Assembly: GCF_006345805.1 (NCBI RefSeq) | Contig: NC_043006.1 | Location: 26,660,001 to 26,724,000 of the forward strand | DNA: 64,000 bases | Source: Octopus sinensis | Lineage: Eukaryota | Direction: 5' to 3' | Part shown: in pieces, positions 1 to 64,000 of the stretch | Position numbering within the stretch: position 1 is the first letter of the stretch | Layout of the letters: every line of letters begins with the position of its first letter | Program-made: the position numbers and the translations under genes | Notes under the pieces: generated by a model | The model's database searches: none | What the model was told of the DNA's origin: nothing | The model's input: the letters and a program-made list of their open reading frames with translations, nothing else

Positions 1-128
1 CTTGGCATCTCAATTGTGAGTATTGATTAGCATATCTATCTCATTACTGAAACATTTAAAATTTAACTTAACATTGTCATTGTAATAGTTTGTCCTTTTT
101 TCTTGATAGTATCTTAATTTTCTTATAG

Positions 129-246
129 ATCACCAACAATGGCTGGTGGGCTGTTTGCAGTTAATCGTCAGTTTTTCTTTGATATTGGAACTTATGATCC
201 TGGTATGGAAATCTGGGGTGGAGAAAATTTGGAACTGTCATTCAGA
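129..246 (+). CDS. GALNT: Polypeptide GalNAc-transferase, internal exon (catalytic domain)
   Basis: tag|A TCA CCA... encodes [39 protein letters not shown]|gtaagt, with the WGGEN motif of ppGalNAc-Ts; phase 2 to 0. Confidence 0.97.
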
Positions 247-2689
247 GTAAGTAATATCTTTTCAATTTGAAAGTGTCCATTTTCTTTGTAAAGCAGTCCT
301 TGAATGGAGAAATTAATGCAATTAATGTTCAACTTAAACTTCTGTAAAGAAAACATGGGAAGGAAAGGAGTCAGTGAAATACAATTCAATGGAAAGTTTA
401 GTATGTAGTATGGGGGATGAAAAACACAAGGCATAATAAGACACGGAGAGACAGGTAACTTGGCAAATCATGGGTGAGGATAATATAAAGATTGTGAGTT
501 AAGAGAGTTAAAGTATGCTTGGGGCTATAGTGTGTTAATGAGTGAAAATGTCTTTTTGCTGGATAACTTCCTTTGGCGATGGTTGTAATAGAAAAATGCT
601 TGTATGTTAGACAATTGCATTTTTCAAGATACTTTCATTTTGAAAAAAAAAAAAATGAAACCTTTTTAATTATGATTTGTAAATAATAACATTATTAATT
701 ACTGATATTGAATAGGCAGTTGTGACTTCCTAGCATTTATAGCAGTGAGTGACAAGTATAATTCAGTGCAGAATAAATATAAAAACAAAGAAGAACTTTG
801 TTTAAAGTGTACTGGGTGGTTTTATTTTTTTATTTCATTGATGTATACCAGTCAGAGATATATATGTATGTATACACACATGGGAGCAATATTCTAATGT
901 AGGGCCTTGTATAATGTCAGCAGTTGTCCTGATGTGAGGTATTTTTTAGCTTTGAAGTGATGAATTTTCCTTTAGGATATGGATAATGCCAGTATTCAAG
1001 ATATCAAATAGTTTCTAGTTTGATATTTGAGGTAACTAAATATAAAACTAGTTAATCTATTACAAATAAGAGAAAATGGTATTTAGAAAGTACGTTAGTT
1101 GCCACATTAGAACACTAGTTTTTGTCACTAATATTTAAGTGTCAATACATTTTTAATTCTCTTTAATTTGGCATTTATACGAATTAAATTTTAATCACTT
1201 ACTGATTAAATTCATTTCTCTTATAGTATCTGAGCTGCAGTTATCCCTTTTTACTTGTAGATTTTTTGGCTGAAGATTATCTTTTTAGTTTGCACTGTAT
1301 CATGGGATAACTGTTTTGAATGAAATTAAAAGCATTTTGTACGGAACACCATAGAAACACAATTCTACCAAAGCTAACACTAATCTAGACAAATCATTCT
1401 ATACTTTCTGAAAAACATTTCTACACTTTCTGAACGTTATTATCTTTAGATTTAATTTGTTTTTAGTGACCAAATAAACTATGATTGAGCAGCAAATATG
1501 TTTTTACATTTTCTAAACCTTAGTGTGTTTGTCATTAATGCAAACAAATGTGAGAGCCTGTAAAAACTATAAAACTTAGGTATGAAACTTATATTGCTTT
1601 TGTTGATATCTTAATGTAATTACTACTCTATCATAAGCTCTCTGACAAATTTCAGAATTTTATCTTTCACATCATCATTTTTATACACTTACAAAGTAAG
1701 TCTATCATTAAAAAATTTTTTTTTAGATTTTGCTAGGTTTTCTTTGTTCTACTTTTCAATGTACTGTAGGTTTTAAAGTGAGATGTTTCCTTTTCTATTC
1801 TGACATTAAACATAGCTACTTTTGACTGATTCAGTCAAATCATTTTAACAGAGGCAAAATCTAACTATTTTACAATGTATAATTTTATCAAATCAACTTA
1901 GACTTTACTCCTCTTCAGTGATAAATAAACAAAAAATGAGCAGTAGATAAGTGTTTATATTTTTAAACACAATATTTTAAAGAGCTTTCATGAAAGCCTA
2001 TGAAAATTTAGTTCTAAGTGGGAATCAAATGCACCTCTACTTTTAACATTTTGACATAATTACTGTAATACTATAAGCGCTTTGGCAATATCAGTTGTCA
2101 TATGCAGACTTTTAAACATCTAGCCAGCAAACGTGTAATCATTTTGAATCTTGGGCATGCATATTTACAAATACCAGATATTTGCTTTGATTGTGCTATA
2201 ACGTACATTACATGGAAAAATGCAAGCATGAAAAGTAATATTTTTAAGATTATAAACCTGGAAAAGTACAGGACAAGTTATTACACTTGGAAAAGTATAG
2301 GACAAGCTATAACTTCTAGTAAATTAAAGAATGAGAAACTTTTTACTTAAAATATTGTAGCAAAGAATAAAATTTTTAAATATTATAAACTAAAAATTAT
2401 ACAAATTATAATTAATTGTAAGCAAAAAATACAAAATTTTTTAAATAATCTTTGTACATCATACCATAATTATAGAATAATTAAGTACTTCATAAAATAA
2501 TTAAGGTTAAATTTTTTTTTAATTTTATAATATACTATTAAAATATAGTAAATAATTAATTATTAAATAAATAGAATTTTATTCAAGCTATTACTTCTAT
2601 TTTTTCAAGCTATTACTAAAGAATTTGATTACTATTTATAAGTACAATTCCAATTTACATATATTAAAATTTAACTATATTATGTAATA

Positions 2690-3075
2690 TACTGTTGTGT
2701 CGGGGAGAATCATTCTCTTTTAGTGCCTTATAATTTAACACACTCACTGGTAAAATTTCCACTTATTTCTTTCTTTATTTTTCTAAAATTTTTGTTGCGT
2801 CTTGCAACCTTTTCAATAGTCAAAACTATTGAAAAGGTTGCAAGACGCAACTAAAATTTCGAACCTGGGTTCTCATTCCTAAGGTATTATCATTATAATA
2901 ACATTGAAAAATACCTTAGGAATGAGAACCCCAGGTTTGAAATTTCCCCAAGACACCTGATGAAGGCTGGAGGGTATATCAGCCGAAACGTTGTGTTAAC
3001 AACAAGCAAGATGAGGACAAATATCCATCAAATGTAAATAATGTACATAATTCCTCATCTCTTAAATATTGAACT
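2690..3075 (+). mobile_element. Penelope-like pseudo-LTR fragment with two hairpins
   Basis: 27-bp perfect stem 2794-2820/2825-2851; ~35-bp stem 2854-2888/2910-2945; followed by a hammerhead motif. Confidence 0.6.
2952..2997 (+). ncRNA. Minimal type I hammerhead ribozyme
   Basis: GACAC-CUGAUGA-A-GGCUG(10-nt loop)CAGCC-GAAA-CG-UU^GUGUU; all core nucleotides present, stems I and II pair. Confidence 0.8.
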
Positions 3076-3756
3076 GTATTAAGTAATAGCTTGTCCTATA
3101 CTTTTACAGGTGTAATAATGTGTCCTGTACTTTTCCAGGTTTATAATCTTAAGAATATGACTTTTCATGCTCGCATTTTTCCATGTAATCCATGATTTTT
3201 CCAGGCATTGCTGTTATATGGTAATTAATAATGTGTCAATTAATAATTTAAGATTTTACCTTATAAAATACTGAAAGATAATATTTCAATTTTTCCATGT
3301 GAGTGATGATAGTATTTCAATTTTTTTCATATTTAATTTAAATATATGTTGTGATTGAATTATTTGATATTATCCATCCACACCAAATTAATGGCAGGGA
3401 TTTTTACCATATTGTTGGTTGCACCAAAAGTTACAAACAACAAGACCCCAAATCATCAGTTACCAGGCTCACCTTAAGTAACCTAGATTTTGAGTTGGTG
3501 ACTGCTGCTAATCTAGATCTATCAATAATTATTCAATACAACAGTAATTATAAAAGCATATCAGATATATACAAGTTAAAATTACCTACATCTCATTAAT
3601 ATAAATTTGATTTATGAAAAATCCCTTTTAATTAATTTTGAAATTTAAAAAGTAAATTTAGAATATAAGCACCTTTAACCAATGTCTTTTCTGGACAGCC
3701 TTACTTCATGCCTTCAGGTCTGCCCATAGAGACAGCCAAAAATGACTATATTCCTG

Positions 3757-3983
3757 CCCCAATAAATTTGCCGATGCCAGACCTCCCTGGCACCTGTGCA
3801 GGTGACACGTAAAAAGCACCCACTACACTCGCGGAGTGGTTGGCGTTAGGAAGGGCATCCAGCCGTAGAAACACTGCCAGATCAGACTGGAGCCTGGTGC
3901 AGCCCCTGGCTTCCCAGACCCCGGTCAAACCGTCCAACCCGTGCTAGTGCGGAAAACGGACGTTAAACGATGATGATGATGAT
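3757..3983 (+). mobile_element. RTE 3-prime tail or RTE-related SINE
   Basis: Matches the 3-prime UTR of RTE copies at 11.4 and 35.5 kb (aagggcatccagc...gttaaacgatgatgat); similar copies at ~10960-11135, 19320-19500, 39385-39535 and 49520-49600. Confidence 0.75.
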
Positions 3984-4183
3984 ATCTGAAGCATATAACA
4001 CATTAATGAACTAGCCTGATTATGTAACTAAAAAGAAAGGGATAGCAACTAAAAAGGAAAAGCAGAAAGCAAGTTGATTAAAGCTGAAAGAGAAAATTAA
4101 TAATAAAAGTTAAACTTACCCTAATTCAACAGCATATTAAAAATAACTTTATTAAATATTCAATTAAAAAAATAAAATATACA

Positions 4184-4468
4184 AAAGGATGAAAGCAAAG
4201 TCGACCTCAGTAGAATTTGAACTCAAAACATAAAGACAAACGAAATACCTATTTCTTTACTACCCACAAGGGGACAAACAAGGACAGACAAATGGATTAA
4301 GTCGATAACATCAACCCCAGTGCATAACTGGTACTTACTTAATCGACCCCAAAAAGATGAAAGGCAAAGTCGACCTTGGCGGAATTTGAACTCAAAACAT
4401 AAAGACAGACGAAATACAGCTTAGCATTTCACCCAGTGTGCTAACGTTTCTGCCCGCTCACCGCCTTA
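4184..4468 (-). mobile_element. SINE family B copy plus a partial duplicate
   Basis: Reverse complement of the 21212 SINE at 4247-4468; 4184-4246 repeats an internal segment. Confidence 0.8.
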
Positions 4469-5529
4469 GAATGTAAACATTCATTTTAGAAATATATTCT
4501 TAAAATTAATTAAAATGAATTAAGAAAGTAATTCTAATATTAAAGAATAATTTCAAAATAAAAATAGCTTTTTAGAATTTGTTTATGAATGTACTATAGC
4601 AACAAGCCTAGTAAGAAGAGAGAGAGAGAATGAGAAGTGAAGAATAAGAGCAATTATAACAAACAACGGATTAAATACAACTATTTCTTTGCTTGGGGTG
4701 CTACTCTCTTACTTATTTTACATTTCATGACATTTTACCTCATAATTTTTTTCTGCTAAATTTTGTTGAATGTGATTAACAATTCTGAATTCCTCATGCA
4801 TTTTTCTATCATTTCTATCATTTATGTTAATTGGAAATGAACACCTGCCTTACTGTCCACCTTCAGGTCTCACATATTTTGATGTGACTTTTTTTCCTAC
4901 TGAACCAAATCTCAAACTATTTATGTCAAAGTGTAGCTGAGGAAGTGTCCTCTTTAAAACTGTTAACAGTTTGCAATTTAGTTGAGAACTGAATTAGTGG
5001 TAAAGCTTGGAATCTGCTGCAATTGATAAAACGGTGGACTTAAGGATATATTCAACCACTACTGTGGTTGAATGATAAAGGATGGGAGCATAGGAAGAAA
5101 AACTAGAATTAAAGGGATCTAGTTAACTGTGATATGGAGGAGGCAATAGAGGAAAGTAACATATCAATTGGTTAGCTATTGTAGTGTTGGGAAATAAATC
5201 CTTGCCTTTTGGGTTGCACTCTACAATAGGTAACTTTTATCCAGTCACCCTTCCTGATTTCCTTTCCCCACACTATCTTCTATTTACCTTTTTGTACATT
5301 GAGAATAAACTCTGGCACATCAACAATGTTATCTTTATCTCTCTTTCCAGCTCTACCATATCTATTCCCACCCTATATTAACATATGGTAGCCATGAATC
5401 TCTTCTCTAACTACAAACTTGTTTCTGTCCCTCCTCTCATATTTTATCCTCTCAACACCTTGCATAAAGTTAAAGCTAAAACAAAACAACTGACACAAAC
5501 GATACATACACAATATACACATAATTAAC

Positions 5530-6050
5530 TTGCTGCCTGAATGCTGGTTGCTTCACACATCATACAGAGTTGAACCTGATACTCAAGAGGAGCTTGGCCT
5601 GGGCAAACATCCCCTCCATCTTGGAACCATCTGGATCGTCCAGATGTGATGGGAACAGATCTGACAGCCTCACCCTGTGTCCCTGGTCACAAGCCTTGTT
5701 CAGGATATCACAGTTAGTGACTCCTTTGCTTCTTCTCACATCCTGGATCCTGTGGTCAGGGCGAGATTCGCAGCTTCTGCAGCCGAGCGGAACAAAATCC
5801 TGAAATACTGCGATCTGTCAGCCAACTACATTTTCCATTCTGTGGCATTCAAGATGTTTGGTGGGGTTGGACCACTAACTGTGAGATTCCTGTCTTCACT
5901 GGCAACTCACCTTGCAGAGGTAACTGGTGAGGCTCATGAGGGTGCTTGGCTGTTCCAGTGCTTTAACCTCACCATCACCCAACACTGCAAGCATGCTGGT
6001 GTGTCTCAATAGCCATTAGAGAGGTTTCTCAGTGCCGCCATGTTTTCAAC
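5530..6050 (+). mobile_element. CRE-like non-LTR retrotransposon 3-prime end (restriction-like endonuclease)
   Basis: Frameshifted HxELNLILKRSLAWANIPSILEPSG..R.DG.R.D.LTL.PW / ..DITVSD...AASAAERNK..KY.DL...Y.F..A...FGG.G; R.DG.RPD..WD pattern of RLE domains. Confidence 0.7.
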
Positions 6051-6447
6051 CCAAGGTGGTGAATTGTTTTGATTTTTTTTTCTTCCTTCTCTGTTTTTTC
6101 TTTTTAATTTTTTCCAGTTGTGTTCTCTGTTTTGCCCAGCTTTCTAGTTTGATTCTGTAAAATAGTAAACACTGTGAAGGCACTAATTTATTTAAAAAAA
6201 AAAAAAAGATTAAAAATAAATATACACACATACACATTCACAAGTAATACACTCAAAACACATAAATCTAACATTTTCTAATTAGTTGGCTTCCAAATTT
6301 GGGGAGAAATTATTTTATCAGTTTTCCATAAGTAAAAATTAACAGTATAAGCTTACTTTGATTGGAACCATTTTCATTTAACCAGCAAGTTTTAAAATAA
6401 TTATATTAATTAAAACCTGAAATATAATTCCCTTGCTTATTTTTTAG

Positions 6448-6535
6448 GTCTGGATGTGTGGAGGTAGTCTTGAATTTGTTCCATGTTCCAGGGTTGGTCA
6501 CATATTCAGAGCAGCACATCCATATGGATTCCCAA
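6448..6535 (+). CDS. GALNT: ppGalNAc-T exon
   Basis: tttttag|[29 protein letters not shown]+A|gtaagt; phase 0 to 1. Confidence 0.97.
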
Positions 6536-6829
6536 GTAAGTAGCCATATACATCTACCCACAAAACTATTTCTTTTCATTATTGTTTGCTTTATATCAAT
6601 TTTTGAATGTCTGTTCTTTCATTTTCTAGGTTAAGAATATCATTGAGTTTGGCAGAAACTTATTTTCATCTAGTTTTGTCATTCAATTTTTTACTTTGAA
6701 CCACATGGGATATGGATACTAGTCATATGCTAGTATCAATTTAAATTAATAGATCTCTATTTTTTATGATTGCATTAGTCTTATATCAACTTAATATCAA
6801 TACTGCATTAGCTATATATATATATATAT

Positions 6830-7658
6830 TAAATGCAAATACTGAGATATTTTCGAATACCTCGTCTTCGACATTATACTTGAGATATGCGGATCACAAT
6901 ACCTTACATCAGGACTCCAATAGTTCTACAGTCAAGGAAGCTGTTTAACACCAAATATAATATTAATTGTGAAAAACGCTCTCATTTCCGCAGTATTAGT
7001 TGGCTGCCATAGTGGATCGTTTCTTCTGTGAACAGAAATTATATGTTGCGCATATTTGTTTGTTTCCTCCATAACATTCTCAAAAAAACTTTTCAGTAAA
7101 AATAAAATTAGATAGTCCAATGGTTGAGCATCAGGAGATAAACTGTATTGTAGACCAGTGTTTTCTGTGAAATTAGGAATAGTGATTGGTGTTGTAATCT
7201 TTGACCGTGTTGCCATGTTTACGATATCATTTTCATCACTTTTATTTTTATCATTTTCCTTCTCAAAGTCTTCCTTGTTTGACAAATATTCACTAATATC
7301 GATATCAGATTCATCTGAAGACAAAATACTCTTGTTTTCATTTATATTTTCTATATCATCAAGAGTGAAGCCTTCAGAGCCAGAATCGCTTCTTGCTGAT
7401 GCCATTTCATTAAAAACTAAGGTGCAGACTTCTCTTCAAACATTGAAAAAAACCATGTGGTCTAAACAATTTCACAGTATTTATACTTGAGTAAAGGCAG
7501 GAAAGGCTTCATCTCGCATTATCTCAAAGTTACGAGAATTCAATAACATGATTTGTTTATTTTTTTAGCAATTTCATAGAGCAGTCAGATACGGCTGGAT
7601 TTGGCCGGTTTGAACAAATAAAGGGGAATTGATTTTGGTCAGTTTAAACACTAAAGGG
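6830..7658 (-). mobile_element. piggyBac transposon, 5-prime half
   Basis: Minus strand starts TTAA|CCCTTTAG (TTAA at 7659-7662); ORF 6932-7405 has an acidic N-terminus then PLDYLILFL..ETNKYA..W.PT..EMRAF; continues past stops as NYWS..IMSKTRY. Confidence 0.85.
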
Positions 7659-8720
7659 TTAATACTGTTGAAACATTCCATCAGAGGCTTTCAATTCCAT
7701 CTGAACTTTGTGTAGGAAAGATCTTACAATATTTAGAAAGTTGATGGTTTCTAAACCACTGTGTTCTGTACAAATGTCAGCAATTGCTGTATGTCTTTTC
7801 ATTTTTTGTAGTAACATTTTATCTGCCATGGGAATCTAAAAGAAACCTTTTAATTGGTTTAAAGAGAGTAATAGACTGATAGTTAAGTATCCTCAAATGC
7901 CTCTCTCATCTTCAGTATGTGTGGTGTGGTGTGTGTGTGTGTGTGCGTGTGTGTGAAAGAAGAGCTTTGAAGTTTGCTTGAAACACTGTGTACAGAAGTA
8001 AAATAAAGGATGAAGACAGAGAGCTTCTTACAGTGAAGAAAGGGGAGATTAAGTAACCTTTATATTCCATGCACAAGAGCCCATCATTAGATGTGAACAG
8101 CTTATAAATTCACATTGATCCTGCCATGTTGATTGGTGTAGTGGCAGCAGCAGTTCCCCAAAAACGGTATTGTTAGTGGTTGTAGAGGTCATAGTGGGAT
8201 TGGTGGTGGATGGCTAGATGTAGGTTGGCAGTTGTAGTAGTGAAGGTAACTATCTACATTGATATTTGTTGTTGTGGTGATGGTGGTGCTAGTAGATGTA
8301 GTAATAATTGGTGCTGGCAGGCAACAGCAATAATCATCCTCCATTTGTTAATGTCATTAATGATATTAACAGATCATTTTTAAATAACTTATTTTGAAAG
8401 AGAATGGAAAATGCTTGAAGACTTCAGTGATCATTAGTTATAGTTGTGTATATTGTAATTACCTAGGTGAGTTGTAAAATAACAAAGGTAAATGTGAAGA
8501 GGGCAGTGCTAGAACTGAACCTCGGCACAGCTCTAATTTTGTTCTGTTAACCATGGCCATTTGACTAAACCTTTTTAAATATGATTTAAGTATATGTAGA
8601 TAGCTAAAAAGTAGAATAATTTCATTTTAGTCTTTGATATTTTTATAAATTTATTCTGACTATCCTTTTAAGTATGAAGCATTCTGAAATGATTATATTA
8701 AGAATTTTAATTTCTTACAG

Positions 8721-8818
8721 GTAAAAAGGATTATCATGGTATTAACTCAATGCGTTTAGCTGAAGTGTGGATGGATGAATACCGACGATTATTCTACATG
8801 CATAGGCATGATCTTCTA
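8721..8818 (+). CDS. GALNT: ppGalNAc-T exon
   Basis: ttacag|(S)KKDYHGINSMRLAEVWMDEYRRLFYMHRHDLL|gtaaga; LAEVWMDEY motif; phase 1 to 0. Confidence 0.97.
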
Positions 8819-8850
8819 GTAAGAATATGTTGATTACTTCACTTAATATA

Positions 8851-10411
8851 TCAGGCTGGTGCAAAAATAATGTCTGATTTAAAGATCTAAGGTGAAAATG
8901 AATAAGTCAGTGACTATACTCTTTACTCTTTTACTTGTTTCAGTCATTTGACTGCGGCCATGCTGGAGCACCACCTTTAATCGAGCAACTCGACCCCGGG
9001 ACTTATTCTTTGTAAGCCCAGTACTTATTCTATCGGTCTCTTTTGCCGAACCGCTAAGTGACGGGGACATAAACACACCAGCATTGGTTGTCAAGCAATG
9101 CTAGGGGGACAAACACAAACATACATGCACACATATATATACATATATACGACGGGCTTCCTTCAGTTTCCGTCTACCAAATCCACTCACAAGGCTTTGG
9201 TCAACCCGAGGCTACAGTTGAAGACACTTGCCCAAATATTTATTCATTAACATACTCTCCATTGCTTTCAATGACCTCATTCCATCTTTTAACAACCTTG
9301 CTTGTGAAATTCTGTAGGTTTAGAACTGAAATATGAATCCAACTCATTTTCAATCTCTTTTCTTGTTGTTAACCTAAGTCCATCAAAATAGTTCTGTAGT
9401 CCTCGAAACAAATGGTAATCAGAAGGAGAAAAGTCAGGAGAACATGGAGGATGAGGCAGTATTTCCCAACCAAGTTCTTCTAAGAGAGTTTTGGTCAGTT
9501 GAGCTGTGTGAGGATGAGCATTATCCTTTCTGTTAACCAAAGATGCTTGCTTTTGGCTCAGAACTGTTTTCAGACTATGAAGTTGCTCACAGTAAAGATT
9601 AGCATTAATTGTTTGGTTGTGGTCTAACAGTTCATAATGGATTACTCCTTTAATATCCCACCATACACTCAGCATGATCTTCTTTGGATGAAGTCCTGCT
9701 CTTGGTTGTTGAACCGGCTGTTTTCTTTGACTGATCCAAGAAAGGCGGCATTTAACATTATGGTAAAGAATCTACTTTTCATTACCTGTAACAAGCCTGT
9801 CTAAAAATGCTGCTTGAAAGTGTCGCGAAAGCAATGATTGACAACAGGCAGCATGCTGTTATCGATTCTCTGGAGACAGCTCATGAGGGACACATTTTCC
9901 AACCACTGAAACCTTTCCAATGTGTTTTAGCTGGTGTACCATGGTTGTATGGTCCACGTTTAACTGTTCTGCTAGTTCCTTAGTGGTAACTGTAGGGTTC
10001 TCTGAAACAAGAGCTTCCAGCATTTTGGAATAGAGTTTTTTTGGATGACCCGCTTTTGGCTCTTCTTTCAAAGAGAAATCACCATTTCAGAAACGGGAAA
10101 ACCATCTCTTGCAACTTCTTTCATTCATTACATCATCCCCATAAGTGCTCTGAATAGATCTTGCTGCCGCACTTGCATTAATACCTTTATAAAACTCATA
10201 GAGTAAAACATTTTTTATGTGATCTTTAGATGGGAAAAACATGGTGGTAAAATTTTCTGAGAATTATGGCCAGAAGTTAAATAATCTGAAAGAAAATAGT
10301 ACAAATTAGATACAGAGATATCTTAAAACTATAAGAAGAGGTTGAAAAATTGATAAATTTGCTCTGAAACATTTTTCCTAGAAATTGGACATTACTTTTG
10401 CATCAACCTGA
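8851..10411 (-). mobile_element. Degenerate mariner (DD34D) transposon
   Basis: TA|tcaggctggtgcaaaaataatg ... cattacttttgcatcaacctga|TA; HTH fragment 9859-10071 and catalytic fragment 9289-9675 (DNA.PH, HPPCSPDFSPSDYHLF). Confidence 0.92.
8912..9235 (-). mobile_element. SINE family A (5-prime truncated) nested in the mariner
   Basis: Reverse complement of the 30405 SINE body and tail. Confidence 0.85.
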
Positions 10412-11434
10412 TAAATCAGTTATAAGCTGCATGTCATAAATTTATCATTAGATTTACAAAATTTTGGTATATTATTTTCATATTCAACAGATATCTTAAT
10501 TACTGTTGTATTTTTTTACTAAATAATTAATTAATTAAAATTGAAAGTGATGTAATTTTAGGTTACAAAGTGGAAAATGATTAAACCTCTGATCATTATT
10601 AATTAAACACCAAACTAATGGATTTTAAAGCAATTTATTAATATGTAAAATTTTTCCAGTCATAAAATGAATAACCAAGCTCTGATAAAGCAACAAATAA
10701 TGCTAAATCTATCAAAGCCCTTCCCCTTTAATCACAGAGACAAAAATATCTAGTTTAATCACAGTGTCTACTTCTAACAAGAAAGGTTTAAAATGTGTTT
10801 TTCATTAAAACACACACTCTGTAAGTCTACCTTTCATCTCTGTTTATCCAAAGATATCTCTCCTTGCTGTGTAGTGCCTCTCTTAAATTACTACATATAT
10901 ATATTTGTATATGTGTGTATGTGTTGAGAAGAAAACCCATCAAGCCAAGTAATGACAGATACTGGTGTCATGCAAATGGCACCTATACCAGTGGCACATA
11001 AAAGCAACCATTACACTCTCGGAGAGGTTAGCATGAGGAAGGGCATCCAGCTGTAGAAACCATGCCAAATCAGACTGGAGTCTGGTGCAGCTGGCCAGCT
11101 TGGACAACAGATGTTAAATGATGATAATGATGATGTATGCATGTCTGTGTGTGTGTGTACTTGTTTTATATCTATTTTTTCTATGCTGGCATAGAGCTTA
11201 TTTTAGGCTATAATATAAGGCTGGATGCCCTCCCTATCACTAACCCTTAATTGTTTTTCAAGTGAGATATTTTTTTAATCCTGCTACTCTTCAAAAACAC
11301 AGAACTACTGGGTGAGTTGTTTAGAGAATAAATAGGACATCACTATTTTCTTCATAGTGTTGCATGAAGACATGGAATGTAAACATTCATGCATACACAT
11401 ACATGCTAAATGTTTAATCGTATTAAACACATTT

Positions 11435-12942
11435 ATCATCATCATCGTTTAACGTCTGCTTTCCATGTTAGCATGGGTTGGACGATTTGACTGAGGTCTG
11501 GCGAACCAGGTTGGCTGCATCAGACTCCAATCTGATCTCACAGAATTTCTACAGCTGGATGCCCTTCCTAATGCCAACCACTCCAAGAGTGTAGTGGGTG
11601 CTTTTATGTTCCACTGGCACGAGGGCCAGTCAGGCAGTACTGGCAATGGCCACGCTCGAATGGTGATTTTTATGTACCACCTGCACAGGAGCCAGTCCAG
11701 CAGCACTGGCAACGACCTCACTCGAATGTTTTTTTCACGTACCACCAGCACAAGTGCTAGTAAGGCGATGCAGGTAATGATCATGCTCGAATGGTGCTTT
11801 TAATGTGCCATCGGCATGGAGGCCAGCTTGTTGCTCTGGCAATGATCTCACTTGTATGGTACTCTAAGCGCTCCACTAGCACGGATGCCAGTCATCGAAT
11901 TTGATTTCGATTGAACTTGCCTCAACAGGTCTTTGCAAGCAGAGTTTAGTGTCCAGTGAAGGAAAGGCACACATAAGTGGACTGGTTACACCTCTGGCAT
12001 AGGCCACAAGGTTATGGTCTCACTTGTGCTTGTTGAGTCTTCTCAAGTACAGCATATTTCCAGAGGTCCCGGTCACTAGTCATTGCCTCGGCGAGGCCCA
12101 ATGTTTGAAGGTCATGCTTCACCACCTCATCCCAGGTTTTCCTGGGTCTACCTCTTCCACAGGTTCCCTCAACCGCTAGAGTGTGGCACTTTTTCACACA
12201 ACTATCTTCAGCCATTCTTGTCACATGACCATACCAGCGCAAACGTCTCTTTTGCACACCACAACTGATGCTTCTTAGGTCCAACTTTTCTCTCAAGGTA
12301 CTTACACTCTGTTGAGTATGAACACTGACATTACACATCCATCGGAGCATACTGGCTTCATTTCTTGTGAGCTTACGCATATCCTCAGCAGTCACAGCCC
12401 ATGTTTCACTACCATGTAGCATGGCTGTTCGTACATACAGTCTGCCTTTTACTCTGAGCAAGAGGCCTTTTGTCACCAGCAGGGGTAAGGGCTCTCTGAA
12501 CTTTGCCCAGGCTATTCTTACTCTAGCAGTTGCACTTTCAGCACACCCACCCCCACTACTGACTTGGTCACCTAGGTAACGGAAGCTATCAACTATTTCT
12601 AGTTTTTCTCCCTGGAATGTGGTGGAAGTTGGTCTCTGCACATTTTCAGTGTTTATTGTTCCTGAGCATCTGCCACATACAAAAACTATTTTCCTAGTTA
12701 GCTTTCCTTTGACATTGCTGCACCTCTTATGTGTCCATAGCCTTACACTTGGTGCACCTTATAGAGTTTCTACCTACTCCTTTTCTACAGATCGAGCAGG
12801 GCCATCTATCTGAAGGCATTTGTGATTTGTCTACCTTCCTACTTATTAGGACTTTGGTTTTAGATAGGTTGACTCTAAGGCCCTTCGATTCTAATCCTTG
12901 CTTCCACACCTGAAACTTCTCCTCCAGTTCTGATAGTGACTC
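11435..12942 (-). mobile_element. RTE-clade LINE, 5-prime truncated
   Basis: ORF 12012-12641 is an RT thumb/C-terminus (YLGD, AMLHGSETW, RLRWYGHV, GRGRPRKTW); 3-prime UTR ends in (GAT)n. Confidence 0.92.
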
Positions 12943-13951
12943 ACACACACACACATAAGATATGTAGCTTAAAAATAGACCTTATAAAACACATTCTGGA
13001 TGCAACACTTAACTCCAGTTTTGTTTATACTATTTTTGCAGGGTAGGGTTTGTCTTCATATCTTTAACAAATTCCTACTTCACTTATTTGAATATTATAT
13101 TATTCATTAATTTTATATTCATTGTAATTGTTGTTATTATTGGCAGTTTATCATTCTATAAATCATAATCCTGTAAGTATGTTATACATCATTATTTTTA
13201 ACTATAGACAGGGCTAAGCAAATATCCTTATAACTTCTTATAAATTTTTGTATATAGTTTGTAAGATTCTTTATGTGAATTTGTGTGTTGAAACCAGTTT
13301 TGCTGTGTCCAACGAGAATCATTTTGCCAATGTAATTAACACACATACTGGTTCAATTCATTAATAATAAAGGAGTGGAATTGAACTAGGGCATGTGTTA
13401 ATTATATTGGCATAATGACATTTCTTTTCATTATTATAATTATTAGCATCCAATCTAGGTCAACGAATATATGTATGCATGTATGGGGTGAGTGGGTGGC
13501 TGTAACTCTGTGCGAATGGATGGATGGCAAGATGCATGTACTTGTGCAAATTTCTATGTGCATATGTATTTATATACATGTTTATGTATGTATAAATGTT
13601 TCTGTGTCTCTCTGTCTGTCTATCTGTGTGTCTCTCTCTCTCTCTCCCTACCTATCTATCTGTCTATCTATTTATTTATCTATCTATCTATCTCTAAACA
13701 TTTAAAAAAATTAAGGAATTTTATATAAAATATATCTTTTTAGCTATAATTTGCTGAAGATATCAACAAATGAACAAGATATGTAATGTGTCTGTGTGTA
13801 TATGCATGTGTGTGTGTGTGTATTTATATATATGATAGGTATCTTTTGGTCTCAGGAGATCATGCATCTGCACCTGGAAAATATGCCCGTGGGTAAATAA
13901 CAACATTGATATACATTATTTGTCAACAATTTTTTGCAATTCTTTTTCCAG

Positions 13952-14086
13952 GGAAAAGACTGTGGTGATCTGTCTGAACGTAAAGCACTAAGACAAAATT
14001 TAAAATGCAAAAGCTTTAAATGGTATTTAGAGAATGTATATCCTACAAAATTCATTCCTGATGAAAACGTTTATGCTTGGGGTATG
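13952..14086 (+). CDS. GALNT: ppGalNAc-T exon (end of catalytic domain, linker)
   Basis: ttccag|[45 protein letters not shown]|gtaagt. Confidence 0.97.
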
Positions 14087-15163
14087 GTAAGTTCAAATTT
14101 ATACTTTATTGATTTATTTCAGCATTCTGATATTTCCTCCAAAAATTCTCTCTCTACCTTTTTTTACTTTCTTCCAATCACATTGCTCACCCACCTCTGT
14201 CTGCATTAAGTTTGCTTCAAGCTTTCTATGCCAAAGGCAACCTTTGACAAAGGCTTCGGTGTTTGCTGTAGGCACAGATGTGGCTGTGTAGTAAGAAGAT
14301 TGCTTCCCAATAGCATGGTTCCAGACTGACCAAAGCCTTGTGAATGGATTCGGTAGATGGAAACTAAAAGAAGCCCATCACATATATATGTATATATGTG
14401 TGTTTTACTATCTCTTTGCCTTCATATCACATGATACATGTAAACAAGTTCGCTATCATGCAAGTGGTATCCTTTATTTCCAATCTTTTGTGAAAGCATA
14501 TCTAGTCATGAAGAAATATTACCTTACTTGGAAACAGGTAAAGGTTGACTACATGAAGGGCATCTAGCTATAGAAAAAATCTACCTCAACAAAATTCAGT
14601 TCAACCCATGCAAACATGGAAAAAGTGGGTGTTAAAATGATGATAAATACACAATGGCACACATATGCAGCTAAAGCTAAAACAATAATGAGAAAAAATA
14701 ACTCCAGATAAATTCACAATGAACATAGAACTGCTTGTATTAAGAGCAACCAGTATAAAACTGCTAAGGAAATGCATACTCTCTGAGAATAAAGCAGTAC
14801 TTTTTGTATATATGTGTGAAGTATAGAAAGAAAATCTGAAAATGAGGAAACTATTTCACTGCAAAGATGGGAGAAAAGTGACATTCAATTTCATATATGT
14901 GATGAAAAATGATTTTGAAAAGAATATTGTTTGGAAAAATCCATTCAAGTAAACTAAAATAAGGTTATATATGCAGAAGTTGAAAAACAACCACAAAATA
15001 TATCTCAAAACAAAATTATTGCCTAATGTTCAAAGGAAATGCAGTAATTAATCTAGGTATGAATTCAACAGAAATCAACCTAGGTGAAGATTAACAAGCA
15101 ATACAAGGAATTAAAATTGTTATCAAAAAGAGAACGATCTAAAAACAAGAACTAATCAGTTTT

Positions 15164-15941
15164 TAGAATTGATGTTGCTTTCACAGCAATACCACCATGT
15201 AACCTGAGCTGACCAATAGACCTAACGTCTAGAGACTGTCTTTGTTTCCAGTCCCATTACTCTTCTCTAGATAGCTAATGAGATAGGTTCAATGAACCTG
15301 CAAAACTTTAAATCATACAAATACCAGAGAAACATATTTGAAAATAATTATGAGACAAAGAATTTTGAAAATAACTATAGTTGAAATTATTCTGGAAATG
15401 ATTATATAAAGAGCAATGTAAATTTGTCAATGAACTTCAAGCCACTGGTGACTGATAATCTAGATATGTCACTCTTGGCCTGGCTACCCCATACACAAGG
15501 ACAGGATATTTAATCCTTGTCACTCATATAGACTAGAATCCCATCCTTTTTAACCTAGCACCACCATATCTGGTTACTCCCACATAAGAACTGCTACTGC
15601 TAATGTGTTAATATTCCATTGAACAACCAGTGAGCTATTAACTTATGACAACACCCCACCATATGTGGTATTAAATGCAGTGAACTAATGCTATTGAATA
15701 CACTATACCACAGTTTGTAGTAATAGTGGTGACAAGTCCATGCAAACATTCTGCCCAAGCATATAGTCTTAAGAATAAATAATAGAATTGGTGTTGCTTT
15801 CACAGCAGTACCACCATGTGACCTGAGCTGACCAATAGACCTAATGTCTTGGAGACTGTCTTTGTTTCCAACCCCATTACTCTTCTCTAGATATCTAATG
15901 AGATAGGCTCAGTGAACCTAAAAAACTTTGAATCATACAAA
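15164..15941. repeat. ~158-bp direct repeats flanking a ~460-bp spacer
   Basis: 15164-15321 vs 15783-15941, about 88% identical by eye. Confidence 0.8.
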
Positions 15942-16029
15942 GCTGAGTCAAACTTTTATTAAATAATATATGTGTGTATGTATTTATATATTTGAAAACA
16001 CTACATTTTTAGACATGGGTACTACTATA

Positions 16030-16703
16030 CGAGGTGCATTCAAAAAGTGTCTGACTTTATTTTTTACCTGTCAAAACTAATGCTGTGTGGTCATGATTGA
16101 CACAATCCAGCATGTCCTGAGCTTCTGCTGTTCTGCCAGTACTTGGGAACAAATTTGCCAACATTCTCTGGATGCGCAAATCATCCATTAATATAAAATG
16201 CACTGATCCTATGCTTATTCCTACTTCATGAACAATTTCCTGGAGTGTTACATGATGGTCTTCCATGACTATTTACCAAACCATCTCAACTGGCTTTTCA
16301 CTTTGGTTTGTGGATGACCTTCCTGAGTGTGCCTCACTCTCCACTGAGAGCCATGTTTGAAGCAGTTGTACCACTTCTTGATACAAATTTTCTCCTGGTG
16401 TCATACTCATGGTATCATCACTTGCTGAATCTTCTGGATGGTTTGAGCTTGAGTATCACTAAGCTTTTGGCAAAACTTGATGCAATATCTCTGCTCGATG
16501 CACTTGATGAAAATGAGAATGACCATCCACTACATAGTTGTACTCTAAATGTAACAGCTGGGAACTGATGTAACCTACTGGCATGAAAATTTTCATGCAT
16601 GTGCAGGAAGGGTGACATCACATCTTGCCCAAAGGATTTTGCCCATGTGGCATTAATTTTGGTGGGGAAAAAATAAAGTCAGATACTTTTTAAATGCGCC
16701 TCA
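16030..16703 (-). mobile_element. Internally deleted mariner (irritans-like)
   Basis: TA|cgaggtgcattcaaaaagtgtctgactttat ... ataaagtcagatactttttaaatgcgcctca; HTH remnant EDHHVTLQEIVHEVGISIGSVH. Confidence 0.85.
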
Positions 16704-16853
16704 TTCCTTGTTAGTCAACTTATTTTTCAGCCTATTGTATAGATTATATTTGTCTTCTAAAATGCATTATTATTGTTGCCTTAGTTATCTTTTATTCTAT
16801 CAATCTTAAAGAATTTTGGGAAAAACTGACCCACTTTTTTATTATTATTTTAG

Positions 16854-16961
16854 GTTCGTAACCCAGCTTCCAACTTATGCCTTGACACACTTGGTCAAAA
16901 TGAAAACGTTGATATCAATGTAGCTGTTTTCGCATGTCAGAATGGTATCAGTATGAGTCAG
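16854..16961 (+). CDS. GALNT: ppGalNAc-T exon, ricin-B lectin alpha repeat
   Basis: ttttag|VRNPASNLCLDTLGQNENVDINVAVFACQNGISMSQ|gtgaag; CLD motif. Confidence 0.93.
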
Positions 16962-17959
16962 GTGAAGTTTTTATATTTTTAATTTTTTCTTTTACTTGGA
17001 TCATAATCAGTTTGAAGAGTGATAGATTCTTTCCAATTAAGTTGAACCCAATACATTAATAATATTTTTTTAATCAATAAATTTTATTCAAATTTAAATA
17101 CAAAGAAACAAAATAATTAATATACTATACTAAGTATAAGAAATGTAGACCTTGATACACTGTGTCTGAATAAAAGACTGGATAGTGCATTAAGACAGAC
17201 CTTGGGCTAAAATACAATAACAAAAAATACTAAACAAGAAAAACAAGAGATAAGTAAGGAAAAGAAAGAAAGGAAAAAAGAGGGGTGGTAAAGCAGCAGA
17301 AAATGGAGAGGGAGGGGCTGATGGGCCATATATCCCAGCACAAGTGGTGTGCTCAACTGTGCCATGCAGTAATGACTGTGATGGCATCGCCATGGAGTAT
17401 GGCCAGTGACACTCAATGCAGCAGCCACTCCACTTTGCAGACCTCCGCCAAGCAGCTCATTTCCACCCATATACACACATGCTGAAAATCACCCAATTTC
17501 CCAAACCAACGCTGGCAAAAACATACTAATCTCAACCATCATTATCATCAACACTGTCTCTACTTTCACCACAATTACCATCAAAACTATGATCACCACA
17601 ATCACTGTCAAAACTACGATCACCACAATCAGTTTCTTTACACAATTGAAAATCCATTATCCGATACTCATGGGACTGAGATTGTTTCAGATTTTTGATT
17701 TTTTTAATTTCAGAGTGCTTTATTTAAAAAAAAAATTGCATCTACAAAACAGAACAGTTTGAGGATAGAAACCAGATCTAAACACAATAGCTTATAGACA
17801 TACTCTGAATGTAGTTCTATATAAATCTTAAATAATTTTTTTATACTTAAGACCATTAGAAATGTTAAGATATCAGCCTCTACCCATGTTGTCATGCTCT
17901 GATTAAAAGGTTACAGCATAGATTAGATTACTTAGATAAGTTTCAGCCAAAGTTGATTC

Positions 17960-18400
17960 AGGTCGTATCTAATTTCACAGCAGCACCTGAAAGAGATATG
18001 CAGTCAGCTCTAGGGAACTGTAGCCCATTCAAGCAGAGGGTTATTGTTTTCAGAGACATATGTGGGTGGTTTATCTGGTATTTGTTGGGGGTAATCATCT
18101 AGGGATCGTTTGAATGCCGTGATGTCACTTTCCTCCTTTATGTGTGTCTGGCACAATGTTGAAGAGAGCAGGGCCAATTGAGTGAAATAGTTCTGTCATA
18201 GTGTTGTGATACGACACGAACATTTCTGTAGTGGACGGATGCCACGGGGGCCAAGCCTCGGACGAATTTTAAAGATGGGCAATGTTGATGGAATATTTTT
18301 CACATCATACAGATATAGAGCTCACAGCGGCGATGGAAGGAGCAAAGCCTGAGCTTTTTGAGTTGATCCCAATAGTCAAGGCTTGTCATGTCATCCTCCA
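17960..18400 (-). mobile_element. CR1/L2-like LINE 3-prime fragment
   Basis: Degenerate R.GPRGIRP..GPALFN..FKRSLD..IPDKP. Confidence 0.65.
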
Positions 18401-20253
18401 CAGACCTCTGCCAAGCAGTTCATTTTAAGGTAGACATGTGAGTAAAATTACTAATAGAGAAACGAAAATAAACTTTAGAATCAGCAATGCCACCATAAGT
18501 TAAGTGCAAATGATGAATGTGTTTTCAAGGGAAATAATCAAAGAATGTAATGTAATACTTTATGTAAAGTAAATATAACAAATGAAAAATCCTTCAAGAA
18601 TCCATAAAAATTCACGGATCACCCCCAAAATGTCATCATCTGTTCCTTGTGTCATTACCAACTTTTCCTGCAAGTTTCATCAAATACCATTCACAGCTTT
18701 TTGAGTTATTTTGCACACAGACGGACAAACCAACACAGATGAAAACATAACCTCCTTCCTTGGCAGAGGTAATAATACCTTAATGTGTGTTTTCTCCCAA
18801 GGAGGTGAAATAGAGAAATCCCAACTAGAAACCAAAATCAAATATAAGGGGTAATTTATTAAAGATATACCTTGTCTTTCACTATTAATAATTTTTTGTG
18901 ACACAACACAAAAACAACAAATACATTGTTTCAAACCCTATAGGTACTGGTTTCATGTTTTACTTCTTCAATAAGTGTCATCAGTGTTTTGTGGAACAGT
19001 TGATTAGCTAAACTTGATAAATAGTTCAATATGCAGTTTGTAAATTATCAACTACCTCTGTGTGAAAAGTCTGGCTGCATACACGTTAGCATATGTCAGG
19101 TGCATACAATTGACAACATAGTTAATTAAGATTTATTCAGTGAGTTCTATTCAACACATGTTTACACGTGGAATTAGCAGAATCATTATTATTAACTTTA
19201 GATGGCTCGCAGGCGAGGTGAACAAATTAGTGAGAGAGATAGACTGGCAATACTTGCAGTCTTGGGAAGAGCTATCTGAGCGGAAAATTCATGGATGTAT
19301 TCGTGGATGTAAAAAGGCACGTAAAAAGCACCCACTACACTCACGGAGTGGTTGGCGTTAGGAAGGGCATCCAGCTGTAGAAACACTGCCAGATCAGACT
19401 GGAGCCTGGTGCAGCCTTCTGGCTTCCCAGATCTCCGGTCAAACCATCCAACCCATGCTAGCATGGAGAACGGACATTAAATGATGATGATGATGGCGAT
19501 GATGTATTCAATATCAAACTCATGTTCGGCGTCAAATAGTTGACTGTCGTGGTGGTAACAGATTCGTGTAATAAATTTTGTGTTTATTTTTGTTTCATAA
19601 TATATATTTTTTCGGATACAGCCAGAGGAAAATCTCTTTGTATTTGCTGCAGTTTTATAGAGATGGAAAAATGATCAATGATAATAAAAATGACAATGAC
19701 AGTAAAATACAAGAACACTTGTATAGTTCATAAGACTAAACAATAGGTTATTGATGAAAAATATATTTAGAAACAAATGTGTTGAAAAGGGGTTTTATCT
19801 TTAAGTTCAGATGAAAAGCTAAGCAACAGCTTTACTTAACATAAATAAAAGTAAAAAGTAATTTCCAAATGTCTTATATTAAGTGGATGAGCAGCATCGA
19901 ATATTTTGGATACATGGCATTGTGTTTGAAAGTAGGAAAATATATCTGTAATTTAATTCAAATCATCATTAAACACTAGCAAACAAGGAGAATAGGACTA
20001 TAACATAAATTGAGAAAACAAAAAAAAAACAGAAAAACAGATATAGATATATTAGATCTTTAATTACCTCATATATGAACACATGTGAAGTAAATAAAGA
20101 AATTGAAGTGGGGAGACAAGAATTTATAGTTAGTTGCCACTATTCATTTAAAAGGGTATCAATAGAGGACTAAAAGTTTTGTGAATCTGTCCAAATTAGC
20201 ATGTGTAAAATAGGTTCAAATTGAGAATGAAATTCTAAAATATATGCCAATTT

Positions 20254-20289
<36 letters not shown>

Positions 20290-21211
20290 ATTTACTTTTA
20301 TATACCTCTTACAGGGGGTGGGGAATTCATTACAACTGTCATCATTACCTTTATTTGTCATGTCCATCTCTATTAGCACCATTATCATCACAACCACCTC
20401 CATATATCTTGCTACATTTATAATGGTTTGTATTTTCACCACCAATACACTGTCATCCTCACCACTGTGACCACAGTTATCACGGTCTTCCTCCTGAATA
20501 AGCTTAATGAATTAGATGTATCATCCATCACTTAAATTGGGTTTAGACAGAGGCTAACAGGCAATCTGACAGACAGCTCAGTAGGCATGTTTTAACTCTC
20601 TGTGCCTGGAGGAATGGGTAGTACTCATAGCCTTTGTAGACCTTCATAGACCAGTGAAAGTCATTCCATTAATATTCCTCATGATCAAAAAATGAATTCT
20701 AGAGGATCAACATTCTGGGAAGGAAGGACTGGGCATTGAGATTAGTGCAGGAGATGGGGGAGAGGCACAACAGATTTTGTGAAGAGGAGTGATGAGTGGG
20801 TCAGAGAAGGAGTCATTACATTAACAGTGGAAAAGGCAGAGACAGAAAACAAGTGAATCAATGGAACAGAGACAGGCATGTGTCTTGTGAATGACTTTAT
20901 GCCAATCAGTTGGGTGGCCTTTTCTGGTTGCAGTCTTGGATATCTATAGGGATTGATGGTTCAATCTGATAAGCAGGACAGTGTCCTTTCATAAGTCTTT
21001 GATGTGGTAGATATAGATGGATAAAGAGACAAACAGATGAATTGACAGACAGACAGAAAAATAAATTGTTCAGTGGATCAATAGGTATTTTGTGATATGG
21101 AGGAAGTTATGCAGGCTGATAGATAGGTTGACTGACTAATGAATAGTTAGTTTGATACATAGATAACAGATTGATTGCTAGGTAGTTACATAGATAGGTA
21201 GGTAGATAGAA

Positions 21212-21446
21212 AGGCGGCGAGCTGGCAGAAACGTTAGCACGCCGGGCGAAATGCGTGGCCGTATTTCATCTGCCGTTAAGTTCCAAGTTCAAATTCTGCC
21301 GAGGTCGACTTTGCCTTTCATCCTTTCGGGGTCGATAAATTAAGTACCAGTTATGCACTGGGGTCGATATAATCGACTTAATCCATCTGTCTGTCTTTGT
21401 TTGCCCCCTCTGTGTTTAGCCTCTTGTGGGTAATAAAGAAATAGGT
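21212..21446 (+). mobile_element. SINE family B, full length, in a (GATA)n tract
   Basis: ggcggcgagctggcagaaacgttagc... with gttcaaattc B-box-like motif and gtcgactttgcctttcatcctttcggggtcgat core; more copies at 33175-33369(-), 50634-50866(-) and 54000-54720. Confidence 0.85.
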
Positions 21447-22321
21447 AGATAGATAGATAGATAGACAAGCAGATTGCTAATCAGACAGATAGTCGGATTA
21501 ATAGTCATAGATAAATGTTTAGACTACTATATAATTGATTGATAGATGGAGACAGGTAAATAGATTGATTGATGGATAGTTAGATAGATTGTTAGAGATA
21601 TCTGGCAGTAGCAAGCACTGCATATATAGATATGTCTATATGCTTACTTGTAGATATGTGCACATGTGTATAATGTAGGTATGCCTCACCACTATCACTA
21701 CCACTACAATTCTTAAAAAACCACCACTACCATCATCACCATCATTCTTGCCACCAACTTCCATCATCACCCTCACCTTTAGCACACTATTACCACCACC
21801 ACAGCCATTGCCACTTCACCTCCTCCCTTACTCCTGCAGACCTGTCTTTCTATTCATCCCTCTCCATATAAGGAACTATGTTTTTCTTTTACTAACTAGT
21901 TTCACAGCCGTTGGTGTGCAGAGCACTCCTCATGACTGTAGGTTTGTGAGATGGTTGTGATCTGTAAACAGTTTTGAATAGGAACAAGAAAGAAAAGTAT
22001 GAACATACAACACACATGTGCACACTGAATTCATAAAATGGAAGAGAAGAATAAAAACTCGATATCAAACAAGTTGTATGATGGTCTGCATTCCATGTCT
22101 GACACCACTGTCATGCAGCTTTACTACAATTTTCTTGTTTTTGAAGTGACTTTGAACAAAACGAAACATATTATATTTTGTTAAACTCATTTTTATATTT
22201 AACTCATTTCAGCTGAACATGTTATTTGTTGTATATAACATGTATGGGTGGGCCGATTGCTGCAAACATTGGTTATAAATTGGTTTTCATTTCATATTTC
22301 TTCTTAATATTCTTTTTGTAG

Positions 22322-22453
22322 ATTTTCTCTTTAAGTTTAAAAAATGAACTTCGGAGGGAGACTGGGTGTCTTCAAATTTTCCAGACTGGAGATAAGCCTA
22401 CCCTGCACACGTGTGATGGTGAGAAAAAAGCTCAAGAATGGAAATACTTTAAG
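22322..22453 (+). CDS. GALNT: ppGalNAc-T exon, lectin beta repeat
   Basis: ttgtag|IFSLSLKNELRRETGCLQIFQTGDKPTLHTCDGEKKAQEWKYFK|gtatat; QxW motif; phase 0. Confidence 0.92.
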
Positions 22454-22554
22454 GTATATTTAATAATATATTTCTAAGAAATATGATGAAATGTGATGTA
22501 TTGTCTTTTAGTTTATGAAGTAAAACAAATATTTTTTCTTTTTGAATTTTACAG

Positions 22555-22686
22555 AATAATGGAACATTGGTTCATGTAATGACTGGAGCATGTCTTCACA
22601 GTACAAAAGCTGGGGAATCTGTTTCTACACAAAAGTGCTCTAAATCAGATAGCCAAAAGTGGAATTTTGAACATTATCTCACTTGA
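22555..22686 (+). CDS. GALNT: ppGalNAc-T terminal coding exon, lectin gamma repeat
   Basis: ttacag|NNGTLVHVMTGACLHSTKAGESVSTQKCSKSDSQKWNFEHYLT-TGA, after a 101-nt intron. Confidence 0.92.
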   Translation, partial: NNGTLVHVMTGACLHSTKAGESVSTQKCSKSDSQKWNFEHYLT

Positions 22687-23128
22687 AGTGAGAAACAAAA
22701 TTATTACACATTTATTATTTAAAGAGAGAAAAAAAGAACCTAAGCTAGCACAGGATTTTTTTTTTTTATGGGTTATTCAAAGGAGGAAATGTGTAAGTTA
22801 TTTTCTTGGTGGAGATCAAATTGAATGTTATATTCCTAACATTCTATGAAGATTATTATTAATACACTAATATTAATTAAATCTTAAAAACATGGTTTGA
22901 AGCAATTTGGGGGTTAAGAACACTTGTTAAGTATTGTTTGATAATACTTGGGTTTTTTTTTTTCTCATTCATTCTTTACATCTTTAATGATAATAATAAG
23001 AGCAACAACAACAATAATTATAATGGAACATGTATTGTTTAAATCATTATTATGGTGAACCTACAGTAAATTATAATCACTCTCAGTCATACATGCACAT
23101 TTCATTTTTGTTTTGAACTGATTTCACA

Positions 23129-23134
23129 AATAAA
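23129..23134 (+). terminator. Candidate polyadenylation signal of GALNT
   Basis: AATAAA ~440 nt after the stop, with T-rich downstream sequence; the hexamer is common in AT-rich DNA. Confidence 0.25.
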
Positions 23135-23489
23135 ACATTTCCATCCTTTTTCATTAAATTAGTGCCTTAATAGTAATGATATATATCTAATTTTTCAGTA
23201 TACACACATTTTGTGATGGTGACTTCTCAACAGTCAAGTTTTAGTTTGATTTTGATTTCTTTGTAATCAATCCAAGATTGCCTCAGAATTACCATCTTAC
23301 TCCTTTGCTTTTTCAAAATATATTTTGATTTAAATCATCTTATTTCTGGGTATCAGAACTAAAAGTAATTGGGGTTTTCTTTCTTTTCTAATTGATAGCA
23401 TTGCCATTGATGATGTAAATAATAGTTTTGTGGTTGAGTTTAAGACCAAAGACTTACAAGTAGATTTAGTAGATGAAAACTGAAAGAAG

Positions 23490-23790
23490 CCCATAGTGTG
23501 CATGTACAACAAAGTGCAAATGTATTGAAAGAAAAGTTAGGCATAAGAGGAATTAGATGTAGCATGCAAGAAAGAAGACTGCACGGGTTTGGTCAGATGA
23601 TGTATGTGAATGAAGACGGTTGCATAAAGAAGTGTCAATGGCTTAAAGTGGATGGAATTCATGGAAGCGGTGGACCCAAGAAGAAATGAAATGAAGTTTT
23701 GAAAGCTGATCTCAAGTTGTTGAGCCTTACAGGAGAGGTGACAAGGGACTGATATGATTGTCATTTTGCTGTGCTCAAGAAGACCTGTCC
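23490..23790 (+). mobile_element. RTE 3-prime fragment
   Basis: LKEKLGIRGIRCSMQERRLHGFG..EDGCIKKC. Confidence 0.75.
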
Positions 23791-26413
23791 ATTACAGCAA
23801 AAATGATAACCTAAAATCACTTAGTTATGCTTGTTCTACTTTGGTACTAATTGGCTATTGTACTCACCTGAGAGCAGAAGCAGCACACATTACATCCCAT
23901 CCCCTCCCTAAGAGTCTCCTACATTCCTCATCATTCCTGAGCCCACCATTTCGACCAATCACCCCCTACTTTCTGTGCCTTCAGCCACTGTTCTCTCTTC
24001 CCTCTAAACACCTCTTATCTGCTGTCATTCTCAATGCCTTCACATATTTACCATCATGACCTACTCACCCACTATATTGCTCCCACACCTAGTACATTTT
24101 TTTGTTCTGTTCTCCTTGAGCCACTCCTATATCTCCTACCTTATCCCACTCCATACTGGTTTCCCATCATACTGAAGCAGTTAGTATCCAAGGAATCAAG
24201 TGTGTAGACTTTGTTACTTTCTTCATGATTTTTTTTCTATTTTAGGGTCAAGGCCTTCCATCTGAAAGACACAAATTTCACACCTTTTCAGTTTTTCTTT
24301 CTCCAGAAGTTTATGTATTACCGATTTTGGTGCACAGTACCTTCCACCTCAATATAATTCTGGACGAGTATATCAGCTAGTTGAGGACTAGTATAAGAGT
24401 GATTAATACTTAGGCAGTAGCTTTGTTGTAGCAAAGGTTTCATGAATGTTATAACTACCTATACGAGCATTGGGAGGTCACTAAATTCCTCATTAAGCTT
24501 TGTTCGTATTCTTGTGTACAATGACTACTCAAGCATACTCTGATTCAGATTCATGCAACATAAAATATTTCATCCTAGATGTACTGCTTCAGAGGAATGG
24601 ACTGAATACACACAAGACTACTCTTATACAATATAAGGCTTTTGTTAATGCTATCTCTTTTTGGAATGTATGAACTCTGAAAAAAGGACAGAAGACATCA
24701 TGTATCTTATTTTAGTTTAGGATGAAGGTGAATTTCATGATCATAAGTTTTATTGTCAGAAAAATGAAGATGTTGCCTCTATTTTTTGATTCTGAAATTG
24801 TGACACCATTTTTCTAAAAAAAAAAATGGTTACTAAAGCATAGGATTCTTTGACCAGTAAAACATTTTTAGTGTAAGTTACATATATATGTATGACTCTG
24901 ATAAAGATAGCATTAGTTCTTTAAGGTCGTTCAATTTTTCTCAACCAATCAGTGGACTGATTGAATAAACTGGTCAATGAACAAACCTATAATAACTGTC
25001 AGAAACAGCTGTAAGTCGAATTTACTACAATATTATCTATACTTTGCTTTATATATATAAATCAAAGGCAATAAACAACAAACAGAAACCGCCAAAGCAC
25101 AAGAAGCAGGAAAAGGACAATAACACAACAACAAACAGGACAAAATAAGATACACAGACCATCCACAGCCAACAGCCCCCTCAGTCGGAGTCCCAAATGC
25201 CCATGTAGCCCTGCCCAACCATCTCCGACACCACTCAAAACCAGCTGGGCCAAGGGCCTAAGCTGAAAGTACCAAGCCCCAGAGTAAGGCAAACGAATGT
25301 ACATATACAAACACGAGGAAATAACAAACAGAAAGGGTCCCTCGACCACTGGACGAACGTAGCATAAGAAACAGATGGACGGACGGAGTTCAGCAGGTGG
25401 AACAAGTATTCAATTATAGGCTGAATTTTGACCAATAAATATGTTTCCTTGCAAAGTTTGTGAAATACCTGTAAGAATTGAAACAAAAATCGTTGCAGTG
25501 ACATTGCAATCAATTCTTTATATATCCGTGCGACTCTATCTCTAGCCTTCCCTCTTTCTCCTTCCCCCCCCCCTCTCTCTCTCTCCTCTATTTTTAGATT
25601 TTCTCCTTCTTCCCTTTCATTGTTTTCTCTCTCTCTTGCCCTCTTTCTCCTCTGCTTACTGTTGGCATGTGACTTGTAGCCAGCCTTTCTTTCTTTCTCT
25701 CCTATTTTCATACTGGTTGCATAGTTGACTTGTCTTACATTTCTGTGAACTGAAACCTTAGACTCCTCTTCCTCCGTGGCAAAGATGCCTTCACACTTCG
25801 TATACTCCTCGTTTTTCATTGCATGGGTTCAATATCAGAAAGTAGAAAAACAAAATCAAGAACAATAACTCCAGTGAGCAAGCTGTATATTCATTCAGGC
25901 GTGCTCTCCCTTCGAGCACTGACTAGAAACTGTCGAAAATGGCTACCAAACGTTAAAGTTCACTAGTCAACGTGTGTGTATTGGGGTGATCCAGCAAGCT
26001 TTGGAAACCACATGATCTCACGTTAGGGCCCATTTCATAACATGTATATTTTCAGGAGTTTTCTCGTGCTTTTGCAAAAAAAATAACATTATCAAAATTC
26101 GAAATATCTTGGAATAATCCAGGAAAGGGTTGATGAAATGTTGCAGACACATTTACAGCAATGTAGATTATGATTATGTTGATAAAAATTTTAAAAACTG
26201 ATGAGGCTTTTATATCATTGTCTTCACCCCATTTTTGTTTCCTGGTAAGTGCGGTTTCAAACGGCATAAAATTCACGCGCTCACACACACATGCAATGGA
26301 CTTCCAGACTATTTCTAACTAGCAAATTTGATTCAAAATATTGATCAGTCCAAGGCTATTGTAGAAGACTTTCGCCCAAAGTGCTATGCAGTTGGTCCGA
26401 ACCCGGAACATTT

Positions 26414-27026
26414 AGTTACGATGTCGTGGATTCGATCCTCGATCGCCAAGTTTCACTTAACAGGTCTATTCTGGTTTTGGATAGTTATGAAAACAAGAAC
26501 TCCGTAAGCTAAAGTCATCTCCTCTGGGTAAGAGCCTGAGTGCTTGAATTAGGAATTAGTTGGTGAGAACCGAGTCTGGCTGACCGGCTGAACAAAACGC
26601 TATCTCTAAAGGAAAAGGCACAAAGGGACAACTATGGTAACTCACCAACTAAGCAGCTGTTTCGTCCTACCACTCTCACTCTCACTAACTTTCTTTTCTC
26701 TGTAACATTACCATATCTCTCTATATATATACTACTATGAGATACCAGCCGAAATTAACTTTTTTTTCATCCCGCATGCTTTTCCATTTATTAGTTATAT
26801 ATACCAACCCGTCGTAGTTTTGGATATATACAAAGTACCAGTAAATAAATATCTCTTTACAACTTCAATCACTGTTCTTCTATCTTGTACACTGGCAACC
26901 AATACCTTAACAATACTAACCGTTACAAATTGGTGACCTCAAGTTAAAGAATTGCAGCCTTCACCATCGCATGAACAGTTCTCACAATTGGTGACCCTTG
27001 ATTGCAACGAATTACTAACCGTTACA
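26414..27026 (+). mobile_element. LTR-like remnant with tRNA-Trp-like primer-binding site
   Basis: TATA-like tract, AATAAA 26844-26849, end ...CCGTTACA at 26927, then aat-TGGTGACC at 26931; motif repeated at 26989 and 27013-27026. Confidence 0.45.
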
Positions 27027-27868
27027 TAACTTTTTTTTTTCCTAGAATCCACAGCTTTATGGGGTAGCTACTACAATTCGCTCAGTGATGTGAAAATAAG
27101 ATAGTAATACAGCTATTAAAATATGAAGCTTTATCAACGTTGTACAGTAGCAGAATATTGTAGCTTGATTAAATCTCCGATTTCGTTCCATACTTGAGAT
27201 TGTTTACTTCATGACAAAATGAAAATAGATTACAACTCTGAAGTTAGATGTGACAAGTGTATAACAAGGCCTTTACCTTTTAGATGTCTCCTATGACTGC
27301 ACTTTTAATTCTACCTATGTAGACAAAGAAAATACTATTTCGAAAGATATATATTCATGCACTGTAATAAACTTCAAACCATCTTACTGTTTTCAAAATA
27401 ATTGTGGTATTCCCACTGGTGGAGTTAGTAATTATTATCTAGAGAAGAGAGCAGTGGAATGTAAGAAATTTTGAACCTTTTGGGGTTGAGTATTTTTTTT
27501 TATCTATCGGAGCTTTAAAGAAATATCAGCCATGAGCTAAGTAGATTTAATCGCTAAGTACGTCCCCTACAAATTGTGCGTCATCTTGTGAACCAAACTG
27601 TTTTAGTTTCAAACCCCGAGTCATTGCTATAAGATCAGATAAAGAAAAAAAGAAGATCCAAACATGTGACTTTCTGTAAGACATTAATACATAAACGTAT
27701 CCGTTCCCTTATTGTAAACCCGCAAAAACTCCACAATTGATGAGACATCACTCGCGATGCTTTTGTGGTTTTCATTAAAACTGGTCCCGTTCTTTTTATT
27801 TCGTGATACACTAGTAAGCAAATATTTTGTCCATAAAATTTCTTAAATGTGCTTTCAAAAGGTATTTA

Positions 27869-28073
27869 TAGTAATCCCTCTACTATCGCTGGTGTTCCGT
27901 TCCCCCTCAGTTCGCGCGATAGGTGAAAATACGCGAAGTAGAAACAGTATTGTATTGCATTATTTTTATTTTTATAATTTGTATATATTTATTTTATTAT
28001 AAATGCAAAACAACACCACGGAGGAATCGACGTAAGTTTAAATAATATACCGCGGTATGGAGAGGGATTACTG
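27869..28073. mobile_element. Tc1/pogo-type MITE
   Basis: TA|(t)agtaatccctctactatcgc ... gcggtatggagagggattactg|TA; 205 bp. Confidence 0.75.
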
Positions 28074-28443
28074 TATATAATTTGGCTTATTAATATGAAA
28101 TGCTTTATGCACAGAATCTTAAGGACAGATATCAAAACTTGATGTATTTAAAATTAGCGGTTTGTATTTTTCGCATTTTTTAAATATATTATATTGGGGC
28201 ACACCCAGTTTACATATCGCAGTACGCTGACACATAGTGTATAAGAATGTAGATATTATTATTATGACGATGAGCCAGACTTTCCTAAATAAAATAGCTA
28301 TAAATATCTCTAATTATGTATAGTACAGTTTGTTTCAGATTGGATTACAAATATAAACGATGTTGCATCCTAAATAAGGTAAACGGAAATTGATGCAAAA
28401 TAATCAGTTATGTAGTTTTCGTTTCGGCAGAAGATTGAGCGAA

Positions 28444-28450
28444 ATGGCAG
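28444..28450 (+). CDS. Candidate first coding exon (ATG GCA G) of the downstream gene
   Basis: gcgaaATGGCAG|gtaaat in a CpG-retaining stretch followed by T-rich intron-like DNA; phase 1, compatible with the 57539 exon. Confidence 0.4.
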
Positions 28451-29239
28451 GTAAATCGCTATTTCAGCTTGCCTGTGATTTAATTTGCTTCATATTAAAG
28501 CAATTTTTTCAGTTATAACTTCTAAATTAATAATAATGCAACTTATGAGTGGGATGTTGACTTTTTCCTAACAAAATTTCATTTTCTGTTAATGTTCTGT
28601 TCGTTGAAACGTTTTCTTTTGTAACTCTTGATTTGTTTTCAGCGTGTTAATATTTTGCTTATAACAAAGTTGTCTAATTCTTTATATTCTCATTATTACA
28701 CGATAAATGCTTTTTATGTAGCGCTGAAATTCTTTATTGTAATAATTTTCGAATAGTAGCTCCTCTTAATTTTGTCTCTTCTCATTAGCTAGAGTGTAAT
28801 AAATTAATGAAAAACTTTATTATGAACTTTTTATTAGAGGAGCCGTTACAAATTTTATGTTTTATATTAGTTAGTTACTAATTGCTAAATTCAAATGGTT
28901 TTATGATCTAAAAATAATTTTCTTAGGTGGAAGCTAAATTTCTTGAGATATATTTTTTGCTTAATTTTCTGTACAGTAAACGGTTTATTGTACATGCTTT
29001 TAGTTAGAAGTTTAGTGATCGTGAAAGAAATTTTCTTTTTTACACTACACTGCGACCACCTTGTTTGTAATAGGGAATAAGTTTTGATACAATCGGAATT
29101 TTTGCTGTGGCTTCTAATTGTTTTGTTGTTACTCTTCCATTTTGCATTAGTGTTTGAGATGGGAATTTGTGATTATATAGAGTTGTTGTTTGTAGCAGAT
29201 GTAAAAGAAATTATTCAGTAAGATTTATATATATATAGA

Positions 29240-29580
29240 TTGGTTTCGGCCATTATTGGTCCAGGTCATGGCTAACTCAATAACACCACCTGGAAAAGTC
29301 TTTTAGTTAGTTATTTCGGGACAACCAACTCTCAAGCAGAGAGTTGGTTTAGACGTATCCCGATGTAGGCGGTTTATCCGGTATTTCCTGGAGGAATTTG
29401 TCCCGGTACCGTTTGAAAGCTGTGGGATCTTTTTCTACTTTGATTTCCTTTGGCATTGAAATGTGCAGGACCATTTGCAGTGAAGAAATTGTGTCGCAAT
29501 GTTCTTATGTGATGTGATCTCGACCTTTGTAGGGGACGTATTGCACGGGGGCCTTGTCTTGGGTGAATTGTAAACATAAA
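29240..29580 (-). mobile_element. CR1/L2-like LINE 3-prime end
   Basis: RQGPRAIRP..RTLRHNFFTANGP.HFN / FKRYRDKFLQEIPDKP. Confidence 0.75.
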
Positions 29581-30324
29581 AAAATTATCATTTTAGGGTT
29601 TTCCTTTCAGTTTCATAAACTTTAGCATTAGTTTTCCTTTCGTCGATTTTCACTTAGCTTGACATATCTAATAACTCATTTCTTATGTGCTCTTTTCTTG
29701 CAAAGCAAATGAGTGAAAAGTCTATTTTGCCTTCTCATTAATTAAGAAAGAGGTGCCGAAAATTTACCTAATATTTCGACAAAAGTTAGCTGGAGTGGAA
29801 TGGGGCTTATATGCTGATGAATTTCTTGTTTCTTTTGGGCTGGTATCATTCTGAAAGACAGGTAAGGAGTTTTAAAAAATGAAATTTTGGAAAAAGATAT
29901 TTTTCAGAGCTTTAGCTGCTATTTCTAGAATGCGGGACGATTGCGTTGAGGCCTCCATCATTTCGTCTGCTGGCTCGGAAAGATTTCACGCATGCGTAAA
30001 TGAGCAGACGAGTTTAAAAACATCCGGAATGTCGTCAATGACGGGTGAGATGAGGAATCCGAAAGGTGGGAGAGGGGTTACAATTGAAATTTTTGTAAAC
30101 AAAAATATCTAAGGTAAATTACCAAATCGGCGTAACTTCGGTATAAGTACCGGATACATTTCAAGAAAGTGTTTTTTTTATATATATATATGGTGGGGTT
30201 AGGTTTAGGGGTGGGAGAAAAGGGTTTCTGTTATCTTCAGAAATGTAAACAAAGTCACGTGTGTACTTATATCGAAGGATCGCCACCAAATCTACTTTTC
30301 AAAATCTGCTCTCCATGTGGAATT

Positions 30325-31120
30325 CCGAATTTGGAAAGACTTCCGCCCACCTCCCATTTTCTCCCAAATTTGTTTATTTTTTTTTATTGTTTTTGTCAAC
30401 AATAGGCGCAGAAGTGGCTGTGTGGTAAGTAGCTTGCTAACCAACCACATGGTTCCGGGTTCAGTCCCACTGCGTGGTACCTTGGGCAAGTGTCTTCTGC
30501 TATAGCCTCGGGCCGACCAAAGCCTTGTGAGTGGATTTGGTAGACGGAAACTGAAAGAAGCCTGTCGTATATATGTATATATATATATATATGTATGTGT
30601 GTTTGTTTGTGTGTCTGTGTTTGTCCCCCTAGCATTGCTTGACAACCGATGCTGGTGTGTTTACGTCCCCGTCACTTAGCGGTTCGGCAAAACAGTGACC
30701 GATAGAATAAGTACTGTGCTTACAAAAAAAGAATAAGTCCCAGGGTCGAGTTGCTCGACTAAAGGCGGTGGTCCAGCATGGCCGCAGTCAAATGACTGAA
30801 ACAAGTAAAAGAGTAAAGAGTAAACCCCTGTTTTCGGATACGGAGGCTCCGGAAAATTGCCAAACATCGGCAGTTAACCCCCCCCCCCCAAACATTCTTC
30901 AATTTTGACTTTTTCCCCAACACTAACCCTAACTCGGAAAGACTTCCACTCGTCCCCCCCCCTTTTCTCCCAAATTTGCTTATTTAAAAAGAATTTTTTG
31001 CCAAAAACCCTTATTTTCGGATACAGAGGTTCTGGAAAATTGCCAAAAATCAGCAGTTAAATTTCCCCCCCAATTCTTTAATTTTGACTTTTTACCCCAA
31101 CACTAACGCTGGCCCTAACT
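30325..31120. repeat. Unclassified ~183-bp tandem units interrupted by a SINE
   Basis: ttttcggatac at 30831 and 31014; ggaaagacttcc at ~30333 and ~30937; ccccaacactaac in each unit. Confidence 0.65.
30405..30821 (+). mobile_element. SINE family A (tRNA-like head, CORE-like centre, CR1-like tail)
   Basis: ggcgca..tggctgtgtggtaag (A box), ggttcagtcc (B box), ccttgggcaagtgtctt; tail shared with the CR1 end at ~32550; copies at 38202-38627(-), 45815-46195(-), 48923-49346(-), 60263-60675(+) and a variant at 14270-14640. Confidence 0.88.
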
Positions 31121-31433
31121 GTAAGTACAGAAATGTTTTTAATTTTTTGTCCGAATCATAATGTCCGTATTTTTCTGCATATTTAGAAAAAAAAAAAATC
31201 TTTAAAAAAATTTTACAAAACGTTTTGGAAATTTTAATCTCCGTATTTTTCTGCATATTTTGAAAAAAATTTCTGAAAAATGAAGGAAATGGGAGTAGTG
31301 ATTTAAAAAGCCAATTTTTTTGCAGATTCGTATTCCCCGTAGCCAAAAGGGGTGGGGGTTGTCTCGAAAAAAATTTTTAAGCGGGTGGCTTTTTTTGGGT
31401 GGGGGATGGGCAGAAGTCTTGCCACAACTTGTA

Positions 31434-31614
31434 ACAAAAACATCTTTAGATGATTTTTTCCGGAGCATATTCACCATCTACTTCAATTATTGCTTCCCAT
31501 TTGCTTTGCAGATGGTCAGACCGTCATTTAAAGATGTTTTTGTTAAATATCATTATTGCTTTTGTTGAATAAAATTTGTTGATAAAAAGCCGCAATAATT
31601 ATGCACCAACCCAA
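31434..31614 (-). mobile_element. Mariner-derived MITE, left end truncated
   Basis: Hsmar1/MADE1-like TIR ttgggttggtgcataattattgcgg on the minus strand; inner 22-bp inverted repeat; centre encodes a transposase C-terminus (DHLQSKWEAIIEVDGEY). Confidence 0.7.
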
Positions 31615-32249
31615 TATTACTTTGAAAATGTGGCTTACCTAAAGAACGAATGATTTCCGACGGTTGTGATGGTCAGATTCATTCAAAATACTGAAAACAA
31701 TAGAGAATTCACATAAATTTCTCCTTCATAGACGAATATAATAGTAAATTCATGCCGTTTAATTCTGTTTTCTATAACTTTTATACCGATTATAACAGGT
31801 TCGGCTGTTTTTCTGATACGGCTAACTTTCAGGTAAGCTTTTACTATTTACATCCATCTCACTTTGAATGGGTAGTTTACCTTAAAAAACAAGTTATTTT
31901 TCCGATGGTTTTCATTTGTCATGGGAAAACTACGGTCCACCTGATGACAAGTCATATCTCAAGACAGGCTGCCCGTGCATGGTTTCAATGGTTAGAATCA
32001 TTTAAAACCATCAAAAACCATCAAAAAAATATATACAGGGGACATGAGTATGATTTACTTTTGACTTTGAGAAAACAATATTTTTGCAAATATTCACTAC
32101 CATACAAAAATTATATCAGTTTAAGCAAATGACCTTCTCTAAATGCATTAAAAACATTTTTCATAATCTGAACACTATTTCAGAAAATTATCACCGTTCT
32201 TTTTGAGCATATAAAAGACAAATCTAGCTGGGGCAAAATGGGTGAGATA

Positions 32250-32600
32250 AGGTAAATCTGCTTCTTTGTTTCCCCAGAAATGCATTTGTCAAGATGTAGG
32301 ACAAGATACTGTGGTAGCCTGGGCTTCAGAGGTCCACAGCTCTTCAATATCCTCCTAAAGGACCTGAGAGACCTGCATGGGATGCAGATGTCTTTAAAAT
32401 AAAACTGGATCTCTTCCTGTCAGGTGTCCCAGATGAACCAACTTCATGGCAGGAGGTACAGATGAGGGCAGCTGCATCGAACTCTCTCATGCACCAAATG
32501 GCAATTGCTAAAAAGCATTCGTGAAGTAAAATCATGTAGCAACACCGAATGGCGGTGCCACAGCTTGTAAGCTGAAACTAGATAAAATAAAAAAAATTAA
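32250..32600 (+). mobile_element. CR1/L2-like LINE 3-prime end
   Basis: GPQLFNIL..FKIKLDLFLSGVPDEP..NSL; ends ggcggtgccacagc..gctgaaactagataaaataaaa. Confidence 0.75.
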
Positions 32601-33559
32601 AATAAAAACATCAGTATTCATCCTTAGATATCAGAAATATGACAAAAATTTAAAATATCTCGGTCAAATTGAAAGAGGATCATGGAAAAGTGACATATGA
32701 TATCAAATTCAACTAAATCTGAAAATTCCACATATAATATTCTCTATAGCTCCTTCACAATCTGCTGGAATGGCTCTCTTCATGATATATTTACATACCA
32801 TGAAGTTAAAAAGAAGAAATTATTGAAATTAGTCATGATTCATTTTGCCCCAGTTTAGACGTCACTTATTTAAATTAAATATTATCAAATTAGACACTTG
32901 TGTGCATAAAAAATCGACTTGGAATCCTATAGAGGAAAGAATATTGATTGTTATATGCCAAAACTTATCCAGATATTTTATTAGCAACCTCAGTTACGAC
33001 TGGTTCAAAGTTAAGAAAAAATTCCTTGAGAAAAATTACCCAATTCCTGACTATGTTTCAAACTCTCTCAACTTCAACAACAGTGCTGGCTTGTTTTTAC
33101 TTCAAAAGATGAAGCAATACTTGCAGCTTCATGGTTTGAAACAGACAGGGAGAAAATAATGAGAAATCAGAAGTTACTCAAGGCCCAAAAGTTTTGGGGA
33201 CGGGGCCAGTTGATCAGATTGACCCCGGTACACAACCAGTACTTAATTTATCGACCCCGAAAGCATGAAAGGCAAAGTCAACCTCAGCAGAATTTGAACT
33301 CAGAACGTAAAGACAGACGAAATACTGCTAGCATTTCGGTCGGCATGCTAGCGTTTCTGCCAGCTCGCCATATAGATATTTATGTATTAACAGAGCAAAC
33401 TTATTCATTGTACAAAGACACAGAAAATGAAGGGGAGAAAGTATGGTGTTATAGGTCTGACAGCTGTTTCTGGGGGCTTGGAATTACTTCATAGTATTGA
33501 CAGATGTATTTCACAAAAAGTCAAGGATATACAACCAGTAGTGGAAGCATATAAACATT

Positions 33560-35340
33560 AGGTAGATCCAATTTCCATCTTCAGGGTGGAGAGATAGATA
33601 TCTAACATTTCAAGCCATAATGCAAGAAAATTTAAAGGTGGAGTGAGTGAAAAGGAAGGCAAGCAGAAGTGGAGGGAAGAAGTAGTCAGTTTGATGGGGG
33701 TGTCAAGCGTGTTAAAGCAAGGAAGAGCAAGAAGCGATAAGAGAGTCAGATTAGAAAGAAGGAAAGGTGAGTGAACAGGGTATTGAAAGAAGTAGAAGTG
33801 GAAGGGGTAGCATTGTTGGGTTTGACAAAATATGTTAATAGAGATGGTGGGGCTATCGAACTGAGAAGGGGAATTGGAATAGTGAGAGAAGGGAGGGAAA
33901 AGATCTAGTAGATGCCAGTAGGGTGGCGAAAGGTGGATTCAAAGAATGACCATAGGTTGGTTGGTAGTGGAGGAAAAGTGTTGAAGTATGAGAGTAAATA
34001 AGAAGAATAGGTTGGTAGCAAAGGCAAGGGGTGGTGGTGTTAAGCAGTTCTGGTTGAAGAAGCAAAGTGGAGATGGGAAAGGAATTGAAAGTATGAGGAT
34101 GGGGTAGCTGTAAAAGGAAATGTGCTGGGTAAGAGGGATTTGCAAAGGTAATCATAAGAAGAAATATATGATAGAAAGGATATATTACTAGTGTAACTTA
34201 AGATAATGTTGTAGTGTGGGAATCACATAGATTTTACATAATGGGAAAACGATGAGTAGAATTTGTGCTTACATGAAAGTATTATATCCGAGAATTTATT
34301 AAGTAATGGTAGGGTTGTGGTTGCAAAGGATGGCAAGTGATTCTCTTTTAAACAGTTTACAAACTCCAAGGCTAGTGGTTGTACGGTGGAACCCTACAGA
34401 TAATGGACCAGGATAGGGTATAGGGGATGTTTTGGAACTTGAGGTTGTGTATGTGATTTGCTAAAGAGATAGATAATTTAGAAGTTTGATTGGAGAAGGA
34501 ATTCATGCATGCTCAGTAGCAGTGGTTGAAATCAACAGTGCAGCAAATATACACCCTTGCCTATAGGAATGTGGTGTTACTACCTGACATTTGTAGGTTA
34601 CATTTTTGCATAGATAGAAACATCCAAGAAGTCGGAGTTGAGACACCCAGAAATTGCAAGTTTCCTTCCTTGCACTAGAGTTGAAGCTGATCCTTGAAAA
34701 GGTCTGGTTTGTATGATCAATTACCTCTGAAGAAACACTAGAGGTATTATTACTACTGATGTTAGATTTGGAGGGTGCATCACTGCTGTTATATGTGACA
34801 ATACCAGTAGTAGTATGGAGAGTATCATTGAGGCAGGTATTGAATCAGATGGGGTTCAGGTGCATGGATCATAGGGCCCAAAGACAGGTGGTGAAGTTTG
34901 CATCTACTACAGGAGGCGATTATGGATCCTATGTTAGGCATGGTGGAGTAGGAGATTTTAATAGATGATTTATTGAAGATAGGGTGATGCTATGTTGCGG
35001 TGAGAAATTGAGTACAGAATTTTAAAGAAACTAGAAGGGAGAAAGGTTGCAAGAACCATAGGTTTTCCTGGTTCCTGGCCTTTGAGGGCTTAGAGTGCAG
35101 GGGAAACCACTGATCTGGAAAGCTGGGTTATAATATGGGGTATGATTGTTAAAGATATCTTTATTTGATAAGCCTAAAATTCTAATAGAGATAAGTTACA
35201 ATGTTATTAAGTGCAGGGATACGACGTTGCCATATTGTGGTAAATTCATTGGGTTTATGAAAAGGGTAATATAAATTTGCAACTAAGTTGTGAGTGATAT
35301 CTGAGAAATTGGCAAATTTAGTGTTATTTTCACAAGAAAT
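33560..35340 (-). mobile_element. Degenerate Penelope-like element (RT linker, C-terminal GIY-YIG, CT-rich tail)
   Basis: Minus-strand remnants PFHKPN, IFNKSSIKISYSTMPNIGSIIA, CKNVTYKCQV and LANHIHNLK..WSII..PPY; same family as 52700-52940. Confidence 0.65.
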
Positions 35341-35461
35341 TATTAGATGAATTTCACTGATGGTTCAGATAAACCAGCAGTTATATATATATATATATAC
35401 ACACACAAACACATATATGTGCAATAAATATATGTCTATAGGTAAATCTTTATATATATAT

Positions 35462-37252
35462 ATCATCATCATCATCATCATTTGACATCTGTTTTCCATG
35501 CTAGCATGGGTTGGATGGTTCGACCAGGGTCTGAGAAGCCAGGAAGCTGCACTAGGCTCCAATCTCATCTGGCAGTGTTTCTACAGCTGGATGCCCTTCC
35601 TAACGCCAATCGCTCCGTGAGTGTTGTGGGTGCTTTTTACGTGCCACTGGCATGGAAGCCAGTCAAGGCAATGCTGGCATTGGCCACATTCAGATGGTCC
35701 TTTTTGCGTGCCACCAGCACAGGTATCACAACTACAATTTCCATTTTATTTTTATTTTGATGTTGATGTACTTGACTCAATAGGTCTCCTCAAGCACAGC
35801 AGGTCGCCCTACGATCCAAGGTAAGCACAGCAGGCCGTTTTGCAATCCAAGGTACTTTGGATGGGCTGGGGCTGCTATGTGAAACTGGTGCAGGAAACAG
35901 CCATGAAGTCACATTATTTGTCAGGTCTTCACAGTCACAGCATATCTCCAGAGATCTCGGTCTGTGAGGCCCAACATTTGAAGGTCATGCTTGACCACCT
36001 TGTCCCATGTCTTCCTGGGTCTACCTCTCCCCCGGATTCCTTCAACTGTGTGGGAGTGGCACTTCTTCACACAGCTCTCCTCATCCATCCGTAGTACATG
36101 ACCATACCAGCACAAACATCTCTCTTGCATGCCACATCCAATGCTTCTTATGTCCAGCATAGAGGAGCTCCCAGGGGCAACCCATCTTGAATTCCTCTGT
36201 TATTGCCTGGAGGACTATGATGAATAGAAGAGGACTTAGGGCTGAACCTTGGTGGACCGCTACTTCTACCCGGAATTCCACACTATATTCGTTGCCAATC
36301 CTAACCTTACTAATGGCCTCTCTGTATAGGGCCTGTACAGCCCTTATTAACCAGTCGTCTATCTCCAGTTTCCGCATTGTCCGCCAGATAAGGGATTGGG
36401 GGACCCTGTCAAAGGCTTTCTCCAAGTCCACAAAAGCTAAGTAGAGGGGTTTATCTTTAGCTAGGTATTTCTTCTGTAGTTGTTGAACCAGGAATATGGC
36501 ATCAGTAGTGCTTCTACCCAGAACAAAACCGAGCCGCATCTCATCTAAGCAGACTCTCTCCCTAATGAGTTAGACTATGACCCACTCTGTGACCTTCATC
36601 GCTTGATCCAGCAGTTTGATACCCCTGTAGTTATTTCTATCTAGAGCATCACCTTTACCCTTGTAGCAGTTGACTATGGTGCTGCTACACCAGTCATTGG
36701 GTATGACTCCATTATGAACTACCTGGTTTACAATGCGGGTGACTAGGCCATAGCCCACACCACCAGATGTTTTAAGCATCTCATCAGTGATTCCGGATAG
36801 GCCGGGGGCTTTTCTTGGCTTCATACCCTTAATTGCTTTATCTACTAGGGAGCTGTCTATTGGGATAGCTGGTCCCTCTACTGGGTCAACATTTGGCAGG
36901 CTCTCCTCCTCCCATTCATTCTCCACATTCAGCAGTCTTTCATAATGGCTTCTCCGAGCCTCTTTCTTTTCAGAAACATTGAAAGCAAGTGCACCATCAT
37001 CCATGCAGATGGATTTCTCTCCTGTAACATCACAATATTCTCTCACACACTGTCTAGCAATCCGAAATACCTCAGTTCTTTGGTCCTCCCGTCGCTGGAC
37101 ATTGGCAAACTTCTTTTCTGCTTCACCCTTGGCTATGTATACCTGCCACCCAGCCTCCGTTTTGGCTACCTGGTACAGTTCCCTGCTACCCCCATCCCTC
37201 CAGGCTTTCCAGGCCTGTTTCTTTGCTCTAATGGGTTTGTCTACCGTACTAT
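35462..37252 (-). mobile_element. RTE LINE with an internal RT deletion
   Basis: RNNYRGIKLL, GF..GRSTTDAIF, FVDLEKAFDRVP, VHQGSALSPLLF; ELLYA is fused directly to the C-terminal DIRSIGCG at ~36145. Confidence 0.92.
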
Positions 37253-37294
37253 TTCAATATATATATACACATATATAAATGTATATGTAGATAG

Positions 37295-37340
<46 letters not shown>

Positions 37341-37430
37341 ATAATATTAGGGAATATTATTCCAAACTTACAGGGAAAAATACAATTTAGTAATACTAAA
37401 TCAAATTTCACAATATATAATATATGTATA

Positions 37431-39012
37431 TAAATTAGAGAAGAACCACCTTTTATCAATTCAACAATGATATAATTAATGATATAAAAAAAAATTTAAA
37501 TATGTGGTAAAAACATATACCAATAATTAAGTAAAGTACTAAATAAATTAAAATTATATAATTGGTAAAACGACTACACGTGTTTGTTTCATGGTTATAT
37601 TTTCAAACTGATAACAGTAAAATCAATTCATTTTAAATATAGTCAATCTTCAGGTCCAAGATAAAAATAATAAAATAATTGAATAAATAAATATATGTAT
37701 ATAATCTTGTAAGAAAATATAAATAAATATAAAAATACATAATTTTACAATAAAAATCAAAACAAAATACAATAATGTATCATAAAATACAAACACGAAA
37801 TATCTTAAATATATTATGGTATAAATATTTATTATATCTATGAAAATAGATTTTAACTTATATAAGAAAAGAATGACAAACTATAATATATCATTACTAG
37901 AAAATTAAAATACAAGTACTTAAAATATTTAAAACAAATAAATATATATATATAAAATACAAAATATACATAAGGTGAAAACTAAAATACTATAATTTAA
38001 TCTATTTACATTAAATTAAATTATTTATTTAATAAACATCTAAGTTAAATCTTATTCTAATTAAGTAATATATACTAAAAAAACTTCATGCTAACTTATA
38101 TACATAATGCTAGTACACACTATGACTACTGGAATTAAAAATTGAAAATGGTTCAAATATATACACACCTATTATTTAAACTTATATTATTAATTTATAT
38201 ATACTCTTATTCTTTACTCTTTTACTGGTTTCAGTCATTTGACTGCAGCCATGCTGGAGCACCCCCTTTAGTCGAGCAAATCGACCCCGGGACTTATTCT
38301 TTGTAAGCCCAGTACTTATTCTATCGGTCTCTTTTTGCAGAACCGCTAAGTGACGGGGACGTAAACACACCAGCATCAGTTGTCAAGCGATGTTGGGGGG
38401 TACAAACACAGACACACAAACATATACACACACATAAATATATATATATATATATACATATATACGACAGGCTTCTTTCAGTTTCCGTCTACCAAATCCA
38501 CTCACAAGGCATTGGTCGGCCCGAGGCTATAGCAGAAGACACTTTCCCAAGATGCCACGCAGTGGGACTGAACCCGAAACCATGTGGTTGGTAAGCAAGC
38601 TACTTACCACACAGCCACTCTTGCGCCTATAGTATATATAGATTTAATATTACACTCACTTATAGAATTAAACAAAATATCACTTAATATTAAAAGTATT
38701 TACTTCAATGTAATGCTACAAAAATAAAACTCCTAACTATTAGATAATATTTTGTCTTACAAAACTATTTCACAAAATAAATTACATAATACGTTAATTC
38801 ACATAATAATAATAATAATAAAAATAATAATTAAATAGATATATGTGTAGTCCTTTTACCAATTATATACTGTTTATTTATTATTTTGAACTTTACATAA
38901 TTATTGGTATATGTTTCTATCGTATTTTTAATTTTTTTCTATATGGTATAATTTAATTATATCATTGTTATTTCATTGTTGAATTGATAAAAGGTGGTTC
39001 TTCTCTAATTTA
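37431..39012. repeat. 40-bp perfect inverted termini related to PLE pseudo-LTR ends
   Basis: 37431-37470 is the reverse complement of 38973-39012; resembles taaattagagacaaaaccac at the start of the 41-kb palindrome. Confidence 0.75.
37572..37656 (-). ncRNA. Decayed hammerhead-like motif
   Basis: GAC-CUGAAGA-(long AU stem-loop)-GAAAC-AAAC-ACGUG-UA^GUC; palindrome CACGUG kept, but an extra AAAC splits the core. Confidence 0.4.
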
Positions 39013-39228
39013 TATATATATATACATGGGTAGATGTGCATATATATATATATATATATTAATAGTTATCGCCAAGCAAATATGGCAGTCCATAAATATA
39101 GGATGAAAGCTGCCATTGATTAGCTCCAAGAGGTCATCGCCTCTAGCTAGCTATATGACACAGCAACCTGTGCCCATTATAACCTTCGAACAGGGGAGGT
39201 CAGCCGCTTCCCCTTGCTGATTAGGCAA

Positions 39229-39264
39229 CTTCAGACATGTTTCAGGGTATTTGCCCTTCATCAA
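39229..39264 (-). ncRNA. Hammerhead-like motif, stem I 5-prime strand lost
   Basis: UUGAUGA-AGGG(CAAAUA)CCCU-GAAA-CAUG-UC^UGAAG; upstream flank is a TA repeat. Confidence 0.5.
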
Positions 39265-39604
39265 TATATATAATTATATATACTAAGTAATTAAGGGTTT
39301 AGCAACGATTTGCCTCACCACACACCGAATTTAGAAATAGCAGTCAAAGAGTTATAGCTATTCTTTCTACTAAATATAATTATATATCATCATCATCATC
39401 ATCATTTAACGTCCGTTCTCCATGCTAGCATGGGTTGGACGGTTCGACCGGGGTTCTGGGAAGCCAGAAGGCTGCACCAGGCTCCAGTCTAATCTGGCAA
39501 TGTTTCTACAGCTGGATGCCCTTCCTAACGCCATATATATATTATATTATATTATGTTATATACATTATGTGTCTAACATACATATGTACAACTTATATA
39601 TATA

Positions 39605-41010
39605 CTAGCTTAAGGTGACCCACTCTACGCACGGGTGAGAGTGTGGTTGTTACTTTCTCTTGCTTCCTTTCTGTTTCTTATCACCACATTCTCCCTCTTT
39701 GTTTCTCTTTCCTTTCTCTCTCATTTCCTCACTCTCTTACTCTTCCTTTCTCTCTGACTCTCCCTCGCTTTCTCTTACTCTCTATCTTTCTCTATCTATT
39801 TCTTTCCCATTTATAAACAACAAAAGATCTTGAGTAAGTTGAGAAACAAAATATTTTGAAAGATCAATCATAAATATCAGGCAATGACAACGGAAAGGTC
39901 TGCTTCAAGGCGAACAGCAAAACATTTAAAAGGGACAGACAAACTTGCAAGCTGAATAAAAATTAAAAAATATTGGAAACCAAAGTTTGAAGGGATAGAA
40001 TCTGAGGATAGTAGACTCACCATGGCTGCTATTCAAAACTTCTTAACAACGGACAGCAACGTTGTGGCAGTTTAACAGCTGGCGTAAAATTTTGAACTTG
40101 ATGTAAAAGAAAATTCCTAAACACTAATTTTTGAAGTGATTCTTTCTCACGACAGTAGACTCACCATGGCAGGCATTCAAAACTTCATCATGACGGATAG
40201 CAACACATTGATGATTTAAAGGCTGGCTCACTTTCCCACTCTCTTACTCTTCCTTTCTCTCGGACTCTCCCTCGCTTTCTCTTACTCTCTATCTATCTAT
40301 CTCCCATTTACAAACAACAAAAGATCTGGAGTAAGCTGAGAAAGAAATATTTTGAAAGATCAATCATAAATATCAGGCAGTGACAAAAGAAAGGTCTGCT
40401 TCAAGGCAGACAGCAAAACAGTAACATTTAAAAGGGACAGACGAACTTGCGAGCTGAATAAAAATAAAAACATATTGGAAACCAAAGTTTGAAAGGATAG
40501 AATCTGAGGATAGTAGACTCAACATGGCTGGCATTCAAAACTTCTTAACGATGGACAGCAACGTTGTGGCAGTTTAACGGCTGGCGTAAAATTTTGAACT
40601 TGATGTAAAAGAAAATTCCTAAACACCAAGTTTTGAAGTGATTCTTTCTCACGACAGTAGACTCACCATGGCAAGCATTCAAAACTTCTTCATCATGGAA
40701 GGCAACACATTGAAGATTTAAAGGCTGGCGCAAATTTTTTAGCTTGATGTAACAGAATTCCTAAACACACGCTCCTGTAAATTTTAATCCCCTTCCAGAC
40801 CCATTTTGACCCATTTTCACATTTTGGTTAATATAACCCGATTTCATTCAGGTCTACTCGGGCCACATTTTATAAGATGAGGAATTTTGTCCTAGAGGTC
40901 ACGCCTTTCATTTGAGGAAAAAAATAGTTGCCATGCAAACTCGCCAGTACTTTTAACATAGGTGTGCATATTTTCAGCTCAACCGACCACATAATGCACA
41001 CATTATATAT
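39605..41010 (-). mobile_element. Non-autonomous Helitron with an internal 507-bp tandem duplication
   Basis: Minus-strand end: ACCCG..TGGGT hairpin (39618-39636) then CTAG|T; units 39731-40227 and 40238-40728; 5-prime end runs into (TA)n. Confidence 0.65.
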
Positions 41011-41122
41011 ATATATATTATAATAAATTAGAGACAAAACCACTATTATGCAAATCAAACAAAGAAAGACTTAAGCCAATACATAAAATAATTTATATAA
41101 ATTAAAATTTAACAAATGAATA

Positions 41123-41172
41123 ACCACTACGATCGTTTCGTGTCAGCACATCTTAGACATTCTTCAGGTGGT
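41123..41172 (-). ncRNA. Minimal type I hammerhead ribozyme (left arm)
   Basis: Exact reverse complement of 41294-41343. Confidence 0.8.
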
Positions 41173-41293
41173 TTCTAAACCTTCTTAGCGAGTTATAAAC
41201 TATGAAGTCATATGACTTCATAGCTTATAACTCGCTAAGAAGGTTTAGAAACCACTGACTTCATAGTTTATAACTCGCTAAGAAGGTTTAGAA

Positions 41294-41343
41294 ACCACCT
41301 GAAGAATGTCTAAGATGTGCTGACACGAAACGATCGTAGTGGT
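41294..41343 (+). ncRNA. Minimal type I hammerhead ribozyme (right arm)
   Basis: ACCAC-CUGAAGA-aUGUC(11 nt)GACAc-GAAA-CGAUCG-UA^GUGGU; perfect stem I and palindromic stem III. Confidence 0.85.
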
Positions 41344-41575
41344 TATTCATTTGTTAAATTTTAATTTATATAAATTATTTTATGTATTGGCTTAAGTCTT
41401 TCTTTGTTTGATTTGCATAATAGTGGTTTTGTCTCTAATTTATTATAATATAATATTTTATTATAAAATTGGATTCAATCTTAAATCTGATTTTTTCTTG
41501 TAAATTTGGATTTATTCCCTAATATTTATTATATATATATATATGCATTAAATATATATGTACATATATACACAT

Positions 41576-41606
<31 letters not shown>

Positions 41607-41650
41607 ACGTATTATATATATAAATGTATACAAATTATATATATATATAA

Positions 41651-41969
41651 AGTAGTGATATACTGTCAACTTAATGCGACAGTCCCATGAAGGGAATAAT
41701 ACTACTGCTATTTAGCGCTAGGAAGCAGCAACTCTTCCTGTAGGCCTTGACACAATTTCTGTGCCCTTATGTTTGCAAGGGGAAGATAAGCACCTCCACC
41801 CAGCTGAGCAGGCTTAGCTGTGTGGAGGTGGTTATCTTCCCCTTGCAAACATAAGGACACAGGAAATGTGTCAAGGTCAACAGGAAGAGTTGCTGCTTCC
41901 TAGGGTTAAATAACAGTAGTATTATTCCCTTCATGGGACTGTCACATTAAGTTGATAGTATACCACTAC

Positions 41970-41970
<1 letters not shown>
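41651..41970. mobile_element. 320-bp palindromic MITE in a (TA)n tract
   Basis: Arms of ~159 bp are ~90% complementary almost to the centre (41810/41811). Confidence 0.8.
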
Positions 41971-41974
<4 letters not shown>

Positions 41975-42000
<26 letters not shown>

Positions 42001-42272
42001 GTGTGTTAGATATATAGTATATATATATATGTGTATATATATATATACTATATATATAAATATATCTAACATATATATATATACACATATATATACTATA
42101 TATATATATATGTGTATATATATATATATACATACATATAATATATTATATTTATATTATTTATGTATATATTATATGTATCTATATTATATATCTATAA
42201 TTTTATATATATATATATTATATGTATATGGTATATATATATATATTATGTATATATATATTATATATTATG

Positions 42273-42310
<38 letters not shown>

Positions 42311-42370
42311 GTATGTGTATATATTTATATATTATGTATATGTATATATTTATATATTATGTATCTATAT
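41975..42370. repeat. TA-rich low-complexity tract
   Basis: Representative; similar tracts at 43290-43670, 45375-45590, 47130-47290, 49350-49520 and 54955-55158. Confidence 0.95.
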
Positions 42371-42489
42371 ACATTATGTATGTATTTTTTTTTATATTTT
42401 AGCTATTTTAAACTGTTTCAGCTGCAAAGCTATGGTCATGCTGGAGCACAACCATTGACTGAGCTACACCATTATTTAGAACTTCCTCT

Positions 42490-43292
42490 GATATGTGGCC
42501 TTCGGTCAATGAGGGATTTTAATGCTGCTGCCCCCAACTGTGTTTCCTGCCATGACGTAGGCTCATCTGGAACCCGTTACAGGGGGAGATCTAGTTTTGT
42601 TTTAAAGACACTTACATCCACATCATATAGGTCTCTTGGGTAGTTTGGAAGGATATTAAAGAGCTATGGGTCCTTGAAGCCCAACTCGTTGCAGTATCTG
42701 GGATCTCTGGTAGTATGGAGTGGCACTCCATTCTGCAGTTTGAGTAACTTTCAATACCAAAGTTTGGTAAAGGCCTTCTAGGATTTTCCAGATGTATATC
42801 ACTGCATATCTCTCCTGCCTTCCTTCCAGGAAGAAGAGTTTTACTTCTTTAAGTCCTTCCCAGTAGCTGACATGTTGCAACAAGATGTTTTTCTTAGTGT
42901 AGCTTCATTGGATTGCTTCGAGTTCCACCGTGGATTTTTTATTGTGTGGTGACCATAGTTGGGAGCAATAGTCTAAGTGGCTATCTGCATTTTATTACCA
43001 AATTGGTAATATGCACTTGAAAAGATGCATCTCTGCTCATGTCAACACCCAGGTCACACACTGACTTTGATTCAGGGATTTCAATTCCACCTGGGCCACT
43101 GTATTCTGTGTGCATGTCATTTAGATTTGTGTGCTGGTAGCGTAGAGCCTGGAATTTTCCTACTTTAAACTGCATGTTGTTGCCCTCAGCCCACCTGTAT
43201 ACTGCATCCAACTTCTGTTGCAGATGTGCAATATTTCCAGGATTTTGTATTGACTGAGAGACTTTTGTGTCATCTGCATAGCTAGCAAAGGC
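42490..43292 (-). mobile_element. CR1/L2-like LINE RT fragment
   Basis: ASYADDTK, WAEGNNMQF..GKFQ, DLGV.MS, RQERYAVIYIWKILEGL. Confidence 0.85.
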
Positions 43293-43669
43293 TACTATAT
43301 GTATCTATATGCATTATATATCTATATACATTATGTATATATATAAATATATGCATATATATATTATGTATATATATATATTATGTATATATATATATTA
43401 TGTATATATATATATATGTGTATATATATATATTATATATAATATACATATTGTATAATATACATAATGTACATGTATTTTATATATATATATTTTATGT
43501 ATATATATATATATTATATAATATATATATATTGTATAATATACATATATTTTATATATATATATATTGTATAATATACATATATTTTATATATATATTA
43601 TATACATATTGTATAATATACATATATTTTATATTTATATATAGTATATGTTGTATATGTATATATATT

Positions 43670-45375
43670 ATGAAGGTCACGGAGAGGGTCATAGCCTAAC
43701 TAATTAGGGAGAGAGTCAGTTTAAATGAGATGCAGTTTGGTTTCGTGCCATGGAAAAGCACCACTGATGCCATATTTTTGGTTAGACAGCTGCAGCAGAA
43801 ATACGTAGCCAAAGATAAGCCCCCGTACCTGGCTTTCATTGACATGGAGAAAGCCTTTGACAGCGTCCCCTGAATCCTTATCTGGTGGTCAATGAGGAAA
43901 CTAGGGATAGATGAATGGTTAGTTAGAGCCGTGTAAGCCATGTACAAGGACGCTGTCAGTAAGGTGAGGGCTGGCAATGAGTACAGTGAAGAATTCAGGG
44001 TAGAGGTAGGGGTCCACCAAGGTTCAGTCCTCAGTCCTCTCCTATTTATCATAGTCCTCCAAGCAATAACGGAGGAATTCAAGACAGGCTGCCCCTGGGA
44101 GCTTCCTTATACTGATGATCTTGCTCTAATTGCTGAGTCACTGTCAGAATTAGAGAAGTTTCAGGTGTGGAAGCAAGGATTAGAATCGAAGGGCCTTAGA
44201 GTCAATCTAGCTAAAACCAAAGTCCTAATAAGTAGGAAGGCAGGCAAACCACAAATCCCTTCAGGTTGATGGCCCTTCTCGATCTGTAGAAAAGGCGTAG
44301 GTAGAAACTCTATAAGATGTACCCAGTGTAAACTATGGACACATAAGAGGTGCAGCAATATCAAAGGAAGGGTAACTGGGAGGATAGTTTTTGTATGTGG
44401 CAGATGCTCAAGAGCAATAAATAACACTGAAAATGTGCAGAGTACAACTTCCGGCATATTCCAGGGAGAAAAACTAGAAGTAGTTGATAGCCTCTCTTAC
44501 CTAGGTGACCAAGTCAGTAGCAGGGGAGGGTGCACTGAAAGTGTAGCTATTAGAATAAGAATAGCCTGGGCTAAGTTCAGAGAGCTCTTACCTCTTCTGG
44601 TGACAAAGGGCTTCTCACTCAGAGTAAAAGCTTGGACTGTTTGATTGAGGACTGGCAAGCCTGATGGCTGCACCAGGCTTCAATCTGATCTGGCAGAGCT
44701 TCTACAGCTGGATGCCCTTCCTAATGCCAACCACTGTGAGAATGTTGTGGGTGCTTTTACGTGCCACTGGCACAAGGGCCAGTCAGGCAGTACAGGTGAC
44801 AGCCACACTCAAATGGCATTTCTTAAGTGCCACCTGCACAGGAGCCAGTCCAGCAGCATTGGCAACGACCTCACTCAAATGTTGTTTTTCAAGTGCCACC
44901 AGCACTAGTGCCAGTAAGGCTACACTGGTAACAGTCATACTCGAATGCTGCTTTTTATGTGCCACTGGCATGGGAGCCAGTCAGCGGCCCTGTCAATGAT
45001 CACACTCGGATGGTGCTTTTAATGTTCCACTGGCACATGTGCCAGCCAGGCATTGCTGTCATTGGCCATGTTAGCGAATTTGATTTTAATTGTGATTTCA
45101 ATTGCCTCGACAGGTCTTTGCAAGCAACACTTAAGTAGGCTGGTTACACCGCTGGCATAGGCCACTGGTTATGGTCTCACTTGCCTTGCAGGGTCTTCTC
45201 AAGCACAACATATTTCCCAAGGTTTTGGTCACTAGTCATTGCCTTGGTGAGGCCCATTGTTCGAAGGTCGTGCTTCACCACCTCATCGCAGGTCTTCCTG
45301 GGTCCATCTCTTCCACAGATTCCCTCAACTGCTAGGGTTTTACACTTTTTCACACAGTTGCCCTCATCCATTTGC
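43670..45375. mobile_element. Rearranged RTE LINE (convergent halves)
   Basis: RT core on + from 43670 to ~44630 (QFGF, QGSVLSP, YTDDL, YLGD); 3-prime UTR and C-terminus on - from ~44631 to 45375. Confidence 0.88.
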
Positions 45376-45463
45376 ATATATATGTATATATGTATATATT
45401 ATATATTATAAATATTTATATATTACATATGTAATATATGATATGTATATATTATATGTATAC

Positions 45464-45500
<37 letters not shown>

Positions 45501-46639
45501 ATATATTATATATGTATGTACATTCTCTGTATATATATTATTTATATATTATATGTATTTTTTTATATATTTGATATATATTATTTATATATAAACCACT
45601 CACTTCTCCAATTACTTACCTCCTCCTCCACCATCCCACTCTATATGAACCTGCTCTCTCAGATTCCTTCTACATTTCAATAACCTCACCAAAAGAATAC
45701 AAATCCAGATGTTGTTCAGATAAGGAATCTTGTTTTCTGCAACTCAATACATCTATCACCTCTATTTCAGTGCATCTATTTACTTTTGTCACATCGTCAA
45801 TTATTCATTTCTCTTTCTCTTTCTCTTTTACTTGTTTCAGTCAATTTACTGTGGCCATGCTGGAGCACCACCTTTAGTCGAGCAAATTGACCCTAGGACT
45901 TATTCTTTGTAAGCCTAGTACTTATTCTATCAGTCTCTTTAGCTGAACCGCTAAGTTACGGGGGGACACCAGCATCGGTTGTCAAGCGATGTTGGGGGGA
46001 CAAACACAGACACATAAACATACACACACACAAACTTATATATGTATACATATATACGACAGGCTTCTTTCAATTTCCGTCTACCAAATCCACTCAAGCC
46101 CGAGGCTATTGTAGAAGATACTTGCCCAAGGTGCCATGCAGTGGGACTGAAGCCAGAACCATGTGGTTCATAAGCAAGCTACTTACCACACAGCCTAATG
46201 TCTCTAATTTTGTCACATCGTCAATTATTCATTTCTCTAATTTTGTCACAGATTGGCTGACCGAAAATTCAAAGAGCTTTAAATTCTGTCTAACACCAGT
46301 GTTGCTGTTTTGTGGTTTGCCCAACCTCCAACCCCCAACACCAGTACCGCAAGTCCCTGTCCTCTCACTGCCCAGCACCAGTACTAGAAGTCTCTATCCA
46401 GTGACAGCCTTCGGTTGTCTCCCATGAACACTTCTAAAGACTTAATGCCATCCCCACCCCCTACTTAGGATCTGTCTCCTATGTAAGGTTGTGATCATAT
46501 AGCACATAAAAATGGTGTAGTGTATGCAGCTTGAAGGCTGTTGTTTGTTTATGAATTCTGCCAAATGTGAGCTTTCTTTTCAAGTACATGATGCTGTTGT
46601 CTCCCATCCCAGGGTCACATGGGCCCTCACCTCCCACAC

Positions 46640-47125
46640 CCTCAGAGTTGGCACACTCAATGTGAGCACACTGAAAGGTAGGTCTGGTGAGATTGTTAAG
46701 ATGCTTGAATGGAGATGTGTAGATTTGTGCTGCATCCAAGAAGTAAGGTGGAGAGGCAGTGCCACTAGGTTCCTCACAGGCAAAGAACATAGATACAAGA
46801 TCTTCTGGGCAGGGAACACTGATGGGGTTGGGGGCATGGGTATACTTCTTGCAGAGAAATGGGTAGATAAGGTAATCGAGGTAGTCAGAGTCTGCAATAG
46901 AATACTTAACATTAGATTAGTGCTAAATTATGGGTTAGCAACCATTATCTCGGTCTACGCCCCTCAGTCAGGGCTACCTGATGAACAGAAAGACTGATTT
47001 TATGACACCCTCTTGCTGACTACCTCATCGATGAATGACCAGGACCTTCTCTTTGTGGCTGGCGATTTCAATGGACATATTGAACAACATGCAGGGGGCT
47101 TCCATAGTATACATGGAGGCCATAT
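46640..47125 (+). mobile_element. RTE LINE AP-endonuclease fragment
   Basis: LRVGTLNV..CCIQEVRWRG..SVYAPQSG..AGDFNGH. Confidence 0.9.
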
Positions 47126-47224
47126 AGATATATTATATCTATTTATTATATATATATATTATTATATCTATATATTATATATATATTATATCTATATATA
47201 TTATATATATATATATTATATCTA

Positions 47225-47292
<68 letters not shown>

Positions 47293-47293
<1 letters not shown>

Positions 47294-48842
47294 CTACCTA
47301 TATAAAAGAGGAAAAAAACTTGCACACTTTGGCTTTGGTAAGGATTCAATGGCACTAGACGTGCTAGGATCGAGCTGAAAATTGGCAGGGATACTTAATG
47401 TGTGGTGAGGATGCGACCCGCAATGGTTAAAATTTGCAAGCTATAAAGATGTGGTTGCTATGGCAAAAAGAGCGATTTTTTAAAATATTTCAGCATTCAG
47501 AAATAGATACGTTGTTAGGGGAACAACTCAGTAGTTTCAGTGATTACATTTACAAGTAACGACTGTACATAAATATCAAGATTACTTATCTGTTGCGAAA
47601 TAATATGTGCATGTGTGCGTGTGTAAGTGTATGCATGTGCGTGTGTGTGTGTGTGTGTGTGTGCGTGCATACGAGCGCAAGAGTTGGCCGTTAATTTAAT
47701 CGAGCATAAAGAAATCAAAAAAGTTAAAAAAGCAATTAATAATTTTAAGAATAATTTCACCATACCTGATAGTATAAAAGGTAGCAAAGCAAGATGAAAG
47801 ATAATAAGAGTAGAAATTAATATTATTTTTAGCATATAAAGGATCCACTGAGTGGTCTCTCCTCTTGTCTATCTACCTATATAAAAGAGGAAAAAAACTT
47901 GCATACTTTGGCTTTGGTAAGGATTCAATGGCACTAGACGTGCTAGGATCGAGCTGAAAATTTACACAACTATAGAAGGCATGGTGTAGTTACGGCCAGA
48001 GTAGGTTTCACGTCTCTATCTCGATAACAAAGGCCCGAAACAATGCATTTTCTGCGAGTGAGTGGATGTCATACACTATTGCCTTGAGTTGTGTTCACGC
48101 AACATATTGGATTCTATACGTGACTGTACGCGTGTTTGCGCGAAATTAACGGAAAAATTGGGGCGAAAACACGTTCAATTTTTGAGTTTTTCGAAAAACA
48201 AAATATGAGCATTTACGTAGAAAAATTTCCTGAATCGATTGGAGCAAGTTTGAATTCTCTAGCTTGAAAAATATAAATTCTAGCAGTTTTTAAGGGAGTT
48301 CTCAGTTGAAAATGGTGTCAAAAAATAGCTCAAAATGAGAGAATTATTTTGCATACCGAATCGCCTCAAAAATCGAACGGGAAGTGCTCTTAATATCAAT
48401 GAAAATATTCGTGAAAATGATCTCGTTAAGTTGTGTAAGCATTCGCATGTCAATTTTTGCGAGGTGAATTGTCTGTGTATGGCAGGTTTGGTAGCCTTCA
48501 ACTAGCACTATCTCCTCCGAGACCCTGTGGCACAAGTTGGCCAAAATTGAAAGTATGATAGAAGAAGGCTTGCTCTTCCTTCCGTAGAAGAAAAAATTCA
48601 AATTGGACCATGTTAATACCAAAAATTATTTACATCAAAAAGGTGCTTTTTTTCTATGAAAATCCCTATTTTTACGAATTTTTTACTGCTGTGTCGCCAT
48701 TTTTCGGTGTATTTCAACCAGAAAAATGTTCACTTAAAGAGAATAACAAGCTACATGAGGCAAAATTTTTACTTTTCAAAAATTCCAATTCTAAAGGGTC
48801 GAAAAGTAAACAAACCCGAGCAACGCCAGGCGATACTGCTAG
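47293..48842 (+). mobile_element. Non-autonomous Helitron with two 5-prime ends
   Basis: A|TCTACCTATATAAAA at 47293 and again at 47872 (~90 bp repeated); imperfect GC hairpin 48815-48830; CTAG|T at 48839-48843. Confidence 0.8.
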
Positions 48843-49126
48843 TATCTATATATTATATAAATATTTATTATGTATATACATATGTATAAAATATATATAT
48901 ATATATTATGTATAATATATTTATTTTACTTTTATTTGTTTCAGTCATTTCACTGCAGCCATGCTATAGCACAGCCGTTAGTTTCACAAATCGACCCTAG
49001 TACTTATTATTTGTGAGCCTAGTACTTATTCGATCGGACTCGTTTCCTGCACTGCTAAGTTACAGGGATGTAGACTCACTAACATCGACTGTTGAGCGAT
49101 GTTGGGGGTGGGGGGGGACACAGACA

Positions 49127-49167
<41 letters not shown>

Positions 49168-49346
49168 TATATATATACATATACAACGGGCTTCTTTCAG
49201 TTTGCATCTATCAAATCCATTCACAAGGTTTGGTTGGCATGAGGCGAGAGTAGAAGACACTTGTCTGAGATGGCCATGCAGTGGGATGGAATCCGGAACC
49301 ATGTTGTTCATAAGGAAGCTATTTACCTCACAGCCACTCCTATGCC

Positions 49347-49407
<61 letters not shown>

Positions 49408-49598
49408 ATGTATGTATATATGTGTATATATATATGTGTATGTATGTATATATGTGTATATATATATGTATATATGTTATATATATATTATGTATATATA
49501 TGTGTTATATATATATATATATGCAGCCTCCTGGCTTCCCAGACCCCGGTCGAAACGGCCAACCCATGCTAGCATGGAAAATGGACGTTAAACGATGA

Positions 49599-49638
<40 letters not shown>

Positions 49639-50633
49639 TATATCCGAAGCTCTCCACCAACTTCATGACACCACCCCCAGCTACCAACAGATGGTCTCCT
49701 CTACCATCCATGACCTCATCTCGTCCTCCCGTCCCACACCACCTCCAACCTCATTGACCGAACCCCCCGCACCCCCACCATTTACTTCCTCCCCAAAATC
49801 CACAACCCTGGCCGCCCATCGTCTCTGCCTGTAACCGCTCCACCGAGCTTATCTCTAAATATCTCGACCGTGTCTTTGCCCCCTAGTGGGTTCTCTCCCT
49901 TCTCACATCCTTGACACCAACCATGCTCTTCATCTATTCAACTCTTTCTCCTTCCCTCCTGGCCCCTCTAAACTTCTCTTCACTCTGGACATCCAGAGCC
50001 TTTACACTGTGATCCCTCACCACGAGGGGCAGCGTGCACTGAAACACTTCCTGGACCTCCGACCCAATCCCCAACCCGACACCTCCACACTCGTTCGTCT
50101 GGCCGAACTCGTCCTCTCACTCAACTGCTTCTCGTTTGCGGGCGATTTCTACGAGCAGGGAGTGGCCATGGGAACGAGAATGGGCCCCAACTATGCGAAC
50201 CTGTTCGTTGGCTATGTTGAGGCCCAAATATTCTCAAGTTTCACTGGTCCAACTCTCAAACTATATGGCCATTATATTGACAAATGTATCGGTGCCACCT
50301 CACTCTCCCGCGAACAGCTAGACTCCTTCCTCTCTTTTGTTAAATCTTTCCATCCTGCCCTCCACTTCACCTGCACTATCTCTGACACCTGTATCTCCTT
50401 TCGTGACATTTCGGTCAGCATTCATGATTCTACTCTTACCACCTCCATCCACTACAAACACACAGACTCACACTCATACCTCAACTTCTCCTCCTCCCAC
50501 CCAAACACACTAATCTTTCCATCCCCTATTCCCAATTCCTCCGTCTGCGCAGGCTCTGCACTGACGACCAGTACTTTGAGACTCAGTCTCAACTCATGGC
50601 TCGCCACTTCATGCTACATGGATATCCCCTCAC

Positions 50634-50866
50634 TTATTTCTTTAGTACCCACAAGGGGCCAAACACAGAGGGGACAAACAAGGACAGACATAGGTATTAA
50701 GTCGATTACATCGACCCCAGTGCGTAACTGGTACTTGATTTATCGAACCCGAAAGGATGAAAGGTAAAGTCGACCTCGGCGGAATTTGAACTCACAACGT
50801 AACAGCAGACGAAATACCACTAAGCATTTCGCCCGACATGCTAACGTTTCTGCCAGCTCGCCGCCT
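50634..50866 (-). mobile_element. SINE family B inserted in the PLE
   Basis: 14-bp TSD ggat(a/t)tcccctcac at 50620-50633 and 50867-50880. Confidence 0.9.
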
Positions 50867-52371
50867 GGATTTCCCCTCACCACTATCCACGCCGCCTTTG
50901 CCAGAGCACGTTCCATGGACTGTGCATCTGCTCTCTCCCCCCGAACTCACCCTGCAGTGTCCCGCCCCCCTTTCCCCTCAACTGCCACCCACGCACCATT
51001 CTCCAAGCTTTCCGGCATCTCCAGTCCGACCCATCCACTTCACACATCTTCCCTAACTGACCCCTCGCCTCCTTCAAACGAGCCCACGATCTACGAGACC
51101 TCTTGCTCCACAGCTTCTTCCCCAACCCTACCTCCCAACCTGGCTCGTTTCCTTGCTCCCACCCACGCTGCTGCACTTGCCCTTACCTCTCCAACACCAC
51201 CCTCCTCACCGGCACCCATCATCGACCCTATCGAATCACCGACTCCTTCACCTGCACCTCTACCAATATCATCTATTGCATCTCCTGCTCTCTCTGTACA
51301 TCGGACAAACGGGACACTGCTTGGCTGACCGGTTCATGGAACACCTCCGAGACATCCGCCTTGGCAATGACACCCCAGTCTCATGCAATTTCCGCTCTAC
51401 TGGTCACTCTTTGCAACACCTGTCGGTGTTTGGATTGTCCTTGCACAGAGGCCATCCTGACTCCCGTTTGCGCTGTGAACAGGGATTAATCTTCTCTCTT
51501 CGCTCCTTTATGCGATTTGGGCTCAACTCTCCTCCCCTCTTCATTGAACCTCCTCCCTTTGCCTCTCTCTCTCTCCCTCCTACTTCCTCCCACCCACCTC
51601 TCCTCTCTTGCTCCAACTCCTACTTCTCTTCACCCTTACTCTCTTTCTCTCTTCTCTCTTACTCTCTTTCTCTCTTCTCTTTTTCTCTCTTCTCTCTTAT
51701 TCTCTTCTCTCTTACTCTTTCACTCTCTCTTTCTCTCTTACTCTCTTTTTTCACTCTTCTCTCTCTCTCTCTCTTCTCACTTATCCACCTTCCCCTTCCC
51801 CTTCATTGTCAACCCTCGCCCATAAGCCCACCCCACCCTACACATTCCTACTCCACCTTCCCTATCCTTCCCACCCCCATCCCATCCTTTACACCCTCTC
51901 CCACATACCCCACCCTCTGCCTACCTACAAACCCCACCTCTACCCTCAACCTCTGCCTACCCACATACCCCACGTCTACCCCAGCCCTCAGCCTAACCTA
52001 CACCCTACCTGTGCTTTCCTCACTCTCACCTCCCCACCTCCCAACAACATCATACCACACCACACTACACCATACAACATTACACATCACATCACAACAC
52101 ACCACCCACACACCAGCACTGACCAATTCCCATCCCCACATTTTCACACTTATACATACACACACACACACGTCAAGACCAGCAGCCCTCTTTCACACAC
52201 ACATGCATACTCTTTTATACACACAAGCACCTTCGTTTTGGGGGTCATCTTTACTTTGTTATCTCCTCTACTTCTTCGCTCTGCTGTGTGACCCTTCTGT
52301 CCAGCAGTCGCCATGATAGATTGGTAGCTACTACACACATTTTTTTTCTCTCCTTGTTTTTTTCTTTGTCC

Positions 52372-52407
52372 CTTTCTGTAGAAGAGCGTAGGCTCGAAAC
52401 GTAAAAG
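52372..52407 (+). ncRNA. Hammerhead motif with variant core at the PLE 3-prime end
   Basis: CUUU-CUGUAGA-A-GAGC(GUAG)GCUC-GAAA-CG-UA^AAAG; A6 replaced by U. Confidence 0.6.
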
Positions 52408-52699
52408 ACCTTTTCAATTCCTGAGCGTTATACTAATATATCTGTTTGTTTCCTACACCACCTGTCTTCGTCTTGTGTTTTTTTCGTGAACTCTCTCCAT
52501 ATATATATATATGCATTATATATATAACAATAGAAATAGTATACAGATCATAAATAAATAAGAAAATGCTAACCTAGATAAAATAAACGTGAATAAGTAT
52601 ACAAAAATTTCTCCCACAAAGAAAAAACCCAATAGGCATAAAAATAAGACTAAAACGAATAATGAATCCCGTAAGAATATGGATAACACTAATCTTTCC

Positions 52700-52940
52700 C
52701 ATTCTTACTCAAACAAAAAATATAAAGGAAAAAATGTCATTTGGTTAAATATCCCCTTCAACTGTGTGATCTCGACAAATATATACAGTAGATTTATGTC
52801 TATACTGGAAAAAAACTTCCCAGCCTCCCATAAATATTATAAACTAATTTCTAAGAAATCAGTAAGAATATCATATTCTACTCTCCCAAATATGGCTATC
52901 ATAATAGCTAGACTTAATAGTAAAAACATTAAGTTAGCTA
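52700..52940 (+). mobile_element. PLE RT-EN linker remnant (second family)
   Basis: KNVIWLNIPF..TNI..FMSILEKNFP..HK..KLISKKSVRISYSTLPN. Confidence 0.7.
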
Positions 52941-52959
52941 GGGATAGAATGAATAGTAA

Positions 52960-53069
52960 CAACAATGATAGTAATAATAATTATAAAAATAGCAATAATA
53001 ATAATAATAATAATAATAATGATAATGGTAATAATAATAATAATGATAATGGTAATAATAATAATAATG

Positions 53070-53160
<91 letters not shown>
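52960..53160. repeat. (AAT)n microsatellite with periodic GAT/GGT variants
   Basis: Seen directly; explains the poly-N/I/L ORFs. Confidence 0.97.
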
Positions 53161-53162
<2 letters not shown>

Positions 53163-53715
53163 CCCTGATGCAGTACCAGACAGTGGCTCTCATGGCTTCT
53201 GATCTTAACTGATTGGAAGTGTTATCATCTACATTATTTTACCTTGGTATAAAAGATGGACTACAGCAAATATTCTGCTCAATACCACAGATTTGCTTGT
53301 CAGTTGTTTGACCATAACCAGTTGAGCATGTCCCTTAGTGGCTGACGATATGTGCATCTCTGATCACGAGCAGAAGTAGTGGGGGAGCATCATAGCCGTG
53401 TGTTGAGAGGGATTCTTTGGGGTTTGAATAATTCACCTCTGGAAACATGGGTGTTTCGTTCAACATCCTTGAACAACCCTTATTTAGGGACCTTTTGAGT
53501 GGGATGGGTTACTCGACCTGAAGAAAATTCTAACTGGGCCCCACCTACAAGGTCATGTGCTGTTTATCTTGATATGAGATCACCATGTCGTGCACATATG
53601 GTTGTGATGCATGTGCCTAGTGTACCCTTATCAGATGGGTAGTCATGATGGGTATACTGGGCTTCGTATATTTTACCCCAGTGTCACTTTGATGGCATGC
53701 ACTGTTCTCTCACTC
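53161..53715. mobile_element. Non-coding element flanked by (AAT)n, possibly a Dong/R4-type 3-prime end
   Basis: Complex sequence bounded by (AAT)n on both sides; Dong elements are known to target TAA repeats; no coding motif seen. Confidence 0.4.
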
Positions 53716-54990
53716 AATAATAATAATAATAATAATAATAATGATAATAATGGTAATAATAATAATAATATTAATAATGATGATGATAATAATAATAATG
53801 ATGACAACATTGATACAAATAGTGATAATAACAACATCAATAATATAGGTAGTATAGATAAAAGTGTAGTAGGTGATGATAATGAGGATGGATTAATAAC
53901 TAGTAACCCCAGTTTGCATAATAATGTAACTACTATTAGAGAAAATAACACTAATACTAATAATAACTCAAATAACAGTAATGAAAGTGAATTTTATCGA
54001 TCCTGAAAAGATGAAAGGCAAAGTTGACCCTGGCAGCATTTGAACTCAGAATGTAAATTTGGGGAAAATGTTGCTAAGCATTTTGCTCAGTGTGAAAACA
54101 ATTCTGCCAACTTGCCACCTTCATAAATATTAATATAGATACTGTCAGGGTTGACTTTGCATTACATCCTTTCAGGGTTGATAAAATAAGAACAAGTTGA
54201 TCACTGGGGTGAAATTAATTGACTTACTTTTTCTCCAGAAAATGCTGGCTGTGTGTCAAAATTTGAAATCAATATTAATATAAATGCATTCATAATATTA
54301 TACTATATTTTTCAGTGTGAATTTTTTCAAAGTTTCCAAAATAATACAATAATATAATTTTTGAGACTTTGTCTGAAGTTGCACATGGTTTTACATCAAA
54401 AAGTATATATTATAAGGTTGAACATTGGGGTCAGTGTGATCGACTTACCCCTTACCCCAAAATTGCGGGCCTTGTGTCAAAATTTGAAACCACTATTAAT
54501 ATTCATGAAGTGAGCTGGAAGAATCATTACAACACCAGAGAAAATGCTTAGCAGCATTTGAGTTCAAATACCGCCAGGAGTCAACTTTGCCTTTCATCTT
54601 TTTGAGATTAATAAAATAAGTACCAGTTGAGTTCTAAGGTCAATATAATTGACTTACTCCCTTCCCTAAACTTGCTAGCTTTGTGCCAAAATTTGAAACC
54701 AATACTGATATTCATGAAATGTAATTTCTATGTTGTGTAGAAATGACCATAATTGAAGAATTGAAGTTAAAACCATAAATTCCTGTCTTTGAATTACTGT
54801 ATTCATATTCTACAACCAGTCTATTTAAACTAGTTTTTGAGCTTTTATAGATAGTTTTCTCCTTTAAGGTAAACCATATCCAGATATACACTCAGTTTGT
54901 ATCCACAGAAGTGCTTACCAATGATCCTGCTCATATTTTAATCCCATTTATTTGATATATATATATATATATATCTGATGTGTGTATCTG

Positions 54991-55031
<41 letters not shown>

Positions 55032-55078
55032 ACACACACACACACATACACACACACATACATACATACATACATACA

Positions 55079-55146
<68 letters not shown>

Positions 55147-55158
55147 TACATACACACA

Positions 55159-56614
55159 CACTGCATTTCAAATTATTAATGATATAACATTTTAAACTAT
55201 TATTTAAAAACTATTTGAAATTCAACAAAATTTCCACAGAATGATGGCATCAGTTATATTTCCACGAACTTTCAGTGTTCCAAATTATTAATGAGATGTC
55301 TGATAATCATGTAATTATGGGTTGTAAATGTGACTTAACTGCTTCAGAGAAATCTGTTATTACTTCTAAACTTGCAAAAGATAAATCGACATTAGAAATA
55401 TCTAAATTGAAAGATATTATTAAACTGTAAAAAAAACTTTGTTACTGCTCCTATGAAGATATGCAAGAGAGCTGACAAGGGTCAATGAAAGGCTGTTTCT
55501 CAAAATTCTCTGTCACAAATTAAGCATGAAACTGTAAAGAACCCAGTTCTTACAAGTGGGGAACTTTTCAAGCACACTTGTGAAACAATTGCGTCTAGAA
55601 CTACCTGATGTCTTCTTCTGAAAAAGGTTGGTAAACCAGTGACATCGAATAAAAGTCATCCTTTATACAAAATACACATGTAACATCATCTGAAATGGGC
55701 AGAAGATAACACAAAGATCGACTTTTCAAAAGTTTCCTTTATGGACAAAACTCATGCTACCTTTGATGCACCTGATGGTTGGAGCAAAGGATGGGTTGTA
55801 AATGAATGAGATCATCATCAATACTTGAGACACTAACAAGGTTGGTGGGGGGCATCATGATTTGGGCAGGTATTATGGCTGGTCCTTGGAAAGTATTTGA
55901 GGGTGTTAAAATAACTGCAGATGCTTACATAGCCTTTCTGAGGGAGCACCTTTAGCCTCCAAGACAACCATAATATTCACATAATATTCATGAAAGACGA
56001 TGCGCCCTCACACTTAGCAAAAAAAACTACAGAGTATCTGCAACTATTAGGCTTCTGTGGACCTCAGAAGATGAAGTGGCCTGCTTGTTCACCTGACTTA
56101 AACCCAATAGAAAACTTGTGGAGTATTCTAAAGTGACATGTTTATGAGAATGGATGTCACTTTAGGAGCAGAGATTAACTGTGGCTACCAGTAGTGGATG
56201 TATCCCATGGTATAACATCAGAGGAGATCCAGAAATTAGCATGTTCCATGGATCAGCTCCTTTCCAACTTACTAACCAGCTCACCAATAATTTTTGAATA
56301 CTGTTTATTTGTTTATTTCTTCCATATTTATGACTGTATGTATTCATTTTAGTATGTCCATCAAACAATTAAATTGTTAGTTTCTTGTTTACACGAGTTT
56401 TAATTACACCTTACTAATAATTTGAAACATTGAAAGTTTGCATAAATTTGGTAAATGTCTGTAATTTCTGGGTTATTTTATGGAACTTCATGTTTTTTAC
56501 ACCCACATGCATACAACTGATGTCATCGTTCTGTGAAAATTTCTTTGAATTCCATGTGTAGTTTTTAAATAAAATAAAAAGATGTTACTTCATTTGATAA
56601 TTTGAAATGCAGTG
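55159..56614 (+). mobile_element. Degenerate Tc1 transposon with IR/DR ends
   Basis: Outer IR cactgcatttcaaattat; inner IR 55270-55294 / 56415-56435; WPACSPDLNPIENLWSILK at ~56077. Confidence 0.88.
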
Positions 56615-56890
56615 TGTGTGTGTGCGCACGCTTTGCAGATGAGAGGCTCTCTAATTCACACATTTCCTTCTGTAAAGTAACAATCTGCTTGCTGTTACTC
56701 TTAACAATAAGCACTCTCATGCAAATGATACATACTTTACTCATCTTTAACCTTCCACATTCATGAATTATCCACATTTAATCTAGACACTAAATGCCAA
56801 ACTGGCACCATGGTCCATGAATGGAGACCTCAGAAATAATCTCCTGTTGGAAAATCTCATTTCTTTGAACCTTTCAAAAACAGTCACTAC

Positions 56891-56924
<34 letters not shown>

Positions 56925-57538
56925 TAATAATAATAATAATAATAGGGAAAGAGTTTTCTACCTCACCCTGTTTACTTTTGGACAGCATGCTACTAAAACC
57001 TTGAAGTCGTTAACTTTTGGTGATCTCACATTCACAAGTTCAAGTGAAACCATTGATGAAGTACTGCTTCTATATCTGGGATCTCATTACTGCAGCACAA
57101 AAAAGCATCCTGCATTGCTCCAAAAGAAAGCCATTTAACTGATTCATTCACTCAAAAAAACTCACTCATCAACACACACCAATGTCTTACTCATAGATAC
57201 ACTGTCCTCTCAATTTTGCTTCTTCTAACACTATTACAATAGATCCTACTTTAAAAGTTAGTTGGATACCATCTTTGCTTAATGCCATATGCTATACCCA
57301 ATTTACCTCCTCTCATCATCCATTCTGTGTTTTCCTTCTCCACTAACCACTACAATCATTCCTTTATCCCAAAACATCAACCTTTTGGAATCCTTTTCTC
57401 AATCTGCTTTTTTAACAATTGTCAACTTGTATCTTCAAACTGGACAACAACAATTGCATGACCCCTGGTTTACTTAAAAATGTTTTTAAGAAAATTATTT
57501 TTATTTTTATTTATATATTTTTATATTTTCTTTTTCAG

Positions 57539-57661
57539 CTCCTAGTATTACTGATTGGTCAGTCATACCAATTGATGAAGATTCTGTAAATATAACTTGG
57601 ATGACTGGCAATGAAACATCTGAATATGAAAACTTTTACTTTCTTGAATATAGGCAAATGG
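57539..57661 (+). CDS. L1/neuroglian-like protein, FN3 N-terminal half
   Basis: Long polypyrimidine tract, cag|(A)PSITDWSVIPIDEDSVNITWMTGNETSEYENFYFLEYRQM+G|gttagt; FN3 strand-B Trp and strand-C Tyr; phase 1 to 1. Confidence 0.88.
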
Positions 57662-58732
57662 GTTAGTAAATCTAAATTCTTACTTTAAATAGGAAAATAC
57701 CTTCTAAGCCTCTTGTCTCTCCTTTTGTAACATTTTATATGCATGCAGACATTGCATTCATGGAGAAAGCCTCTGTTGATTTTTAACTTTTAAAGTATCA
57801 TTATACTGGATTGTCACTATATAGAAGTGGGACTAAGATTTATGACATCCTCATATTTTTATTATTTCATTTGTACTTATCATATCTGGATATTTCCCTT
57901 TGTTAAAATGTAAAGATTATTTCTTATTAATTTAATTACTTTAATTACATTTGTAAATATGTTGAACGAATCTTTTTTAGTATATTAACCCTACTTCTAA
58001 TTAACTAAAAGCTTCCAGCAAATCTCCTACTTGAATCTCTGCCATTCTGACTTTCAGAATTTTCTAATTACTATCTCATATTTCATCCTATACAACACAG
58101 TTTTTGGTTTTCTGTATTTACATGTTGTTTACTGATGAGTTTAACACATTTGTTACTATATTTCTAAAGGAATACACAGTCTTTGTTTCAATTAGTTTTG
58201 AAAATAGTAACAAATATTAAGATCATTTTTAACTGAGTTTTTATATATTAGAACCAAAAGTAGTTTTAAGCAGGTTAGTATCTAAAGGGTTAAAGCATTT
58301 TGTGTTCATCAGGAAGTATATGAGCATATATCTCTTTGAATGTATTAGCTACAAATTGGTGGTTGAAATATCTTGATGGATATAGAAAGAGTTGATATCA
58401 AGAGAAATGAATCACAAGGTTGGAGCATGCTTTGGTTCTGTTGATATGGTATTGCACTGCTAATTTGATGCAAAATCCATTTAGTAAGAATGTTTCAGTG
58501 CAGGGACATTTTGGTGCTGAAAATATATTTTATTCAGCAGAATAACTAACTTCTACCAGGAAAAAAATACTGATGCAAATCAAGCTATGAATTAAGAGAT
58601 AACTCAGTTTTAACAATTTCAGTATTATTTTACATTTAATCTTATTGTTTTTATCCTCCCCCCTTCGCTCTCTGCTCTCTCTCCCTCTCTCTGAGTTTTT
58701 CTTTATATGTAACATTTTATTCCCTCTCTCTT

Positions 58733-58769
<37 letters not shown>

Positions 58770-59986
58770 TCTGTACCAAATTGTCTAATACCAAAAAGAT
58801 CATCAGCAAAACAGGTTCAGCACCAAAGTTCTTTTCCATATGGCTACACCAAATCATCCCATTTTATGAATCACAATGTTCAGTGTCAGTGTCAGGCAAT
58901 TTTTTGTTGACAATTTCGGTTCCATCACTTGCAGAAAGAATGTCAGTTATTTCTGGTCAGCCTGGGGCTATAATAGATGCACAAATTGTTGCACAAGACC
59001 ACATAGTTGGGAAGCAAGCTTCTATCATTATTATATACCTGTGGTTGTTAATATAATGAGATTTCAGCTGAAAGTACAAATTGCTTTTTAATACTGAAAT
59101 ATTAAATTAATTTGTCGTTTATTGGTTTCATATTTTTAGGCAATAAATATTAAAAATTAAAATTAATAACATAGCTTAGCAGTTAGAATGTTGTGCTCAC
59201 AAGCACAAGATCATGGTTTCAATCCCTAGACTGGGGTGTGCATTGTGTTCTTGAGCAAAACATGAGCTAATATGCAACACGGACATTTGATCACTATAAA
59301 CAAATCATTTGTGCAGGTTGTTTAACAAAAGCTGAATACTCATATATTCTCTTCAACGGAGGAGAGTCCATCATTTTGATGAAGTAAGAAAAAAATCATG
59401 AATTTTATTATCTCTGGTTTTAAATTATTCTATAAATAATGTCTTATCATTCACTCTTTTCATTTTATAAGCTACTTTATAACTATCATTTTTGTGTTAA
59501 ATTTGAAACTATTTAGTATTTTGTTCATGAACAGGTAGTGATGGATGGAGCTAAAACTGTCTGGGGAGAATGTGGGTTGGTGACGTTTGGAATGATAATT
59601 TCTTGGATTTTTTTCACCTGTTGATCTTATTTTTAAGGTGTATATAGAAATTCAAATTAACTACTAATTAATTTATCAGCAGTCTTGGACAATTCATTAA
59701 TGTTGTAGCAATTACAATTTGCATTTTTCTACTGAGATCACTTGTATTTGTGATCTTTTCATTAATCTTACCCTAAATTTTCCCACTTGTCTTTATTTCT
59801 AACTAATCATAGTCTTACATATTTGTAATATACAATTTTGGTAATCAGTGTGGTCAGGTTGTATAAAAATCTCCAAAAATACAGAACTTTTTATGTATAA
59901 CATTGTGCATTCACAAACACCCTAAGTTTTATTTTTCATTTAAGTTTTGAAAGTAACTTTCAGCGGAATTATTATATGAATTTTAG

Positions 59987-60148
59987 GTGACAATTTCACA
60001 GAAAATACTTTGGAGTTTACCACGCAACAATGGCAGGTTTTATCAAATTTAACATCTGGCCTTTGGTATGAATTCCGAGTAGTTATGGTACAGAATGGAC
60101 TGGAATTTCCGAGTGACTGGAGAACATTACTTCTTCCTTTAACATCAG
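59987..60148 (+). CDS. L1/neuroglian-like protein, FN3 C-terminal half
   Basis: ttttag|(G)DNFTENTLEFTTQQWQVLSNLTSGLWYEFRVVMVQNGLEFPSDWRTLLLPLTS+G|gtaagt; FN3 LxxxxxYxFRV motif. Confidence 0.9.
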
Positions 60149-62106
60149 GTAAGTATTATTATTAAAATTACATGAATCTTTGAATTACTTTCTCCATAAT
60201 TTTCCTTATTTTGTTTGGTAGAATGGTACCAAGTAAAATTCCTGTTTATTTGAATTATATAAGGCGCAGGAGTGGCTGTGTGGTAAGCTTGCTTACCAAC
60301 CACATGGTTCTGGGTTCAGTCCCACTGCATGGCACCTTGGGCAAGTGTCTTCTTCTATAGCCTCGGGCCAGCCAAAGCCTTGTGAGTGGATTTGGTAGAC
60401 GGAAACTGAAAGAAGCCCATCGTATATATGTATATATATATATGTATGTGTGCGTGTGTGTTTGTGTGTCTGTCTTTGTCCCCCTAGCATTGCTTGACAA
60501 CCGATGCTGGTGTGTTTATGTCCCCGTCACTTAGCGGTTCGGCAAAAGAGACTGATAGAATAAGTACTGGGCTTACAAAGAATAAGTCCCGGGGTCAAGT
60601 TGCTCGACTAAAGGTGGTGCTCCAGCATGGCCACAGTCAAATGACTGAAACAAGTAAAAAGAAAAAAAGAAAAGAATGGATTCTGAATTTGTGGAGTACA
60701 GTTTCCCAGCAAAGTCACAGAAAGAGCACAGTGTGATGTGACTTTCAAATGTAATACATTTTCAGTTTTTGAATGGTGATTCTGTTCAATTTATATGTTT
60801 TTGTAATTAAAATCACCAGTTAAGAGGTATAGTGGTTAAAAGTTCAAGAATCTCTATATTATGTTGCCATGCAAATAATTTCTCCAGTTTATCATAATCA
60901 TTACTGACGTCAACATCATCATTGTTATATTAATAATAATTTTCTATGCCATTTCATTCCATCCATTATACTAAATATCTAAGATTTTATTTAGCTACTG
61001 TCTTGCTCTTCATCTACTACATGTACTTCCACCTCCAACTTACAGTACTTCTTTGCAAACATATCCATACACAGTAAATGTCAAAGCAGATTGAGAAAAT
61101 AAGCATAAGATATTCTCAAGTCATTGCAGATCTTCTACATTTAAAATCAGTCTTTCACTGTTGTGCAGCAACACACTTTATGCCATTATGTTTTGTTCGT
61201 CATACAAAGAGAAAAATTTTAAAGGGAGACCATGGTTCATCACAGTTTCTTCCACTACCTTTCATTCTGGCCAATATACAATCACTTACTTAACATTCGG
61301 TGATTATTAGATCATCTTCGGCATGGAAGAGCTTAAATCCTACTTCTTTTAATTATCTTCAAGAGCAGGTACAACCTTATATTTTGGGCATACCTCTCCT
61401 TTATTTTTTCAAGTTATTATATAATTTCATAATTCTAAAAACCCTACTTCTCTCTATTATAACCTTATAACAATGAGTATTGGTGAAATTGTTACTCTTG
61501 GAGCAACTGAATTTGGGTAATTGAGTTCTTAGAGCTTTCACCATTATCATAGGTTTTATTTGGCCAATAGATGGAGAAAGGGCATTAATCTGATCAAAAC
61601 TTCAAAGGATTTGCTTCTTGACCTACTTTGCACAACACCAAATGAGTTTAGCAGCTGACTTCCCAGCCTCTTTTCACACAGACCACAAAGAAGCAACAAC
61701 ATAAAAATATAATTGGCAACTGTTTTTCAGCTTTCTGAAATCATGGGGAATCTTTTGGTGATGTCTATTTCTATAAGTTTGAAGATACAATGTTAATTAC
61801 ATTTTTCTTCAGCTTTTATGCCATGATCCACCAGTAAATGAAACTGCAATATATATATATATATATATATATGGATCAAAACAGTTTGATCCAAATTCCT
61901 TGGTACTTTAAGTTTCAAAGTGTAATGCTAATCCTCAGCCAAGAATTTGGATCAAATTGTTTTGATCCATATATGTGGCTCCAAAAAAATGTCATGAGTG
62001 CCCTTCAGTGTTAGATGGAGAAGATTAGGCCATATTTAGCCAATACATGGTGATCACTTATAAGCTTTAAGCTTATAATTATTGTTATTATTTAGAGAAT
62101 ATATAT

Positions 62107-62142
<36 letters not shown>

Positions 62143-62339
62143 CAAACATGTGTGTGTGTGTGTAGTTGTCAGTAGATCATATATCCAAAAAAGAAGTATA
62201 CTCTAAAAATTAGAGCTGCAATTTATATACAGGAAGTTAGTTGTATGGCTGGTCATAGAGTGACCAATGGTTTCACATCCATAAAATACTTTGCTTTATA
62301 GATGACTCATCAAACTCCAATGGCCACAGATATATATAT

Positions 62340-62590
62340 ATGTCTGTGCACATCTTTCAATACCATGTATGCAATAAGGTCTGCAAATCTAATGGAGGCC
62401 TCATAAGACATTTTAAGATTCACAGAGATCAGAACTTAACTGCAGCTTTTGGTGGTCCAAATCAGATGTGCAATCTATGTGGGTGTCTTTTCAGAACATT
62501 GCCTGGTTCAAAAAGCCACATCAGATGCCATGATGGTTCTAAGGTGAAGGTACAGGAGGTGGTCATAAGGAGTAGACAACCACCATACAT
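62340..62590 (+). mobile_element. RTE-type LINE 3-prime end with two C2H2-like fingers
   Basis: HVCNKVCKSNGGLIRHFKIH and CNLCGCLFRTLPGSKSHIRCH; bounded by TA and (TACA) repeats; no splice sites. Confidence 0.6.
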
Positions 62591-63159
62591 ACATGGGTGT
62601 GTGTGTGTATTAAGATATATATATATATGTATATATATGTATAGATATAGATATATAGGTTATTTTAAAATTAAAGTTTAGATAGGAGGCTTTGGAATGT
62701 AGTATCCAAACCTTCTTTTGCATATGTCCCTAGTTGTGTGCATTGAAAACATGTTCAACACATACAGCTACCAGGCATCATCCATGGTACTGCACTTTAG
62801 CCACAGGATCTATGTAAGGAATTCTTCAGTGTACATTTAGTATATTTTAAATGGTAGATAAGGAAGACAGAATTTACTGTAAACTTTATTTAACATGATG
62901 ATTGTTTCGGCTTACATGTGTACTGCTCCCATGTGGATGGGGAACGATATAATGAAATTGAATGCATTCCACAGTGCAGAAGAAACCTCATCAGGTTACA
63001 CAATGCATCACAGTATTATAATATGTACATTTTGCTACTGTGTGTGGCAAGATGGTGTTAGTATGATGTGTGTGCTTATAGGAGTTCACAAATTCGTTGA
63101 TCAGGTAGGATGTTTGGTATGTATTCAGGGAGTGACACACACATATATGTGTGTGTGTG

Positions 63160-63560
63160 TATATAGTCAATCACCTGTTATCCATCACTATGTGATGACC
63201 ACAATCAATGTTTTCCTTAGTGGTGATAATTGCAGGACATCCATATGCTGGGTTATCTTTAAGATTCTCTCTTTCCCTCTTAAATTCAACTGCCCACGCT
63301 TGAAGTTGCTAAAGCTGAAGTGTCATCCTCTAATGTCAGCATGAATGCTCTTGGGGGTTAAATGCTTTTCCTGCAGGTATTTGATAACACCACGATGTCA
63401 AATTTTGTTGACTACTGAAGAGAAGTCACTACTAGTTACTTTTGAAGTTTTCTTTGAACAGTCAGATATCAGTTTACCTAGAAAGGAAGAATGCAGTTAT
63501 TAATTAGAGGAGTTGAAATTAATGCATGCAAGGTTTTACAGCTGTATTATCACTCCTTCA
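63160..63560 (-). mobile_element. Mariner 5-prime fragment
   Basis: Degenerate NKI.HRGVIKYLQ.K.L.P N-terminal HTH. Confidence 0.65.
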
Positions 63561-63860
63561 TAGTCAACCTATGAGCTTTTCAGCCCACCCTCATAAATGA
63601 GATAAGATACTTGAAACATTGATGTCTTTGTCTTCTTAATGTCTTTTTGCAGAATCTAATCGACTTTAGACATTATGCTCACATTCAGATCTTTCGAAGC
63701 CATGTAATTTAGAGAATTAAACAATATCCTGTAACTGATTGATTATTTTACCTGTTTCGGGTAAAAACTTTCAAGAACATTGAATCATTAATTCTATTAT
63801 AAAAGCAAAAGAGATTTTAGTTGCTAAAGACTATTTTATTTGTTTGTATCTATTTCAAAG

Positions 63861-63986
63861 GTGAAATGGATTTGGATTTTCTTCAAACTACTTGGTTTGT
63901 GGTGATGATGATTGCTATTTGTGTGCTTCTTCTAATTCTCATCCTTGTTTGTATCATCAAGTGTGATAGAGGCAGCAAATACTATG
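63861..63986 (+). CDS. L1CAM/neuroglian-like transmembrane and juxtamembrane exon
   Basis: caaag|(G)EMDLDFLQTTWFVVMMIAICVLLLILILVCIIKCDRGSKYY+G|gtaagt; resembles the L1-family WFxxMM...CxIxxxRGGKY motif, with a phase-1 intron right after KYx as in L1 genes. Confidence 0.85.
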
Positions 63987-64000
63987 GTAAGTTTTTCTTT

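What the first reader, a model, noticed from the sequence alone, without database searches (positions are those of the whole stretch)
28444..63986. L1CAM/neuroglian-like gene that appears to lack almost its whole ectodomain
Seen: three in-phase exons encode one FN3 domain with four N-glycosylation sequons (NIT, NET, NFT, NLT), a TM helix, and an RGSKYY juxtamembrane followed by a phase-1 intron. Established: L1-family proteins have 6 Ig plus about 5 FN3 domains. I find no Ig or FN3 exon between the same-strand GALNT stop (22686) and 57539; much of that interval is assigned to TEs. The best upstream exon (ATG GCA G, phase 1) would give MAAPSITDW... with no signal peptide. Inference: a truncated FN3-TM-tail paralogue, an internal-promoter short isoform, a GALNT nested in a huge intron, or a misjoin.
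Basis: partly seen in the sequence, partly recalled or inferred. Interest (0 to 1): 0.72.

Follow-up and report, generated by a model that had tools for sequence, protein, structure and literature searches.

The report
Headless neuroglian-like gene in octopus
The octopus genome carries a real, conserved short gene copied from the last five exons of the nerve-cell adhesion gene neuroglian; it keeps one outer domain, the membrane anchor and a shortened tail, and has lost all the adhesive domains and the signal peptide.

Summary
The window is Octopus sinensis chromosome C10:26,660,001-26,724,000.

- **Gene structure.** Exons at 28393-28450, 57539-57661, 59987-60148 and 63861-63986, plus two exons 3.2 and 5.3 kb beyond the window, reproduce RefSeq XP_029641682.1 ("neurofascin isoform X1", 204 aa) exactly.
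- **Conservation.** The same six-exon gene lies just downstream of the same GALNT gene in O. vulgaris, O. bimaculoides and Argonauta hians. This rules out a misjoin.
- **No missing exons.** An L1-family profile finds no further Ig or FN3 exon from 120 kb upstream to 80 kb downstream, nor in the other three loci. Whole-genome searches with neuroglian Ig1-4 and FN3 1-4 give no hit on C10.
- **Origin.** The five homologous exons share intron positions with neuroglian on C5. The protein is sister to cephalopod neuroglians (support 99/97).
- **Selection.** Octopus versus Argonauta dN/dS is 0.33 overall (p = 7e-7) and 0.15 in the juxtamembrane segment.
- **Start and tail.** There is no signal peptide. 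The tail ends GQFNEEGSIIKD*, without FIGQY.

Function and membrane topology are inferred only. The gene is machine-annotated but I found no paper describing it.

The parts
22546..22686 (+). Last coding exon and stop codon of the upstream same-strand GALNT gene. It is not part of the short gene; it marks its 5' neighbour.
   Evidence: The ORF ends ...SDSQKWNFEHYLT* at 22686. It is conserved with Argonauta L027 7970-8107. The orthologous gene carries Glycos_transf_2, Glyco_transf_7C and Ricin_B_lectin.
28286..28537 (+). Conserved promoter, 5'UTR, first exon and start of intron 1. This is the best-conserved stretch of the locus between Octopus and Argonauta.
   Evidence: blastn gives 77% identity over 257 nt, E = 1e-46, stronger than any coding exon. 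There is no Rfam match.
28299..28306 (+). TATAAATA, a putative TATA box about 145 nt upstream of the conserved ATG.
   Evidence: Invariant in O. sinensis, O. vulgaris, O. bimaculoides and Argonauta hians. Its promoter function is inferred, not shown.
28393..28450 (+). Coding exon 1 as annotated (MQNNQLCSFRFGRRLSEMA + G). The conserved start codon is the ATG at 28444-28446 (ATG GCA G|GTAAAT, phase 1).
   Evidence: Exact spliced reconstruction of P0022. The 17 upstream codons are blocked by an in-frame TGA in Argonauta. The ATG at 28444 has G at -3 and G at +4; the ATG at 28393 has T at -3 and C at +4.
57539..57661 (+). Exon 2: first half of the FN3 domain. Homologous to the first exon of neuroglian FN3-5.
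   Evidence: It aligns to O. sinensis neuroglian residues 1047-1101 and to the exon at C5:134852299-134852439.
59987..60148 (+). Exon 3: second half of the FN3 domain.
   Evidence: tblastn E = 3.5e-6 to neuroglian residues 1100-1151. Conserved with Argonauta at 74% nucleotide identity.
63861..63986 (+). Exon 4: stalk, 22-residue TM core and the juxtamembrane KCDRGSKYY. The gene continues beyond the window with exon 5 at window-equivalent 67199-67238 and exon 6 with the stop at 69309-69414.
   Evidence: The neuroglian profile HMM scores 47.5 bits. KD(19) is 3.64 at residues 129-147.
26012..26053 (+). Counterpart of the alternative first coding exon of O. bimaculoides isoform X2 (MISRSGPFHNMYIF). 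It is not an open frame here.
   Evidence: tblastn gives 93% identity, with an in-frame TAG at 26024-26026. There is no counterpart in Argonauta.
36084..36569 (-). Reverse-transcriptase fragment of a retroelement inside intron 1. It is filler, not part of the gene product.
   Evidence: Pfam RVT_1, 53.6 bits.

Best explanation
This is a stand-alone, conserved, 'headless' paralogue of neuroglian, the invertebrate L1CAM-family gene.

**Origin (shown, except for the recruitment steps).** A DNA-level duplication copied only the last five exons of the cephalopod neuroglian gene: FN3-5a, FN3-5b, TM, a small acidic exon and the tail exon. The copy now lies just downstream of a GALNT gene. I infer that it acquired its own TATA-type promoter and a tiny new first coding exon (ATG GCA G).

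**Product (shown).** The protein is 187 aa from the conserved ATG, or 204 aa as annotated in Octopus. In order it has:
- no signal peptide;
- one FN3 domain with four conserved N-glycosylation sequons;
- a 22-residue TM helix;
- the L1-type juxtamembrane motif RGSKYYVKDD;
- a short acidic tail that has lost the FIGQY ankyrin-binding tyrosine.

**Function (inferred).**
- The TM helix probably acts as a reverse signal-anchor (type III, N-terminus outside). That would put the glycosylated FN3 outside the cell and the juxtamembrane segment in the cytoplasm.
- Having neither homophilic Ig domains nor an ankyrin site, the protein cannot act as an adhesion molecule.
- It most likely modulates L1/neuroglian-type signalling as a genome-encoded 'stub'. 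It could pair in cis with neuroglian through the membrane-proximal FN3 and TM region. Alternatively it could compete for partners of the juxtamembrane segment, which is its most constrained part.
For: **Gene model**
- The exons reproduce RefSeq XP_029641682.1 (P0022) exactly.
- The same six exons and the same upstream GALNT gene are present in O. vulgaris, O. bimaculoides and Argonauta hians.

**Origin from neuroglian**
- Five exon-for-exon matches to the C5 neuroglian gene; the boundaries coincide within the resolution of the matches.
- Tree: the short proteins form a 100/100 clade, sister to cephalopod neuroglians, with 99/97 support for the joint clade excluding bivalves.

**No other L1 exons**
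- Profile HMM and tblastn across 264 kb, and across the three orthologous loci.
- No hit on C10 in the genome-wide Ig1-4 and FN3 1-4 searches.
- No conserved collinear block in intron 1 against Argonauta apart from one 33-nt match.

**Selection**
- Octopus versus Argonauta: dS 0.81, dN 0.27, omega 0.33, Fisher p = 7e-7.
- FN3 omega 0.36 (p = 5e-4). Juxtamembrane omega 0.15, with 81% amino-acid identity.

**Own promoter and start**
- Conserved TATAAATA and a 250-bp conserved block.
- An in-frame TGA upstream of the ATG in Argonauta.

**Topology indicators**
- N-terminal KD(9) maximum is 1.13, against 3.79 for the neuroglian signal peptide.
- The N-flank of the TM has no K/R and net charge -3. 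The C-flank has four K/R.
- All four sequons are kept in Argonauta at 58% identity.

**Fold**
- fn3 at 30.2 bits; AlphaFold2 and Foldseek agree.

**Tail**
- Bravo_FIGEY at 22.2 to 24.6 bits. The sequence ends GSIIKD*.
Against: - I could not inspect any transcript or protein data. The database models are computational predictions.
- Within the genus Octopus (O. sinensis versus O. bimaculoides) omega is 0.65 on only 24 substitutions, which may not differ from neutrality; I did not test it.
- The protein evolves about 2.5 times faster than neuroglian over the same segment: 58% versus 84% identity between Octopus and Argonauta.
- The tail is decaying. FIGQY is lost in Octopus, and the whole Bravo-like part is absent from the Argonauta model and from 10 kb downstream of it.
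- From general knowledge, translocating a fast-folding FN3 domain of about 100 aa without a signal peptide is unusual. The N-outside topology is therefore uncertain.
- Three of the four sequons are inherited from neuroglian FN3-5 and sit in structurally conserved motifs. Their retention is weak evidence.
Confidence: 0.85

Rival explanations
1. Short isoform of a full-length L1-family gene. The Ig and FN3 exons would lie far upstream, with GALNT nested in a giant intron, and the 28.4-kb exon would be an internal promoter.
For: Cephalopod introns can be very long; intron 1 here is 29 kb. Only 120 kb upstream was read directly.
Against: - There are no L1-like exons in the 120 kb upstream.
- Whole-genome six-frame searches with neuroglian Ig1-4 and FN3 1-4 return 82 and 94 matches, none of them on C10.
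- In Argonauta the gene starts 1.9 kb after GALNT, with an in-frame stop before the ATG.
- Annotations of the Octopus species and Argonauta give only short products.
Confidence: 0.03
2. Assembly misjoin or collapsed duplication that separated the 3' end of a neuroglian gene from its 5' part.
For: None found. O. sinensis has 13,516 contigs.
Against: - The exon order and the GALNT neighbour are identical in four independent assemblies: O. sinensis, O. vulgaris GCA_951406725.2, O. bimaculoides GCA_001194135.2 and Argonauta hians GCA_054771915.1.
- There are no N runs in the 264 kb read.
- The sequence is only 36% identical to neuroglian, so it is not a displaced piece of that gene.
Confidence: 0.01
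3. Transcribed relic: a partial duplicate drifting towards pseudogenisation, with an open frame but no function.
For: - Omega is 0.65 between O. sinensis and O. bimaculoides.
- FIGQY is lost and the Argonauta tail is truncated.
- The stem branch is long, 1.65 substitutions per site.
- There is no signal peptide.
Against: - The frame is intact in four species across dS of about 0.8.
- Omega is 0.33 overall and 0.15 in the juxtamembrane segment, both significantly below neutral.
- All splice sites and phases are kept.
- The promoter and first-exon block is the most conserved DNA of the locus.
Confidence: 0.1
4. The product is real, but the FN3 domain stays in the cytosol because no N-terminal translocation occurs. 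The protein would then act as a membrane-tethered cytoplasmic FN3 adaptor, or would not be a membrane protein at all.
For: There is no signal peptide. From general knowledge, FN3 domains fold fast and about 105 residues precede the TM helix, which disfavours type III insertion.
Against: - The charge distribution fits N-outside, C-inside: no K/R in the N-flank, four K/R in the C-flank.
- The four N-X-S/T sequons are kept in Argonauta.
- The L1-type juxtamembrane motif is the most constrained part, as expected if it faces the cytoplasm as it does in L1.
- From general knowledge, pro-neuregulin-1 and synaptotagmin-1 show that N-outside insertion without a signal peptide occurs.
Confidence: 0.35

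Closest known systems
Neuroglian / L1CAM family (L1CAM, CHL1, NrCAM, neurofascin; Drosophila Nrg). The parent gene here is O. sinensis neuroglian on C5 (P0004, 1295 aa).
   Same: - The membrane-proximal FN3, TM helix, juxtamembrane G-x-KY-x-VKD motif and the D-S-L-x-(D/E)-Y...QFNE(D/E)GS tail segment are homologous.
- Exon partition is the same.
- It nests with cephalopod neuroglians in the tree.
   Different: - It lacks the signal peptide, all six Ig domains and FN3 1-4.
- It lacks the FIGQY tyrosine and the C-terminal part; neuroglian ends ...STFV.
- It is only 36% identical over the shared 156 residues.
- It evolves about 2.5 times faster.
Proteolytic membrane stubs of vertebrate L1CAM (ADAM10/BACE1 C-terminal fragment of about 32 kDa; plasmin/PC5A fragment of about 80 kDa). 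From general knowledge, not tested here.
   Same: A membrane-anchored L1 remnant made of the membrane-proximal region, the TM helix and the cytoplasmic domain.
   Different: - Here the stub is encoded by its own gene and promoter instead of being produced by shedding.
- It retains a whole FN3-5.
- It has no FIGQY.
Shortened Dscam (sDscam) of chelicerates
   Same: An IgSF neural receptor family member that has lost N-terminal ectodomain modules through gene-structure change. An sDscam FNIII3 domain is among the best structural matches (7y8i).
   Different: From general knowledge, sDscams keep several Ig domains and a signal peptide, and are diversified by tandem 5' cassettes. This gene keeps no Ig domain and is single-copy.
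FNDC4 / FNDC5 (irisin precursor) type proteins. From general knowledge.
   Same: Same overall layout and size: one FN3, a TM helix and a short cytoplasmic tail, about 200 aa.
   Different: Those proteins have a cleavable signal peptide and no L1-type juxtamembrane or Bravo-like tail. No homology beyond the generic FN3 fold was seen.
Type III (signal-peptide-less, N-outside) membrane proteins such as pro-neuregulin-1 and synaptotagmin-1. From general knowledge.
   Same: No N-terminal signal sequence, a single TM helix with positive charges on its C-terminal side, and glycosylation sequons in the N-terminal part.
   Different: The topology of this protein is only predicted. No sequence relationship.

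Membership tests
L1CAM / neuroglian family | Six N-terminal Ig domains forming the horseshoe adhesive module | tested here: not met
   No Ig exon in the locus, in 120 kb upstream, or in the three orthologous loci. No hit on C10 with neuroglian Ig1-4 genome-wide. The product is 204 aa.
L1CAM / neuroglian family | Three to five FN3 domains | tested here: not met
   Only one FN3, the homologue of FN3-5.
L1CAM / neuroglian family | Single TM helix followed by the juxtamembrane K-x-x-G-G-K-Y-x-V-K/Q-D/E motif | tested here: met
   The TM exon scores 47.5 bits against the neuroglian profile. The sequence is KCDRGSKYYVKDD. Omega is 0.15.
L1CAM / neuroglian family | Bravo_FIGEY cytoplasmic domain with the ankyrin-binding FIGQY tyrosine | tested here: not met
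   PF13882 scores 22.2 bits in the spliced protein and 24.6 bits in six-frame search, against a cut-off of 23.8. This is a borderline partial match to profile positions 45-80. The sequence ends GSIIKD*, with no Tyr. The segment is absent in Argonauta.
L1CAM / neuroglian family | Descent: nests inside the family in a tree and shares intron positions with a family member | tested here: met
   Sister to cephalopod neuroglians, 99/97. Five exon boundaries coincide with those of the C5 gene within about 2 residues.
Fibronectin type III domain (Pfam PF00041) | Profile score above the gathering threshold and a seven-strand beta-sandwich fold | tested here: met
   30.2 bits against a cut-off of 25. 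AlphaFold2 strands at 23-30, 36-42, 51-59, 76-79, 87-96, 99-102 and 106-109, with pLDDT about 90. The top 50 PDB matches are all FN3, with target-normalised TM-scores mostly 0.6-0.79.
Type III (reverse signal-anchor) membrane protein | No cleavable N-terminal signal peptide; one TM helix; positive charges C-terminal of the helix | tested here: met
   Hydropathy and charge counts. This is prediction only; no dedicated signal-peptide predictor was available.
Type III (reverse signal-anchor) membrane protein | N-terminal domain actually translocated and glycosylated | not testable with these tools
   The only evidence is indirect: four sequons conserved between Octopus and Argonauta.

The most novel reading that the evidence does not exclude
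Octopods may have kept, through the whole Octopus-Argonauta divergence, a gene-encoded 'L1 stub'. It would be inserted N-terminus-out without a signal peptide and would act as a dedicated regulator of neuroglian function. It could cap neuroglian in cis through the FN3-5/TM region, or titrate juxtamembrane (FERM/ERM-type) partners. That would be a transcriptional substitute for the protease-generated L1 fragments that regulate neurite growth in vertebrates.
Probability: 0.2. Interest if true: 0.65.

Novelty: new variant of a known kind. Interest (0 to 1): 0.45.

Why it matters
L1-family proteins are defined by a large Ig/FN3 ectodomain and an ankyrin-binding tail. A family member that has lost both, yet is kept under purifying selection in two octopod superfamilies, isolates the two least understood parts of these molecules: the membrane-proximal FN3/TM region and the juxtamembrane motif.

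It offers a natural experiment on what an L1 'stub' does. It is also a clean example of a new gene made by partial 3' duplication plus capture of a new promoter, and a candidate large-domain type III membrane protein.

Practically, the public name 'neurofascin isoform X1' is misleading. Such models should not be counted as L1 or neurofascin orthologues in comparative studies of cephalopod nervous systems.

Tried and rejected
- **Length-restricted protein search.** A search with the spliced C-terminal part padded to 791 aa (candidates 435-1384 aa) found nothing. The model turned out to be 204 aa and was found with shorter padding.
- The database protein P0022 was used instead.
- **Old O. bimaculoides 280-aa model (XP_014789802).** Its N-terminus looked Ig1-like ('PRIILKDYKPNF...VRLICPSK...IKWW').
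  - One piece maps to unconserved intronic sequence at 55245-55382.
  - The other resembles a dispersed repeat found on the minus strand 106 kb upstream and at other sites.
  - It has no Pfam hit and was dropped from the current RefSeq models. I reject it as spurious.
- **Reading through the exon-1 donor.** This gives MAGKSLFQLACDLICFILK..., which looks like a signal peptide. The frame stops after 24 codons and is broken by a 1-nt indel in Argonauta. Rejected.
- **P0122.** This 215-aa protein seemed to be a short L1 with a signal peptide. It is one ORF of an ordinary multi-Ig gene on a metagenome scaffold. Other short hits are fragments of normal L1 proteins with intact FIGQY.
- **Genome searches with full-length neuroglian** failed twice. 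They were replaced by three sub-queries.
- **Databases and literature.** There was no Rfam hit on the conserved 5' block. Searches by gene name and by accession found no description of this gene.

Full report
**Where the window lies.** The window is G000:C10:26,660,001-26,724,000 (+) of a 2.72-Gb, 13,516-contig assembly. The gene studied here is XP_029641682.1 of O. sinensis, and its isoform X2 is recorded on a contig of C10's length. The genome is therefore Octopus sinensis.

**Checking the observation.** Direct reading and translation confirm three phase-1 exons:
- 57539-57661 encodes (A)PSITDWSVIPIDEDSVNITWMTGNETSEYENFYFLEYRQM(G).
- 59987-60148 encodes DNFTENTLEFTTQQWQVLSNLTSGLWYEFRVVMVQNGLEFPSDWRTLLLPLTS(G).
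- 63861-63986 encodes EMDLDFLQTTWFVVMMIAICVLLLILILVCIIKCDRGSKYY.

The domain evidence agrees:
- The spliced product scores 30.2 bits on Pfam fn3, against a cut-off of 25.
- AlphaFold2, with an alignment of 19 mollusc neuroglians, gives a seven-strand sandwich at pLDDT about 90 and a helix at 116-152.
- Foldseek finds 409 PDB matches at E <= 0.001; all 50 listed are FN3 domains.
- The four sequons are at residues 37, 44, 63 and 81.
- The same-strand GALNT gene ends at 22686.

**The rest of the gene.** Beyond the window (locus L002) there are two more exons:
- A 40-nt exon, at window-equivalent 67199-67238, encodes VKDDCLSNDEEEQ.
- The last exon, 69309-69414, encodes (K)TEVDGTEASEKDSLDEYKSTSTGQFNEEGSIIKD*.

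The tail is recognisably L1-type. PF13882 Bravo_FIGEY scores 24.6 bits in six-frame search and 22.2 bits in the spliced protein, against a cut-off of 23.8. However, FIGQY is replaced by IIKD followed by a stop, so the ankyrin-binding tyrosine is gone.

The genome has three Bravo_FIGEY tail exons:
- C5, with FIGQY...STFV, which is neuroglian;
- C4, with FIGAY;
- this one on C10.

**A public gene model exists.** A length-adjusted search found P0022, which is 204 aa and 100% identical. It is recorded as:
- XP_029641682.1 'neurofascin isoform X1' [O. sinensis];
- CAI9728249.1 [O. vulgaris].

Cluster mates are O. bimaculoides XP_052826528.1 ('neural cell adhesion molecule L1.1 isoform X1', 204 aa), a 199-aa X2 isoform, an O. 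sinensis 164-aa X2 isoform, and an older 280-aa O. bimaculoides model.

A splice-aware reconstruction reproduces P0022 exactly from six exons: 28393-28450, 57539-57661, 59987-60148, 63861-63986, 67199-67238 and 69309-69414.

**Is the ectodomain missing or just far away?** I read 120 kb upstream and 80 kb downstream. Several tests found no further L1 exon:
- tblastn with 19 mollusc neuroglians, and a profile HMM of them against every six-frame ORF of at least 20 aa, detect only the FN3-5a, FN3-5b, TM and tail exons.
- The same holds for the orthologous loci of O. vulgaris, O. bimaculoides and Argonauta.
- Whole-genome six-frame searches with neuroglian Ig1-4 and FN3 1-4 return 82 and 94 matches, including all the C5 exons. 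None is on C10. Only the best candidates are scored in these searches, which is a caveat.
- Comparison of window 22-71 kb with the Argonauta locus shows collinear conservation only at the GALNT exons, the exon-1 block and the coding exons, apart from one 33-nt intronic match at 54955-54987. Everything else that matches is dispersed repeat.
- Intron 1 holds retroelement debris: RVT_1 at 36084-36569 (-), a weak RVT_1 at 49859-50764 (+), and a PHD-finger ORF at 44270-44641.

**Not an assembly artefact.** The order 'GALNT, then the short gene', and all six exons, recur in three further assemblies:
- O. vulgaris GCA_951406725.2 (L025);
- O. bimaculoides GCA_001194135.2 (L026);
- Argonauta hians GCA_054771915.1 (L027).

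The Argonauta protein (GAB1601094.1, 168 aa, 'neurofascin-like isoform X1') begins MAAPELTGW.... Its gene starts 1.9 kb after GALNT and spans 17.9 kb.

**Start codon and promoter.**
- In Argonauta an in-frame TGA lies four codons upstream of ATG GCA G. The conserved initiator is therefore the ATG at window 28444, which has G at -3 and G at +4.
- The Octopus-only extension MQNNQLCSFRFGRRLSE starts at a weak-context ATG at 28393.
- The block 28286-28537 is the best-conserved DNA of the whole locus between Octopus and Argonauta: 77% over 257 nt, E = 1e-46.
- That block contains an invariant TATAAATA at 28299-28306, an ATG-TAG mini-uORF, and about 50 nt of intron after the donor.
- A 1-nt indel in Argonauta shows that the intronic part is not coding. 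This removes a tempting 'MAGKSLFQLACDLICFILK' signal-peptide reading.
- From this I infer an own TATA-type promoter with a transcription start near 28.33 kb. This is not shown.

**No signal peptide.** The highest 9-residue hydropathy in the N-terminus is 1.13 in Octopus and 0.40 in Argonauta, against 3.79 for the neuroglian signal peptide.

**Origin.**
- The five C-terminal exons correspond one-to-one to the last five exons of neuroglian on C5. The boundaries fall at the same aligned residues within about 2 residues.
- This is therefore a DNA-level partial duplication, not a retrocopy.
- In a maximum-likelihood tree of the shared segment (46 L1-family proteins, 171 columns), the three short proteins form a 100/100 clade on a long stem of 1.65 substitutions per site.
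- That clade is sister to the cephalopod neuroglians (Octopus, Argonauta, Acanthosepion). Support for the joint clade, excluding bivalves, is 99/97.
- The monophyly of cephalopod neuroglians themselves has 86/87 support. Whether the duplication predates the octopus-squid split therefore stays open.

**Selection.**

| Comparison | Segment | dS | dN | omega | Fisher p |
|---|---|---|---|---|---|
| Octopus vs Argonauta | all 156 codons | 0.81 | 0.27 | 0.33 | 7e-7 |
| Octopus vs Argonauta | FN3 | 0.86 | 0.31 | 0.36 | 5e-4 |
| Octopus vs Argonauta | linker + TM | 0.87 | 0.37 | 0.43 | 0.087 |
| Octopus vs Argonauta | juxtamembrane KC(D/E)RGSKYYVKDDCLSND... | 0.54 | 0.08 | 0.15 | 0.009 |
| O. sinensis vs O. 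bimaculoides | whole CDS (24 substitutions) | 0.056 | 0.036 | 0.65 | not tested |

The Octopus-Argonauta rows come and the last row.
- The juxtamembrane segment is 81% identical at the amino-acid level.
- Between O. sinensis and O. bimaculoides, exons are 95-100% identical, against about 87-93% for aligned intron.
- Over the same segment, neuroglian is 84% identical between Octopus and Argonauta, while the short gene is 58% identical.
- The Bravo-like tail part is absent from the Argonauta model and from 10 kb downstream of it.
- Overall, the gene is constrained but fast-evolving, and its distal tail is decaying.

**How it probably works (inference).**
- With no K/R and net charge -3 in the 15 residues before the TM core, and four K/R after it, the positive-inside rule predicts an N-outside, C-inside orientation.
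- All four sequons are retained in Argonauta (NIT, NGT, NMT, NLT). This fits a luminal or extracellular FN3, although three of them are inherited from neuroglian FN3-5.
- I therefore favour a type III, signal-peptide-less insertion, as known for pro-neuregulin-1 and synaptotagmin-1 (general knowledge). I put this at only about 55-60% confidence. About 105 residues precede the TM helix, including an FN3 that probably folds fast.
- Without Ig domains and without FIGQY, the protein cannot mediate L1-type adhesion or ankyrin coupling.
- Its most constrained part is the L1-type juxtamembrane motif. In vertebrate L1 this region binds ERM/FERM proteins (general knowledge).
- The most economical model is a regulator or decoy 'stub' of neuroglian signalling.

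**Comparison with known things, and novelty.**
- By descent it is an L1-family gene. By architecture it fails three of the family's defining features: Ig domains, multiple FN3 domains and FIGQY.
- It resembles the protease-generated L1 membrane fragments and, in layout, FNDC5-type proteins. The nearest precedent for a shortened IgSF neural receptor is chelicerate sDscam.
- I found no paper describing this gene. It exists only as automatically named models.
- I rate it a new variant of a known kind, of moderate interest.

Noticed in passing
window 28286-28537: A conserved non-coding block of about 250 bp around exon 1, at 77% identity to Argonauta although dS is about 0.8. It contains TATAAATA (28299-28306), a conserved ATG-TAG mini-uORF (28410-28415), and about 50 nt of near-invariant intron directly after the donor. 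The role of the intronic part is unknown. It has no Rfam match.
   Followed up: partly
G000:C27:5.82-6.47 Mb (outside the window): A tandem array of at least nine exons, each resembling neuroglian Ig1-Ig2 (27-31% identity over about 130 aa). Several carry an in-frame TAG. FN3-like exons lie at C27:5.85-5.875 Mb. This may be an expanded or partly decayed L1-like cluster without a Bravo_FIGEY tail hit.
   Followed up: no
G000:C4:39867754-39867924 (-), locus L022: A third L1-type tail exon (...RFNEDGSFIGAYQSHESKGNESNV*). No neuroglian-like Ig or FN3 hits appeared near it in the genome-wide searches. It may be another divergent or truncated family member.
   Followed up: no
G000:C2:91.68-91.81 Mb (outside the window): A very long array of about 70 FN3-like exons on one strand, picked up with neuroglian FN3-1. 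It probably belongs to a giant FN3-repeat gene.
   Followed up: no
window 26012-26053: The first coding exon of O. bimaculoides isoform X2 (MISRSGPFHNMYIF) has an in-frame TAG in O. sinensis and no Argonauta counterpart. This may be why O. sinensis isoform X2 (164 aa) is modelled from an internal Met that truncates the FN3. It is probably a non-productive 5' variant.
   Followed up: partly
window 30.4-30.8, 38.4-38.6, 46.0-46.1 and 60.26-60.67 kb: Copies of a SINE-like repeat (gcgcaggagtggctgtgtggtaag...). It is also multi-copy in the O. bimaculoides and Argonauta loci, so it is an old, widespread octopod element.
   Followed up: no
window 50000-52400: An unusually GC-rich (0.52), strongly C-skewed (-0.50) stretch. 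It has long low-complexity open frames (419 aa at 51057-52313) next to a weak RVT_1 ORF (49859-50764). Probably part of a retroelement. No Pfam hit.
   Followed up: partly
Protein P0065 (Logan assembly, 71 aa): In an unnamed octopus-like sample the last exon reads ...GQFNEEGSIIKDWYIATYKPDMF.... The stop codon after IIKD is replaced by Trp there, so the C-terminus of the short protein is not fixed across species.
   Followed up: no
L025 5267-5572 (O. vulgaris; roughly window 23.6-24.0 kb): The O. vulgaris annotation places a 101-aa gene without any Pfam hit between GALNT and the short gene. It was not examined.
   Followed up: no
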